From an uncultured delta proteobacterium (GTDB lineage Bacteria; Desulfobacterota; Binatia; Binatales; Binataceae): DNA of 64,000 bases. Below, one piece after another: positions 1 through 64,000 of the stretch. Under the pieces are notes generated by a model. It saw nothing but the letters and a program-made list of their open reading frames with translations. It did not search any database and had not been told where the DNA came from. Within the stretch, counting starts at the first letter, position 1; each line of letters opens with the position of its first letter. The stretch covers positions 544,001 to 608,000 of the forward strand of contig CAVRVY010000001.1 in assembly GCA_963724765.1 (NCBI GenBank), given 5' to 3'. The position numbers and the translations under genes were made by a program.

Positions 1-1446
1 CAAGCCGTGCGCGGAGGCCACGCCCGGGTTGGGCGGCACTATCACCTTGTGCATCCCCAGCCACTCGGCCAGGTAACAGGCGTGCAGCGGACCGGCACCG
101 CCAAAAGCGACCAGCGAGTATTCGCGCGGATCGCGTCCCCGTTTGACCGAGACGGTGCGGATCCCGGCGGCGACGTTTTCCATCGCGACCCGCAGGACCC
201 CTTCGGCGGCGGCGGTCACGCTGAGACCCAACGCCACGCCAATGGGTTCCATGGCGCGGACCGCCTTGTCGCGATCGAGCCTCAAGGCTCCGCCCGCCAG
301 GCCCTGCACAATGCGCCCCAGTATGATGTTAGCGTCGGTGACGGTCGCTTCCGTGCCGCCGCGCCCATAGCAGGCGGGGCCAGGAGTTGACCCTGCGCTT
401 TGCGGCCCCACTCTAAGGCTGCGGCCACCCGCCATCCATACGATCGACCCGCCGCCGGCGCCTACCGTGTGGAGATCGATCATAGGCGTTTTGACGTCAT
501 AGATGCCGACCTTACCCTCGGTCAGCATGCGCGGGGTGCCTTCTTCGACCAGGCAGATGTCGGTCGAGGTGCCGCCCATGTCGAGAGTGATCACATTGGC
601 GGAGCCCGCGAGTTGGGCATAATGGGTGGCGGCGACCACGCCCGCGGCCGGCCCGGAGAGCGCGGCAGCGATCGGGAGGCTCGAGATTTCCTGCGCCTGC
701 GCCAGGCCGCCGCTGGACCGCATGATGCGAAAGGGGGCATTTATCCCGCGCCCCTGCAAGGCGGTCTCGATCCGCTCGTGATAGGTGGACAGCAACGGCA
801 TCAAGGCCGTGTTGAGGCAGGTGGTGTTGGTTCGTTCGTACTCGCGATACTCGCGGAGAATTTCCGAAGAAATCGAAATGCGGCATTCGGGATAGACCTC
901 GGCGATGAGATCGCGGACGTGCTCTTCGTGGCTTGGGTCACGGTAGGCGTGGAGCAGCGAAACCGCGATCGCGTGAACTCCCAACCGTTTGAACTCGCGG
1001 GCGAACTCACGAATTTGATCGGGCTCCACGGGGCGGACCTCGCGTCCGGCGACATCCATCCGCGCGCTGGTCTCGCGCACCAGTTCGAGGGGAACGACGC
1101 GCGGCGGCTTGATCCAGGTCGTGATGTCGCCGAATTCGCCCGGCACGGTCTGGCGCGCGCATTCCAGCACCTCGCGGTAGCCGCCGGTGACGATCAACCC
1201 CAGCACGTCGTACTTGCGCTCGAGGATTGCGTTGGTAGCCACCGTGGTGCCATGGAAGACCCCGCTGATCTCGGCGGGCGAAATTCTTGCGGCGGCGCGA
1301 ATCTCATCCACGCCCTCGATGAATCCCATGGAAGGATCCGCGGGAGTCGTGCGCACCTTGAGCAAATGTATGCGGCCGCTCGCCTCGTCGAGTGCAACCA
1401 GGTCCGTGAAGGTCCCGCCGATATCGATTGCCAGACGCCAAGCCAT
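1..1446 (-). CDS. Hydantoinase/5-oxoprolinase subunit A family protein (paralog 3), runs off the left edge
   Basis: Not in the ORF track; translated by hand: MAWRLAIDIGGTFTDLV...HGTTVATNAILERK...REYERTNTT...SGPAAGV...LDMGGTSTD...GAGGGSI...GPQSAGSTPGPACYG. AGGAGG RBS before the ATG at 1446. Confidence 0.93.
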   Translation of the reverse strand, partial: MAWRLAIDIGGTFTDLVALDEASGRIHLLKVRTTPADPSMGFIEGVDEIRAAARISPAEISGVFHGTTVATNAILERKYDVLGLIVTGGYREVLECARQTVPGEFGDITTWIKPPRVVPLELVRETSARMDVAGREVRPVEPDQIREFAREFKRLGVHAIAVSLLHAYRDPSHEEHVRDLIAEVYPECRISISSEILREYREYERTNTTCLNTALMPLLSTYHERIETALQGRGINAPFRIMRSSGGLAQAQEISSLPIAAALSGPAAGVVAATHYAQLAGSANVITLDMGGTSTDICLVEEGTPRMLTEGKVGIYDVKTPMIDLHTVGAGGGSIVWMAGGRSLRVGPQSAGSTPGPACYGRGGTEATVTDANIILGRIVQGLAGGALRLDRDKAVRAMEPIGVALGLSVTAAAEGVLRVAMENVAAGIRTVSVKRGRDPREYSLVAFGGAGPLHACYLAEWLGMHKVIVPPNPGVASAHGL

Positions 1447-1470
1447 CGCTCCTCCTAACAGTTTGGCCGT

Positions 1471-3558
1471 TTATATACGTGACTTCGGTTCGCGGCTCAG
1501 CGCCAGCATCCCAACCGGGCTCATCGTGACTTGCCATCCGGGCGGGACAACCAGCGTCGCATCCTGCTGCTCGATGACCGCAGGCCCCGGTGTCCGCGAG
1601 CCGCTGCCAAGATCCTCCGCCGCGTAGATCGAACATCGGCAGCTCGCGCCCGTCTCGACAAAAAAAACGTCCCGCCGGGCGCGCGGCCGCGCCTCCGGTC
1701 GCGTGGCGATCTCAGGCAGCCGTGGCCGCGGAATCAGACCCTTGCCCGAGACGCGCAAGGCGACCAGCTCCACCTCGTGATCGGCTGGCCGCGAAAAGCC
1801 GAAACGCGCGGCGAAGCGCTCGCGAAATCGCGCCGCGGCCTCGGCGAGCACAACGCCGGTATCGCAGTGCTGCGCCAGTGAAATAGTGATTTCAGTCGCG
1901 AGTCCAGCGAAACGGAAATCGGCGCTGCGATCGAGCTGGCGGCGCTGGTCCGGAACTCGCTCCCGATCTAGTTCGGCGCTCACCTCACGCTCGAGCTCCG
2001 CAAGCGTCCGCTCGACCAGCGCCCGGTTCGGCTGTCCCATCGGCTCCATCACGCTGCACCCACGAATCGTCTGAAAGTCGGCGGCCAGCAGGCCCAGTGC
2101 AGCCGCCAGACCCGGCTTGGGCGGAAGCAGCACCCGATCCATCCCCAGCAGGGCGGCCAGATGCGCGGCGTGCAATCCCGCCGCTCCGCCCATCGCCATC
2201 AGGGCGAACCCACTTGCTTCGAGGCCGGCCAACGCGAGCGTGCGGCGGATGGCCGAGCAAAGCTGCTGGGAAGCGATCTCGATGATCCCGCAAGCGACGC
2301 GCTGGGGATCGAGTCCGCGATCCTGCGCCAAGCGGGTGAGCGCGGCGCTGGCGGAAGCCCGTGAGAGCTCAAGTGTGCCGCCCGCCAGGACTTCAGGCAG
2401 CCGGCCGAGCATCAGATGGGCGTCGGTGACAGTTGCCTCTACGCCGCCTGTTCCGTAGCAAGCGGGTCCCGGCATAGCGCCCGCGCTGCGGGGTCCTACG
2501 CACAAGCCACCAGTTGAACCCCAGGTGGCAATCGATCCGCCGCCGGCCGCAATCGAGCGAACGTCGACCGCCGCGCTGAAGAGCGGATAGCCTGCTACCG
2601 AGCGAACCACCTTGGCCTCGAATTCGTGGCGTTCGATAAGGCCGATGTCCGCCGAGGTGCCGCCCATGTCCAGCGTCACCAGGTCGCCATAGCCGGCCAG
2701 GCTGCCAAGCCAGGCCGCTCCCACCACGGCCGCGCTCGGACCGGAAAGTGCCGTATCGAGCGGTCGCTCCAGCGCTCCGCGTGCGCTGGCCAAACCGCCG
2801 CTGGCCTGCATCACCATCAGGGGAGCATCGCCCGGCAGCGAGTGGCGGTTCTCGAACGCACCTCGATCCGTAAGACCTGCCGTGAGACTTGTAAGATAGG
2901 CCGCCATCAGGGACTTAAGTGCCGCGTTGGCGCCGGTGGCGGCGGTGCGCGCATACTCGGCCGCGCGCCGGCTGATCTCGCAAGAGAGCAATACCTGCGC
3001 CCCGGCCATCTCCTCGCTGAGGATCTGTTTGACGCGCAGTTCGTGAGCCGGGTTGGCATAGCTGTGCAGAAGGGAGACGGCGATGGTGGCGATACCGCTA
3101 ATGCGAAACCCTCGCGCGGCGCGCCTTATCGTGTCTTCGTCCAGGCCACGGATGACACTGCCGTCGGCGGCAATTCGCTCGTCGACTTCCTGAACTAGTT
3201 CAGGCGGGACAATTGGCTTCCTATTTCGGTCCGGTTCGCCCGGTTGCAAATCAGCCTCGGTGCCGCCGCTGCCGCCAACGCCCAGAATTTCGCGGAAGCC
3301 GCGCGTGACGATCAGTCCAACGGCGGGTAGCTTTCCTTCCAACAGTGCGTTGGTCGCCAGCGTGGTGCTGTGAAGCAGGGTCGTGGCGCGCGCGCCATGC
3401 GGCGTCACCCGGGCTATCGCCGCGGCAATCGCGGCGCGCGGATCGCCGCCGGTATTCGGCACCTTCGCCCATCGCAGCCCGCCTTCTGCATCCAACGCAA
3501 GTGCGTCTATGAAGGTGCCACCCACGTCGACGGCGATCCTGGTCGCGGTCGATCTCAC
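1471..3558 (-). CDS. Hydantoinase/5-oxoprolinase subunit A family protein (paralog 2, divergent)
   Basis: DVGGTFID, HSTTLATNALLE, SGPSAAV, DMGGTSAD and GPRSAGAMPGPACYG motifs. The GTG at 3558 overlaps the upstream TGA (GTGA coupling). Confidence 0.9.
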   Translation of the reverse strand: MRSTATRIAVDVGGTFIDALALDAEGGLRWAKVPNTGGDPRAAIAAAIARVTPHGARATTLLHSTTLATNALLEGKLPAVGLIVTRGFREILGVGGSGGTEADLQPGEPDRNRKPIVPPELVQEVDERIAADGSVIRGLDEDTIRRAARGFRISGIATIAVSLLHSYANPAHELRVKQILSEEMAGAQVLLSCEISRRAAEYARTAATGANAALKSLMAAYLTSLTAGLTDRGAFENRHSLPGDAPLMVMQASGGLASARGALERPLDTALSGPSAAVVGAAWLGSLAGYGDLVTLDMGGTSADIGLIERHEFEAKVVRSVAGYPLFSAAVDVRSIAAGGGSIATWGSTGGLCVGPRSAGAMPGPACYGTGGVEATVTDAHLMLGRLPEVLAGGTLELSRASASAALTRLAQDRGLDPQRVACGIIEIASQQLCSAIRRTLALAGLEASGFALMAMGGAAGLHAAHLAALLGMDRVLLPPKPGLAAALGLLAADFQTIRGCSVMEPMGQPNRALVERTLAELEREVSAELDRERVPDQRRQLDRSADFRFAGLATEITISLAQHCDTGVVLAEAAARFRERFAARFGFSRPADHEVELVALRVSGKGLIPRPRLPEIATRPEARPRARRDVFFVETGASCRCSIYAAEDLGSGSRTPGPAVIEQQDATLVVPPGWQVTMSPVGMLALSREPKSRI

Positions 3559-4682
3559 ACTCCACTCCATCGGCGCGCTATCGTTTCATAGATGTTCGCG
3601 GCCGCTTCAATCATGTCCACCGTGCAATACTCATCGGTCTGATGCGCCAGCGTCATATCGCCCGGTCCAAGGATTACCGTCGGAGCGCCATCGAAGGCAG
3701 GCTTGAGCGCAGCGGCGTCGGTGAAGTAGGGCGCCCCGCGCGGCTCCAGCTTCTCTCCGACAATAGGCTCCATGATTTCGAAGATTTCCCGGATCCAGGG
3801 CTCGCCGGCGTCGGTCCATACGCCGGGCACGTTAACCACCGGTGTCACGGTTACCTGATCTCCCAGGTAGGCCTTGATGCGGCTGAGGAGCGTGTTGTGG
3901 TCCTGGCCGGGGATCGTGCGGATATCGATCGTAAACTCCGCGCGGTCGGGCACCGAGTTCAGATTCATGCCGCCTCTCATCGTACCGACATTGAGCGTCG
4001 GAGCGCCCAGCAGTGGATGAGGAGCCACGTCGAAACTGAATCGTTCGATCGCGCCAATCGCGCGGGCCGCCTTATAGATCGCGTTGACCCCGAGATGGGG
4101 CATCGAGCCGTGAACGGTAACTCCCGTCGCCTCGGCCTGGAGCCAGAGCGCGCCCCTATGGCCGACAATCGGATAGTTGGAAGTCGGCTCGGCGATGACC
4201 AGGGCGCGCGCGTCTCGCACGGCCTGGGTCCGCGCAAGATCGAAGCTGCCCTGGCAGCCCGTCTCCTCGCCGGCCACCGAGACGAACAGCACGTCGGCCT
4301 TGCCCCGTGGCAGCCGAGCCAATTGGAGCGCAGTCCAAACATATGCCGCGACGCCGGCCTTCATGTCGGTCGTACCACGGCCGTAAATCTTCCCGTCTGA
4401 AATCTCACCGGCAAAAGGGTCCTTGCTCCAGGGCTTGGCGCCAAGCGGCACAGTGTCGATATGCCCGCCGAAGCAAATCGGGGCCTTTCCACCGGCACCC
4501 GCAAGCCGTGCAACGATGCTGGTCCGGCCATCGGCAAACTCGTGATAGCTTACCTGCAAACCCGCATCCTGCAGCAGTTTGCCGACATACTGCGCACATT
4601 CGAGCTCCCGCCCTGGCGGATTCATCGTTTCGATTTGGACCAGCTCACGGGTGATTTCGAGCGGTGTCTTGTTCATAGCCAT
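3555..4682 (-). CDS. M20 family metallo-amidohydrolase (ArgE/DapE-like)
   Basis: GHIDTVP, GRGTTDMKAG, GEETG, IAEPT, HGSMPHLGVNAI and AHQTDE motifs; AGGAG RBS. Confidence 0.92.
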   Translation of the reverse strand: MAMNKTPLEITRELVQIETMNPPGRELECAQYVGKLLQDAGLQVSYHEFADGRTSIVARLAGAGGKAPICFGGHIDTVPLGAKPWSKDPFAGEISDGKIYGRGTTDMKAGVAAYVWTALQLARLPRGKADVLFVSVAGEETGCQGSFDLARTQAVRDARALVIAEPTSNYPIVGHRGALWLQAEATGVTVHGSMPHLGVNAIYKAARAIGAIERFSFDVAPHPLLGAPTLNVGTMRGGMNLNSVPDRAEFTIDIRTIPGQDHNTLLSRIKAYLGDQVTVTPVVNVPGVWTDAGEPWIREIFEIMEPIVGEKLEPRGAPYFTDAAALKPAFDGAPTVILGPGDMTLAHQTDEYCTVDMIEAAANIYETIARRWSGV

Positions 4683-4749
4683 ACGTTCGCTCCTCGGACT
4701 GCCCGTGCCCGGCCGATCCTTTGCACGGTCGACAGATCTCCCAGCCCGC

Positions 4750-6795
4750 TCAGGCCTCCGTTATATGTAGAAACCCCAAATCGTCCACGCGAACCTGCTG
4801 GCCCGGATGGACCAAAGTTGTGGAGGACGCCTCCTCGACAATCAACGGACCAAACGCGGTGAAATCTGGGGGCAACAGTTCGCGTTCGAGGACGACCGCC
4901 TCATGGCTGCCCTCCTCGGCGAATTCGACGATGCGCTGGCCCTTGCGGGCCGCTTGTGCCGAGCGCCCCTCAGCGCTTATCCGCCCAAGCTGCGGCCGCG
5001 GCACCCGTTCGACGGCGGTGAGACGGAAGGTAACGAACTCGACCGGCGTTTCGGGCAGGCGAAAGGTGTAGACGCGCTCGTGTGCATCGTGAAAGTCACG
5101 CAGAATATCTTCGACCGTGGAGCGTTCGATATTGACCGGGACAGTTACGGAATGCTCCTGACCGAGATAGCGAAGGTCGATTCTGTATTCGAAGGCAAGC
5201 GCATTATCTGCCGGATGCTGCTCGGTGCGCAGAGACATCCGCGCCTCCTGTCTCAGACTCGCGAACAGCTCCAGAATGTCGTGAATTCCGATTGACTCCG
5301 CGCGACGAAGCGACGTCTGCGTGAAGTCTCGCCGCGGCTCGGTCACCAGCATTCCCCACGCCGAAAACAGACCGGGGTAAAGCGGAACTATAATTGATCT
5401 GACTCCGAGCTCACGCCCCAGCGCCCCCGCATGCATCGCTCCACCACCGCCGCCAACCACCAACACGAAGTCCCTTGGATCGTGGCCACGTTGAATCGAG
5501 ACCAGTTTGAGAGCCTCGATCATGCTCGCATCGACCAGGCGTATAACGGCAACGGCCGCCTCCATCACATTGGTCCTGAGCCTGTCGGCGACCTTGCGCA
5601 TGGCCCGTTTGGCCCGTTCGATATCGAGTTTGAGACGGCCCGCCGCGAAGTAGTCGGGGTTCAAAACGCCTGTAATGAGCTTCGCGTCCGTTACCGTTGG
5701 TTCTTCGCCCCCAAGGGCATAGCAAGCCGGGCCCGGATCGGCGCCGGCACTTAGGGGGCCCACGCGCAGCAAACCCGCAGTATCGAACCAGGCGATCGAA
5801 CCGCCGCCTGCTCCAATCTCAACGATATCGACGACCGGCACCCTGACCGGATAACCAAAGCGGTTGCGATCGTGTTCGAGTTTGTATTCGGTGGTCACTT
5901 TCGGCTGACCGTCTTCTATCGTCGAACACTTGGCCGTCGTTCCCCCGATGTCGAGGTAAATGGCATTGGGCTCGTGACAAAGCCGGCCCACCAGCACTCC
6001 ACCGTTGACGCCCGCCGCGGGCCCGGACTCGATGAGGGTGATGGGGTGCTCCTTGGCCCATTCAAAACTGGCTGTTCCACCGTTGGACTGCATCGCGGAG
6101 AAGGGACATCGAATCCCGATATCGGCCAGCGCCGACTGGAGCCGTCCGAAATACTGTTGCACGATAGGTTGCACGTACGCGTTGAGCACCGCCGTGTTTG
6201 CTCTCTCATACTCGCGCCACTCGCGCGTAATCTCGTGCGACGCCGTGATGGCAACCTCCGGCAGTCTCTCGCGCAGGAAAGCTGCGCAAGCGGCCTCATG
6301 CTCCGGCGCCGTGTAACTGTGCAGGAACTGGATAGCGATGGCTTCGATATTCTCGCTGCGGCATTGCGCGATTATCGGATCGAGGTCCTCGAGATGGAGC
6401 TGCTCGAGTTCCTTGCCCTGGGCGTCGACTCGTTCGCGGACCTCGAAGCGGTACCTGCGGCGCACAAATGGCGCTTCTTTCTCGAAGCGAAGATTGTAGA
6501 GATCGGGGCGATTCCCGCGAGCTATCTCCAGCACGTCGCGAAAACCGGCCGTGGTGATGAGTGCCGTTTTGGCACCCTTGCGCTCGGTGATGACATTGAT
6601 AACGGTGGTGCCGCCGTGAACAAAGAAGCCCACCTCGCCTGGAGGGATTTGTGAGAGCCGGATGGTATCGATCACGCCCTGCGTGAGTTCGCGAGGGGTG
6701 GTCAGCGATTTCGCGGTGCCCAGGTCACCCGTCGCTTCGTTAAAGTAGACGAGGTCAGTGAAGGTGCCACCGATATCAGAGGCCAGCCGCCACAC
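4750..6795 (-). CDS. Hydantoinase/5-oxoprolinase subunit A family protein (paralog 1)
   Basis: DIGGTFTD, HGGTTVIN, REYERANTAVLNAYV, ESGPAAG, DIGGTT and SAGADPGPACY motifs; overlaps the end of the subunit B gene. Confidence 0.95.
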   Translation of the reverse strand: MWRLASDIGGTFTDLVYFNEATGDLGTAKSLTTPRELTQGVIDTIRLSQIPPGEVGFFVHGGTTVINVITERKGAKTALITTAGFRDVLEIARGNRPDLYNLRFEKEAPFVRRRYRFEVRERVDAQGKELEQLHLEDLDPIIAQCRSENIEAIAIQFLHSYTAPEHEAACAAFLRERLPEVAITASHEITREWREYERANTAVLNAYVQPIVQQYFGRLQSALADIGIRCPFSAMQSNGGTASFEWAKEHPITLIESGPAAGVNGGVLVGRLCHEPNAIYLDIGGTTAKCSTIEDGQPKVTTEYKLEHDRNRFGYPVRVPVVDIVEIGAGGGSIAWFDTAGLLRVGPLSAGADPGPACYALGGEEPTVTDAKLITGVLNPDYFAAGRLKLDIERAKRAMRKVADRLRTNVMEAAVAVIRLVDASMIEALKLVSIQRGHDPRDFVLVVGGGGGAMHAGALGRELGVRSIIVPLYPGLFSAWGMLVTEPRRDFTQTSLRRAESIGIHDILELFASLRQEARMSLRTEQHPADNALAFEYRIDLRYLGQEHSVTVPVNIERSTVEDILRDFHDAHERVYTFRLPETPVEFVTFRLTAVERVPRPQLGRISAEGRSAQAARKGQRIVEFAEEGSHEAVVLERELLPPDFTAFGPLIVEEASSTTLVHPGQQVRVDDLGFLHITEA

Positions 6796-8596
6796 GTGCG
6801 CGCTCCATCAGTCCGTCACGCAGTTTGCGCGTCGCTGCCTCGTTCAAGGTCCCGCCGGGTCTTATAACGACGCCGTACTGGGCGCGAGCCTGGCGCGCTG
6901 TGATATAGCCATCGCGCACATCCTCGAACACTTGCGGCGCAGGTCGAGTCAAAGGATCGCCGTATCCGCCACCGCCACCGGTAACCTCCTTGACCCGGTC
7001 GCCCAGTTGCAGAGTGGTAATGGGCTTGCGTGCGCCCCGCCAGCGTTTGCCGTTACTCAGCACTTCGAAATAGTTGCACGACCCCTGCCCGCCGCTATCG
7101 AGTCCCCAAGGCCGCTCGATCGAACGCCCGAAACTTGCCGACAGCAACGTATTGGGAGCCAGCATTTCGTACTCGCGCATCACACCAAAACCGCCACGGT
7201 GTCGGCCCGCACCCACGCCACCCTCGACGTTGAGCCCATAGTGCACCACCCTCAAGGGGAACTTGGCTTCGAGCAGTTCGAGGGAATAATTGAAGGTGTC
7301 CCCGTTCGTGATAGCGCTCACGACGCTCGCGCCGTCTCTCACGTCGGTCGCTCCCCAACCGACCATATTTGGTTCCACCAGCACGAATGTTTCACCAGCT
7401 ACGGGGTCATGACCCGCGAGGACGGTTACGCACAAGCTGTTTGCACTACCCGCACTGAACCGCCCGGGCATCAGACGCGCCAGCGCCTTCCAGGCCAGTT
7501 CGGAGGCTTGCCCCGTGCCCTCGTAGTACCAGCCGACCGGGGCGGGCGGTACGGCCGTGAATACCGTTCCCTCAGGCGCGACCACTTTCATCGGTTTGAA
7601 GTACCCCTCGTTGGAGGGCGCCCGTGGATCGACAAGTGCTTTGAAAACGGTTTTGACCGCTGAGAAAAGGCCACCAGAGGAACAATTCACGGGACCCATA
7701 AGTTGCGGGCAGCATTCGGAGAAATCGAACGTCATCTCGTCGCCCTCAATCCGCACTTGGACCTTGACCGGGAAGCGCTCGTTCCTGATCCCGTCACCAT
7801 CGATCCAGTCAGTCGCTTCGTAAACACCGTCGGGCAAGGCTGCGACCGCGGCGCGGCTCAGCTTCTCACTGGTCTCGATAATATGGCGGAACGCCTCGCG
7901 CACCGTGGCGCTGCCGTATTTCGCGCACAGCTCCTGCATCCTGCGATCCGCGATTCGTACCGACGCCAGTTCCGCGTTGAGATCGCCGAGCGACATCTTT
8001 GGCAGGCGCACGTTCGCCGCGATGGTCTCGAACATATCGTCCTGTCGTTCGCCCTCCTTGTAGAGCCGGACCCCGGTGAAGCGAATACCCTCCTGGTAAA
8101 TCTCGGTGGCGTCCGCCGGCAGTGAACCGGCCATCTTGCCGCCTATGTCCGTCCAATGCGCGATGGAGATCGCGAAACCCAGGAGTTCATCGTTCACGAA
8201 GGTTGGCTTGATTATGGCGACATCATTTAGATGTGTCCCACCCTCGTAAGGGTTGTTGCTCATGTAGATGTCTCCGGGGCGGATCTGACCGGCGTACTTG
8301 CGTCTCACTACATCGACATGCAGAGCGAACGTGCCTGTGAAGACAGTTATGCCGTTGGTTTGAGCGACGAGCTGCCCCTCCGGATCGCAGAAGCCGCAGG
8401 CGAAATCCAGCACCTCATAAATGACCGGGCTCATCGCCGTCCGCGCGAGGACGATACCCATCTCGTCAGCCAGCGCGAGCAGTTTGCCACGGATTATCTC
8501 TAGCGTGACGGTGTCTACTAGCCGTTGCCGAGCACGATATTGCTTTGCTGCTTCAGGGGCGGTTTCGAGCATGGTTGAAGTATCTTCGATATCCAT
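6776..8596 (-). CDS. Hydantoinase B / oxoprolinase family protein
   Basis: SPVIYEVLDF, NNPYEGGTHLND, HWTDIGG, EIYQEG, GAGRHRGG and GGGGGYGDP motifs. Confidence 0.95.
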   Translation of the reverse strand: MDIEDTSTMLETAPEAAKQYRARQRLVDTVTLEIIRGKLLALADEMGIVLARTAMSPVIYEVLDFACGFCDPEGQLVAQTNGITVFTGTFALHVDVVRRKYAGQIRPGDIYMSNNPYEGGTHLNDVAIIKPTFVNDELLGFAISIAHWTDIGGKMAGSLPADATEIYQEGIRFTGVRLYKEGERQDDMFETIAANVRLPKMSLGDLNAELASVRIADRRMQELCAKYGSATVREAFRHIIETSEKLSRAAVAALPDGVYEATDWIDGDGIRNERFPVKVQVRIEGDEMTFDFSECCPQLMGPVNCSSGGLFSAVKTVFKALVDPRAPSNEGYFKPMKVVAPEGTVFTAVPPAPVGWYYEGTGQASELAWKALARLMPGRFSAGSANSLCVTVLAGHDPVAGETFVLVEPNMVGWGATDVRDGASVVSAITNGDTFNYSLELLEAKFPLRVVHYGLNVEGGVGAGRHRGGFGVMREYEMLAPNTLLSASFGRSIERPWGLDSGGQGSCNYFEVLSNGKRWRGARKPITTLQLGDRVKEVTGGGGGYGDPLTRPAPQVFEDVRDGYITARQARAQYGVVIRPGGTLNEAATRKLRDGLMERARVAAGL

Positions 8597-8777
8597 TAGT
8601 CGGCTCCTTTAAGGGCACACCGATACTGTTCTCGCTGGTCCCTGACAACAGAGCTGTCCTATTAGCCCTTGCAACGGACTTCCGCGATACCGCTTTCCGC
8701 TTGTTCCCTACTTCCAGCGATTGCTAGTCGCTAAAGGCGGAGATTCCTGCGAGATTTCCGAGCTTCTCGAGCTGTTC

Positions 8778-10295
8778 CTACCGATGCAATTGTTCGAGCT
8801 TGCTCAGGTCGAACAGACGGTCCGTGTCAGCAGGCGTGAGTAGCGGATGTCCTCCTGCATATCCGGGAATGATGGTCGCGTGCTTACTTTGAACATCGGT
8901 CGCTACCACACCATTGAAATCCAGCGCCCGCACTCCTTTATTGTCGCGCACGAATAGCGTGGTATCCCCAGAAAACCTGTATTGCCAGATGTTTGTCTTC
9001 CAAAGGTGTTTAGCCTTGTCAAACGGAAAGTGATAGAGGCAATACGAGGTTTGCGTATCAATAAACATCAGTGCCGCGCTGTATGTATGGCGGTATTTCG
9101 GCTCTCGTAATATGACAGCGGTTTTCCGTAACCTGTACCAATCATCCGGGATAGTTCCCATTGGACCGTAATAGTGTTCGAAATCATGCTTGATCCCTAT
9201 AGTACCTAGTACGTCCTTGAAGCCCAGGAACGTCCATTTCCAGTCCAGAACTCGGGCGTTGAACCCCCAAAAATCATCAAGCGTGAAGTCCGTGCCCAAA
9301 AGTGAATCCGACTTCACCTCAGTGGAAATTCGGCGTACGCGTCGTAAAACGGGAAGATAGGCCCACGAGTCGTCCGCGCGATGCGGGTCGAGATACCGGA
9401 TCTGCACGAACGCAGTACCGCGAATATCGAAGGGCGAATAAAAGCCGTCCCATTCTTTGAACTCTATGTCTTTGGCGCCGGGCAGTGGCAGATATCCCTT
9501 TGTCGGGCTATCCATGAACTCCGCGATATGGCTGTATTGAAAAAGTTGAAAGATGCCTTCGATGACACGCTCTACGTTTCCGCCACCCCCGAAGTAATGT
9601 CCAATATCTGGGGGAGCATAGCCGGTCTGGTCGGCGGTGCTAACAAACCAGTCGGTAGGTGGTTGCGTGTGGTCCCAGGGAGAATGAGTACCGCCCGGGC
9701 GCACGAGCACCCATGCGTTGAGATTGCGCACACCCCAGGCCCGAGGTCTCCAGTTGTAGTTCCACGCATCTTTGAGACCAGCCGTGGAATCGTCCAAGCG
9801 GATCTGACTCAAGGGGAAGGGCTGGCCGCAGACGTAGTCGAGTAGTTCGCCGTCTGGACCCAATCTTGTCTGTGAACTGTACTTTTCAGTACAATTCATG
9901 TATGCCTGGCTCGGGTTTAGGTCCTCGGGCGGAGCGATCTGCATATGCAGATCAGGGAAGTTAAGCATCTCATAGAAACCAGGAGGTACAAAGGCGCGCA
10001 GCCTAACGATATCTTTCTGGGTAAGCGTATCGCCGGGTTTGAAGTCGGGTTTGGCGTCCTGGTATTGCTTTAGCCAGTCCGCATAGTTTTTGACTGTATA
10101 GGTCTTAAGTTGATCCGGGATTCCGTCTCCAGCGGGAGGAGGCGGCTGATCCTGGCCATAGGCGACGATTCCAGAGACGTAGATCGCTAAGACCGCTATG
10201 GGCAAACCCGCTATCGTCCGGCTCAACAGTCGCCCAAGTGCCACTCTAGTTGTTGACCAACGGCTCATATAGGGAACCTCGGCAATCTGATCCAT
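8778..10295 (-). CDS. DUF1329-domain exported protein (outer-membrane lipoprotein-sorting-like)
   Basis: Hydrophobic signal-like segment ending AYG-QDQ; family-like DDSWAYLPVLRRVRRIS and SLLGTDFTLDDFWGF. Start moved to ATG 10295 because of an AGGAG RBS. Confidence 0.75.
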   Translation of the reverse strand: MDQIAEVPYMSRWSTTRVALGRLLSRTIAGLPIAVLAIYVSGIVAYGQDQPPPPAGDGIPDQLKTYTVKNYADWLKQYQDAKPDFKPGDTLTQKDIVRLRAFVPPGFYEMLNFPDLHMQIAPPEDLNPSQAYMNCTEKYSSQTRLGPDGELLDYVCGQPFPLSQIRLDDSTAGLKDAWNYNWRPRAWGVRNLNAWVLVRPGGTHSPWDHTQPPTDWFVSTADQTGYAPPDIGHYFGGGGNVERVIEGIFQLFQYSHIAEFMDSPTKGYLPLPGAKDIEFKEWDGFYSPFDIRGTAFVQIRYLDPHRADDSWAYLPVLRRVRRISTEVKSDSLLGTDFTLDDFWGFNARVLDWKWTFLGFKDVLGTIGIKHDFEHYYGPMGTIPDDWYRLRKTAVILREPKYRHTYSAALMFIDTQTSYCLYHFPFDKAKHLWKTNIWQYRFSGDTTLFVRDNKGVRALDFNGVVATDVQSKHATIIPGYAGGHPLLTPADTDRLFDLSKLEQLHR

Positions 10296-10448
10296 CGCTC
10301 TCTCCTTGCTAGGCGATACAAAAGTCTCCGGACAAACTCTGGAGTACCACTTTCTGTCGCTTGTTACTTCTCCCAGTTTCTCCATGAGCGCATTCCGTAC
10401 TGTCATGCGGACGGCCTCTGATTGAGCGGTGCACGCGGCATCCGGGAG

Positions 10449-11303
10449 CTATTTGGGGATCTCCGTCGCGTCGCGGATCTCGCTGAGGGTCGCGAACCAT
10501 CCTCCTTTCTCCGCAATGTACTCAATCAAACCTTCGAGCCGCGAAATCATGTGCGCTCTACCCATGGTCTGTGGATGAGTGGTAACGACGTAACAGGCGC
10601 CAGTTTCATTCTCGATCGCGTAGTCAAATATCGCTTTCCATCGATCGAAAATTCCGCCAACGGGATTCATCCCTTCCTGCTTGCCGGTGATGTATTCCTC
10701 TGGGGGAAAATCATCGAGATACCAGGACACCGGAATCTCAAGAACCTTGCTGGAGGCGCCGAAAACATTGGCCTTATCTGCATTTACTTCGACCCGCCGG
10801 ATCACGTAGGGGTGCAGATCGTTGCCCATCAGACTGCTGTCGGCGGAAAACCCGTTCTCTTCCAGGATCGACAGCGTATTGGGGCTGAAATCCCAGTACG
10901 GGGAACGGTACACCCGCGGCTTCACGCCGATCCGGGATAGTGCCTCCAGCCCCATCTGCATGACCTTGCGCTCTTCGGCCAGGCTCATGGGTGTGGGATT
11001 TTCGTGAACGTAACCATGGTGTCCGATCTCGTGCCCGGCGGCTACTATCTCCCGACAGAGTTCGGGCCACGTATCCACGGTATGACCTGGAATGCACCAC
11101 GAGGTCTTGATGTGATGCTTGTCGAACAGCTTGAGCAGGCGCGGGGTGGCGACCTCCGCACCGAACTCACCGCGCGCCATGTATGCCGGCGACGTCAGAT
11201 TGAATGAGCCTATCCAGATCGCCTGAGCGTCGAAGTCGCAGCCGATGTTAACTGCTATCTTTTTTCCTGCCGGGATTTTTACCTTGCCAGCTACCTGAGG
11301 CAT
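10449..11303 (-). CDS. Polysaccharide deacetylase family protein (PuuE/PgdA-like, CE4 fold)
   Basis: CDFDA, RGEFG, HEIGHHGYVHE, YRSPYW, EIPVSWYLDD and HPQ motifs; GGAGG RBS. Confidence 0.9.
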   Translation of the reverse strand: MPQVAGKVKIPAGKKIAVNIGCDFDAQAIWIGSFNLTSPAYMARGEFGAEVATPRLLKLFDKHHIKTSWCIPGHTVDTWPELCREIVAAGHEIGHHGYVHENPTPMSLAEERKVMQMGLEALSRIGVKPRVYRSPYWDFSPNTLSILEENGFSADSSLMGNDLHPYVIRRVEVNADKANVFGASSKVLEIPVSWYLDDFPPEEYITGKQEGMNPVGGIFDRWKAIFDYAIENETGACYVVTTHPQTMGRAHMISRLEGLIEYIAEKGGWFATLSEIRDATEIPK

Positions 11304-11362
11304 CGAACCCCCCTCCCTTGCGGCTGATCGCTTGCTCGAAAGCTATCCGGGCTAAACTATCT

Positions 11363-11378
11363 AGCTAAACTTGTGCCA
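11363..11378 (-). promoter_or_regulatory. Possible sigma-54 (-24/-12) promoter upstream of the deacetylase
   Basis: Minus strand TGGCACAAGTTTAGCT has GG-N10-GC spacing and lies in the intergenic gap. Confidence 0.3.
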
Positions 11379-11388
11379 CTTAGTACCG

Positions 11389-12315
11389 TCAGGCCTGCGT
11401 GTTCGGCACTTCCAATCCTCGCTTGCTCGAGATTCTCTTGTTCGACAGCTTTTCCGGCTTATAAGGCGGGTATTGATTGTACATGGGCGCTCTTCGGATA
11501 CGATCGTTGAAGGTGGTTGCGGCTCCGGTCTTGCGATTGTCGTATAGCGGATCGATGTCGACTGCTGCCGTAATGACCATCTGCTTGTTCGTTGTCGCCT
11601 CTGCCACGATGCCATTCGCATTCCAGGGCTGGTCGCAAGGGCTAAGGATCGAACTGCGACCGTAACCCGGCGGAAGTGGTGCGCCGGCGTTTCCGATCGT
11701 GCAGCAATGGACAAAGTAGATCTGATTCTCGATGCATCGCGACTGAGCGCAATGCCTGACGCGCCAGAAGCCCGCTTCTGAAAACGTGAATGACGGGCAA
11801 AGGATTATCTCGGCGCCATTGTAGGCCAGGATTCTGCAGACTTCGGGAATTTCCGCTTCGTAGCAGATCGCGACGCCCACTTTCGCGGGGCCGATATCCC
11901 AGACTTCCAGCGTATCGCCCTCGGTCGTCTGCCATTGCGACTCCGCTGGAAAAATATGGGTCTTTTTGTGGGTCAACTCGCGGCCCTCCGGCGTAAAGAG
12001 GTGCGCGACGTTGAAGTAGAGGTCGCCCTGCTTCTCAAGATGGGAACCGGCCAGCACAATTTGCTTGCGGCTCGTCGCGATTTGATGGAACAGTTCCCTG
12101 TAACGCGGGGTAAACTCGACTATACGTGTGAGATCCGCGACCGAGGATGCGTCTGGATAGACCGTCAAAAGGCCGACCGTAAACAGTTCGGGAAACAGCA
12201 CGTAGTCGCTGTCGCGCGGCACCTCCGCCATGGCCTGTTCGACTCGCGTCCGAAAATCGTCGAAGCCGCCGCGCGCAATCGGAAACTGACAAGCCGAAAT
12301 TTTCGCCGCACGCAT
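11389..12315 (-). CDS. Carbon-nitrogen hydrolase (nitrilase superfamily amidase)
   Basis: E-K-C triad contexts LFPELF, HKKTHIF and AICYEAE. ATG 12315 has an AGGAG RBS 7 nt upstream. Confidence 0.92.
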   Translation of the reverse strand: MRAAKISACQFPIARGGFDDFRTRVEQAMAEVPRDSDYVLFPELFTVGLLTVYPDASSVADLTRIVEFTPRYRELFHQIATSRKQIVLAGSHLEKQGDLYFNVAHLFTPEGRELTHKKTHIFPAESQWQTTEGDTLEVWDIGPAKVGVAICYEAEIPEVCRILAYNGAEIILCPSFTFSEAGFWRVRHCAQSRCIENQIYFVHCCTIGNAGAPLPPGYGRSSILSPCDQPWNANGIVAEATTNKQMVITAAVDIDPLYDNRKTGAATTFNDRIRRAPMYNQYPPYKPEKLSNKRISSKRGLEVPNTQA

Positions 12316-12364
12316 CGCATATCTCCTGAAAGCCGTTACTTCAGCTGACACGCCACAGCCGAGC

Positions 12365-12580
12365 TTCGCGAATTCGGGACGACAGCTTCCGAAGAGGAGG
12401 CAAGCTCCTCAACGAAACCTACCGGGTACAGTGCTGTGTAAAGCCCAACGGGACTCTGTCGTCCGGCTATACCCTTTCGGGGGAGGACCCTTCGGAGATA
12501 GCGCAGGGCTGCGTCGGGCGGCCGAAAGGTGCCTTCGCTACTGGGTTTGGGTCATCACCCCTTGGGGAAGGCAGACAAAA
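12365..12580. ncRNA. Candidate structured RNA (cis-regulatory leader or sRNA), family unassigned
   Basis: Nested stems GGACGACAG/CTGTCGTCC, GAGGAG/CTCCTC, GCTAT/ATAGC, CGCAG/CTGCG and TGCCTTC/GAAGGCA, with GAAA/TTCG-type loops; no credible ORF. Confidence 0.4.
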
Positions 12581-12584
12581 GTCG

Positions 12585-12644
12585 ATTTAACACAGACGCG
12601 TTCCGAATGTAAAGGGGCGAGAAACAAATATTCTTCAGCGTAAA
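12585..12644 (-). promoter_or_regulatory. Left-arm promoter with two TTTAC-N4/5-xGAA operator-like sites
   Basis: Minus strand TTTACA-17 nt-TTAAAT. Sites TTTACGCTGAAGAAT and TTTACATTCGGAAC are 31 bp apart. Confidence 0.5.
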
Positions 12645-12922
12645 CAGATCGCCCCTCGAATTGTTGTAAGAGCGCGGTCGCCAAACCGCCGAGAAAAACG
12701 CCATTAAGTCCACGAGTGCTTTGCATACAACGTTAAAACAAAATTCTTAGGAATTAACCCTGGAACGGCCATTACACAAGAACGATCCTGCGGACGCCGC
12801 GAACGCGAAATCTTCCGGGCGGCGAGATGTAGATAGAGAAGACAAGGCCGGCGTCCGGGGACCGTCCCGTGCCTTGCCGCGCTGAACACCTGTGAGGCAT
12901 ATTCCTGCTCGGCAATCTATTT

Positions 12923-13546
12923 ATGTCAAACAGAAAATCAGCGAGTCCCAGAGCCGCCGTACTTGAAGTCACTCTTCGAAAATATATCGGCCGCGCACTG
13001 CGCGACCATCGGCGCCAGCACGCCTTGACAATCAGTCAGGTGGCCGAGTTAGCGCGGATCAGTTCCGGGATGTTGAGTAAAATTGAGAACGGCCAGGTGG
13101 CGCCGACGCTCGACGTCATCGAGCGTACCAGCACGGCGCTTGGATTGACTCTCGGGCAGCTTTTCCAGAACTATGCTGTGCCGGATGGAAGTGCTCAGCA
13201 AGTAAAATCTGGCCAGGGCATGGAGGTGGTCCGAGTCGGCACCAAGCGGGGCCACACGTATCACTTGCTGGCTTACGGGCGCGGGCCGAGGAAGCTATTC
13301 GAACCGTTCCTCATCACGATGAACGATCAGAGCGAGGCCTTTCCTTCCTTTCAGCATGAAGGGACCGAGTTCATCTACATGCTGCAAGGAAAGATTGCCT
13401 ATCGGCACGGTCGCAATACGTACCGGCTTGAGCCAGGGGATGCGTTGACCTTTGCCGGCAACGTGCTTCACGGACCTGAACACCTGATCGAGGTGCCGAT
13501 CCGTTTTTTGTCGATAATCATGTACGGCGACAACAACGGCGAGTAA
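12923..13546 (+). CDS. XRE-family HTH + cupin transcriptional regulator
   Basis: HTH_3-like ISSGMLSKIENGQVAPT plus cupin FQHEGTEFIYMLQG...LEPGDAL...HGP; a regulator type often found beside NMG-pathway genes. Confidence 0.92.
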   Translation: MSNRKSASPRAAVLEVTLRKYIGRALRDHRRQHALTISQVAELARISSGMLSKIENGQVAPTLDVIERTSTALGLTLGQLFQNYAVPDGSAQQVKSGQGMEVVRVGTKRGHTYHLLAYGRGPRKLFEPFLITMNDQSEAFPSFQHEGTEFIYMLQGKIAYRHGRNTYRLEPGDALTFAGNVLHGPEHLIEVPIRFLSIIMYGDNNGE

Positions 13547-13753
13547 CTCGTAACGATTGCCCCCTCCTTGCGCGGGCCGCGTGAGGACGCTGCCGCCGTG
13601 GAAATTTTGTCTTAAGCTGAGACTGCACAAGCAGCCTGGGAGTTCACCCAAGGGAACTTTCTGTTTCTGATAGGCATCGCCTCGAGTAGCCTGATCATCC
13701 TGCATTCCATGGTAGGCAACGGTTTGGAATGCCGCCCGCCAATCGCCGGGAGG

Positions 13754-13812
13754 TTTACAGATGGGAAAGTTTTTTTCTGAAACTTTACAAATTGAACCTC
13801 GCTGTGCTATCG
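13754..13812 (+). promoter_or_regulatory. Right-arm promoter with two TTTAC-N4/5-xGAA operator-like sites
   Basis: TTTACAGATGGGAAA and TTTACAAATTGAAC are 30 bp apart and followed by CTGTGCTA, mirroring the left-arm promoter. Confidence 0.5.
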
Positions 13813-13922
13813 GCAATTTGTCCGTTCGCGAACTTTCGGCTGAACGCGGTCGAGTAAGAGTTTGCTCAAGGCACCAGGTTTGTCGCTGAAATAACATCGC
13901 GTGGCGAATAGGAGATCCAAAA

Positions 13923-15029
13923 ATGTCAGACGGATTCACCAGGCTCACGCTCAGAGGCGAGCCGCGCGACATCGGCTATCAGCACGGAGTGCGTCTCGCC
14001 TCCGCGATCGCGGACAACGTGGAGGGCTACTTCACTTTGTTCAAGCACTACGCAGGCCTCGACAGACAAGCGGTGCTCGGCCGCGCCTCTGACTTCGTGG
14101 GCATAATCGGCGCGTTCGACGAAGATCTGATAGCCGAGCTCCGGGGCATCGCCGAGGGCTCCGGCAAATCGCTCGAGGAGATCGTGGCGCTCAACTCACG
14201 AACTGAGATCATGTTCAAGGAGGGCGCAAGCCTGCTCCATGGCGAGTGCACCTCGATGGCCGCCACGCCGGAGGCGACGCTTTCCCAGCACACCCTGATC
14301 GCACAGAACTGGGACTGGATGCCGCGCATCCAGCGCAACTGCGTGCTCCTCGACCTGGAGCGGCGCGGCAAACCGAGGGTGCTGACCTTCACTGAAGCCG
14401 GCTTCGTTGGAAAGATCGGCATGAACAACGCGGGGCTCGGCCTTTGCTGCAATCTGCTGGTCACCCCTCAGACGCGCCCGGGCATTCCGTTCCACATTCT
14501 ATGCCGCCGAATCCTTGATTCCTCGTCGATCGGCGAGGCCTTGGGTGTTTTGTTGACGAGCGAGAGCGGCGCGAGCGGAAATTTTCTCGTCGCACATGCC
14601 GAGGGTGAAGCGGTGGACATCGAAAAGACTCCGACCGGCACGGACTATCTATATGGAACGACCGGAGTACTGGCGCATACGAACCACTTCGAATCGCGGC
14701 TGATGGTCGAAGACCAGGGGCGCAAGCTTCTACCGGACAGCATTTTGCGCTATTGCCGCGCGGGTAAGCTTCTGGGCCGCTCCGTCGGTGAGGTCGACGT
14801 ATCCACGCTGCAATCCATACTGAGGGATCACGTTAATCGCCCCAGCTCGATCTGCCGGCACGCAGACCTGCGCGCGCATGAACTCGAGCGGCTGCAGACG
14901 AATGCCTCGATCGTGATGGATCTGAGTGATGGGGTGATGCTCATCTGCAAAGGGCAACCCTGCGAGGGGCAATATCAAATCGAAAAACTAAACGAAGGCG
15001 CCTTCGAACCGCAAATGCTGTCGCAGTGA
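13923..15029 (+). CDS. C45 family autoproteolytic acyltransferase/hydrolase (Ntn fold)
   Basis: E|CTS autocleavage context, AQNWDW, GKIGMNNAGL and HTNHF motifs. Confidence 0.9.
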   Translation: MSDGFTRLTLRGEPRDIGYQHGVRLASAIADNVEGYFTLFKHYAGLDRQAVLGRASDFVGIIGAFDEDLIAELRGIAEGSGKSLEEIVALNSRTEIMFKEGASLLHGECTSMAATPEATLSQHTLIAQNWDWMPRIQRNCVLLDLERRGKPRVLTFTEAGFVGKIGMNNAGLGLCCNLLVTPQTRPGIPFHILCRRILDSSSIGEALGVLLTSESGASGNFLVAHAEGEAVDIEKTPTGTDYLYGTTGVLAHTNHFESRLMVEDQGRKLLPDSILRYCRAGKLLGRSVGEVDVSTLQSILRDHVNRPSSICRHADLRAHELERLQTNASIVMDLSDGVMLICKGQPCEGQYQIEKLNEGAFEPQMLSQ

Positions 15030-15107
15030 ACAGAGCTTTTATGATCGAAAAAAGAACAGGCTGCTGAACGCAACCTGCAGCATGGGCCCACAAAAGGAGC
15101 TATTTAT

Positions 15108-15998
15108 ATGGCCATCACGATGCCCAAGGGCAAACGGTTCGCGGTTTGCTTCACCTTCGACGTGGATATCACCAGCTTGTGGTTGGGATGTTTCAAGTTC
15201 AGCACGATGAACCCGCTCTCGCGCGGCGAGTTCGGCGTGGAAGGGCTAAGGCGGATCTTAAATCTGCTCGACAAGCACGACATCAAGGGCACGTTCTACC
15301 TGCCAGGCCATACCGCGCTGCATCACCCGGCGGAAATGCGCGAAATCGCCGCGCGCGGCCACGAGATCGGCTCGCACGGCATGTACCATCAGCCCAAAGA
15401 AGTGGGGCTGCTGGGGACCAACACCACTCGCGAAGAAAAGCGCGGCTATCTGAAGCAGCAAATTGAAGCTATCGAGAAGGTTACCGGCGTGCGTCCAGTG
15501 GGCTTTCGATCGCCGATCGGCGATTACGGATCCGACATGCCAGAGCTGCTGGTGGAGGAAGGTTATCTCTACGACAGCTCCCTGCAGGGTAGCGACTTCG
15601 TACCCTATCGGCTGCGGGTGGGAGCCAGTTACCAGTCCGAGGAGCCCTATGACATCAACTGGGGCACGCCTTCGAGGATAGTCGAGATACCCTGGATGTG
15701 GGACCTCGACGACTTTCCGCATTTCGAGTTCATGTCTTACTACCTCGACCCCAACAACGGCTGGTACGGCCAAGCCCCGTTATCGAGCCCGGAAAAAGTC
15801 AAGGAGGTCTGGTTGGGCCACTTCGATTTCATGTATGAGAACATTCCAGGCGGGGTATATACCACCGCGCAACATCCGCAGTGTTCGGGACGCGGCATGC
15901 GCCTGAAGTGCTTCGAAGAAATGATCAATCACATGAATCGCCAAGACGTCTGGTTCACAACTCATCGGGCGATCGCGGAAAACTTTGTCGGCGACTAA
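15108..15998 (+). CDS. Polysaccharide deacetylase family protein (PuuE/PgdA-like), second copy
   Basis: TFDVD, SRGEFG, HEIGSHGMYH, GFRSP, YDSSL, EIPWMWDLDD and HPQCSGR motifs. Confidence 0.9.
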   Translation: MAITMPKGKRFAVCFTFDVDITSLWLGCFKFSTMNPLSRGEFGVEGLRRILNLLDKHDIKGTFYLPGHTALHHPAEMREIAARGHEIGSHGMYHQPKEVGLLGTNTTREEKRGYLKQQIEAIEKVTGVRPVGFRSPIGDYGSDMPELLVEEGYLYDSSLQGSDFVPYRLRVGASYQSEEPYDINWGTPSRIVEIPWMWDLDDFPHFEFMSYYLDPNNGWYGQAPLSSPEKVKEVWLGHFDFMYENIPGGVYTTAQHPQCSGRGMRLKCFEEMINHMNRQDVWFTTHRAIAENFVGD

Positions 15999-16061
15999 GG
16001 CCTATGTATCGGTGTAGTCATAGGTAGAGCAATACCTAAGAGCGAACCGAGGAGTCGAGCG

Positions 16062-17036
16062 ATGAAACGAGTTGCGAGAGATCCGGAGAAGTTTCGGTAC
16101 GTATTTAGTAACAAGTTCAGCCCTGTCCTTGAAGTCAAACCTGGCGAAGAGTTCGTGCTGGAGACCGAAGACGCCTTCGGCGGAAAGATAAGAAAGGCTA
16201 CCGATTTGCCGGTAGCCGATCTGCTCCCGGGACTTCATCGCATGCCGCCATATTTGAATCCTCTCGTAGGGCCTGTGTATATCGACGGCGCCGAGCGGGG
16301 TGACGTAATCGTCGTGGATATTCACGAGATCGAGCCTCAGGACCAGGGTGTTTCAGTAGTCATCAGCGGCTTTGGCCCCTTGGCGGATTCGGCCAGTTGG
16401 CCCGAGTGTCACGGGCCGCACACACGAGTCCTCAAGTACGAACGCGGCAGCAGCGGAAACTTCAGGGACGGCCGGGTTATCTTCAATGAGAGGCTGTCCT
16501 GGCCTATGTCCCCGTTCATGGGATGCATCGGAGTGGCCCCGGACTTTGAGGAGGTTTCGTCTTTGGTTGGGCCGTATGACGGGCAGGCGGTGGGTGGTTT
16601 CGGAGGCAATTGGGATTCGCGTGAGGTTAGGCAGGGAAACCGCATTTCTCTGCCGGTTTACAACAAAGGCGGATTACTCTATCTGGGCGACATGCATGCC
16701 TCGCAAGGTGATGCGGAATGGACTGGTGTGGCCGTGGAGACGCGGGGAGAATTGCGTGTGAGTTGCGAACTGGTGAAGAAAAAAACCATCCCTTATCCGC
16801 GGATCGAGACTCCGCGCTCAATTATACAGTTGAATAACGGCAGGCCCCTGGAGCGCTCTATCAGTCAGGCTTGGATTTGGATGATGGGTTGGCTGGTCGA
16901 TGAATACAGGTTTAGCAAAATTGACGCATATCAGTTTATATCGTGTTGTCCCGACGCGCGCATCAACGTCTATCAGATGATCCCCGAGAACTGGTACACG
17001 GTCGGAGTCGAAATACCCAAAGCATACCTCGGGTAG
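16062..17036 (+). CDS. Acetamidase/formamidase family protein
   Basis: [36 protein letters not shown] and [11 protein letters not shown] motifs. Confidence 0.9.
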
Positions 17037-17109
17037 AACCGCGCACTTCGATGAGCGCCCCGGCGCCTCTTGCGATGAAAGCAAATCCGAAGCGAGGGTC
17101 GTACGAGCA

Positions 17110-18486
17110 ATGCCTGCAAACGAAAAAAAGTCAGCCAAACACACAGCGCTGACACGAGAAGCGGCCAAGGCCTTTCTCGAGGCCAACCAAATCAAGTTCG
17201 TGCTCGCCCAGTTCGTGGATATTCACGGCGTGGCAAAGACCAAGGCGGTGCCGGTCGAGCATTTCGAAGACATCATCATGGAGGACGGCGCTGGCTTTGC
17301 CGGTTTCGCGCTGTGGGGCATGGGACAGGAGCCCCAGGATCCCGACTACATGGCGATAGGCGATCTTGCGACCTTGACACTGATGCCGTGGCAACCGGGT
17401 TACGCGAGGATCGTGTGCGATGGCAGGGTGAAGGGTAAGCCGTGGCCGTTCGACAGCCGTTTCGTGCTGAAGGAGCAGGTCCGTCGCCTGAGCGAACGAG
17501 GCTGGACGTTGAACTCCGGGCTGGAGCCGGAATTCATGCTCTTCGGCCGCCGTCCGGACGGTTCCATTGCTCCGGCCGATGAAACCGACCGGCTGGACAA
17601 GCCCTGCTACGATTACAAAGGGCTGGCGCGGAACCGGGCGTTCATTGAGCGGCTGGTCGACGCATTGAAACGAGCGGGTTTCGACGTTTACCAAGTCGAT
17701 CACGAGGACGCCAACGGTCAATTCGAGGTAAACTTCACGTACGCGGACTGTCTGACTACCGCGGACCGCATGGTATTTTTCCGCATGGCGGCTGGCGAGA
17801 TCGCCCGTGAGCTTGGACTGATCTGCTCGTTCATGCCTAAACCGCTGTCGGATAGAACTGGCAGCGGGATGCACATGCACGCGTCGATGGCCGACGCGAA
17901 GAATCCCAACCTTTTTATGGATCGCACCGACCGCCGCAAACTTGGTCTGTCGGCGTTGGCCTACCAGTTTCTCGGCGGCCTGTTGGCGCATGCTCGCGCC
18001 CTTACCGCGCTGGTTGCTCCGACGGTGAACTCGTATAAGCGGTTGGTAGTGGGACGATCGTTTTCCGGCGCAACCTGGGCCCCGGCCTACATATCGTACG
18101 GCGACAACAATCGAAGCTGCATGGTCCGCATACCGTACGGTAGATTGGAAATGAGGCTGATTGATTCGAGCGCCAACCCGTACCTGGCCACCGCCGGAGT
18201 GATCGCGGCGGGACTCGACGGTATCGATCGAAAACTTGATCCCGGTGAGCCGCGCAACTTCAATCATTACGGACTGGATGAAACGGACCTGCGTTCGCGT
18301 GGGGTCGAGACCCTGCCGCAGAGCCTGCCCGAGGCGCTCGATGCGCTCCAGGCGGATAGTCTTTTCCACGGGATGTTGGGAAAGGAGTTTGTGGCGGAGT
18401 TCATCCGGCTCAAGCGTATGGAATGGGTGGACTACCACCGGCATGTATCAGACTGGGAAGTGAAGCGGTATCTGGAGTTTTACTGA
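17110..18486 (+). CDS. gmaS: Gamma-glutamylmethylamide synthetase (type III glutamine synthetase-like, GlnT)
   Basis: [41 protein letters not shown] and SGATWAPA motifs; directly upstream of mgsABC. Confidence 0.88.
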
Positions 18487-18507
18487 GATGAGCGGGAGGT
18501 CAGTTTC

Positions 18508-19410
18508 GTGTGCGGAATTATAGGACTGTTGGCCAAGAAGAAAGAGTTGCGCCAGTCGCTCGGCGAGTTGGTCCTTCCGATGTTCGACTGCATGGCCGAG
18601 CGCGGACCGGACTCGGCCGGGCTGGCGGTCTTCGCAGCCGCCGTGAAACCGCCGCTGCGCCGCTTCAGTCTGTTCAGTGATCGCGAGGGCTATGACTGGA
18701 ATGGCTTAGCGCGATCGGTACAAAAAGATTTTGGATGTCACGCCGAGATCATCACGCGTGACAATCATGCTGAGGTTGTCGCAGCAATAGAAGGTGATCC
18801 CTTCAGGCGCTGGCTCAAGCAACGGGGCGACGATGTGCGCGTGCTGGCGGTGGGGCATTCGATCGAGCTGTTCAAGGATGTAGGCCGTCCGGACGAGGTC
18901 GCCAGGCGTTACGGATTCTCCGCTTTGCGTGGCACGCATTGCGTGGGCCATACGAGGATGGCGACCGAGTCGCAGGTATCGCCGGCGCACGCTCATCCGT
19001 TCACCGCGGGCGAGGACTTTTGCCTGGTGCATAACGGCTCGTTGTCGAATCCCTATAGCCTGCGCCGCCTGCTGGAGGAGGAGAACCTGGAATTCGAAAC
19101 AGACAACGATAGCGAATCGGCCTGCCGTTTTTTGCAGTGGCGCATGCGCAAGGGCGATACGATTGAGCAGGCACTTGGTGCGGCGCTTGACAAGATCGAC
19201 GGCTTTTACACTTTTCTGATCGGAACGGCCGAACAGCTGGTGCTGATACGGGATCCATTCGCCTGCAAGCCCGCAGTGGTCGCGGAGACCGACCGATACG
19301 TCGCGATATCCTCGGAGTTCCGATCGCTGGCCCACTTGCCTGGAATCGCGGAAGCCAACATCTTCGAGCCGCTGCCCGAACAGATCTATGCATGGAGGGT
19401 CGCGGCATGA
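18508..19410 (+). CDS. mgsA: N-methylglutamate synthase subunit A (class II glutamine amidotransferase, GlxB)
   Basis: N-terminal MCGIIG, RGPDSAG, GHTRMATES and HNGSLSN motifs. Confidence 0.88.
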   Translation: MCGIIGLLAKKKELRQSLGELVLPMFDCMAERGPDSAGLAVFAAAVKPPLRRFSLFSDREGYDWNGLARSVQKDFGCHAEIITRDNHAEVVAAIEGDPFRRWLKQRGDDVRVLAVGHSIELFKDVGRPDEVARRYGFSALRGTHCVGHTRMATESQVSPAHAHPFTAGEDFCLVHNGSLSNPYSLRRLLEEENLEFETDNDSESACRFLQWRMRKGDTIEQALGAALDKIDGFYTFLIGTAEQLVLIRDPFACKPAVVAETDRYVAISSEFRSLAHLPGIAEANIFEPLPEQIYAWRVAA

Positions 19411-20096
19411 AGCCCCTCCGGCTCGATCTGTCCACGATGAGTGTCCGCGAACTGAATGACTACCTGCATCATCAGCTGGTCGCCGACGGCGTGCGCGCAG
19501 TCGAGATTCTCAATCCCAACGGCATGCACAACCTCGCGGTCGGACTTGACTATCCAGTCGAGGTGCACATACGGGGCAACGCCGGCTACTTCATCGGGGG
19601 CATGAACAAGCAGGCTCATATAACGGTATACGGCAACGTGGGCTGGAGCGTGGCCGAGAACATCATGTCGGGCAGCGTGCGGGTTAAAGGCAACGCCTCT
19701 GAGTGCACGGCCGCCTCGGGCCATGGCGGCCTGGTGGTGATCGAGGGCGACAGCTCCTCGCGATGCGGAATATCGATGAAGGGTTGCGACATCGTCGTCG
19801 GTGGCTCGGTGGGCCACATGTCGGGTTTCATGGCGCAGGCGGGCAATCTGCTGGTATGCGGCGACGCCGGCGCGCACCTGGGTGATTCGCTTTACGAAGC
19901 GGTGATTTACGTGCGCGGCAAAATTCATAGTCTTGGCGCGGATGCACGCGAGGAACCGATGACGGAGGCCGACTACGCCAAGATTGGACAGTTACTCAAG
20001 CGAGCCGGATTCGAACTCCCGTCCAAGGAGTTCAAACGGGTAGCTTCGGCGCGCACACTGTATCACTGGAACGCCGAAGCCCATCAGGAATATTGA
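19407..20096 (+). CDS. mgsB: N-methylglutamate synthase subunit B (GXGXG domain, GlxC)
   Basis: AENIMSG, RCGISMKG and GDSLYEA motifs; ATGA overlap with mgsA. Confidence 0.88.
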   Translation: MKPLRLDLSTMSVRELNDYLHHQLVADGVRAVEILNPNGMHNLAVGLDYPVEVHIRGNAGYFIGGMNKQAHITVYGNVGWSVAENIMSGSVRVKGNASECTAASGHGGLVVIEGDSSSRCGISMKGCDIVVGGSVGHMSGFMAQAGNLLVCGDAGAHLGDSLYEAVIYVRGKIHSLGADAREEPMTEADYAKIGQLLKRAGFELPSKEFKRVASARTLYHWNAEAHQEY

Positions 20097-20103
20097 GCGA
20101 CCA

Positions 20104-21459
20104 ATGCCATTGAAGCATCTTGAAGAAAGCGCGACGCTCAACGCCGAAGCGCTCGAATACATCCACCGCGCCGCGGAGCGGGGACTTTATGAGATCAGGG
20201 GCCTGGGCGCCAAGCGCAAGCTCGCGACCTTTGAGGACCTGGTGTTCCTGACCGCGTCGCTGTCGCGTTATCCGCTCGAGGGCTATCGCGAAAAGTGCCT
20301 GACCAGGACAGTTCTTGGAACGCGCTTCGCCAAGAAGCCCATCGAGCTCGCAATCCCCATAACTATCGCCGGAATGAGCTTCGGCGCGTTGTCGGCTCGC
20401 GCCAAGGAGGCAATCGGCCGCGCCGCTACCGCGGTCGGCACCTCTACCACCACCGGCGACGGCGGCATGACGTCCGAAGAGCGTAACGCGTCAAAGACCC
20501 TGGTCTACCAATGTTTGCCTTCGCGCTATGGGTTTAACCCTGACGATCTGCGAAGAGCCGACGCCATCGAGGTCGTGGTCGGGCAGGGCGCCAAGCCGGG
20601 CGGCGGCGGCGTTTTGCTGGGGCAAAAGATCAGCCCGAGGGTCGCCGCGATGCGGACCTTGCCGGAAGGTATCGACCAGCGCTCCGCGTGCCGGCATCCC
20701 GACTGGACGGGCTGCGACGACCTGACCATCAAGATCGCCGAACTGCGGGAGATTACCGACTGGCAAGTGCCCATCTACGTCAAAATGGGCGCCTCTCGCG
20801 TCTTCAACGACGTCAAGCTCGCCATCAAGAGCGGCGCCGACGTGATCGTGGTCGATGGCATGCAGGCCGGGACGGCGGCGACTCAGCAGGTGTTCATCGA
20901 GCATGCGGGAATACCGACTCTGCCCGCGCTGCGCGAAGCGGTCGAGGCCTTGGAAGAAATGAAGATGGTGGGCAGGGTTCAGCTCATCGTCTCGGGTGGT
21001 ATCCGTAGCGGCGCCGACGTCGCTAAGGCCCTCGCGATGGGCGCGGATGCGGTTTCGATCGGACAAGCGGTGTTGGTGGCGCTTGGCTGCAATTCGCCGC
21101 GCTGCGCGGACGGCGCCGCGCATCAGGACGTTAGCGCTGACTACGAGCGTCTCGGTACCGCTGCGGGCTACTGCCACCACTGCCATACCGGAATGTGCCC
21201 CGTGGGCATCACGACCCAATTGCCGGAACTCGAGACGAGGCTCGACCCGCAGGAGGGGGCAAAGCGGCTGCGCAATTACCTCAACGTGATGAACATGGAA
21301 CTGGTCACGCTGGCGCGCGCGTGCGGCAAGTCCGACGTCCATCATCTGGAGCGCGAGGACCTGGCCGCACTCACTATCGAGGCGGCGGCGATGGCGAAGA
21401 TTAAGTTGGCGGGAACGAACTGGATACCAGGACTGAAGGGTGAGTCGGGCCTCGAGTGA
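20104..21459 (+). CDS. mgsC: N-methylglutamate synthase subunit C (FMN-binding glutamate synthase family, GlxD)
   Basis: SRYPLEGYREKC, GMSFGALS, GQGAKPGGGG, RHPDWTG and the Fe-S motif CHHCHTGMCPVG. Confidence 0.9.
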   Translation: MPLKHLEESATLNAEALEYIHRAAERGLYEIRGLGAKRKLATFEDLVFLTASLSRYPLEGYREKCLTRTVLGTRFAKKPIELAIPITIAGMSFGALSARAKEAIGRAATAVGTSTTTGDGGMTSEERNASKTLVYQCLPSRYGFNPDDLRRADAIEVVVGQGAKPGGGGVLLGQKISPRVAAMRTLPEGIDQRSACRHPDWTGCDDLTIKIAELREITDWQVPIYVKMGASRVFNDVKLAIKSGADVIVVDGMQAGTAATQQVFIEHAGIPTLPALREAVEALEEMKMVGRVQLIVSGGIRSGADVAKALAMGADAVSIGQAVLVALGCNSPRCADGAAHQDVSADYERLGTAAGYCHHCHTGMCPVGITTQLPELETRLDPQEGAKRLRNYLNVMNMELVTLARACGKSDVHHLEREDLAALTIEAAAMAKIKLAGTNWIPGLKGESGLE

Positions 21460-22808
21460 GCGGTAGGCGGACCGGGCAGGGCAAAATGAGTCTTGGGCGA
21501 AATTCGGGAGGCGCCTTATTGAGCAATGGCGGCAATGGCGCCAGGCGCCGACTGCGATTGCCCGAGCGCTATTCCGCGTGGAGCCTGCTCCGTCACGGAC
21601 TGACGGGCGAAGATTGGCCGCGGGCGTGGCGAACGCACGATCTCAAGTCGTCCTACGACGTCGTTATCATCGGTGCCGGCGTACATGGATTGGCGACCGC
21701 TTACTACTTGGCCAGAAACCACGGCCTAACCGATGTCGCAGTGCTTGATCGGGGCTACCTGGGTGGCGGTAATTCGGGCCGCAACACCGCGATCGTCCGC
21801 TCCAACTATTTAACCCCCGAGGGGGTGCGCTTCTACAACCGTTCGGTGAAGCTGTACGAGCAATTGGCCTCCGAACTGAACTTCAACGTGATGTTCTCGC
21901 AGCCCGGCCATCTCACGCTGGCTCACACCGACAGTTCACTGCGCACGATGCGTTGGCGGGCTGAGGTCAACAAGCTTGAGGGCGTCCGGTCCGAAGTCAT
22001 CGACCCGCAGGAAATCAAGCGGTTAGTACCAGTCCTGGACGTTTCACAGGACGTGCGATACCCAATCCTCGGCGCGCTCTACCACGCCCCAGGCGGGATC
22101 ATCCGCCACGATGCAGTCAACTGGGGTTATGCACGCGGCGCCGACGCCTGCGGCATCCACATCCATCAGAAGACCGAGGTGACAGCGATCGATGTCGAGA
22201 ATGACCGCGTCGTCTCAGTGAGAACCACGCGGGGCAAGATCGCGACCAGGCACCTGCTCAACTGTACCGCAGGATATTCCAGCGTCGTATCGGCGATGGC
22301 CGGGGTAACGCTTCCAATCGTGACTCTTCCGCTGCAAGCGGCGGTGACCGAACCGATTAGGCATTTCCTCGGAGCCGTAATAGTCTCAGGCACCCTGCAT
22401 GTCTACGTAAGTCAGACCGATCGCGGCGAGATGGTCTTCGGTGCCAGCGTCGATCCGTTCGGATCCTATTCGATGCGTGGTTCGCTGGAATTCACCGAGG
22501 AGTTGGCGGGCCAGGTGCTCGAACTGATTCCGTCCATCGCCAAGGTCCGGCTGGTACGCCAATGGGCGGGGTTGTGCGACATGACTCCGGATTTCTCGCC
22601 GGTCATGGGTGTCACACCGGTCCAGGGATTTTATGTCGACGTCGGATGGGGCACCTACGGCTTCAAAGCCGGTCCGGTATCCGGTGAGACGATGGCGCAA
22701 CTGGTCGCAAGCGGAAAGACGCCCGAGCTGATCGCACCGTTCAGTCTTGCGCGCTTCCTGGAGGGTCGCCTGGTGGGCGAAAAAGGCGCCGCTTCGGTAG
22801 GCCATTGA
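21456..22808 (+). CDS. mgdA: N-methylglutamate dehydrogenase / sarcosine oxidase beta-like subunit
   Basis: FAD-binding IIGAGVHG, GGNSGRNT, RHDAVNWGYA and GWGTYGFKA motifs; follows mgsABC. Confidence 0.82.
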   Translation: MSGRRTGQGKMSLGRNSGGALLSNGGNGARRRLRLPERYSAWSLLRHGLTGEDWPRAWRTHDLKSSYDVVIIGAGVHGLATAYYLARNHGLTDVAVLDRGYLGGGNSGRNTAIVRSNYLTPEGVRFYNRSVKLYEQLASELNFNVMFSQPGHLTLAHTDSSLRTMRWRAEVNKLEGVRSEVIDPQEIKRLVPVLDVSQDVRYPILGALYHAPGGIIRHDAVNWGYARGADACGIHIHQKTEVTAIDVENDRVVSVRTTRGKIATRHLLNCTAGYSSVVSAMAGVTLPIVTLPLQAAVTEPIRHFLGAVIVSGTLHVYVSQTDRGEMVFGASVDPFGSYSMRGSLEFTEELAGQVLELIPSIAKVRLVRQWAGLCDMTPDFSPVMGVTPVQGFYVDVGWGTYGFKAGPVSGETMAQLVASGKTPELIAPFSLARFLEGRLVGEKGAASVGH

Positions 22809-22838
22809 ACATGGTGCGTCTTCGGAAAGGAGTGCCGG

Positions 22839-23171
22839 ATGATATTGGTGCCATGTCCATATTGCGGGCCGCGTAACGTTTCGGAATTTCGCTGGGGCGG
22901 GGAAATCAAGCCCCGCCCCGACCCCAATGGCGCCAGCACAGAGCAGTGGCGCGACTACCTATACCTCAAACGCAACCAGGCCGGATGGATCACGGAGACC
23001 TGGTGCCATCAGGCTGGATGCGGCCGATACTTTCGCAGTGAGCGCCATACAATTACCAACGAAATTCGTGCCACTTATGTTGGAAGCGAACGGCAGCCGG
23101 TCTCTGCGAGCGTCGAAGCGGAACCTCCGGCGCAACCTGATACCGCTGGAATCCCGGTTGTGCGCCGATGA
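22839..23171 (+). CDS. mgdB: N-methylglutamate dehydrogenase / sarcosine oxidase delta-like subunit
   Basis: Zn-binding CPYCGPR...EF...W.H..GC motif. Confidence 0.82.
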   Translation: MILVPCPYCGPRNVSEFRWGGEIKPRPDPNGASTEQWRDYLYLKRNQAGWITETWCHQAGCGRYFRSERHTITNEIRATYVGSERQPVSASVEAEPPAQPDTAGIPVVRR

Positions 23172-25963
23172 CCGTGTCAATGACTAATCGGCTCGCGCCG
23201 CAACCTGGAGAGGTTGTCAATCGGGGCGAGCACTTCAGCTTCACCTGGAACGGTGTGACCTTTCCCGCCTTCGCGGGAGACACTATCGTCTCCGCGCTCG
23301 CTGCCTGCGGCGTGCGGATCTTTTCGCGCAGCTACAAATACCATCGCCCGCATGGAATCCTGACCGCTGACTATCTCGACCCTTCCTGCACGATGCAGGT
23401 TGGCGATGAACCGAATGTGCGTGCCGCGCATCGATTGGTGAAGAGCGGGTTGCAGGTCAAGGCTCAAAACGCATGGCCGTCACTGAGTTTTGATCTCAAA
23501 TCCGCAAACCGGCTGATGGCCAGGTTCATGGGACCCGGGTTCTACTACAAGACCTTCATGTGGCCTCGACGCTGGTGGCCCTTTTATGAGCGCATCCTCA
23601 GACGTTTCATCACGGGCGGAGAAATCAATCCGCATGCCGAACACGGTTACTACGATAAGCGTTATGCGCACCCGGATGTTTTGGTCGCGGGCGGCGGACC
23701 CGCTGGTATGGCGGCCGCCGTGGCGGCGGCAAAGACCGGCGCGCAGGTGATGTTGGTTGAGGAAGGGCATCAACTCGGAGGCCATCTCCGATGGGGCGAC
23801 GAGCGCCAGTTGAAGTTGCTGGATCAGCTTCGCAACGAAGTGCTCGCTCAGCCAGAAATCGAGGTGCTGACCGATTCCGTGGTTACAGGCCGCTACGACG
23901 GCAACTGGGTAGCGGTCGTCCAGCGCAGTCTGCCCGGGGTCGTCGAAAGGCTAATCAAGGCGCGCGTCAAGGGGTTGATCGTTGCGCCCGGCCTAATCGA
24001 GCGTCCTTACGTGTTTGAGGGAAACGATCTGCCGGGCGTGATGCTGTCGGGAGCGGTGCGGCGTCTGATCAACCTCTACGCTGTCAGGCCCGGCTCGCGG
24101 GCGGTGGTCTTCACCGCTAATGACCAGGGCGATCAGGCCGTGGTCGACCTTCGGCGCGTCAACGTGGAGGTTGCGGCGGTCGTCGATGCGCGGCGCGGAG
24201 ATGGCATCGTACGGGCTTATGGCCGCAACGGAGTGCGCAGCGTAGAGCTGGCCAATGGCGTGCGGGTGAATTGCGATCTGCTGGTGGTTGCCGCGGGCTG
24301 GACCGCGCCCGGCCTCCTGCTGAACATGGCCGGCGACAAGCCCAGATATGAGGCCGCTGCCGCGCGCTTCCTTCCGGGCGGTAACCTTCCCGACGACGTT
24401 TTTGCGGCGGGAGGTTTGGCCGGCGATGGTTCGATCGGGGAGCTGATCGGTCACGCTCAGGCGGTTGGCCAAGCGGCGGCCGCCCGCGCAGGATACGGTT
24501 CGCGGCCAGTGATCCCGCAACTCGCAGTGCACAATCATCCGCCACTGTTCCGCAGTCGTACCCACGGAACAGTCGATTGGTGTGAGGACGTGTCTTCAGC
24601 GGATATATGCTCCGCGGTCAAGGAAGGCTACGACTCCATCGAGTTGGTCAAGCGGTATACCACTTCAACGATGGGCCCTACGCAAGGAAAATTGGAGACC
24701 ATCAACACGATGGCGATCGTGGCCGAGATGCTAGGGCATAGCATCGAGGAAACCGGGACGACCGTTTGGCGGCCTCCCTACGCGCCAATCACGCTTGGAG
24801 GATTGGCCGGGCGGCGCATGGAGCCGATGTACGTTTCGCCAATGCAGCCGTGGCACGAGGCTCATAAGGCAGCGCCGCTCGTCGCAGGGCGGTGGATTCG
24901 CCCGGAGCATTACGGGGATCCACAGTCGGAAGTCACCAACACGCGCACCAACGTCGGAATCATCGATGTGACGCCTTTGGGCAAGTACCTATTGCACGGC
25001 CCGGACACCATCAAACTGCTCAACCTTTTATACGTCAACGACTGGTCGGCGCTCGCGGTAGGTTCCGCCCAGTACGGCCTGATGTGTGGCGAAGACGGTG
25101 TGGTGCTCGACGACGGCGTCACCGCTCGCATTGCTGCCGATGAGTACTTCATGACGACCACCTCGTCGGGCGCTGCCGCCGTGGGCCAATGGATCGAGTC
25201 CTGGCTCCAAGGCTCCAGCGACAATTGGCTCGTGCACGTCGTTCCCGCCACGGACGCTTTCGCATCGATGAACGTCGCGGGCCCCAAGTCGGTCGAACTG
25301 CTTCGGCGGTTGACCGAGGAAGTCGATTTGCATACCGCAGCCTTTCCATACATGGGAGCGCGCAAGGGCCGCGTTGCCGGCGTGGATGGTTGCTATCTGC
25401 TGCGCCTGGGCTTCACCGGGGAGCTGAGCTACGAGTTACATGTGCCGGCCAGCTATGGACTGTACGTATGGGAAAGGTTGATCGATTGCGGGCACGATCT
25501 CGGAATTCAAGCTTTTGGCATCGAAGCGCAGCGTATCATGCGGCTGGAAAAAGGGCACGTCATTATCGGACAGGATACCGATGGACTGACGCAGGCGCTG
25601 AGCCTTGGCCTTAAGAAGTTCGTAAAGTTCGCAAAGACCGATTTCGTCGGCAAACCCGAACTCAAGTGGCAGACCGAGCGGAATGACTATCCGCGGCTGG
25701 TTGGCTTATGGCCCTCCGATCCCAACGTGGTGCCGCCTGAGGCGAGCCTTATAGTCAACGGCGACAGGATCCTGGGGCGAGTCACTTCGAGTCGTATGTC
25801 GCCTACGCTGCGGCGTTCGATCTGCATGGCGCTCCTTGACGAAGCTTCGTCGAAGGCCGGCACTCGCCTGACTATCCGATTGCCCGACGGCGAGCGTATC
25901 TCCGCGCAGGTCGCCGAGCGACGAATCCACTTCGATCCGCAAGGGACAAGACTGCGTGGCTGA
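23168..25963 (+). CDS. mgdC: N-methylglutamate dehydrogenase / sarcosine oxidase alpha-like subunit (GcvT-like C-terminus)
   Basis: GDTIVSALAA, SRSYKYHRP, GGGPAG, KRYTT..MGPTQGK, DVTPLGK, GFTGELSYE and RLEKG motifs. Confidence 0.85.
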   Translation: MTVSMTNRLAPQPGEVVNRGEHFSFTWNGVTFPAFAGDTIVSALAACGVRIFSRSYKYHRPHGILTADYLDPSCTMQVGDEPNVRAAHRLVKSGLQVKAQNAWPSLSFDLKSANRLMARFMGPGFYYKTFMWPRRWWPFYERILRRFITGGEINPHAEHGYYDKRYAHPDVLVAGGGPAGMAAAVAAAKTGAQVMLVEEGHQLGGHLRWGDERQLKLLDQLRNEVLAQPEIEVLTDSVVTGRYDGNWVAVVQRSLPGVVERLIKARVKGLIVAPGLIERPYVFEGNDLPGVMLSGAVRRLINLYAVRPGSRAVVFTANDQGDQAVVDLRRVNVEVAAVVDARRGDGIVRAYGRNGVRSVELANGVRVNCDLLVVAAGWTAPGLLLNMAGDKPRYEAAAARFLPGGNLPDDVFAAGGLAGDGSIGELIGHAQAVGQAAAARAGYGSRPVIPQLAVHNHPPLFRSRTHGTVDWCEDVSSADICSAVKEGYDSIELVKRYTTSTMGPTQGKLETINTMAIVAEMLGHSIEETGTTVWRPPYAPITLGGLAGRRMEPMYVSPMQPWHEAHKAAPLVAGRWIRPEHYGDPQSEVTNTRTNVGIIDVTPLGKYLLHGPDTIKLLNLLYVNDWSALAVGSAQYGLMCGEDGVVLDDGVTARIAADEYFMTTTSSGAAAVGQWIESWLQGSSDNWLVHVVPATDAFASMNVAGPKSVELLRRLTEEVDLHTAAFPYMGARKGRVAGVDGCYLLRLGFTGELSYELHVPASYGLYVWERLIDCGHDLGIQAFGIEAQRIMRLEKGHVIIGQDTDGLTQALSLGLKKFVKFAKTDFVGKPELKWQTERNDYPRLVGLWPSDPNVVPPEASLIVNGDRILGRVTSSRMSPTLRRSICMALLDEASSKAGTRLTIRLPDGERISAQVAERRIHFDPQGTRLRG

Positions 25964-26615
25964 AACGATCCCTATAGCGCGTAGCCCGATAGCGCCGGCG
26001 CCTCCTGTCACTGTGGTCGCCGGATGGAAGATATCGGCGAAGCATTCCTCGGCGCCCCTGCGGCTGATCGATTGCACGCCATGCCAGAAGATCCTGATAC
26101 GCGCAAGTGCAGAGAGCACGGCCGCCCACACTCTGGGTATTGGCCGGGGCCGCGCCGGGCGCGACGATTCCGGACGTCTGGTAGCCGGAATAGCTCCCGA
26201 AGAGTGGCTGATGATCGGTCCACCGGGCACGTCTATACCGTCGCATCTGACAACGAGCATCGACGGCGGCCCCGAGCTAATAACTATCGTGGACGTCACA
26301 CACGCGCGCGCCTTGATACGTATAGTCGGGACGAACAGCGCAAAAGTCATGTCCAAACTGTGTGGCGTCGACTTTGGCGACAAGGCGACTCCCAATAACA
26401 CCGCATTGCGCACTTCGGCGGCCGGGCTAGTAGTTGAAATAGTGCGTAGCGACCTCGCTAATCACGCCCGCGGTGCGTTGGCCTCTGATATGACGGCCCG
26501 CAGCTATTTAATCCTTTGCGAACGTTCGGCCGGGCAGTATCTGTTCAACATCCTTCTGGACGCAGGCGAAGAGTTTGAAGTGGATATAGAAGGCTTCGGG
26601 GTAAGCGGGCTGTGA
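25956..26615 (+). CDS. mgdD: N-methylglutamate dehydrogenase / sarcosine oxidase gamma-like subunit
   Basis: APEEWL, VDVTHAR and RSAGQYL...LLDAG motifs; last gene of the beta-delta-alpha-gamma order. Confidence 0.78.
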   Translation: MAETIPIARSPIAPAPPVTVVAGWKISAKHSSAPLRLIDCTPCQKILIRASAESTAAHTLGIGRGRAGRDDSGRLVAGIAPEEWLMIGPPGTSIPSHLTTSIDGGPELITIVDVTHARALIRIVGTNSAKVMSKLCGVDFGDKATPNNTALRTSAAGLVVEIVRSDLANHARGALASDMTARSYLILCERSAGQYLFNILLDAGEEFEVDIEGFGVSGL

Positions 26616-26790
26616 TTCTGCTTGCAAGGATCGAAACAAGCATTTGTCCTTCTCGTGAAGTTCGCGTGACGCGACTCGGCGCGGCTATCGTGAACCCTCG
26701 TGCACGAGCTGGGTGAAGGCTGATCATGTGAAGTAGGGTAACGCTCGAGCGCAACTACAGGAGATTTGTCATGGGCAACATAAACATGCC

Positions 26791-27201
26791 TGTGCTTAGT
26801 CAAAACCTAAACCCTTACATATTGGTGGTGCAGCCCACCCAGAATTGAAATGGCTGCGATGGGGCCGAGCTTCTGTGGGCGTCGAAAATCCGGCGCATTC
26901 TTGTCCAATGAGAGATGCGTCCGCACCTGGTTATAATAGGAAGCGTAATTCTTCAGAACGCGACGCAACTGCGCTTCGTCGAACACGACCAAGTGATCGA
27001 GGCTTTCGCGCCGGATCGAGCCGATGAGGCGCTCGACGTGGCCGTTCTGCCACGGTGAACGCGGCGCGGTCGGATGATCGCGGATCCCCATTGCCCGAAT
27101 GCGCTGGGCGTAGGCTGGACCGAATGCTCCGTCACGGTCGCGAATCAGATGACTTGGCGTTTCGTCCCAGGGGAAAGCGTCAGTCACCTGTCCAGCGATC
27201 C
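26791..27201 (-). mobile_element. Inverted partial copy (right-end 411 bp) of the adjacent IS481-like element
   Basis: Reverse complement of 27887-28297; one substitution noticed (AYAQ vs AYTQ). Carries the TGTGCTTAGTCAAAACC end. Confidence 0.9.
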
Positions 27202-28297
27202 TGTGCCTCCCGAAAACCTCATCCTGGATGACACGCGGGTAAGCGTATGGTAATGAAGCGGCCGATGGTGGCGTTTCTGAGCCAGCTGCTGCTTGCTATC
27301 CGGTCGCGGTTCACGGGGCGCGCGCGGCTTGAGGCCGAGAATCTCCTCCTGCGCCAACAACTGGTAGTTCGACGGCGCAAGTCCCCGACGCGCGTAAGAC
27401 TGTGGAACATCGATCGCCTGCTGTTGGTATGGCTGTATCGACTTTACCCATCGCTCCTGGACGCCATCATCATCGTCCAGCCGGAGACCGTGCTCCGCTG
27501 GCACCGACGTGGTTTCCGCGCCTACTGGCGCTGGAAGTCCCGCCACGTCGGCGGCCGTCCACGGATCGATACCGAGTTTCGAGCGCTGATCCGGCGGATG
27601 AGCCGCGAGAACCCGCTGTGGGGCGCACCGCGGATCCACGGCGAATTGTTGATGCTTGGCATCGAAGTCGCTGAATCAACCGTCGGCAGGTATATGGTCC
27701 GGCGCCGCCGACCACCGTCCCAAGGTTGGAAGACTTTCTTGCGCAATCACGTTGGCGGCATCGCTTCGCTGGATCTGTTCGTCGTACGCACGATCTCGTT
27801 CAAGCTGCTCTATGGCTTGGTGATCCTGCGTCACGCCCGCAGGCGGCTAGTCATGATCAGCGTCACTACCAATCCGACTGCCGAGTGGATCGCTGGACAG
27901 GTGACTGACGCTTTCCCCTGGGACGAAACGCCAAGTCATCTGATTCGCGACCGTGACGGAGCATTCGGTCCAGCCTACACCCAGCGCATTCGGGCAATGG
28001 GGATCCGCGATCATCCGACCGCGCCGCGTTCACCGTGGCAGAACGGCCACGTCGAGCGCCTCATCGGCTCGATCCGGCGCGAAAGCCTCGATCACTTGGT
28101 CGTGTTCGACGAAGCGCAGTTGCGTCGCGTTCTGAAGAATTACGCTTCCTATTATAACCAGGTGCGGACGCATCTCTCATTGGACAAGAATGCGCCGGAT
28201 TTTCGACGCCCACAGAAGCTCGGCCCCATCGCAGCCATTTCAATTCTGGGTGGGCTGCACCACCAATATGTAAGGGTTTAGGTTTTGACTAAGCACA
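27202..28297 (+). mobile_element. IS481/IS3-like insertion sequence with rve integrase-core transposase (CDS 27247-28281)
   Basis: TGT...ACA ends with imperfect IRs TGTGCCTCCCGAAAACC / TGTGCTTAGTCAAAACC. DDE contexts LDLF, IRDRDG and QNGHVER; WGAPRIHGEL. Confidence 0.85.
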
Positions 28298-28299
28298 AC

Positions 28300-28446
28300 C
28301 ATCTCGACTATCGGACATTACGGGACCAGCGCGAGCGGCTCGGATGCCGACGACTGGTACTCACACACATGAGCGAAGATATGCTGCGCCGTGTGGGGGA
28401 TCTGGAGGTTGAATACGCAGACGACGGGCGGATCATAGAGTTGTAG
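28300..28446 (+). pseudogene. C-terminal remnant of an MBL-fold metallo-hydrolase
   Basis: Hand translation HLDYRTL...RRLVLTHMSEDML...ADDGRIIEL*; begins right at the IS end. Confidence 0.55.
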
Positions 28447-28459
28447 TTGCAAAGACGCT

Positions 28460-29780
28460 TAGCCGGATGTTGAGAAGTTCCTCTCCGTCGGATCGACGGA
28501 TCGTTTCGGATCTGTATAGTGGAACGAGGCCAGCGGGGTTGAGGAGGAAGAGGAAGATGCGTGGATACGATCGGCCACAGACGACGATGCTGATCTTGGT
28601 GAACCCCGAGCAGCGGGTCCCGGCCAACCATCCGATCAGGATGATCAAGCCGCTAGCTGAGGTGGCGCTCAAAGAACTCTCGCCGTTGTTCGAGCAGATG
28701 TACAGGAAGTGGGCCGACCCTCGATCCCGCCGGAGCGGTTGTTGAAAGCCTCGCTCTTGATGGTGCTCTATACGGTGCGTAGCGAGCGGATGTTTTGCGA
28801 GCAGTTGGACTACAACCTTTTGTTCGGTGGTTCCTGGATATGAATTGGGACGAGCCGGGCTTCGACCACTCGACCTTTAGCCGCAACCGAGCACGCTTGC
28901 TGGAGCACGACGTGGCGGGCGAGTTTTTCCGCACTGTGGTGGCGGAGGCTCGCGAGTTGAAGCTGACCAGCGACGAGCACTTTACGGTGGACGGCACGCT
29001 GATCGAGGCGTGGGCGTCGCTCAAGAGCCTGCGCCCCAAGGGCGAGGACCCGAGCGATCGTACACCGCCTGATGATCCGGGTAATCCGAGCGTGAACTTC
29101 CACGGCGAGCGGCGCCAAAACGCAACCCACCAGTCGACGACCGATCCCGAAGCGCGGCTGGCGAAGAAGGGCGCCGGCAAAGAGGCCAGGCTCTGTTACA
29201 CCGAAAGCGTGCTGATGGAGAATCGCAACGGCATTATGATCGATCTGCGCGTGGGTCAGGCCACTGGTCGGGCCGAATGTGAGCAGGGACTGGAGATGCT
29301 GGAAGAAGTAGGTGGGTTTCACCGGATCACGGTTGCGGCGGACAAGGGTTACGATCGGGCCGAGTTCGTTGCGGGCTGCCGTGCGCTCAACGTCACGCCG
29401 CATGTGGCGCAAAATGAGTGGCGGCCAGGTGGCTCGGCGCTCGACCTGCGGACGACCAGTTGGCCCGGGTACGCGGTGAGTCAGCGCGTGCGCAAACGGG
29501 TCGAGGAGATCTTCGGCTGGATCAAGACGGTTGGCAACTTCCGTCGCACCCGCTATCGCGGCTTGGAGCGGACCAGCCTTGCTGCCTACCTGGTCGGCGC
29601 TGCCTACAACCTCCTCAGGATCGCGAAACTCTGTTCCAGTGGATGAATCGAGCCGCCAGCGAACGGCACCTGCCGCCGCCCGGCGTCCAACAACCGACCA
29701 GGCGACCTTAATACTCACTTCGTCATCTTGATCAAACCAAGACAAGTTCGCGATTCGCTCCTTTCCTCAACACCCTGCTA
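28460..29780 (+). mobile_element. IS5-family element with frameshifted transposase (28557-29646)
   Basis: IRs TAGCCGGATGTTGAGAA / TAGCAGGGTGTTGAGGA. GRPSIPPERLL, DHSTFSRNR, VDGTLI, ADKGYD and RKRVEEIFGW motifs. Frameshifts near 28705 and 28820. Confidence 0.85.
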
Positions 29781-29863
29781 GGGAGAAAGAAACGGCCCGC
29801 GCGAGTCTTCTCCTGACCTTCTACCTGCTGCTTCTCCTTCGCGGCAATCTCCTGTTCGGTCAT
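29781..29863 (-). pseudogene. N-terminal stub of an Hsp20 small heat-shock protein, cut by IS5
   Basis: AAGGAGG RBS then MTEQEIAAKEKQQVEGQEKTRAGRFFLP, ending at the IS boundary. Confidence 0.55.
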
Positions 29864-29912
29864 TGTCGGTTTCCTCCTTTAAGGGTGCCTCGAATCCTGC
29901 GCACCCGTGGTC

Positions 29913-30015
29913 CTAAGCCGGTTTCACCGCGATCTGACGCGGCTTCGCCGACTCCGCCTTGGGTACCCTAACCGTCGGCATCCCGGCCTCGTAGCCGGCG
30001 GCCGCCTTGTCGTTC
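29913..30015 (-). pseudogene. C-terminal remnant of an upstream Hsp20 gene
   Basis: DKAAAGYEAGMPTVRVPKAESAKPRQIAVK* resembles the alpha-crystallin C-terminus, including the IXV motif. Confidence 0.6.
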
Positions 30016-30372
30016 CCCCCAACCCCCCGCATCTTTCCCTCGGCCTCCAAATTCAGTAAGAGGCCGAGCGGAAAGATGCTCACTATGAGCCTTTCTCCAG
30101 ATACAAGGGCCGCGCGGAAAAATGTTGCGTATTGAGAGCTGGTCAGCGCTGTGCTAGCCGCCGGCCAGCCGCGCTTTCTCACTTGCGTCTCGAAGACTTT
30201 GAAGCCGGGCAGAAGAAGCAACTTCGGTTAGCTTTGGAGCCGCGGCTTGCGTTTGTCATCGCGACCGAGGGAGTTTTCTGAGATGCTTGATTGAGCGCTC
30301 CGCACAGGGCTCCAAGAACTAAGTTCGAACGCCTCGTGAACATTCGTACTCGCGGTCGAGGCCGCTGCCGCT

Positions 30373-31437
30373 ATGCCGACTGACTCAAGAGACTTCAAAG
30401 ACACGGTCAGGCAATATTTTCGTAACATTCAGCTTGAGGTCGACAGCGCTGCACTATATCGAGCTTTGTCTGTTGAAGAGCGCAAACCCGAAATCGCGGA
30501 GGTCTATAAGCGCCTTGCCGCGATCGAGCAAGCTCACAAGGAATTCTGGAAGCAACGACTTTCGGAGCTTGGTCAACAGGTGCCTGAGTTCAGTGTAGGG
30601 TGGCGCACTAGAACCTTGATCTGGCTTGCCCGCCGCTGGGGTCCTGATTTCGTGCTTCCGGTCGTGAGCACACGCGAGCACGCTGATGTCCGATACTACG
30701 ATGCTCAATCCGAAGCCGTCGCCGGCGGATTCAACGCAGCCGAGAGATCCCACGCGCGCATCATTCGAGCGGTCGCGGCCTCCATGCCGAATATGTCAAT
30801 CGGTCCGCTAGCAAACGCATTGCGTGCGGCTGTGCTCGGTGCCAACGATGGGCTCGCATCGAACTTGAGCCTGGTCATGGGAGTAGCCGGCGCAAATCTG
30901 ACATCCCACGCAATCCTGGTTACCGGACTATCGGGCCTGGTTGCAGGCGCGTGCGCGATGGCGATGGGCGAGTGGTCGTCGATCAGCACGTCTCGGGAGA
31001 GCCACGAGACAGGGGTGGACGTTGAAGCTCGAGAACCAGCCGATATTTCGGAAGAGGAAAGAGAGCAGCTGGCCAATATCTATTCGGCGCAAGGTCTCAG
31101 GCCGGATGAGGCTCGATCATTAGCCAACCGCCCGGCAACCACAACGCGAGAGGACTTCGGCGGCTATGCATGGAATGCCGCTATGTCGTCTTTTCTGTTG
31201 TTCGCAACCGGCGCTCTATTTCCGGTGGTGCCCTTCTTTTTCCTGTCAGGTTCCGCTGCCGTGCTCGCGAGCATCGTAATAAGTTCGGCCGTGCTTTTTC
31301 TGATCGGCGCAGGAGCGACCCTTTTCACCGGACGAAGCTTCTTTTTCTCCGGAATCCGACAGCTCCTCGTCGGACTAGCCGCTGCGGGCGTGACTTATAC
31401 GCTGGGTCACTTCATAGGTGTGACATTGTCAAGTTAG
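30373..31437 (+). CDS. VIT1/CCC1 family Fe/Mn transporter with N-terminal rubrerythrin-like domain
   Basis: N-terminal ExxH motifs (EQAH, ERSH), LRAAVLGANDGL, AGACAMAMGEW, several TM helices. Confidence 0.88.
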   Translation: MPTDSRDFKDTVRQYFRNIQLEVDSAALYRALSVEERKPEIAEVYKRLAAIEQAHKEFWKQRLSELGQQVPEFSVGWRTRTLIWLARRWGPDFVLPVVSTREHADVRYYDAQSEAVAGGFNAAERSHARIIRAVAASMPNMSIGPLANALRAAVLGANDGLASNLSLVMGVAGANLTSHAILVTGLSGLVAGACAMAMGEWSSISTSRESHETGVDVEAREPADISEEEREQLANIYSAQGLRPDEARSLANRPATTTREDFGGYAWNAAMSSFLLFATGALFPVVPFFFLSGSAAVLASIVISSAVLFLIGAGATLFTGRSFFFSGIRQLLVGLAAAGVTYTLGHFIGVTLSS

Positions 31438-31890
31438 GCTTTCTAGGAAGGCCTGCTGCTTGCGGTCGAACCATCTGATCCACGCGGGCTCATCGTCGGC
31501 CTTTCCGGACACTTCGCTTAAGGCGCTTCGTTGCACAGTTGGCGTCGGGCCGATACGAGCCCAAGCCGCCAGACCGCTTTCCTCTGGCAAAATCAAGTGG
31601 CTTTTCGCGGCAGATCACGCAACCCGCCATCCCCGATGTCGTCCTATACCGGACGGTCGTCGATTCCTTCTATCGGAGCGTCGTGGTGCGCGAATCTCCG
31701 GCGAAAGAGAACCGAGTCACTGCCAGACGGAGAAATATTCGCATCCCGGCCGGGTCGTCCTCTCCGGTTCCGCTTCGTGCCCGAATTGAACCGCAAACCC
31801 CGGCTTCCTTTGGCGTTTCTGGTAGAGAGAACCGAGAGAGACAGACTGCTTGCTGGATGACCCAGTCAGATGCGAACCCCTCTCCCGGTC

Positions 31891-31952
31891 GTCAACCGGT
31901 TGACACTCTAGCGGCGGTTGACAAAGTGGCGGTTGACAGCCGAGCGGTTGAC
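31891..31952. repeat. Four CGGTTGAC direct repeats; the first is half of the palindrome GTCAACCGGTTGAC
   Basis: Copies start at 31897, 31915, 31930 and 31945 (spacings 18, 15, 15). Confidence 0.7.
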
Positions 31953-32629
31953 GTCCGGCGAGTGCTCAACGAAAAATAGAACGAGGTTTGATGTTTGCTA
32001 CCACGAGGATCTTCCTACGATACGCTTATGAACGCAGCATCTTTTTGATTGAAAGCTTGTTGCTTTCAAGTCTCCTTTGGAGAAAAGGTAAGGGACTCGC
32101 TCTTGCCGGTATTTTTCCGAACATGAAGGCTGACTTTTGGGACGAACTCTTCAGGAAGTAAACGAATCCGAGAGCTGGATTGACGACGTCAAATTGAAGA
32201 TGGAAACGTACCACCTTCGAAATCAATCGGCATGAACTTGGTATTCTGAATGGCTAACTCGACGCGAGATGGACACTGCTTGGTCGGTATTCAGGCTTTT
32301 TTCTTAGGTGAACAGATAAGCGCTTCTGGATCTGGAAGAGCAGCATCGAATTGGAAGCAGAAAAGCTTGCGCCTCTTGACGATACAAGGCGTAGGTTCTT
32401 CTATGCCAGTTCAGGTGAGATTTCGAAAGGCAATTACTGAAAACCAGAAAGAGACTCAACGATACTTTTCTGGGGATAAGGTTCCCGAAAGGGCGAATTG
32501 TTTCCTTTTTCATAATTGCAGCGCTCTGCACAAGCAAGAGTGACGTTAGTCAGAAACGCGATCAGGTCGAAATCCGCAAGGTCCGAACGATGCCTTCAGG
32601 TTTCTTCCCGCAAACGTGATGAAAAGAGT

Positions 32630-33292
32630 ATGGGTTCCCTCGAAGATTCCGCGGCCCACCTGCCGCTCTGCTTTCACGAATTGACACCTTGGCATCGAAG
32701 TTCAATCGCCGCAGTCCGCGAGGCGGGAGGTTTAGAACTCTCCCGGCCCCAAAAGGCCGATCTTGCTGAGGCTTCGGAAATAGAAAAGGCGCTGATTTGT
32801 TCCGACAACAAACCAGCAATTGAGTTAGCGTCTGCGTTAAGCAAGCAACCGAAGCACAGCGGCGTCGTGTACCGCGGAGTAGGTCTCGACCCGATCGTAG
32901 TTGACGCTTGGGTTAGGGCGCACCCGGTCGGTCTGATGCTGAGCGATCCGACCTTTGTGAGCTGTTCGCTCAAGTTGAACGTTGCCCTCAAATACGGCAG
33001 CACCATGCTGATTCGCATGCGCAGTTGTTCTGGTGTCGAGATCGGGCCGATTTCAACGCGTCCCCAAGACAAGGAGGTTGTGTTCGCACCTGGTGAACAG
33101 TTCATCATCGTCAGACAGGGTCAGCACCGGCTGCGGAAGTCGCCACAGACCATCTGGGTCCTCGACGTCGAAGATGTCTCATGGCCGGCGGGCCCGATTC
33201 CGATATGGCAGGACTATCCATTGCCGGGCAAAGTGCTCAGCGAGGTCTTCTTGCCCGGAGCACGCAGAAGTGCATCGAGCCCGGCAAAGTAG
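32630..33292 (+). CDS. ADP-ribosyltransferase domain protein (R-S-E clade, VIP2/exoenzyme-like)
   Basis: VVYRGV, FVSCSL and QDKEVVF in canonical order and spacing; start placed at ATG 32630. Confidence 0.7.
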   Translation: MGSLEDSAAHLPLCFHELTPWHRSSIAAVREAGGLELSRPQKADLAEASEIEKALICSDNKPAIELASALSKQPKHSGVVYRGVGLDPIVVDAWVRAHPVGLMLSDPTFVSCSLKLNVALKYGSTMLIRMRSCSGVEIGPISTRPQDKEVVFAPGEQFIIVRQGQHRLRKSPQTIWVLDVEDVSWPAGPIPIWQDYPLPGKVLSEVFLPGARRSASSPAK

Positions 33293-33436
33293 CAGCGCGG
33301 CGACGCTGATAACGACACCTCTACCAAAACCCTCGAGTGCGCGTGGACAACCTCCTCAGGGTCGAGCCTGCTGATCGCCCTTCTGTCGAAGACTTCGCAA
33401 TACTTCCCACTCCGCTCGATCGCCTAACGGTCTGCG

Positions 33437-34215
33437 TCAATCGACCGAGTGATTGCTTTCAGATTGGAAGAGAAGTGCCTCGGACAGAGCCTCATCGAGG
33501 TTTTTTGGAAGGCACTCCGTTCGCAGTCTTACCGCATGATCCCGCGACCAGTCTAGAAGACGAACGAGCTGAGGCGACCCGTCGGCATTCGCGAGCTGCG
33601 CCTTAGTTGCTTCGACGAAACGTTCTATTCTCTCCGCTCGTTCGAGAACCTCGATCTTGTCGGCCAGAAATTTCCAGCGACTCTCCTCGAGCTTGCGCCG
33701 TTCCTGTTCTTCCCATCGACGCCGTTCCGCATCTTGCCATTCTCGCTTCCATCTCTCTCGCTCCGCACGTGCCACTTTTTCAGCTGCTGCGTAGGCCACG
33801 GCTCCTGCGAAAAAATCGTTAAGCAGATTCTCTATCCGCTGCTTTCTGCCGTCGGCGCAGATCCTTCGAAGACCAGTGTGATACTTTTCGTCAAGTTGGA
33901 GCACACAATTGCCAGATGGAACGTAGTCCCATTCGGGTTCTGAGGGTCTGTACAGATATTCGTTCGCGCCGCTGCGCGCTTTCTTGCTCCTTTCTTCGCG
34001 AGCGATTTCCTCCGGGGTTCGTTTGTGTGGCTGGCGGTTTTTCCGGCGGCAACTTTCGCCCAATATCCGAGGCCTGGCACAGGCACGTGGTGTCTGATGC
34101 AGATCTTCTTCAGGCCGACGTCTGAAATTCCGAGACCGGCCGCGACTTTCGTCATCGGCTGCGCCCAGACCGATTCATAGAGGGTGTGACGAGTGAGTTT
34201 CGCGCGTTCATTCAT
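33437..34215 (-). pseudogene. Conserved island-associated hypothetical (N-terminal HTH-like, C-terminal coiled coil), frameshifted or internally deleted
   Basis: N-terminal LTRHTLYESVWAQPMTKVAAGLGISDVGLKKIC...PVPGLGYWAK is in one frame and the rest is in another (junction ~34035). Confidence 0.6.
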
Positions 34216-34359
34216 ATCGATTTCCTGTGTTCTGCTTTCGTCCCGAGCCTGCCATTGCGGTTGGCGCACTCTTCGAACTCGTTCGCTGAACAGATCTGAT
34301 CGCTCGCTGTCGTCTGGCTTCTCTTCCGATAGTCCAACCGACGGTTGTCGCACCACGGT

Positions 34360-34928
34360 CGTAACCTCGCCTCGGCATCATCTTTGCGCCGCCGGTCTCC
34401 GCTGAGCATGCTGCTGATCGCGGTCATATCCTGGTCGACGATCGCCGTTATCCCGGTTGGCAGCGAGGTAGTCAGAGGAAGAATCCGTCTCGGCAGCCAT
34501 TTGGCCAATTCTTTGTTAAACACGCGCTTGAGAAGCGCTCCGAAGATAAGAATTGCCTGCTGAGCGTGGGCGTATAAGAGACCTTCAGTGATTTCCACCA
34601 GATCGTGAGCCGCAGCGTCTCGGAAACCATTCAGATTCTTCAGCGAAACAGTTTCGTTCTCGTCCAGTACGTTGATCTGGGTCTGACAAATCGCCAAACA
34701 CTTCTCAAATCCATAGTTGTATTTTTCTCGTTTCGCGCGTATTCGGCCTTCTCGAACACCACGGTCTTCAACAGCATTTCTAAGACCTGATTCATCATTA
34801 GCAACACGCCCTCAGGTCGGCCGATATCTGACGGGCGGTTGAAGACCTCGACACCGACAATTAAAGACTCTCGCGTACGGTCAAATACCGCTGCACGAGA
34901 CTCGGGTCGCTGCTCTTTTGCGTTTCAC
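34360..34928 (-). pseudogene. DUF3644-like (HEPN-related) protein, frameshifted and truncated
   Basis: Joining frames gives RESLIVGVEVFNRPSDIGRPEGVLLMMNQVLEMLLK...GFEKCL...NGFRDAAAH (Rx4H) ...LPRRILPL. Confidence 0.55.
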
Positions 34929-35299
34929 CAGGACAGTCCCGCGCCCTCAAAGCGCAGTACCTCGCATACAGTATCGCCGCTTCTGTGGTTCGTCAAAAAC
35001 TGGTTCGCCGGGATTAGCTCGGGGGTCGATCGCCAACCGGATGGCATGGGTTCGCGGCGAATATCGCGATGCTCTGGCTTTCAAGAAGCGGTCCCCACTC
35101 TCCGGACCTTGTGCGAAAAACGTCCGACCAATGTAATGGAGACACAACGGGACGTGCTAGCATTTCATTGACATGAAGCCTCCGGCCGATTCTAGTCTGC
35201 GGTTGCGTCGGGCTTCAAAATCGGGCGAGTTCCGTCCCTGCAAAAAGAGAGGGCGCGGGTGAAGTCCGTTTTCATTAATTACTTTCTACGGCGAGGGTT

Positions 35300-36241
35300 G
35301 TGGTGATGGGCAAAGCATCCAAGATCGCTCTAGATGAGCGCATCAAGCGTCACTTGGCCGCCGGGCACGTTATGTCCCACATGATATTTCCGGACAGAGC
35401 CGAACTATGCAATGCGGCCGAAATTATCTTCCGAGTCAAGTTCGCGGACTGGTGGTCTGAGCAGTTCATCACTCGGCTCGGTAAGGAAGAGATCAGGCGG
35501 CTTCTGCTGGATGCGGGCTCCCAATTGCCTCAGGAACTTCCTCGACCACTTGCTGATCCTTGCGCGTGGACGAAAAGCAGAGTGTTCGAGCACTATCTCG
35601 ATCCGTTTGGCGGCGTGATTAGTGCCACGATTGCACTGAAGGACTCACCTTCCGAGCATACGCTGGAACAGGAATGGATGCGGCGCTGGTTTGCCGTAGT
35701 ATGCACAGGGAGATTGCTACTGTTAATCGGCTCAATCAATCAGCACACTCACTCTGGAGCGAGCTTGAATAAGGCGATCTACGTGCTACGCGAAACAGAT
35801 GGTAACAATACGGATGTGAAGGCGGTTCTCAAGGAATTCAAGTATCCAGCCATCAATGATTCCAGTCTGAAAAATTCCTGGCGGACATTCAAGCCGGTCG
35901 CACATCTCTGTGCCGCTTACCTAGCCAGCGAGCTTTTGCTTCGGAAAGAAATGCTTTTCCGGACTGTCTTCCAAGACTTCGGAAAGTTTCGTAAGAAGCC
36001 GCCGGTACTGTTTCAGCCCGATGTCTTTCTCTGGTTCTGCACGGTCGCCGCATGTGTCGAGGATTTTGTTACGTCATTCCGGCCGCATGGCCAACAACAA
36101 GCTCTGATTTCAAAAGAAGAGATCTACTCGCTCGACAACTTCTTCCGTACCGACTTGACGTTGCGCCTATCTTTTCCTCCACTTCTCGAAGAAGAAATCG
36201 CAGCTCTAGAAGGGTACAGAGCTCCAAAAACGTTCATATGA
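35300..36241 (+). CDS. Hypothetical island protein
   Basis: 313-aa ORF with lower GC and a weak HTH-like segment (ASLNKAIYVL...SLKNSWRTFKPVAHL); precedes the ParB-methyltransferase. Confidence 0.65.
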   Translation: MVMGKASKIALDERIKRHLAAGHVMSHMIFPDRAELCNAAEIIFRVKFADWWSEQFITRLGKEEIRRLLLDAGSQLPQELPRPLADPCAWTKSRVFEHYLDPFGGVISATIALKDSPSEHTLEQEWMRRWFAVVCTGRLLLLIGSINQHTHSGASLNKAIYVLRETDGNNTDVKAVLKEFKYPAINDSSLKNSWRTFKPVAHLCAAYLASELLLRKEMLFRTVFQDFGKFRKKPPVLFQPDVFLWFCTVAACVEDFVTSFRPHGQQQALISKEEIYSLDNFFRTDLTLRLSFPPLLEEEIAALEGYRAPKTFI

Positions 36242-36358
36242 ACGATTCAGCCCACGACTAGGTTTTTCTCCGAAAGACTAGTCCTTGCTGCGTTGACCCA
36301 ATGGTCCTGTAGCGTAGGTCTGTCATACCGTTCTGATGACCTATCGAGGAGAGGAACA

Positions 36359-37612
36359 GTGGCAGTAGAATTATTAGGACCCCAGCTTAGTAGCGAGAAC
36401 GGTCAGGCCGAGGGCTTGAAGACGGACCCTGTCAAAACTGCAAGTTGCCTGCAGTTTCGGGATCGCATCCGCGAACTGCGCCGGGTTAGGGCCCGGGATC
36501 TGATTCCGAATCCCAAGAATTGGCGCCGACATCCGAAGGCGCAGGCGAATGCGCTGCGCGGACTTCTCGAGGGAATCGGCTTTGCCGATGCCTTGCTCGC
36601 TCGGGAGTTGCCGGGCGGGAAACTGATGCTCATCGATGGTCACTTACGCGCCGAAACTACGCCGGAAGTCGAAGTTCCGGTGCTGATTCTGGATCTCGAC
36701 GACGCGGAGGCGGACAAGCTATTGCTGACTCTCGATCCGCTCGCGTCGCTGGCCGAGTCGGACTCTGAGCGAATCAGCTCACTCGTTCAAACCGTGAGGA
36801 CCGACAACCAGGCGGTTGAAGAACTGTTGCGACGCACAGCGGGCGAGCGGTTGTGGAACCTGATCCATCCACAGGCTAAGCCGCCGGCGCAGATCGACCA
36901 AGCGGGCGAGCTACGGCGCAAGTGGGGAACCGCAACGGGTCAACTCTGGCGGGTCGGCAAGCATCGCCTGCTCTGTGGCGATGCAACCAAAGCCGAGGAC
37001 GTCGCGCAGCTAATGGGCAACGAGCGCGCGGTCTTGTTCGCGACCGACCCGCCGTATGCGGTTGGATATACGGGCGGATCGCACCCTCAGAGCTGGGGCA
37101 ACCGCGGTGCTGCGAACCGGAATAAAGATTGGTCCGGCCAATATGTCGAAGCGAAAAGCGCCGACGTCAGTAATAGCGAAGAGATTGGCGTCGAGCTGTA
37201 TCGCGGGTTCATCAAGATGGCGCTTGAGTTCGCGATCGTTCGAAATGCCGCTTGGTACCTATGGCACGCCAGCAAGCGCCATTCGATGGTCGAGAAAATC
37301 TGGGGTGAGTTCGGAGCATTCGTCCACCAACAAATCATATGGGTCAAAAGTCGACCGGTCCTGACGTATTCGACCTACTTGTGGAGGCATGAGCCGTGCC
37401 TATTCGGTTGGGTCAAGGGAGAGAAACCCAAGACCCATAGATCGCAAGTCGGTGCGGCTGCGGATGAGTTTCCGACGACCGTTTGGGAGGTCCCGAGTTC
37501 CGAAGTCGAAACCGACGCTCATCCGACCTCGAAGCCGTGTCGACTTTTCTCCCTTCCGATGGAGCTGCACACGGAACCCGGCGACATTTCTTATGAGCCG
37601 TTCTCGGGCAGT
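36359..37612 (+). pseudogene. ParB-N domain + N4/N6 DNA methyltransferase, truncated by IS21
   Basis: PNPKNWRRHP, IDGHLR, HRLLCGD, TDPPY and HPTSKP motifs; cut inside the SAM-binding motif EPFSGS; GAGGAG RBS before GTG 36359. Confidence 0.85.
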
Positions 37613-37776
37613 TGTCAACACCGGAGTGAAAGTACATCAGCGCGCCAGAGCAAAAGTCCATCATTTGGATAAGCCGATGGCAGGTAGGTTGACGTCTGGC
37701 AGGGGGAGCGCGAGGGGGATCACCCCCTCGCTACTGTGTCGAAAAGATCTAGCTTTGTGGGTTGGAGTTAGTGGTG

Positions 37777-38553
37777 TTAGCCGGATTCTCGCGGTTGATC
37801 GTCACTGATGCGGCGCTTGCTGTGTTTGAGCCTGAAGCTGTCACCGTTCATCTCGAGGATGTGAACGTGGTGGGTAAGACGATCAAGCAGTGCGCCGGTT
37901 AAGCGCTCGGAGCCGAACACGCTGGTCCACTCATCGAACGGCAGATTGCTGGTAACGATGATCGAGCCGCGCTCGTAGCGCTGGCTGAAGACTTCGAACA
38001 GTAACTCTGCACCAGTTGGGGAGAGCGGGACGTAGCCGAGTTCATCCACGATCAGAAGCTTGTAGCCGGCGAGTTGACGTTGGAGGCGCAGCAGACGCTT
38101 CTCATCATGCGCTTCATGCAGCTCGTTGACCAAAGCGGCAGCGGTGGTGAAGCCGACCGCGAGACCCTTCTGGCAGGCGGCCAGACCTAGCCCGAGAGCC
38201 ACATGAGTCTTGCCGGTGCCACTGTTGCCGACCGCGATGATGTTCTCGCGGCGCGCGATATACTCCGAGCGGGCCAGTTCCAGCACTAGCGTCTTGTTGA
38301 GCGAGGGGAGCGCTGCGAATTCGAAGCTATCGAGACTTTTGACCGCCGGGAACCTGGCTTCCTTGATTCGCCGCTCGATGGTCCGGCGTTCCCGTTCGAT
38401 CATCTCCAGCTCGGCCAGGCGCAACAGGTAGCGAGGATAGTCGACATCCTCGCCGGCGCATTGGCGCGCCAACTTGTCATACTCGCGCAAAAAGGTGGGC
38501 AATCTGAGTGTTTTCAAGTAATGGGTGAGCAGAACCTGGGGCGTATCGCTCAT
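37777..38553 (-). CDS. istB: IS21 helper AAA+ ATPase
   Basis: Walker A GNSGTGKT, Walker B LIVDELGY, TSNL and LDRLTHH; ATGA overlap with istA. Confidence 0.95.
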   Translation of the reverse strand: MSDTPQVLLTHYLKTLRLPTFLREYDKLARQCAGEDVDYPRYLLRLAELEMIERERRTIERRIKEARFPAVKSLDSFEFAALPSLNKTLVLELARSEYIARRENIIAVGNSGTGKTHVALGLGLAACQKGLAVGFTTAAALVNELHEAHDEKRLLRLQRQLAGYKLLIVDELGYVPLSPTGAELLFEVFSQRYERGSIIVTSNLPFDEWTSVFGSERLTGALLDRLTHHVHILEMNGDSFRLKHSKRRISDDQPRESG

Positions 38554-40049
38554 GAACCTGCTCCCGCCATCAGGCTCAGGTAGGATCGGGCCGAGGTGGT
38601 GCTCACAGTCGCCTGTGGCAGATAGGGATAGATCTTCAGGTCGAGTCGCGGTGGGCGCCGTTCGATGCGGCACAGCACGAGATGCTTGACCGCGTCGAAG
38701 CTAATCACTCCGCGATCGATCGCTTCTCGAACTCCTGCGACCACGTCTTCGAGACCGAACACCTCGAGCAAGCGCAGGACCTGAACGAACTCCCGCTTAC
38801 CGGGCTTGCGCAGGCGCGCTTCGAGCAGCCGGCGCAGCGTTGCGAACTCTTCAGGTAGTTCCCAGCCGACCAGCGGCGCGGCCTGGTCCAGCGCGCCGAT
38901 CTTCCGCTCCAGCAGGGCCAGGTAGTGCAGTGGGTTGAACACGAAGTCCTCGCGCTCGTAGGAACGAGCGTGCCGGGCGATCTCCTCGGTTGCACAGGCG
39001 ATCACAACTTCGTGGACGTAACCTCGGACCAGCACCTCGCGGTGACCGTATGCGCTTGGCACTGAGTAGTCGTTGCCGCGGTAGCGCACCAGCGACAACG
39101 AGCTGACCCAGGCGGGCCTCTTTTCGCACGCATCATAGGGTGCGGGCGGCAGCGGCAGGAGAGCCTCACGGTCCTTCACCAGCCGCTCGCCGATGGTGTC
39201 ATCATGACCACGTAGCCGATCCTTCAAACGACGGCGGCAGCACTCCAGCAACTGCTCATTTAGCTCAGCGAAGCTGAGTGCGCGCGGGATCGGCACCATG
39301 AAGTTGCGCCGCGCATAGCCGACCAACCCCTCGACCTTGCCCTTATCGTTACCCTTGCCCGGCCGCCCGAAGCGATCGGCGAACAGAGAGTGGGACTGCA
39401 GCTCACTGAAGACCTTGGTGCGCTTACGGGTGCCATCTCCGAGTATGCGCGCCACCGCCAGCTTGGTGTTGTCGTAGAGGATCGAACGCGGCACTCCGCC
39501 AAAGAACTCGAAGCTGACGTTGTGACCTTCGCAGAAGGCCTCGGTGCTCTCCGCCGGATAGGCCTGCACCAAACAAGCATCGCTGTGCGGCAAGTCCATC
39601 GCGAAGAAGTGGATCTTGCACTCCTCACCTGCGATTACCGCGAGCGCTTCACCGAAGTCGACTTGCGCGTGTCCAGGATCATGGTGCAGTGGCACGAACA
39701 TCTCGCGCAGCCGCTGGCGATGCTCGTGTACGTAAGCCCTTACGATCGAGATCCCGCCGTCATACCCATGCTCATCGCGCAGCCGCTCGAAAATCCGTTT
39801 CGCCGTGTGCTGCTGCTTGGCTGGGCGTAACTTATCTTCTTCCAAGATCCGGTCGATAATCCCGACAAACGGATCCAGCTTGGGCCGCGCCGGCGGCCGG
39901 CTCCGTCGATAACCAGGCGGCACCGAGAACGCCAGCATCTTCGCCACCGTCCGCGGGTCGATCCCAAAGCGCCGTGCTGCTTCCCGCCGACTCAGCCCCT
40001 CCACGTAAACCGCTCGTCGAACCTGCGCGTATAGTTCCACCCGCTTCAT
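38550..40049 (-). CDS. istA: IS21 DDE transposase
   Basis: N-terminal HTH, AQVDFG, YDNTK and DKGKVEGLV motifs. Confidence 0.95.
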   Translation of the reverse strand: MKRVELYAQVRRAVYVEGLSRREAARRFGIDPRTVAKMLAFSVPPGYRRSRPPARPKLDPFVGIIDRILEEDKLRPAKQQHTAKRIFERLRDEHGYDGGISIVRAYVHEHRQRLREMFVPLHHDPGHAQVDFGEALAVIAGEECKIHFFAMDLPHSDACLVQAYPAESTEAFCEGHNVSFEFFGGVPRSILYDNTKLAVARILGDGTRKRTKVFSELQSHSLFADRFGRPGKGNDKGKVEGLVGYARRNFMVPIPRALSFAELNEQLLECCRRRLKDRLRGHDDTIGERLVKDREALLPLPPAPYDACEKRPAWVSSLSLVRYRGNDYSVPSAYGHREVLVRGYVHEVVIACATEEIARHARSYEREDFVFNPLHYLALLERKIGALDQAAPLVGWELPEEFATLRRLLEARLRKPGKREFVQVLRLLEVFGLEDVVAGVREAIDRGVISFDAVKHLVLCRIERRPPRLDLKIYPYLPQATVSTTSARSYLSLMAGAGS

Positions 40050-40168
40050 CCCTCCGCCCACCTCTGCCGTTCCACGGCAAATGGGCTATTGCTGCCGGAT
40101 TTTTACTCCGGTGCAACCGGTCTATCCGGCTGCTTCAGTGAGGGATTTTCTCTCTGGCGCTCTCACCT

Positions 40169-41752
40169 ATGAGACGGTGCGCAATCTATACCCGCAAATC
40201 GTCAGAAGAAGGACTGGAACAGGACTATAACTCTCTGCATGCGCAGCGTGAGGCATGTGAGGCATTTATCAGGAGCCAAGCCGGCGAGGGCTGGCGGCTC
40301 GTTAAGGCCGCGTATGACGATGGTGGATATTCGGGCGGCACCATGGAGCGACCGGCGTTGAAGCAGCTGCTGGCGGATATTCGTGAGGGCACGATCGACG
40401 TTGTAGTCGTGTACAAAGTTGACAGGCTCACCCGATCGCTCGCAGATTTCGCGCGAATAGTCGAGCTGTTCGACGCCCGCGGCGTGTCATTCGTGGCGGT
40501 CACCCAGCAGTTCAACACAACCACCTCGATGGGCCGGCTGACCCTCAACGTACTGCTCTCGTTCGCGCAATTCGAGCGCGAGGTCATTGGCGAGCGGATC
40601 CGCGACAAAGTCGCCGCATCCAAGCGCAAGGGGATGTGGATGGGAGGTCTAGCGCCGTTGGGTTACGAAGTCCGCGACCGCCACCTGGTCGTCAATCTGG
40701 ACGAAGCCCAGAAGATAAAGTACATCTTCGATCGCTACCTCGAACTAGGTACTGTCCGAGAACTGAAGCAGGACCTCGCGACGCAAGGGCTTGTGCCCGC
40801 GAGCAGGGTGTCCAAATCAGGGAACGCCCGTGGTGGCACCGCATTTTCACGCGGCGCGCTCTATCATCTGCTTTCGAGCCCTATCTATGTCGGAGACATT
40901 CCGCACAAGAAGGAACGCTTTCCTGGGCAGCACGAAGCCCTGATCAGCCGCGAGGTGTGGGACCGAGTTCAACAGTTACTGCGTAGCAAAACGCGGCGGC
41001 AGCACCAAAGCTGTCAGACTGACGCACCGCAGAGCCCGCTCACCGGCAAGCTTTTTGACGAAAGCGGTGAGCCCTTGTATGTGCAGGGAGCAGCTAAGGG
41101 CAAGCGACGCTATCGATATTATGTCTCCAAAAGTCTGGTTAGAGGCGATTCTGATGCTCCCGAAAAAGGATGGCGAATATCCGCTCCCGAGATCGAGCAA
41201 ACCGTCACCGCTGCAGCGGTGGCAATGCTCGCTGACGAATCGGCGGTTACCCTCGCGCTTGAAGAGGCGGGGACGAATTCAGATCGTCTGTCCTGTGCCC
41301 TGAAGTCGTCTCAGAGTTGGCTTGAACGCCTCCAGTCCGCGAACGAATCAGTGTCTGCGCTGGTTGAATTGGTGACTCGTGTCGACATCAGCCCGCAGGG
41401 TATGCGGCTTTTGCTCGAGCTGCCGTTTCCGACCACCGAAGCAGATGAAAAATGCCGAGATCGGATTTCTCTCTGCAGGATGTTTCCGGTGGAGATGAAA
41501 CGCCGCGGTATCGAGATGCGCTTGGTGCTCGAGGGCAATTGCAAGACCAGCAGATTCGACCGTCCGCTAATTAAGGCCATCGCTCGCGCCCACCGATGGT
41601 CCAAGCAACTGCTCTCCAAAGAGACACCTTCGATCCGCGCAATAGCACGGCAGGAGCGGATCGCGCCGCGCTACGTGCGGGACGTCCTCCCGCTAGGATT
41701 CTTGTCACCGAGGATCGTTGAGGCGATCTTGGAAGGGCGCCAGCCCCCCTGA
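40169..41752 (+). CDS. Large serine recombinase (recombinase family protein); extreme C-terminus shifted into another frame
   Basis: CAIYTRKSS, DDGGYSG, VYKVDRLTRS, SFAQFERE and GGLAPLGY motifs. The typical tail PDLT...LPLLWSVQERALG continues in another frame after a C-run at ~41745. Confidence 0.9.
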   Translation: MRRCAIYTRKSSEEGLEQDYNSLHAQREACEAFIRSQAGEGWRLVKAAYDDGGYSGGTMERPALKQLLADIREGTIDVVVVYKVDRLTRSLADFARIVELFDARGVSFVAVTQQFNTTTSMGRLTLNVLLSFAQFEREVIGERIRDKVAASKRKGMWMGGLAPLGYEVRDRHLVVNLDEAQKIKYIFDRYLELGTVRELKQDLATQGLVPASRVSKSGNARGGTAFSRGALYHLLSSPIYVGDIPHKKERFPGQHEALISREVWDRVQQLLRSKTRRQHQSCQTDAPQSPLTGKLFDESGEPLYVQGAAKGKRRYRYYVSKSLVRGDSDAPEKGWRISAPEIEQTVTAAAVAMLADESAVTLALEEAGTNSDRLSCALKSSQSWLERLQSANESVSALVELVTRVDISPQGMRLLLELPFPTTEADEKCRDRISLCRMFPVEMKRRGIEMRLVLEGNCKTSRFDRPLIKAIARAHRWSKQLLSKETPSIRAIARQERIAPRYVRDVLPLGFLSPRIVEAILEGRQPP

Positions 41753-42222
41753 TTTAACCGTAATCGGACTCACACGTCGAATTGACCTCCCGCTTCTATG
41801 GAGCGTGCAGGAGCGGGCACTTGGTCTTCGCGATTCGACCCGGCTAGTCAACTCAGAATCTGTCGATGGGTCCGGAGATGGGCCAGTGGAATCCCGGTCT
41901 AAGAGAGCTTGTGAAACACCGAACGCCTTCGTTCTCGACGCACGTGTCTGTGGTGACCCATCTCACGGTCGCGCCGGAAAGACGCGGACGGATTCAACCT
42001 CGCTTACATGATCACGCCGGGAAGCTTCAAGGATTTCAGACGGCGCTGACGAATCGCCTCGGCCATTGCACTCGCGGCTGAGCTTGAGAGCTTGGATAGA
42101 GGCGAACTCATTGCGTCTCTTCGCCGAAAAATTCGGCGCCCAGCCCTTCCCAAGTCGTGGCTATGTTCACCGACCGCTGTACTACGGCCTACCAAGAGCA
42201 GCCCCGCCTGAACTGAACCGGC

Positions 42223-42762
42223 CTAGCGCGGGCGGCCCAGTTCTTCAAGCTCGCGCAGCGCGCGCTGCAGGATCTCGCGCACCCGCTCTATGCGCCGTTC
42301 GCTCGCGCGTTCACCCGCCACGGCGCGGAACGCCGCCTTGACCAGCCGTTCCGCCGGGCCTCTGATCTCGGACGCATCAGGATCGAAAGCGCTGCGCCAG
42401 TCCTCCCATCGCCGGGCGCGCCGCCAGATCTCCCGGACGACCTCATCGCGCTCTTCAAGTTCCCGCCGCCCCTCGTCAGTCAGCCGGTAGACCTTCTTGC
42501 CTTCACGCAATTCGGAAGCGATCAGACCTTCGTCCTCGAGCTGCTGCAGCGTCGGATACACGGTGCCCGCACTGGCCCGGTAGACGCCGCCCGAGCGCTC
42601 CTCGAGTTGCTTCATCAGCTCGTAGCCGTGCACCGTCGCCTCCGTCAGCAAAGACAGTAGCGCGAGCCTGACCTCGCCGGGACCAAAAAACCTGCCCGAT
42701 CGGGTCATCATCCCGAAGCCATGCCAGCCCGGGCGAGCAAAACGCGAGTATCCGCAACTCAT
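42223..42762 (-). CDS. PadR-family transcriptional regulator (YqjI-like)
   Basis: HGYELMKQL, SAGTVYPTLQQLEDEGLI and KKVYRLT motifs; start moved to ATG 42762. Confidence 0.9.
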   Translation of the reverse strand: MSCGYSRFARPGWHGFGMMTRSGRFFGPGEVRLALLSLLTEATVHGYELMKQLEERSGGVYRASAGTVYPTLQQLEDEGLIASELREGKKVYRLTDEGRRELEERDEVVREIWRRARRWEDWRSAFDPDASEIRGPAERLVKAAFRAVAGERASERRIERVREILQRALRELEELGRPR

Positions 42763-42787
42763 CACGCTGAGTCTCTCCAAATCTTCA

Positions 42788-42815
42788 ATCTGATATATCG
42801 TACGATATATCAGAT
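42788..42815. promoter_or_regulatory. Perfect 28-bp palindrome, likely PadR operator
   Basis: ATCTGATATATCGTACGATATATCAGAT, ~25 bp upstream of the padR start. Confidence 0.7.
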
Positions 42816-43043
42816 GTTGGTCCACATGGCAAGCGTATTCGTGGCGATCGACGGCCAACAGACGCCTGCCGGTTCGGGCCCTTACTGGGCTTACTAAATG
42901 TGTGGTCCTTGACCCTGTTGATACCCCCGCGCACCAAACTATAAAAGGACCCGTAAGTAACATTTCGAAGGATCGGGACAGGGAGCTGATGTCCAGGAAG
43001 GTCGCATCGGGAAATGCAATGAGGTAAGCAGGAGGTGGGTCGC

Positions 43044-43385
43044 ATGAAACTCAGAAGAAAGCTGATTATGAGTTTGTTAGGTGGCGCGATGCTGGCACTG
43101 CCAATGACCGCGCCCGCATTTGCGGAACCTTCTTACAGCGCAAATTCAAATAGCATCCAGCCGGTCGATTGGTGGTGGGATAATTATAAAAACGACCGCG
43201 ACGGTTACGCTAATCATGGTTGGCATAGCGGGTTTTACGAATACGGCGGAAAGCGGTATTCCTGCGACCGCGCACGCCAGCTCCAGAACCAAGTGTGGCG
43301 AGATCGGACAACGGGGCATCCCGCTGCAGCTAGCTACGTAGAGAAGGAAGCTGCCGCCGCCCGAGCCCGCTGCTACAGCCGCTAA
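43044..43385 (+). CDS. Small secreted hypothetical protein
   Basis: GGAGG RBS; Sec signal peptide ending AFA; aromatic-rich mature part with two Cys. Confidence 0.75.
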   Translation: MKLRRKLIMSLLGGAMLALPMTAPAFAEPSYSANSNSIQPVDWWWDNYKNDRDGYANHGWHSGFYEYGGKRYSCDRARQLQNQVWRDRTTGHPAAASYVEKEAAAARARCYSR

Positions 43386-43643
43386 CAATAGCCTTCTCGT
43401 CCGATGGTTGAGGGCCTCGCTTCGACCACGAAGCCCTCGAGCCGCCACGTTCGCCAAATCGAACTGCGCGACCTCTGATGGAGGCCCGCGGCAATCATGC
43501 AGAGGCGGGCTTCTAGACTGCTGGGAACCCTTCGCTCAGACCGCACCTCACCGCAGGTGTGGACTTGTGACGGCTTCCGCGTCGCGCTCCAATGAGTGCG
43601 AGGCTTGAGCGAATTCCTATGAAACCTTCAAAGCGGGCGACGT

Positions 43644-43967
43644 TCAGGCGAACTCGATCGGCCTAAAGATCAGGGGGATAGTTTGTCGTATTCCGCCGCC
43701 GCAACGTTTCATCAGTATCTCTGTCGAATTCATGTCCTCCGTCAAGTAGAGGACGCAGCCATCGACGGATTCGACCGCCAGCTCGACACTCGGGCTGATA
43801 GACTGCTGTACGCGATAGGTCATGCCTCCTTCCGACGCCGTGGCTTCAAGTTCCACGCGGAGCGGACTTCGTTCCTCTAATAGGAATCGCATTAAGCGGG
43901 TTTCTAAGCCATCTTCATCGCTCTGCCGGCGGCAGCAGATTTCCCGCGCTGCTTCAACCACTCTCAT
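43644..43967 (-). CDS. Hypothetical protein
   Basis: 107-aa ORF with GGAGG upstream; no family recognised. Confidence 0.45.
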   Translation of the reverse strand: MRVVEAAREICCRRQSDEDGLETRLMRFLLEERSPLRVELEATASEGGMTYRVQQSISPSVELAVESVDGCVLYLTEDMNSTEILMKRCGGGIRQTIPLIFRPIEFA

Positions 43968-44250
43968 ATTTCTGATCTTCCACCTCCTGAATCCCTTCGA
44001 TTAACCGACTTCCGGGTCAACGGTTGTCGGCACGTGAAGAAGAGGGCGCTCTATACACCCGAGCGCCACCGCAAAAATTCACAGAGCTTGCGGAAAGTCC
44101 TTTAACTCTAGGGGAATTATCCGCACGACCCGTGGTTACGCCGGGCGCCGACCCTAGTTCGCGGGCAGCAGTCGTCGTAGCCAATTAGAATTCAGCACGA
44201 CCAAGCTTCAGCGGCGGCGTGATCGCGAATCGCGCGCACGTGCGGGATCT

Positions 44251-44447
44251 AGATGGGGACCACGGAAATTGTCCTCGGATAAGTTTGTGAAATTTCGGAC
44301 GAGAACCGCAAATTCGCGCTGTTCTCTGGTCCCACACTAACCCCAAAACCCCGCGTGTATGCGTATTTTTTCGAACGATTCTCCAGAAGTCTCGACTCTG
44401 AGGGACTGGAGTGTGGAGGGAGGAAGATTTGAACTCTCACTACCCTC
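44251..44447. repeat. Dispersed non-coding repeat copy B, ending in an antisense tRNA-like T-arm/acceptor
   Basis: Shares CGGATAA...GTTCTC...CCCGCG...TTTCGA.CGATTCTCCA...GGACT...GATTTGAACTC with 58766-58960 at the same spacing. Confidence 0.65.
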
Positions 44448-44527
44448 CAGCAACGGCTGAGAGACCAGTGTCCTTATACCACGCACGCAGATCGAATTCT
44501 GACTCGGCAGAACTCCTTCGATCGTAG

Positions 44528-44929
44528 TTATCGGCGCGCGAGAGCCCGTTGGCGATAGAAAAACTCGTCGTTGTCCATGAAAAGGTCGGACTACAGCACA
44601 TGCATCTGGTTGAATTCCCAGAACAGGTCGGCGGCGGCCTCCGAAGTTGGGCCGAGGGGATCGCCGGAATGCGATCGCTCCCACACTTGAAAGGCCTTGT
44701 GTGCTCCGCCGGTGTCGAGGTTGTATATGTCGCTGTATCCCACATCCATGAGCGACGCGGGCGACAGCGGGCCGGATGGAAGCGACGCTCTGGGCGCTGA
44801 GGCTCGCGCCGGCTGCGCGTCGATGGTGGATGCGAAGATGCTGGGTTGCGCGAGAGTGAGTATCGCGGCCAACAGCCACCAGCGCTTCACGCCTTTAGAG
44901 ACTCCCAAATGAGTGCCGATGTGGACCAT
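44528..44929 (-). pseudogene. Truncated secreted hypothetical protein with an in-frame TAG
   Basis: Signal-like RWWLLAAILTLAQPSIFA and GYSDIYNL...DPLGPTSEAAADLFWEF; the frame continues past the TAG at 44591 as SDLFMDND. Confidence 0.45.
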
Positions 44930-44934
44930 CTCGC

Positions 44935-45343
44935 ACCGCGCGAAAAGTTCCGCGCGCGAGCTAAGCCGAGCACTCTGATGCGACGTGCTCGCGGCAAGCT
45001 GGCTCTGCCGCGGCCGGGTTGGCCAGTACGCGTCGGCCTCCGCAGGCGTGACTTCCTCCACGCGTCCCTCGACGCGGACCTGCCTGCCCTTCGGCTGCCA
45101 GTACAGTGCGAGCGACGCGCGCGGATTGCCGCGCAACTCGCGCCCCTTGCGGCTTCGGGCGTCGGGTGAAAAACACGAAGCCGCGCTCGTCGATTCCCTG
45201 AGCAGAACGAACCGGACGGATGTCCTTCCGCCGCGCGCCGCCGTCGCAAGTGCCATCGCCTCATAGTTCGGAATTCTCATGTGCCGCGCGTTCTCGAGCC
45301 AGCGGATGAATTTCGCAATCGGGTGGTGGCCGTGCCGCGTCAT
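44935..45343 (-). pseudogene. pdxH: Pyridoxamine 5'-phosphate oxidase N-terminal part, truncated
   Basis: AMALATA, SVRFVLL, SRKGREL, RQVRVEG, YWPTRPRQSQL and S.QS motifs; C-terminal third missing. Confidence 0.85.
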
Positions 45344-45792
45344 GGCCGCAATCATGCCATGTCAGCAAGCTCGACAGCGATCAATCGATAGCAAGAATTT
45401 TAATCAGCCCCCGTGCGAATGAAGACGAACCGCAATGGTTCCATGCGCGATACTCTTTCAGGGCGCGCCACGGCAAGCAATTCTACAATTCGTACTTATA
45501 TTCAACTTAGGCGTTGGCATCCGTTCGGAAGGCGGTGCCGAGTTGGTTTTTGTGTGACCTATGCGGACGCGGGTCGCTGAGGACGACGCCGAGGCTGGGC
45601 AATCGGTCGAGTCGGCCAGTGCCGGACAAACTTCCCACCGACCGAAGAGCACGCACCCCCCCCCGACCGGATTCAGCCGAGCCATAAGCCCTATCTTGGC
45701 AACGAGGGTCCGAGACGTGCCTCCGCGAGTAACAAGTGGGCGTTGTTTGAAGACTGACAAGACCCATACTTGGCGATTACAGGTTCAGTGCC

Positions 45793-46041
45793 ATGAGTAG
45801 CGTTGAACTCTCGGTGCTTCGCCGAGATCCGCAGCCGCTGTTTGGTTTTTCCCAAAGAATCGAGTGCAGATTATGCCGAAGTCGGCCTGAGCGGACCGTC
45901 ATCTTACGACCGAAACGTCCTAAGCTCCATCGGGGTGAAATAGAGAGGTCGTCATTGGACGGTTGGCTCAAGCACGACCTCGTATTCTTCGGAGAAAGCT
46001 ATCTGTGTGAAGACTGCGCTAAGGCCGGAGGTTTTATCTAG
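45793..46041 (+). CDS. Small CxxC...CxxC zinc-ribbon hypothetical protein
   Basis: ECRLC and LCEDC motifs. Confidence 0.55.
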   Translation: MSSVELSVLRRDPQPLFGFSQRIECRLCRSRPERTVILRPKRPKLHRGEIERSSLDGWLKHDLVFFGESYLCEDCAKAGGFI

Positions 46042-46142
46042 CGACACCAGACGGAAACGAAGCATCAGAGCGAGCGGTCTCCAACAGCGCTTTCGCGGTG
46101 TTTTGTGGCACTTGCAGCGCCAAATCGAAAGAGGAGCGAGCG

Positions 46143-46689
46143 ATGAGAGCCAGAACTGAACCCGCTACAAGTGGGAAGGACCTGATTCGGAGCCTTAACC
46201 GGTGCGGCACGCGCTCCAACCAGAAGCCGCCGGTCGCCGCTCAAAATACCGGAGCCATTCGACCCGACCGTGTGTCAGCGATGCGGCGCAGTGTATTCGC
46301 AAGAGACCTGGCGTCGGAATCACCCTCTTACAGGCAGGCTGCTTGACCGTGCGCAATGGGGAACTTGTCCAGGATGCACGCAGGCCGTGGGCGGCGAGTA
46401 TCACGGCCGGGTGATTGCGCGAGGCGCAACAGTGGCCGCCAAGCTCGACGCCATCCGCAGAAGAATCCACAACGTCGCTCAGCGGGCGGGTTTCACGCAG
46501 CCAGAGCGGCAGATCGTTTCCATCGAATGGGATGGCACCACATTGGAGATTCTGACGACCTCGCAAAAGCTTGCGCATCGAATCGCGCACGAACTCGCAA
46601 AGGCGTTTGGCGGGCGCGCGAAGTACCAGTGGGCCGACGGCGAGGCGGGATTGCTCGCGACCTGGCAGTCCGAGGCTAGGGCCAAATGA
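46143..46689 (+). pseudogene. BCAM0308-family protein, apparent frameshift near 46245
   Basis: DPTVCQRCGAVY...CPGC...PERQIVSI...TTSQKLAHRIAHELAKAFGG; the N-terminus with GAGGAG RBS is in another frame. Confidence 0.65.
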
Positions 46690-46841
46690 TGGCTCCCGAC
46701 TCTGATTCAGTGGCCCCGCTCCGATGATGGGCTGATCGTAAGCCGCGAAATCTATCGATTCAAAGAGCTAGTTGAATTTAAAATCGACCGACAATCACAA
46801 TGTTCGAGTCAGAACCTCGTGATCAGAAGGAGACAATTGAG

Positions 46842-47189
46842 ATGAGCGACCACAAAACGCATGATCAGCACTCCCATGCGCATGGTTCAGGCTGCGGACA
46901 CACCGCCGTCAAACACGAAGGTCACGTCGACTATTTGCATGACGGGCATCTTCACAGTGCTCACCAAGGGCATGTGGATGAACATGTCCTGACGGAGGGT
47001 GGCTCGAATCCGTCCACTTGTACCCCGACTCATGCGTGTGGTGCGCACGACGGTAAGCACGCTCATGGGGCTGGTTGCGGACATGAAGCGATTCCGCACG
47101 GCAGCCACACCGACCATCTCGTCAAAGGCCACCTGCATCATACGCACCAAGGGCACTGCGATGACCACGGCGCCGTCTCGATGGCTTGA
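46842..47189 (+). CDS. Small histidine-rich putative metal-binding protein with internal duplication
   Basis: Two units of H.H.HG.GCGH.A..H..H.D.L..GHLH..HQGH.D.H; AGGAG RBS. Confidence 0.8.
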   Translation: MSDHKTHDQHSHAHGSGCGHTAVKHEGHVDYLHDGHLHSAHQGHVDEHVLTEGGSNPSTCTPTHACGAHDGKHAHGAGCGHEAIPHGSHTDHLVKGHLHHTHQGHCDDHGAVSMA

Positions 47190-47216
47190 TGAAGAGATAT
47201 TGAGGGTCGGTTGCTG

Positions 47217-47403
47217 ACCGGCGCCGGCAGCACGCCAGCAACTGCGCGTTGAGCTCTGCGAAGCCGGCCGCGTGCGGGATCGGCACCATGAAGTTACGCC
47301 GCGCGTAGCCGACCAACCCTTCGACCTTCCCCTTGTCGTTGCCCTTGCCCGGTCGTCCGAAGTGGTCGGCGAATAGATAGTGGGACTGCAGCTCGCTGAA
47401 GAT
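47217..47403 (-). mobile_element. Internal istA fragment of a second IS21 relative
   Basis: FSELQSHYLFADHFGRPGKGNDKGKVEGLVGYARRNFMVP is nearly identical to istA at ~39230-39410. Confidence 0.85.
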
Positions 47404-47645
47404 CCCAGAGCCCGTCGACCTGTGTGTGGGGCGAATTACTGATTTTCGACACAAATCAGCAATTCGCCACACACTGGTGCATACGCCCGACGCCGCGGAC
47501 GACTAAGCTCTACGATCACAGGATGAAATTTCGCTCGACGACGTCGAGCGGATCAGAATCTAAGGTGTAACTTTTGGGTTCTGACCGATAACAGAGCCAG
47601 AAGAACAGCGCGCAAAGCGGGCCGGGGCGGCGTGGGCTGGTGCGT

Positions 47646-47890
47646 TTACGCCAAGGCCGCCTCGGCTCCCAGGAGCGTTACATAGAGCCGCTCTTCCGCC
47701 GCCTTGTAGAGTGCTATCCTCTGAAAAATGCGCGGCTCGTCGATATTACGCTCATAGGCGAGATCGAACAGACGTTCGCGGACCCAGGCGATATGCCACT
47801 GCTCGTCGGCAGACACGGCGCTAAACACCTCCGCGCGTCGCGGTGTCTATCGCCGGATGCTCCGCCTGCGTGATATAGCGGTCCAGCGCA
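47646..47890 (-). pseudogene. C-terminal remnant of a ferritin-like domain protein
   Basis: DExxH motif (ADEQWHIAWVRERL); upstream part is frameshifted. Confidence 0.4.
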
Positions 47891-47936
47891 TACAGAACGA
47901 GTTGGAATCGGAGAGTCAAAACGGAAATCCCGGTTT

Positions 47937-49414
47937 ATGAACAAGGAGCTTTTGACTGTTGCCATTATCGTGGTCACCGGCTTCTTTGGCTGGGGCCGGA
48001 CCGCTCTCGCTGCCGGCGCCGAGCCAACCACCGACGCAACTTCGGCGGCAGGGCCGGGCGCGGCCGCAATCGGGGCGACCCAACCGACATTAGGCGCCAT
48101 AGAGAAGGAGGAAAATGAGCCAGAGCAGATTTGGAACTGGCACGTTCAGAACACCGAGGTGGTGCAGGGCGACCCGGGTTTTCCGGCCAAGTACTCTGGC
48201 CCACAGAGCCTGAACAGCAGGGGCGAGGCTCAGGAAACAGCTTCGCTGGACTTGTTTGCCGGCGTGCGGTTATGGCGCGGAGCCGAGGCGCACGTGGACG
48301 GACTGATGTGGCAGGGCTTCGGCCTGAGCAAAACGTTTGGCGTCGAGGCATTTCCCAGCGCTGACGCCTACAAAACCGGCACCACCTATCCCTTCGTTAT
48401 GTTTGCGCGCTTGTTTGTTCGTCAAACCATCGGCTTGGGCGGCGAACAGGAGGCCGTGCGTGACGACCAGCTCACGCTTGCGGGCGAACAGGACATTTCG
48501 CGGCTGACCTTCACCGTCGGCCGGTTCACCCCCTGGACATTTTCGACAACAACACCTATGCGCAAGACCCGCAAACCCAGTTTTTGAATTGGGCGATGAC
48601 GGGCAACCTCGCATGGGATTACGCGGCGGATACCGTCGGATACACCACCGGATCTGCCGTCGAATTAAATCAGCCGAAATGGGCTTTGCGCTACGGATTT
48701 TTCCAAATGGCGAGTAAGCAGAACGCGTTGACAGGTGACGACCAGTTTCTCTTGTGGCGCCCCATCGGAGGCACTGGCTCAGCTGGCGCCTATGGCCCGT
48801 TTTTGCACGATTGGGGAATGGTGGTGGAATTTGAGCGCCGTTACAGCGTCAACGCTCATCCGGGAGCGATTCGATTTTTGCCCTTTCTCGACGAAGCCAA
48901 TATGGCCAGTAACCATGCGGCGATTTCCATTCTAAAGGCTGAAGGTGCGGGAGCCGACATCTCAGCGGCGCAAGCCTACCGCTACAAATACGGTTTTGGG
49001 TTGAACTGGGAACAGGAAGTGGCCAAGAACGTCGGCCTGTTTTCGCGCCTGGGCTGGAACGACGGCCATGAACAAGCGTGGGCGTACACCGATGTTAATT
49101 GGACGGCGTCACTGGGCGTGAGCGTCAAAGGTGAGGCGTGGCAGCGGCGCGACGACACCTTCGGCCTTGCCGGCATCGTGAGCGGCGCTTCGAGCTCGAA
49201 CCAAAAATTCCTGGAGGCAGGCGGCTTGGGCATACTCGCCGGCGACGGCGCGCTGACTTACGGCAGCGAGAAAGTTCTGGAAACCTATTATGATTTCCCA
49301 ATCTGGGAAACTGTCCGCGCGGCCGTGGATTACCAGTTCATCAGCAACCCGGCATTCAATCGTGATCGCGGGCCGGTGTCCGTATTCGGCGGAAGACTCC
49401 ACTGGGAATTGTAA
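47937..49414 (+). pseudogene. OprB-family carbohydrate porin / high-affinity Mn porin-like, single frameshift at ~48530
   Basis: Signal peptide, YSGPQSL, ARLFVRQTIGLGG, then (shifted) DIFDNNTYAQDP..QFLNW, WDYAADT.GYT and NPAFNRDRGPV...RLHWEL. Confidence 0.85.
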
Positions 49415-49463
49415 TGAGTGAATCTGCCCTTAGAGGAAATCCTGGATAAATTATTAAACGGAA

Positions 49464-49497
49464 GAAATGCCCGAGCCTCAGGCACTCAGGCATTTCC
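49464..49497. terminator. Hairpin downstream of the porin, possible terminator
   Basis: GAAATGCC...GGCATTTC inverted repeat. Confidence 0.35.
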
Positions 49498-49768
49498 GGT
49501 TGAAATGATCTTTAAGCTGCTCGCGATTTCAGTGCGACCACCTTCGGCTGCTTATGCTCGATGATCTCGCGCAGTCTGAGGTCCCATCTGATGAGTGCAT
49601 GTCGTTTATCCGCATCAGATCTGAAATCGCAATAAAATCAAAATATTTATCAATCCTGTATCTGCTGTGGTCCACTTTGACGTTACTCCTTAGCCATGCG
49701 GACACGACCTCTCTCGATGAGTTTCTCTACGTACCGCTCCTCTGCTTCTGCAGAATCAGAAACTGCAT

Positions 49769-50854
49769 TATTAAGTCCTGCATTTTATAGTGACAGTTTT
49801 GCTTGATGCCAGAAGGATCTCACCAAGCGTGGGCGCCGACGCATGCGGCGCAGCGCGCGGCGGGCCTGATGGCTGAGCTGGGTGAAATCGCGGGGACAGA
49901 AGTTGGGCAGTTCGTGGTGTTTCCAGTAACCCCAGATGTACTCCACCGGGTTGAGTTCCGGCGCGTAACCCGGCAGCCACTCGAGCGCCAGCCGGCCACG
50001 CTGCGCGCGGATAAATTCGGTTACCAAGCGCGCCCGATGCGCCGGCAGTCCGTCCCACACCACCAACAGCTTCCCCGGCAGATGACGCAACAGGTGGCCG
50101 AGGAAGTCCACCACCTGAGGGGCGCGGATGGTTGTGGGATAGAGCCGGAAGTAAAAGTTCCACCAGGTGATGCCGGCTGTGGCCGACAGCACCTTCCAGT
50201 TGAAGTGATACTGCAGCACCGGAGTCTGCCCGCGCGGCGCCCAGGTCCGCACCCGATGCGGCCGTTCGCTCAGTCCGCTTTCGTCGATGAACACGATGGT
50301 GCGCCGCTCGCAGAGCGCTTTTTTTTAATCTGCGGCCAGCGGTACTTCTTCCACTGCCGGATTGCCTGCTCGTCGCGCTCGAGCGCTTTTCCAGTGGGAC
50401 GCTGGCAGGTCCAGTTAAGCTTGCGCAGGATGCGCCAGACGTGGTCCTCGTGGTATCGCACCCCGGTCCGGTACTCGATGAGATCGCGCACCCGACTCGC
50501 GGTCCACAGTCCGCTGGCAAATCCGAACGCCTCGGGTCCGCGCTTGAGTGCGCGCTCGAGGTCGCGCAACTGGGCCGGGATGAGCTTCGCTGGACGCCCG
50601 GTGCGTCCGGCCTTGCGCAGGCCGCGCACTCCCGATGCTCCAAGTTCCCGCGCCCAGCGGCTAACCGACTGGCGGTGTACGCCCAACTCTCGCGCGACCT
50701 CGGACTGGCTAAGCCCTTGTCGCAGTAATCGCGCCGCCTCCATCCGCCGCTCTTCCAACGCAGCGAAATCCCGCCGCACACCCGCTGGATTACCCATGCG
50801 CCACATATTAGCACCGACCAGAGCATTTGTCACTATATTATACAGAACTTAATA
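49769..50854 (-). mobile_element. IS630-family element; transposase 49785-50797 split by a -1 frameshift site
   Basis: TA-flanked IRs TATTAAGTCCTGCATTTTATAGTGACA / TATTAAGTTCTGTATAATATAGTGACA. HTH orfA plus DDE orfB (FIDES, VWDG, PELNPVE). A8G slippery run at 50318-50326. Confidence 0.92.
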
Positions 50855-51468
50855 GGATCCTGTTCGTCCGTTCTGGCGCCCTTGGCCTTGAAAAATGATG
50901 GAGTCGTCTGCTTCTTTGGCGCGCGTTTTGACCCTGTAGATATATCCATTAACCATGTCGATTCTTCGCTTATCAGGTTCTGTTTGGCTCGGTCACGTTC
51001 ACGCGCATATCGAGCCTTCTTGTTCTCGACATAATGTTCCATGTCGAGCTTGATTGTGAGCATCTCCTTCTCGTAATCGTCCAACGTTACCGCAACGTAG
51101 TAGCCTGGCTCCAGAGCGCGTTCACGCCGGTGCTCCTCCCAATCTTTGCTCCCGAAGTGCTCGAAATCCACTGGCCACTCCTCTGCATCCCATTTCACCA
51201 TTCCAGTCTCAAACCTTAAACGAGGTGTAAGATGCTGTTGAAGCGCGATTCGCTCGTGTCGTTCACTTGCCCACACGCGATAAACGGTCAAAGAAAAGAA
51301 TGACAGCGCCATAGCTCCAAATATTTGACGACTGTAATGCCACTCGGATGGTAGAACAGTTGCGAGAATAGTGAAGGGAACAGTAAAAGCACCGCTCATT
51401 AGCGTCGTCCAATCGCTCCAGATAACAAGAAGAAATGGTATAAGATTAGGCGCTGGACTTTGTTCCAT
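50855..51468 (-). pseudogene. Membrane-anchored hypothetical gene interrupted by IS630
   Basis: Two N-terminal TM segments; removing the IS restores the frame ...EQDP-NAVSDSAEAEERYVEKLIERGRVRMAKE* (stop at 49683). Confidence 0.6.
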
Positions 51469-51530
51469 GGCCGAAAATAGGGCGATGTAACCATCGGAGT
51501 CAATGTTCCTTGGGACAATTTTCGCCCGAA

Positions 51531-51860
51531 TCAGCGCGACCTGATGATGACCGCGTGAAGCTCCATCGCGCTCAGCGCCTCGCGCTCAAGCAGCGCGGCA
51601 GCGACGGCCTCGACCGCGCGCCAGTGCTCGGCGACCAGACGGTCGGTTTCGATTAGCAAACGCTCCAGCCGCGAGGCGTCGACCAGCGCCAGCGCCTCGC
51701 GAAAATCGTCGGCGGTGTTCGCGGGCGTAGCGAGCAACGGTGCGAAGCGCCGATCTGCCGCGTAGCCCGCGAGATAAAAACTCGCACGCTCATCGATGCA
51801 GGGCCACGCGGGGGGCATGCCTTTGTCCTTCAGCCAATCGTCATGAGGCGACCAACCTAG
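51531..51860 (-). pseudogene. C-terminal fragment of a peptidase M41-like (FtsH protease domain-like) mobile-element protein
   Basis: LAGYAAD...DD...A...HWRAVEAVAAALLEREAL pattern. Confidence 0.45.
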
Positions 51861-51877
51861 CGCCTTCGATCCGTAAA

Positions 51878-51921
51878 CGTCCCGACGGGATTTGAACCCG
51901 TCTTACCGACGTGAAAGGCCG
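51878..51921 (-). other. 3' half of tRNA-Glu(TTC): integration (att) site remnant
   Basis: Minus strand CGGC-CTTTCAC-GTCGG-TAAG-ACGGG-TTCAAAT-CCCGT-CGGGACG gives an anticodon arm, T-arm and acceptor 3' strand; no D-arm or 5' half. Confidence 0.8.
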
Positions 51922-52037
51922 AAACGGGGGCTCCGAATAACGCCATAATCGTAGCCGTTCTAGAGTTTCAAACCCCAACTGGCGCGGGGATTTCTCGCGC
52001 ATCGAGTGCTACTGAGCGCATAGGGTGATACCGCCGT

Positions 52038-52116
52038 TTGGCGCTCTTTTGGCACACGCAGTTGGCACTGATTTGTTGGCACTGATTTGGCACTTAAAGT
52101 AGAAGATGATTGGCGC
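52038..52116 (+). repeat. Six TTGGC(A/G)C direct repeats, including tandem TTGGCACTGATTTG
   Basis: Copies at about 52038, 52049, 52062, 52076, 52087 and 52110. Confidence 0.7.
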
Positions 52117-52399
52117 TGCCGACGCAAGTCGACACTTGGTTGCTGACCAGCTTGCTGCAGCGGTTGGTGAAGACCGGCACGGCTCATCCAACATGCGCGT
52201 TAAAGTTTAATTTTCGCACACCCTTTACAACCTTGGTTGCGAGTCGCACTATAAAGCTGCCCCTTCGCTTGGGGTCGAGCAGCGACCGCTTCGCTTGCCG
52301 GCTATAAGCTTTGTACGCGGTCTTCAACACCATATCGCCGTTAAGCAGCAATTGTGCACGGGAGCGGTATTACCGACCCCCGCAGCGCCAATTGCGCCG

Positions 52400-52765
52400 G
52401 GGAGGACTTCTAATAGTCCCGGACCCTGGTGGATTGCGCAGACCGACGTCGTTGCGCGAATCGTGAACGGCTACGACCCGCGGATAGTCACCTTACCGCC
52501 GTTGCAGGCAGCTCATCAGGCCGGAACCGCTGTAACTCAGCTGAGCCAGCTATCTTACATAATCCCCTGGAATACCATGACCGTCCAAGATGCCATCGAT
52601 TTCGCGGTGGGCATGATCCAGAGCACGGCGATTGTTCAGAGATTCACCGCAGGCGTTGTAATGCAACCGGGCGGTTCAGCCGGGGTGGGAGGACCGATAG
52701 ATGTCACCGTAATACAACCCGGAACGATGGTCAGCTGGATTCGTCGGGAGGAATTTCACATCTAA
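52400..52765 (+). pseudogene. C-terminal fragment of a proteasome-beta-like (Ntn-fold) hypothetical protein
   Basis: QTDVVARIVNGYD...MTVQDAIDFA...QRF...VGGPIDV.VI.P...WI pattern; no N-terminus. Confidence 0.45.
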
Positions 52766-53046
52766 GGGTCTGTGGCGTCTTCTCTTTCACTCCCCGGTTC
52801 GAAAGTCGCGACTGGGTCGCCCTCTCGGGTAATGTTCGAACCGCATCCTCGGATCTCTCTCCGAGCTCATCCATCTTTGCGAAGAGGTCGGCAAATCCTT
52901 GTATTTGTCCCGCTAATTGGTTCAAAGCGCTCTCGAGAGCTTACGAGACTCGATAGTTTTTTTCCTCTGGGATTCAACCGCTATAGTAATACTCCGAATC
53001 CCGAAAGTTTACAGTACCGGGGATTCGTTGTAGCGTTTCCATATAA

Positions 53047-54082
53047 ATGCCAGACATTATTCGACTTCGATCGACCTCGCGTGCTTCCGCGCAGGGCGAC
53101 GACATCTTACTGCGAGAGACTGAAAAAACGCGACTCGTCTCAGGCCGCAAGTCGTGGACAACCCTTACGATGCCGCGGCATCGGTTAAGGGTGCCTTCAT
53201 ATTTCAGGCGAAGAAGCCCACTGGACTTTGGGTAGACTACAAGACGCTTGATCTGAGCAAGTTTCGAGACGGGGAATGGATCAAACTCGAGATCAAGTCC
53301 GCGGAGCTTAGAACGCTTTTCACCGAACTCGATCGATATTATGAACTCCACAAGCAGTATGGCATTAGGCCGGGAGAGCACGAGTATCTCGTTACGCCGA
53401 AGAATGCCGCCGGGGTCATAAAAAGTTTTCTTCAGAATCCCGAGAATTTCTCTAAACTCCAAGAGCTAACGGTCGACGACCTGAGAAAACTGAGCATCGC
53501 CGCTAACTTAAACAGCCTAAGAAGCGTCATCGAGACGTGGGAACATCAGCGAGAGAACGCGGATGAAGACTTCTGGCAGAGCTTTTTTAAAGAACATTCA
53601 TGGATAATCGCCCAGGTGTTTGCTTCCCCAGTCGTGCTGCTCAAAGACAATGCATACGTCGGAGGAAAGACCATCGAGAATCGGAATGGCAATCTCGCGG
53701 ATTTCCTTTTCAAGAATCGCTTCACAGAAAACGTTTGATCGTTGAAATAAAGACGCCGGTATCTCCGCTATTGAACTCAAAGGAGTATCGTCAGGGTACC
53801 TACCGTTTTAGTGATGACCTCGGCGGCGGAATCAGCCAGACCCTCAAATACAAACATGAGCTGCAGGCGAATTACCGAAGTCTTCAGGAAGGCACATAAT
53901 TCACCGCGTTCGATCCGAAATGCCTGATTCTCTCTGGCGACTATTCGAGAGAGATTCGAAACGACACCAGCAAACGCCGTTCGTTCAGTTTGCTCCGTAA
54001 CGACTCGCGCAACATCTCGATAGTTACGTATGATGAATTGCTGGGGAAAGTGAAGCTGTTGGTGCGGTTGTTAGAACAATAG
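53047..54082 (+). pseudogene. sduA: Shedu (DUF4263) anti-phage nuclease, disrupted
   Basis: EDFWQSFFKEHSWI, AYVGGK, ADFL, IVEIKTP, ISQ and IVTYDEL motifs; frameshifts at ~53140 and ~53737 and an in-frame TAA at 53897. Confidence 0.85.
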
Positions 54083-54942
54083 AGACGTGGCCGTCCTGGA
54101 TGAATTTGCCACTCCGGCAAGTTCCGCCGTCTTTCATCTCCCACACCGTTCGCTTATCCTGACTACAAATCTAGATAAGCCTTCATCCCAATTGGGATCG
54201 AAATGCGCATCAGAGCAGGGGAGCCGCGTTCCCGTTGTCGAAGGAAGCTCGGTGAAAGCGTGAAGAGGAAGGAACCGGATCCCCCTTCCTCCGCGAAAAA
54301 AACTCCGTGATCCGTTCAAAAAGCACCAGAGGAGTATCGCGTATTATGATCACCAATCTACCCAATATTTCGTCCCAAGTTCGACCGGTATCTTCAGATG
54401 TCCGCAAAACGGCGCGATGGTAGAAATCGAACCCCTGATGTGCCTACCTCCAGGCGAGCTCGTCTGGGCGGTTGCATTTCCTGTGCTCTAAGCATGGCGA
54501 ACTCGGTCGGGCGCTACCGATCGTCCAAGACTAGCTAGCTAGATCGGTTACTCGATGAAAAGAGCACAAGCGACATGGAGGACCGGCGTTGGCCAGCCAA
54601 GGCGTGATGCCGCCGCTGCTACCTCAACTGAGCGAGGGGAAACCTGATTTTTTCGGTCCCCTCCCGCTCGCCCCACTCTCTCAATGGACCATAATCGACA
54701 GCTTCGACTCAGTGCGAGGATGCATCGACGCTCATGTCAAACTGCTCCGCGACAGGGTTATGAAAAGCGTGAATGACGAAATTCAAATTGAACAGGTTTA
54801 CAGTGCTAGATGCAGCGCCAGCGACGACCCGCGCCTCAAGGAGAAATAGGCCGCCGTTTTCCTTTGGGCGTTGACGCCCGCGTGGGTTTTGATCTGCCGC
54901 GCATTCGGGAGAGACTGTTCCGAGCAAGGGAGGAAAACGCCG

Positions 54943-55329
54943 ATGGGCGTTGACTTGAGGATGGAACCGTACGCGGAGATGTTCCAGAAGGAACGGCCTG
55001 GGTTGCGGATAATCGATGAGTTTTGCTTCCTGGACATCGATAAGCTGTTCGGCCGGCTCGGGCTGAGTTGGGATGATTTCGGCGCGGCCGCCGACAAAGA
55101 TGGGCGCCTGCCACACGAGGCCGCCTTGAGACTCCTTGCGGCGGTCGAGCCGCATCAAGCTCCAGCTAAAAAGCTGCTTATCCTGCTTCACTACTACAGC
55201 CAGTGGTACGAGCACCCCGACCGTATTCCCATGCAGATGCACCAATTCGTAGGAACCGTGCCCGGCATGGCCGGCGTCGTTGGCCACTGGGAACCCGACA
55301 GGCGGCGTTCCTGGTTGGTGCTGTCATAA
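54943..55329 (+). CDS. Hypothetical protein
   Basis: GGAGG RBS and coding-like codon usage; no family recognised. Confidence 0.5.
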   Translation: MGVDLRMEPYAEMFQKERPGLRIIDEFCFLDIDKLFGRLGLSWDDFGAAADKDGRLPHEAALRLLAAVEPHQAPAKKLLILLHYYSQWYEHPDRIPMQMHQFVGTVPGMAGVVGHWEPDRRRSWLVLS

Positions 55330-55360
55330 AGAACGCGAAGCACCCGGCCTGATCTTTATC

Positions 55361-55567
55361 GTGGCTGAAGAGATTCAGTTGCTTGCGTGCGGATATTCGG
55401 CTCAGTGCACCGTTCGCGGGTGCCGAGACCGGGCAACCTGGATCGCCCGATACACCGACGATCAGGGAAGGCCACTTCGGCAACGCGAACTGTGCGACCG
55501 ACACGCGGACTGGCTCAAGGCGAACCGCCCGAACGTGCACGACTTAAGGAGCGCACCCGATGCCTGA
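55361..55567 (+). CDS. Small Cys/His zinc-finger-like hypothetical protein
   Basis: C-x4-C...C-x2-H (CTVRGC...LCDRH). Confidence 0.45.
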   Translation: MAEEIQLLACGYSAQCTVRGCRDRATWIARYTDDQGRPLRQRELCDRHADWLKANRPNVHDLRSAPDA

Positions 55568-55659
55568 GAAAACGGTCAAAAGCCGGCTACAAGACCGTGA
55601 CGCCGCGCTCGCCTCCGACGACGGCCCGATCTTCTCGACCGTCGCCAAGCTGGTCGAAC

Positions 55660-56112
55660 TCATGGTATGAAAGTCCTCAAATATACCTTATCGTCCAATC
55701 CGTCGAAGGTGTGATAACGCGCGGTGAATTTCCACTGGTTGTCCACCTTTGCATATTCATCTTCGAAGTAACCTAAGCCAAGCCACTCCATGGTGATACC
55801 CACATTGCGCACTTCCACGCAGCATCGGCCGGTTGCGCGGTCTCCGCTAAGTAGATTTACGATTTGATTGTGGATCAACAGCCGGGGTGTCGTCTCAGCG
55901 AGCGCCTTTTCATGCATCTTCTTAAGTTGGGCGTGGCCATGCGAGACAGCTTCAACCTCGATGCCTTTCATGACAAAAGTTGCATCGCCTGTGAATAGAT
56001 CAAGCAGGCCATCAACATCTTTTCTCCACAAGCAGTCGCAGTAGCGTACCGGAAGATCGCGGATGGCTTCGCGGTCAACAAGCTCACGAACCAACTCGTC
56101 AGTCGTTTTCAT
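55660..56112 (-). CDS. SnoaL-like / NTF2 family protein
   Basis: LVDREAIRDLPVRYC..LW, LFTGDA, GDRATG and YFEDEY....WKF motifs. Confidence 0.88.
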   Translation of the reverse strand: MKTTDELVRELVDREAIRDLPVRYCDCLWRKDVDGLLDLFTGDATFVMKGIEVEAVSHGHAQLKKMHEKALAETTPRLLIHNQIVNLLSGDRATGRCCVEVRNVGITMEWLGLGYFEDEYAKVDNQWKFTARYHTFDGLDDKVYLRTFIP

Positions 56113-56339
56113 GATTTATCCTCTTCGTGCGCGTGAATTCCCGCTCCAGGACCGGTCGGAGCGCCTGGCGGGTACGTTTCTTTCTCTTGGCCAATGCAAC
56201 CAATAAAATCATTCATGCATCAAGGCTAAGTGGCAAATCCAGGTATTCCTGAAGGCGATGACCTCACGTCTTTTCCGTCTTCACCTCAAACTCGGAAAGC
56301 ACCCGCGAGGCTTTTTGGGCTGCGGTTTGGTCGACCGGT

Positions 56340-56600
56340 TCACGCCGACCAGGGTATTGATTCCTCGACAGCCGGTACGGCTCCGTGGTCTGGCGAAAAA
56401 ACGGGCGCGTGACGGCTCCAGCAGTAGAGTCCCACGAACATCGCCACGCATAACGCAGCAATCGCCAAGAAACTAGCCGACAGCACCGCATCGGTCTCAA
56501 TCCTTTCTTTCAGGTCACCGGAGACCCTATGCCGACCGGGTTCTTGAGGCATCGTGGTGGTTCTCAAAAGATGGCTCTCTGTATCGTTTACAGATTTCAT
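56340..56600 (-). CDS. Small single-TM hypothetical protein
   Basis: GAGG RBS; one hydrophobic helix AVLSASFLAIAALCVAMFVGLYCW. Confidence 0.5.
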   Translation of the reverse strand: MKSVNDTESHLLRTTTMPQEPGRHRVSGDLKERIETDAVLSASFLAIAALCVAMFVGLYCWSRHAPVFSPDHGAVPAVEESIPWSA

Positions 56601-57015
56601 TGTGATACCCCTCATGCCTAAGTGGCGTGAGGGAGCCACTCACAACGCGTGCGTCGATTTTTCACGGAGAAGCTATCACGAAAGGGGGCTATGCTGGCAT
56701 TTGCCTCAGCTTGCGTCACTTCGATAATGGCGGGGCCTGAACACCGCGACTTTCCTGAAAATCGAAAAAGTTACGCATGCGGGGGGACCCACGCGCAAAA
56801 TGTCGTCGCGATTTTGGGTGCTAGGGGGCGCGTCGCGGTCGAAAGGGGACCCTACTCGATGCGTCGTCCAAGGATGGTCACCATGGCAACCCCACCATCC
56901 GAGACGGGTCGCGATGGGTCAGCCGGTGGATGGTCAGCGCGGGCTCGATGCGCCTGGCGCTGGCCGAGGGCGGCGCGAGGGCGCGGGCGTGCTAGTTGAG
57001 CACGCGGACATCAGA

Positions 57016-58373
57016 TGTAAGAGGTAAGACTTAATCTGACAGTGATGGTAAGGTCCTCGGGTCCTTAGAAGGAGACGAGGGCGATGAATCAGGAGCAGAA
57101 AGTAATCCGGGTAAAGGTGGGAGTACTGGAGCTGGCCAAGCAGCTCGGCAACGTGTCGGCGGCCTGCCGGGTGATGGGCTACAGCCGCGACAGCTTCTAC
57201 CGCTTCAAGGAACTTTACGACAAGGGCGGCGAGGCGGCGCTGCAGGAGATCTCGCGGCGCAAGCCGGTGCTTCGGAATCGGGTGGCGCCGGAGATTGAGC
57301 AAGCGGTAGTGGAAAGCGCGATCAGCGAGCCCGCCTGGGGTCAGGTGCGCGTCGCCAACGAGCTGAAGAAGCGCGGACTGAGTGTGTCGGCGGCCGGCGT
57401 GCGCTGCGTCTGGCAGCGTCACGATCTCGAGACCATGCACAAGCGGCTCAAGGCCCTGGAGGCAAAGAGCGCGCAGGAAGGCTTGGTGCTGAGTGAGAGC
57501 CAGCTCACCGCGCTGGAAAAGGCCAAGGCCGACAAGGAAGCGCATGGCGAGTTCGCGAGCGAATGCCCGGGCTACTGCGGAGCGCAGGATACGTTCTACG
57601 TCGGCACACTCAAGGGCGTCGGCCGCATCTATCAGCAGACTTTCCTCGATACCTACAGCAAACTGGCGTTTGCCAAGCTCTACGATCGCAAGACCTCGCT
57701 GGTGGCGGCCGATTTACTCAACGACCGGGTGATCCCGTTCTTCGACGAACATCAAATCCCGCTGGGCCGGGTCTTAACCGACCGCGGCACTGAGTATTGC
57801 GGCGCACCCGAGCGCCACGAATATGAACTCTACCTGGCGGTGGAGAACATCGATCACACCCGCACCAAGGTCAAAAGCCCACAGACCAACGGCATCGTCG
57901 AGCGCTTCCACAAGACCGTGCTCAATGAGTTCTATCGGGTCGCCTTCCGGCGCAAGATCTACTCCGGCATCGAACAGTTGCAGGCCGACCTCGACGCCTG
58001 GCTGCGCGAGTACAACGAGTTGCGGCCCCATCAGGGCCGCTGGTGTTACGGCAAGACTCCAATGCAAACCTTCCGCGACAGCGTGCCATTGGCGAAGGAG
58101 AAGATGCTCGGCTCGACCACAGCATCCGCGGCGGCCGAGAGTCTGGGATTATGAATGGCTGCGTAGCGCAGCAGTCGCCCAGGCGACTGCATAATCGGCT
58201 GCCGAGCCGCAGCGACGGCTGCGGTCAAGGGCGGCCAAAGCCGGCGCGCATCGCGCGCGAACCCTTGACGGCGAGCCGGAGCGTAGGCTATCGCTGCGCT
58301 CGACATCTGACGTATTACTCAAACCGGACACCGGGACCACCATCCACTGTCAGAGGAAGTTTTAAGTTATACA
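57016..58373 (+). mobile_element. Intact IS481-family element (transposase 57084-58154) with 7-bp target duplication
   Basis: 26-bp IRs TGTAAGAGGTAAGACTTAATCTGACA / TGTATAACTTAAAACTTCCTCTGACA; CATCAGA on both flanks; QDTF, TDRGTEY and [11 protein letters not shown] motifs. Confidence 0.95.
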
Positions 58374-58765
58374 CATCAGAGAATAAGCTTCGCGTTTGCG
58401 GGCGTGGCCGCGGGCTCGGGCTCGTCAGGTAGATACCCCGTAGACGGCGACGCGAATTTCCACAAGCCGAGCGCGTTCACAAGGTCGCGGCAGGCTGGCG
58501 AGCATGTCGTGATGCGTCACGATCGCGGCGAACACTCCCCTTCGTCTCGGTATAGGTAAAGAGTCGGTCCCTTCGAAGCCCTCGAAGACCTTCCCGTACG
58601 TTCCGGTTGCCTCCTAGATGGTTGGCCAGCGCCCAAGCCAGGATGAACCAGCCCTCGGTATCCCAGACGACTGGCTCCTCAAAGCGTTAGGCGTGTGGAT
58701 CTCGGGTAGATCCTGCATGCGTGGAACCCGATCGACGGGCAATGAATGCGAAGCTTGAGCGAATG

Positions 58766-58960
58766 TTCATGGACCTAGCAAAATCGCGCGCGGATAACTT
58801 TGGCTTAACTCCGGCGAATAGCGCTGCAAGAGCCGTTCTCCGGGTCCATGCGCAATCGCAAATCCCGCGAACACGTGCGGATTTCGAGCGATTCTCCAAG
58901 ATCTCCGAAAACCGATGGACTCGATGGTGGTCCAAGCGGGATTTGAACTCACGGCCCCTC
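58766..58960. repeat. Dispersed non-coding repeat copy C, ending in an antisense tRNA-like 3' end with CCA
   Basis: Minus strand GTGAG-TTCAAAT-CCCGC-TTGGACC-A-CCA; collinear with 44251-44447; first 32 bp are 30/32 identical to 63118-63149. Confidence 0.65.
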
Positions 58961-59034
58961 TTCATTAAATATCCCGCAGAGTGTGCGGTCTTTTTCGCGC
59001 AATTCAGGCGAATCCGCGCCACCGGAGACGCCAG

Positions 59035-59395
59035 ATCGCAGGATGTTGCCAAAGAACTGCTCGCTTTGCGTGGCGCCCGCGTTATTCTAGCGACCGCGCC
59101 AAATGGCAAGGCGATGGGGAGCCTAATCGACGGACTTGGAGTTGACGGCAAACTGATGATAGTCGGAGCCAGAGTCGAACCATTTGCGGTCTCGTTGTTT
59201 CAACTTCTCTTGGCTCGCAAGTCGCTCATGGGCTGGCCGCCCGGAACGTCGATCGATTCCGAGGACACGTTCAGGTTCGCGGCGGCCAATGGCGTGCAAC
59301 CGATGATCGAGACCTTTCCGCTGGAGAGAGTCGCGGAGGCCTACGAACGCATGATTTCCGGCAAAGTACGCTTCAGGTCAGTTTTGAAGATCTGA
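59035..59395 (+). pseudogene. C-terminal fragment of a zinc-dependent alcohol dehydrogenase
   Basis: GARVILATAPNGKAM, GWPPGTSIDSEDT and IETFPLE...AYERMISGKVRFRSVL motifs. Confidence 0.85.
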
Positions 59396-59769
59396 TGCCA
59401 GCCAAGGTTCCGTGGGTAAGAACGAATTGCCAGAGGCCGCCGCGTGGAATCCGCGGTGAATCCTTACACGCATTTTGCCCTGCGGCCGTGCGTCTCTGTC
59501 GGATGTCCAGCGCGACGGTGCTGTATACGCGGGAACGTAACGACCAGCGAGGTTCCGCCGCGCAGTTGGTCTAGGAGCCCGAACAGCCCCTTCACCGGGT
59601 GTGAGCAAGCTCGGGGCAGGTTCTGGTCGTAGGCTTATTTGGACAGACATAAGACGCACTAACCTGTCACGACTTCATTTGTCTTAACCGGAGCAGTGCG
59701 CTAGGTTCAGCTCGCTGGACCGGCGATTCCCTTTCGGCGAGAGATGTACGCTCTGTGGAGGGGCTCACG

Positions 59770-60015
59770 ATGGAAGCCAAGCTTCCTATGAACGGCCATC
59801 AATGGTCAGAGCACGAGATTGAAATAGCGGGACAGAATTACTTTTATCGGCACTGTAGCCTCTGCCGCCGTAATTTCGTGCGACTAGCAGAAGAGGAACG
59901 TTGGAGAGCTGCAACTCTCGGATTATCCCGTTTCACTCTTCTCGACGAGATCACAGACGACCTTTGGTCATCCGAGGAGTGTCCCGGAATTGGGACGGCG
60001 AAACTCACGCACTAG
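59770..60015 (+). CDS. Small Cys-containing hypothetical protein
   Basis: GGAGG RBS; H.W...HCSLCRRNF...ECPG. Confidence 0.5.
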   Translation: MEAKLPMNGHQWSEHEIEIAGQNYFYRHCSLCRRNFVRLAEEERWRAATLGLSRFTLLDEITDDLWSSEECPGIGTAKLTH

Positions 60016-60166
60016 GTTTTCGCCTCGCGACTCCCGAAGTGAAGCTCGGCGCGATAAAAGCGCATCTCGGGCGCTTCTGCCCGGCCCGATGGAGCAAATC
60101 GGCAATGTGTTCCGGCAAGACCGCTGCGATGCGCAGGAGCCGAGACGCGAGAAAGCAGCGCAGACT

Positions 60167-60590
60167 TCAGTAGCCTTTTATTGCCCTGAGCGCTGCGAGC
60201 GTGTCAGCCGGCTCCGGTCTTACCGTGTAGTCGGGATCAGCCTCGGCGGAGCGAATTATTCGCTGCGCGATCACATCACGGCTGTATCATTCGAGCTGTG
60301 GGGAGATCGCTATCAGGGTCGCGCCGAGCACTTTGATTTCGGGCCACACGTGCTGCAGAGCCGCCAGCCCCGCATTGCGGTAGGGTCACCACTTGCTCCG
60401 GTAGAAACTTACTGCGACCGGCCCCTCTTTGAGCATCGTAGAGCATCATACCTAGACTCACCAGCTTTCTGTTATGGTTGGGCAGGCTGAAGTCGGGGCC
60501 CTTGCCACCCAAAGACGTCAGGTAGTGATTGGCTCAGCTGGCCGCTGAGGCTAAGAAACTCCGTCTGCAATCTTTCCGTTGCTCGCTCGC
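60167..60590 (-). pseudogene. Peroxiredoxin-like (AhpC/TSA) gene relic with TGA at the first redox-active position
   Basis: Hand translation GGKGPDFSLPN...GPVAVSFYRSKW*PYRN...LIAISPQ...ADPDYTVRPEP; frameshifting 10-bp duplication, a second stop and an internal deletion. Confidence 0.75.
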
Positions 60591-60755
60591 CGGTTGAGCA
60601 GCCGAGCGGACCCAGAACTTGAGGGCTTGACCTTATATCACCGGCTAAACGTTCTCGGTCGCGGGCGCTGTCGCTGGCTTCAAATCGTGAAATTCCTTGT
60701 GTCTGTATTTTTCTTACGCGACAGGCAACAATCTGCATCAAAGAAGGAAGGAACT

Positions 60756-61796
60756 ATGAAGATTGGCGTACTCACCGGCGGCGGAGATTGTCCGGGACTC
60801 AATGCAGCAATTCGGGCAATTGTGAAGTATGGCAGCAAAAGATACGAAGACCGCTTTTTGGGCATCAAGTACGGCTGGAAGGGGCTCGTCAATAAAAGCA
60901 TGCCCATCGAGGAGCGGGTTATGGAGCTAACTCCTGTCACCGTTTCTGGCATTCTCACAAAAGGCGGCACCATTCTTTATTCTTCGCGGACGAATCCACT
61001 GAGCCAAGAAAACGGCCTTGAAGATCTTCGGCATAATTTTGATGAACTCGGCCTCAATGGACTAATTGCGATCGGCGGAGAGGATACGTTAGGTGTCGCG
61101 TACGCGGCATTTGCAAAATTCAACCTGCCGGTTGTCGGTGTGCCCAAGACAATCGATAACGATCTGTGCGGGACAGACACGACTATCGGGTTTACCACCG
61201 CTTATACTGTCGTGACCGAAGCCGTTGACCGACTCCATTCCACGGCGGAATCCCACGACACGATCCACATCATCGAGGTCATGGGGAGAAATACTGGTTG
61301 GATTGCACTTCGAGGCGGTATGGCCGGCGGAGCGGATATCATTCTAATTCCAGAGCATCCACTGTCGATAGAAGAGATTTGTAATTTGATCGAAGAGCGA
61401 CGTGATCAGAGCAAACGTTTCAGCATCATAGTAGTCGCCGAAGGATATCCACTCGAAGGACAGGTCGTGAAGAGTGATCAGAGAGATGCTTTCGGGCATG
61501 AACAGCTGGGCGGAGTTGGTAATCGACTTGCCGCAATTCTCAAAGCGAAAACCGGCTTCGAGGTAAGAGTCACCAACCCTGCATATATGCAACGGGGCGG
61601 CATTCCTGCTGCCTACGACCGGTACATTGCGATCGAACTCGGCGAGAGGGCTGTGGATCTGGTTCACAACGGGCGGTTTGGAAGGATGGCGGCGATCGCG
61701 CGCAATCAAGTGACTGACGTGGAGCTCAGGGAAGTGACGGGAACAAGGCAGGTCCCGCTTGAGCTTTTTGAAAAAATGCGCTGGCTGTTCGGGTAA
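60756..61796 (+). CDS. pfkA: 6-phosphofructokinase, PfkA family, group III (mixed-substrate clade)
   Basis: LTGGGDCPGLN, GGTIL.SSR, IGGEDT, PKTIDND, EVMGR and QRGG motifs; AGGAAGG RBS before ATG 60756. Confidence 0.92.
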   Translation: MKIGVLTGGGDCPGLNAAIRAIVKYGSKRYEDRFLGIKYGWKGLVNKSMPIEERVMELTPVTVSGILTKGGTILYSSRTNPLSQENGLEDLRHNFDELGLNGLIAIGGEDTLGVAYAAFAKFNLPVVGVPKTIDNDLCGTDTTIGFTTAYTVVTEAVDRLHSTAESHDTIHIIEVMGRNTGWIALRGGMAGGADIILIPEHPLSIEEICNLIEERRDQSKRFSIIVVAEGYPLEGQVVKSDQRDAFGHEQLGGVGNRLAAILKAKTGFEVRVTNPAYMQRGGIPAAYDRYIAIELGERAVDLVHNGRFGRMAAIARNQVTDVELREVTGTRQVPLELFEKMRWLFG

Positions 61797-61935
61797 AAGA
61801 GCTCGCTGCGGATCTTCCAAGTTGATCACACTGCGACGCAACGGTGGAAGCGCAGACGCCTGGCTGAAGCGAACATTACTCTGCCGGAAAATGTCAACCT
61901 CGTCCCGAATCGCACAATCAAAGAGAATGCTCTCG

Positions 61936-62630
61936 TGTGCCTATCGAAAACCTAAATCCGGACGTATTGATGATGGAGCCCGCCGAGGATAGGTATCGCT
62001 GCGATGCGGCCGAACTTCTGGGCTCGCCGAAAACATGGAGCATCTTTATCCAATGAGAGGTGAGTCCGGACATCAAGACCTCATTGTAATACGAAGCGTA
62101 AGCCTTCAGGACACCGCGCAAGTGCGCCTCGCCGAACACGATGAGATGGTCGAGAGATTCGCGCCGTATCGATCCGATGAGCCGTTCAATGTGGCCGTTC
62201 TGCCACGGCGAGAGTGGTGCGGTGGGGGTGATCTCGGATCCCCATTGCACGAATGCGGCGGATGTACGCTGGACCGAATGCGCCAACACGGTCTCGAATC
62301 AGGTGACGCGGCGCTTCCTCCCAGGGAAAGGCATCGGTCACCTGGCCCGCTATCCACTCGGCGGTCGGATTGTTCGTCACGCTGATGCTCACCAATCGCC
62401 TCCGGGCGTGACGAAGAATGACCAGGCCATAGAACAGCTTGAAAGAAATTGTACGAACCACGAACAAATCGATGGACGTGATCCCAGCGGCATAGTTGCG
62501 CAGGAATGTCTTCCACCCCTGAGAGGGCGGCCCCTGCCGCCTGGTCATGTATCGCGCCACGGTTGACTGGGCGACCTCGATCCCAAGCATCAGCAGTTCG
62601 CCGTGTATCCGCGGCGCTCCCCACAGCGTC
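61936..62630 (-). mobile_element. Degraded, 5'-truncated relative of the 27.2-kb IS481-like element
   Basis: End TGTGCCTATCGAAAACC; WGAPRIHGEL...IRDR...QNGHIER split across frames. Confidence 0.85.
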
Positions 62631-63090
62631 ACCGTTCGTGCCGGGATTGCCACAATTATTTGTGCCCGAAGGAGGTGCCGGATGAACTTGTGCCAACGTG
62701 CCGGAAAAAGATGACAGGGCAAAGGCCGAGCGGAACGTCGTCCAGTCAGCCGCATTCATGTTCGTGTCTTCGATGACTACGATGGTTTGCCCTTCTCCCG
62801 TGATAGGCGTGCTCGCAGTCCAGAGCGGCGTGACAGTGTAGATTGTAGCGAAATCCTGCGGTCCAACGTCGTACTGCTCGCTGCCTTGATACGAGAAGGA
62901 GAAAGTCGGATTCCATCCTGCCGGTACCCATTTGCCGTTCGAATCCTTCTTGACCTCGCCGACGTTCTGCATCGCCGGACGCGGCATGAAGTCGTTCAAC
63001 GAGGCGAAGCCCATCACCAGCGGCGCAAGCGCTACGGGTATCTGCGGGTCGGTAGCATTCGCGACGTGGTTTACAACTGCCGAGTGGTTC
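62631..63090 (-). pseudogene. Internal fragment of an S53 (sedolisin/kumamolisin-like) serine peptidase
   Basis: NATDPQIPVALA, P.DFATIY and ITGEGQTIVVI...D..TFRSAF motifs; both ends missing. Confidence 0.7.
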
Positions 63091-63117
63091 GATCAGCAGT
63101 CGAATTTACGGCGATGA

Positions 63118-63205
63118 TTCATGGACCTAGCCAAATCGCGCCCGGATAAGCTGAAAGCCCGTGAAAAGTGTGACCACACGCGAGACCGACTGTTCCTCGG
63201 CCCCG
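63118..63205. repeat. Partial copy D of the dispersed non-coding repeat
   Basis: TTCATGGACCTAGCCAAATCGCGCCCGGATAA, 30/32 identical to 58766-58797. Confidence 0.6.
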
Positions 63206-63289
63206 TTACACTGAATTTTTTCTCGCGGTCGCGACAAGTTGAATCGGTAGTTGGCGGTTTTGAATTCCCTGCTCTTTCATCGATTGCGA

Positions 63290-63683
63290 TCATGTTTGCT
63301 TGCGGAGTTCCTGGATAAGCTCCCCGAGACTTGGTCGTAGCGCCCCCCATCGCTCTGCTACCTTCCCGCCCGAGATGCGTACGATCTCGTAAATTTCAAA
63401 TGTAACTCGCCTGCCGGTCGGTGGAATACCTCTGAATTCTCGCGAGTGGGTCTGTTCCGCTGTCATCCGAGCTGCCACTCGATCCCCTTCCGCCACGAGA
63501 TCCGAAATCGTGACCTTCTGATCAGGGAACCCGCCTGTTACTGCTTTTCGGAAGGCGATCAGGGCATCCCGGTCGCCAGGCGGGGCCAGGTCATGTGCGA
63601 CGAAATCGGCCGTGAGCAGTTTATCCAGTAGGTCCGGCTTGCTGAGTGCATCCAAGTAGCAGCGAGATCTCTTTGTTGTCCAT
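63290..63683 (-). pseudogene. SnoaL-like ester cyclase, frameshift just after the start
   Basis: FPD...I.DLVAEGDRVAAR, H..EFRGIPPTGRRV and GGKVAERW motifs; the ATG with GGAG RBS is out of frame with the body. Confidence 0.75.
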
Positions 63684-63785
63684 GATCTCCATCACCTCTG
63701 GTGCCCTCCGGAAGACTCGATTAAAGCTCAATCGCCGCGCGCGGGCGGCCCAGCCGCCCACGCGCCTATCCGCCTGGCCGGAAGT

Positions 63786-64000
63786 TTACGGAACCGACGG
63801 AGGCGTAAACGGCGGCTCGGGAACCGGACTAGTCGACCACGGCGTGAACAGTACCGTGCCGGTGCCGGCCACGAAGGTTGCGCATCTTCTCGCACCGGGA
63901 CCGGCGGAGCATCCCCACCAATCTTGCGTGGCGTTGACCGTAGCACTGCCAGTGAGGACCTCAAGATTGTCGACGGCGATGCTACCGCGGCTGAAGTTGT
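63786..64000 (-). CDS. C-terminus of a right-handed parallel beta-helix repeat protein (runs off the right edge)
   Basis: Hand translation ...VNATQDWWGCSAGPGARRC...VLFTPW...*. Confidence 0.6.
   Translation of the reverse strand, partial: NFSRGSIAVDNLEVLTGSATVNATQDWWGCSAGPGARRCATFVAGTGTVLFTPWSTSPVPEPPFTPPSVP

Follow-up and report, generated by a model that had tools for sequence, protein, structure and literature searches.

We found that an N-methylglutamate (NMG) operon of an uncultured member of the Binataceae (Desulfobacterota; Binatia; Binatales) is adjoined by at least three separable hydrolase modules, which do not form one linear pathway. The locus takes up positions 1-26615 of the window, i.e., the whole stretch of 64,000 nt analyzed here (GCA_963724765.1, contig CAVRVY010000001.1, 544,001-608,000 of the forward strand). 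We suggest that it may act as a methylamine-harvesting hub, with a standard XRE-regulated NMG operon at its core and C-N hydrolase modules gathered around it that would free methylamine from imported N-methyl compounds, a multi-substrate tool kit that would be gained and trimmed by module. An N-methyl imide, ureide or lactam may well be the source of the methylamine, by way of ring opening and then half-amide cleavage, with the substrate and all the activities being those that we infer from the genes. The same hydrolases are found beside NMG genes in related bacteria, in other arrangements, which makes the release of methylamine from N-methylated compounds probable. The literature searched, with most subscription papers lying outside the search, contains no description of this gene combination or of the nitrilase-CE4 pair.

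All the hydrolase families named in the first-pass annotation, and gmaS-mgsABC-mgdABCD, are in place with open frames (profile searches of the window; Table 1); that inventory had omitted a third HyuA, the DUF1329 gene and, beyond the window, HyuB1 and a 148-aa barrel ORF. M20 and C45 were checked against motifs that we take to be catalytic. The nitrilase, M20, C45, the two CE4s, the three HyuA and the two HyuB all carry catalytic motifs (HP0310 residues from PMC3084791 and CapAB residues from PMC8453981). By position, the minus-strand arm runs HyuA, HyuA, M20, HyuA, HyuB, DUF1329, CE4 and nitrilase, and the plus-strand arm XRE-cupin, C45, CE4, FmdA, gmaS, mgsABC and mgdABCD up to 26615; the left arm continues beyond the window with HyuB1 (674 aa) and then the 148-aa ORF. 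Intergenic gaps inside each arm go from -20 to +181 nt; the nitrilase-to-XRE gap is 571 nt and the one from XRE to the next gene 376 nt. A scan of the locus for promoters and terminators gave a chance-level result.

Table 1. Features of the locus (positions in the window)
Feature	Position	Strand	Evidence
HyuA1, ATP-binding subunit, hydantoinase/oxoprolinase family	1..1446 (5' part; gene continues to G000 C1:543380)	-	PF01968/PF05378
HyuA2, second alpha-type subunit, fast-evolving, without its own B gene	1471..3570	-	Pfam; ATP motifs kept
M20 metallo-amidohydrolase, ArgE/DapE family	3555..4682	-	TIGR01910, 243 bits > 217.6
HyuA3, ATP-binding subunit	4750..6795	-	Pfam
HyuB3	6776..8596	-	PF02538; catalytic motifs
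DUF1329/LolA-like protein, 542 aa	8778..10406	-	Pfam
CE4a, HP0310-type Zn hydrolase (D23, D25, H96, H100, H243)	10449..11303	-	Best PDB match HP0310
Nitrilase-superfamily amidase, E-K-C triad	11389..12315 (probable ATG start 12315; frame open to 12351)	-	PF00795
XRE-cupin regulator	12923..13546	+	Pfam
C45 autoproteolytic acyltransferase/hydrolase	13923..15029	+	NF040521, 270.8 > 85
CE4b, second HP0310-type Zn hydrolase	15108..15998	+	Tree clade support 100
Acetamidase/formamidase-family protein (FmdA)	16062..17036	+	PF03069
GmaS, gamma-glutamylmethylamide synthetase	17110..18486	+	TIGR03105, 654.6 > 469.6
MgsABC, N-methylglutamate synthase	18508..21459	+	GATase II, GXGXG, Glu_synthase domains
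MgdABCD, heterotetrameric sarcosine-oxidase-type N-methylglutamate dehydrogenase	21456..26615	+	soxB/D/A/G models, all under cut-off
IS481/IS3-type element remnants (right-hand boundary of locus)	26807..28281	.	Domain/profile matches

In the NMG pathway, GmaS forms gamma-glutamylmethylamide, MgsABC turns it into N-methylglutamate, and MgdABCD yields glutamate and methylene-THF. Here, mgsABC lies next to gmaS with the GATase II, GXGXG and FMN glutamate-synthase domains that mark the pathway, and its products are 43-75% identical to those of plasmid glxBCD-type genes beside glnT. The Mgd tetramer is the only one of its kind found in the source genome, and it is gene context alone that favors Mgd over sarcosine oxidase (soxB 519 versus 529, soxA 811 versus 1164). 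Four homologues of the amine-dehydrogenase heavy chain score under the methylamine dehydrogenase cut-off. The first-pass annotation had the hydrolases flanking one XRE-cupin regulator. Judging from its sequence, this protein is the ordinary gmaS regulator, 49-62% identical to the gmaS-adjoining XRE in five of five proteobacterial plasmid NMG clusters; since none of these clusters carries any of the hydrolases, we rejected a hydrolase-specific role.

In module 1, CE4a would act first, by an ATP-independent opening of the ring of an N-methyl cyclic imide or N3-methyl hydantoin-type compound; from the N-methyl half-amide or ureido acid so formed, the nitrilase would then release methylamine. CE4a is a candidate cyclic imide/hydantoin opener, with the Asp-Asp-His-His-His site of HP0310-type CE4s and HP0310 as its nearest solved relative (182 bits, versus ≤41 for polysaccharide deacetylases; residues from PMC3084791, where the small-molecule substrate of the family is left unresolved). 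Membership of the CE4s among PuuE allantoinases was rejected (TIGR03212, 34-43 versus 424.6). The E-K-C triad of the nitrilase is invariant across 56 homologues; a fold search confirmed the nitrilase fold, at ≤24% identity to any listed structure, and singled out no subfamily. Homologues in cultured Bacillota are 55-64% identical. A contig search with a single nitrilase query gave six close loci, and a phylum-wide search only distant nitrilases (ca. 40% identity), in 5 of 400 other genomes.

Loci in different phyla have conserved the nitrilase-CE4a pair, mostly without NMG genes and sometimes near other amine-oxidizing genes. The nitrilase adjoins a CE4 in 60 of 80 metagenome loci (32/36 where there was room on both sides), and NMG neighbors are absent from 20 of the 21 distant loci of at least 10 kb, several of which are redundant. 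Neighbors of the pair, in individual loci, include a Cu amine oxidase with ALDH (L119 among others), FAD oxidases with ALDH (L141 among others) and ethanolamine lyase genes (L096, L140); many distant loci (L089-L091, L109/L118, L112, L122, L126, L143, L146) have no amine-oxidizing neighbor among the scanned genes. Importers accompany the pair in loci free of NMG genes, which suggests an external substrate. The DUF1329 gene, one among many paralogues in the source genome, accompanies the nitrilase in L066, L079, L080 and L082, and we infer a role in uptake for its product. A second copy of the pair, on contig C3, adjoins folD-purU, genes that come after mgdD in G014. On plasmid pYJND-2, the CE4 partner of the nitrilase is the sole annotated polysaccharide deacetylase in 55 features, and ddaH1, which opens an N-aryl hydantoin, has been placed on this plasmid, with the M20 enzyme DuaH named as the amine releaser (PMC12927932); in all likelihood this partner is DdaH, whose opening of a hydantoin has been demonstrated. 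CE4a is 45% identical to the probable DdaH1, which is directly preceded by the nitrilase orthologue (47%); a quick tree puts DdaH1 on a long branch that does not belong to the CE4a clade.

Module 2 (C45-CE4b-FmdA), oriented like gmaS, would act on N-methyl amides by stripping their short acyl or formyl groups. Its three genes and gmaS follow one another on one strand with a spacing of 63-78 nt. By its motif, we take Cys109 to be the nucleophile of C45. CE4b falls in a clade linked to NMG and DMFase-like genes (tree support 100), and a paralogue at 81% precedes one such gene, the DMFase-like label being a family name that we presume to apply. Of 300 other genomes of the class, 19 have an orthologue of CE4b; all 19 are gmaS-positive and belong to one genus of another family, and the orthologue lies 10.3-14.9 kb from gmaS in each. 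FmdA belongs only to the wider PF03069 family, and the formamidase equivalog was rejected (NF045496, 70.2 versus 500). It has an orthologue in L082 (80%); a search run without a positive control did not find it in any of five congeners tested.

The first-pass annotation had proposed co-occurrence in other genomes as a check, and it holds. Orthologues of the nitrilase, CE4b, FmdA, HyuA1B1, HyuA3B3 and M20 adjoin gmaS-mgs of a different NMG clade (32-59% to that of the window), in other gene orders. The nitrilase is divergent from mgsA in L081, L082 and L066; L082 has the order nit-DUF1329-CE4b-fmdA-hyuA1-hyuB1, and G454, from another family, has hyuA3-hyuB3-M20-CE4-mgsABC-mgd-gmaS in ca. 22 kb. 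Within the genus, the nitrilase is present in 7 of 17 genomes, all of them among the 10 gmaS-positive ones (Fisher p 0.0098, kin not independent). The single coupled pathway proposed at the same time found no support. The modules assort independently. Only one of nine gmaS-bearing congeners (G014) keeps the full hydrolase set, two others (G001 and G009) have no hydrolase within 20 kb of gmaS and carry the nitrilase elsewhere in the genome, and HyuB1, carried by 24 genomes of the genus g28, is not linked to gmaS in any of them.

Such a pattern could also come from accretion without coupling, in that unrelated catabolic modules arrived next to the NMG operon, within a mobile part of a genome rich in hydrolases; we regard this as rather unlikely. 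The IS remnants at the right-hand end and the GC steps, down from 65-67% (hyuA1, hyuA2) to 53-57% (DUF1329 to XRE), speak for it, as do the nine CE4 sites and the HyuA genes at five further loci of the source genome, the repeated trimming of the left arm (remnants in G005, a deletion-type copy on contig C3) and a nitrilase-CE4a pair that works without NMG elsewhere. However, in other families these orthologues again adjoin NMG genes, of a different clade and in other orders, and module 2 is tightly spaced with gmaS. Moreover, gmaS has a CE4 of this type in its vicinity in 6 of the 11 gmaS-bearing genera examined (kin not independent, three genera with short contigs), against a chance of 4.1% for a matching gene within 15 kb of a random position in the source genome (2.7% for HyuA and 2.5% for M20).

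Another function, which appears unlikely, would be the repair of NMG side products. HyuAB would reopen the N-methyl-5-oxoproline derived from N-methylglutamate, the nitrilase would cut N-methyl-2-oxoglutaramate (a hydrolysis classified as EC 3.5.1.36), and CE4b, M20 or FmdA would deformylate N-formylglutamate or N-methylformamide. The genes upstream of gmaS in G052 (PxpBC/urea-carboxylase-like genes, M20 and CE4), the N-formylglutamate deformylase annotated in three of five proteobacterial gmaS clusters and the Nit2/Nit3-type amidases among the top fold matches of the nitrilase would fit such a role, but many NMG clusters lack these genes altogether, and the importers that accompany the nitrilase-CE4 pair in NMG-free loci point to an external substrate.

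Going back to the release of methylamine, module 3 would provide two ATP-dependent HyuAB enzymes, one of them with a second alpha subunit, that open stabler N-methyl lactams or ureides, with M20 completing the step after them. The full HyuA1 gene encodes 688 aa without an internal stop, and HyuB1 matches PF02538. The probable partner of HyuA2 is HyuA1/HyuB1; in a HyuA tree that contains no characterized enzyme, it clusters with the extra A gene of g28 hyuA'-A1-B1 operons (SH-aLRT 98, with a long-branch warning). The signatures of ATP-dependent lactamases/hydantoinases are present, with DxGGT ATP motifs in A and Asp-His-Asp-His in B (residues from PMC8453981), and HyuA3 has Lys where CapA has Asp302. 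Membership among caprolactamases (CapAB) was rejected, with 395-507 for the A subunits (HyuA1 by its in-window part) and 216-285 for the B subunits at a cut-off of 1000. HyuA3 is 69-70% identical to its counterparts in G454 and G565, where the M20 orthologue accompanies HyuA3B3; 9 of 16 M20 orthologues come from gmaS-negative genomes. Close orthologues of HyuB3 were found in two of 300 other genomes of the class, both with gmaS.

At the level of this module, and compatible with the other readings, HyuA2-HyuA1-HyuB1 might instead form a two-alpha complex like acetophenone carboxylase and carboxylate a ketone or enolizable substrate, which seems quite improbable. It would agree with the HyuA tree, with the two-A/one-B layout of five of the six g28 loci fetched and with the two ATP-binding subunits of Apc (PMC8453981). 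Yet lactamase models outscore Apc models for all three HyuA, all far under cut-off, the Apc equivalogs were rejected (110-241 versus 1250-1500), and A1-B1 is found without the upstream A', beside amidases, in L082 and in a Rhodococcus plasmid. Family searches with the 148-aa ORF gave no match and it models as an AOC/dirigent-type barrel; on these two grounds we set aside the reading of it as a carboxylase small subunit.

The conversion of creatinine or N-methylhydantoin to sarcosine (HyuAB giving N-carbamoylsarcosine, the nitrilase or M20 sarcosine, and “Mgd” acting as sarcosine oxidase, so that methylamine would not be released) is very unlikely, and N-methylhydantoin, a substrate suggested at first, is disfavored along with it: 7HK5, an entry named N-methylhydantoinase, is the best, distant PDB match of HyuB3, HyuB1 and HyuA2 (311, 226 and 358 bits), MgdA scores 389 bits with sarcosine oxidase beta, and cytosine-deaminase-like genes lie near gmaS in G005, G567 and G605, but creatininase (PF02633) and cytosine/creatinine deaminase (NF005748) have no match in the 97%-complete source genome, and gmaS-mgs and two CE4s would be superfluous.

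A broader, tentative possibility is that the nitrilase and the HP0310-type CE4 make up an undescribed and widespread two-step route by which natural N-substituted cyclic imides or ureides give up primary amines to interchangeable back-ends that consume them (NMG in this class, Cu amine oxidase in Actinomycetota, FAD amine oxidases in Proteobacteria and ethanolamine lyase elsewhere), joined in this class by a new two-alpha/one-beta ATP-dependent hydrolase. If so, DdaH and the HP0310 family would have a natural role, and these uncultured bacteria would consume an unrecognized pool of N-methylated organic nitrogen. Bacteria with the NMG pathway are usually viewed as users of free methylated amines; if the modules free methylamine from N-methyl rings or amides, an abundant uncultured lineage would reach a nitrogen and C1 pool missed by current gene inventories. 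The nitrilase-CE4 module is a small, testable two-gene target, present in several phyla, with cultured Bacillota and Actinomycetota among them, and one member of its CE4 family takes part in the breakdown of a fungicide by opening a hydantoin ring (PMC12927932).

The NMG pathway has been reported in three Binatota genomes (PMC8262859) and in Mycobacterium (PMC5023230). All eight of its genes and the XRE regulator are present here, with gmaS over the curated cut-off; the hydrolase modules are missing from the five proteobacterial clusters checked and go unmentioned in the accessible parts of both papers. The nmpABCDEF systems of Alicycliphilus BQ1 and Paracoccus ZQW-1 also open a lactam by ATP-dependent HyuAB, and N-methylsuccinimide is a reported NMP product (PMC12866759, PMC6987047). 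However, by gene inventory, the locus has no counterparts of their amino acid oxidase, cupin, PucR and SSADH genes. An Agrobacterium plasmid carries an nmp-layout cluster together with the nitrilase-CE4a pair, and the window HyuA/B are only 31-36% identical to its HyuA/B in full-length alignments. CapAB and Apc (PMC8453981) share the ATP motifs and the metal tetrad, and the two-alpha layout resembles Apc, but the window proteins score 216-507 against 1000 for Cap and also fall far below the Apc cut-offs. The caffeine C-8 oxidation cluster of Pseudomonas CBB1 is similar in its proposed, still unproven hydrolysis of methylated ureides to methylureas (PMC4408171); it differs in its upstream purine oxidation genes, absent from the locus, and in the PuuE scores given above. 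Finally, the iprodione route of Paenarthrobacter acts on a xenobiotic N-aryl substrate and has an amine oxidase back-end instead of NMG, with the neighboring nitrilase unmentioned in the accessible text, but it resembles the locus in that DdaH, a CE4, acts on an N-substituted hydantoin by opening its ring, after which DuaH, of the M20 family, frees the amine (PMC12927932).

All 20 genes at window positions 1..26615 have open frames and belong to the families given below. The nitrilase, the two HP0310-type Zn hydrolases CE4a and CE4b, M20, C45, the three HyuA and the two HyuB all keep their catalytic motifs; for M20 and C45 we used the motifs that we take to be catalytic. Reference residues came from sections of PMC3084791 and PMC8453981. 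Within this 5.4-Mb genome (97% complete), GC content steps from 65-67% in hyuA1/A2 to 53-57% across DUF1329 to XRE. The 148-aa protein that ends the left arm is conserved (618 homologues) and has no Pfam match; its predicted structure is an AOC/dirigent-type barrel, a fold shared in the model with PloI4 (Z 12.7) and pyocyanin demethylase (Z 11.7; rmsd 2.6-2.8, 108-119 aligned), no function being implied by the fold.

Gene order and coordinates of the locus and related features (G000, genome of the window; C, its contigs; L, compared loci)
Feature	Coordinates	Strand	Content
Left arm		minus	nitrilase, CE4a, DUF1329, hyuB3, hyuA3, M20, hyuA2, hyuA1; then, beyond the window, hyuB1 (674 aa), 148-aa ORF
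Right arm			XRE, C45, CE4b, fmdA, gmaS, mgsABC, mgdABCD; terminates at IS remnants
IS481/IS3-type element	window 26807-28281		multi-copy, with inverted partial copy
Rubrerythrin-VIT1 fusion gene	window 30373-31437		
258-aa ORF	window 32516-33292		Pfam NAD:arginine ADP-ribosyltransferase domain (E 3e-10)
148-aa ORF	G000:C1:540750-541193 = L001:16747-17193		left of window
148-aa ORF copy	G000:C3:342959-343402		retained in trimmed C3 cluster
CE4b paralogue (81%)	G000:C1:272153-275771		immediately upstream of a gene we take to be DMFase-large-subunit-like; three such genes in genome
Amine-dehydrogenase heavy-chain homologues (n=4)	G000 C1:132343, C1:478857, C2:289979, C2:432864		all below methylamine dehydrogenase cut-off
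G052, upstream of gmaS	L051:72-7847		CE4, parts of what is presumably a di-iron monooxygenase, split urea-carboxylase/PxpBC-like genes, M20, amidase
Other gmaS flanks in the class	L201:13931-17299; also G004, G005, G567, G605		varying subsets of DIOX-type 2-oxoglutarate oxygenase, cytosine-deaminase-like amidohydrolase, amidase, class I glutamine amidotransferase-like gene, M55 peptidase
Agrobacterium plasmid	L058:9511-24855		nitrilase-CE4a pair plus an nmp-like cluster of HyuAB, FAD oxidase, cupin, PucR and SSADH; the window's genome has a 54% HyuA relative on C4
Salmonella	L067:10283-21914		nitrilase-CE4 pair between hexuronate genes and FAD oxidoreductase-ALDH-cupin-permease set

The NMG core is ordinary, and this back end is the known part of the system. 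GmaS scores above its curated cut-off, and the sections of PMC8262859 on three Binatota genomes describe the NMG route and mention no such hydrolases. Among the gmaS-bearing proteobacterial plasmid clusters (5 opened of 33 records found), all five carry an XRE 49-62% identical to that of the window and none carries the window's hydrolases, which assigns the regulator to the NMG operon. Three of the five (L213-L215) have XRE-gmaS-mgsABC with no mgdABCD inside 12-kb flanks, adjoined by hutG (N-formylglutamate deformylase), LysR, FAD oxidoreductase and HutD, with ETF genes in two; N-methylglutamate may there be oxidized by another route that passes through N-formylglutamate.

Within the genus, gmaS is found in 10 of 17 genomes. 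Among the nine congeners that have it, G014 keeps the entire cluster (hyuA2 split over two frames), G004 and G005 retain CE4a-nitrilase-XRE, the latter with remnants of C45, DUF1329, hyuA1 and the 148-aa ORF, three (G002, G003, G016) have a 68% CE4 within 4 kb, two (G001, G009) have none of the hydrolases within 20 kb of gmaS, and in G013 the gmaS locus lies at a contig edge. A second nitrilase-CE4a copy in the window's own genome (C3, 93% identical) comes with a truncated XRE and the 148-aa ORF and adjoins folD-purU. This uneven retention, the trimmed copy and the GC step indicate that the hydrolase set was assembled from parts and often trimmed, so that the single pathway first proposed gives way to separable modules.

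The link of such hydrolases with NMG genes does recur elsewhere, in L081, L082, L066, g28 (a genus of another family in the class) and G454. NMG genes accompany 4 of 80 metagenome nitrilase loci. In two of them (L081, L082) and in the genome locus L066, these genes are of a clade that shares only 32-59% identity with the one in the window; the genes of L082 run nitrilase-DUF1329-CE4b-fmdA-hyuA1-hyuB1. In the class sample (n=301), gmaS is present in 42 genomes. CE4b orthologues (52%) occur in 19 other genomes, 10.3-14.9 kb from gmaS, all of them g28 and thus one lineage, not 19 independent events. Close HyuB3 orthologues are restricted to 2 of 300 genomes, both gmaS-positive, and G454 has a single stretch hyuA3-hyuB3-M20-CE4-mgs-mgd-gmaS. 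M20 orthologues (16/300) are divided between seven gmaS-positive genomes, three with the gene within about 17 kb of gmaS, and nine gmaS-negative ones. Near gmaS, five loci of the family of g28 have genes that we take to be DMFase-like. A CE4 lies near gmaS in 6 of 11 genera (24 tabulated loci, a subset of gmaS-positive genomes; in three genera the contigs are short) versus 4.1% of random positions in the window's genome; the nominal binomial p of 2e-6 is overstated, as relatives have a common past and a single genome supplied the background. In the tree, the CE4s near gmaS fall in at least four clades, suggesting that they were recruited repeatedly.

The nitrilase-CE4a pair is itself widespread. 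At E 1e-30 the nitrilase family counts 702 members, many from Bacillota; its gene adjoins a CE4 gene in 60 of 80 metagenome loci (32/36 where at least 900 nt are available on both sides). The pair is also found on Paenarthrobacter, Agrobacterium, Paracoccus (frameshifted) and Salmonella replicons; the Salmonella layout would fit SPI-13 as described in part of PMC4852409. Around the pair lie, depending on the locus, amine oxidases of the Cu or FAD type accompanied by aldehyde dehydrogenases, a lactamase cluster resembling nmp, or ethanolamine lyase, often with an importer; many loci have nothing amine-oxidizing or similar, and 20 of 21 distant loci of at least 10 kb lack NMG genes. Being mostly apart from NMG and variously accompanied, the pair is not methylamine-specific, and its simplest common reading would be that a ring is opened and a primary amine, differing from case to case, is then released.

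Both the NMG chemistry and ATP-dependent lactam opening by the HyuA/B superfamily are established, and so is the opening of a hydantoin by a CE4. Gene families, intact motifs, operon spacing and repeated physical linkage are the direct support at this locus. The hydrolases here would act on N-methylated compounds and release methylamine, a proposal that we regard as evenly balanced. Accretion beside NMG of modules unrelated to it is rather unlikely; the trimmed, unevenly kept modules are to be set against the recurrent linkage to gmaS. Repair of NMG side products is improbable.

HyuA2 keeps its ATP motifs and lacks a B gene of its own. It groups with the extra A gene that precedes hyuA1-hyuB1 in 5 of 6 g28 loci examined (support 98, with a long-branch warning), where a metallophosphoesterase gene separates the two A genes (hyuA'-metallophosphoesterase-hyuA1-hyuB1, L186-L191; in some a luciferase-like monooxygenase stands ahead). 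HyuB1 is 78-80% identical across the families, its orthologues being found in 24 of 26 g28 genomes, far from gmaS, and in no other sampled genome of the class. A1-B1 occurs with no upstream A' in L082 and on a Rhodococcus plasmid. The HyuA2-A1-B1 layout resembles that of acetophenone carboxylase, whereas all scores favor lactamase models, none reaching the cut-off; carboxylation, for one module only, is a slim prospect. A sarcosine route is very improbable, since this genome has no creatininase or deaminase family match. By sequence, the putative MgdABCD tetramer would be compatible with either N-methylglutamate or sarcosine as preferred substrate.

The literature searched, with nmp and DdaH covered through other papers than the primary ones, gave no description of the gene combination or of the nitrilase-CE4 pair. 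What stands out at the locus is a two-gene module that is conserved and open to testing, along with an unusual two-alpha enzyme. The closest solved relative of CE4a is HP0310, which has a closed site and a small unknown substrate according to part of PMC3084791. According to passages of PMC12927932 (sections 3.2 and 3.4), plasmid 2 of strain YJN-D carries ddaH1, whose product opens an N-aryl hydantoin; release of the amine by an M20 enzyme is the next step. On pYJND-2, the CE4 gene behind the nitrilase orthologue is the sole annotated polysaccharide deacetylase among 55 features and is presumably ddaH1. This putative DdaH1 is 45% identical to CE4a and, in the tree, stands on a long branch outside the 42-row CE4a clade.
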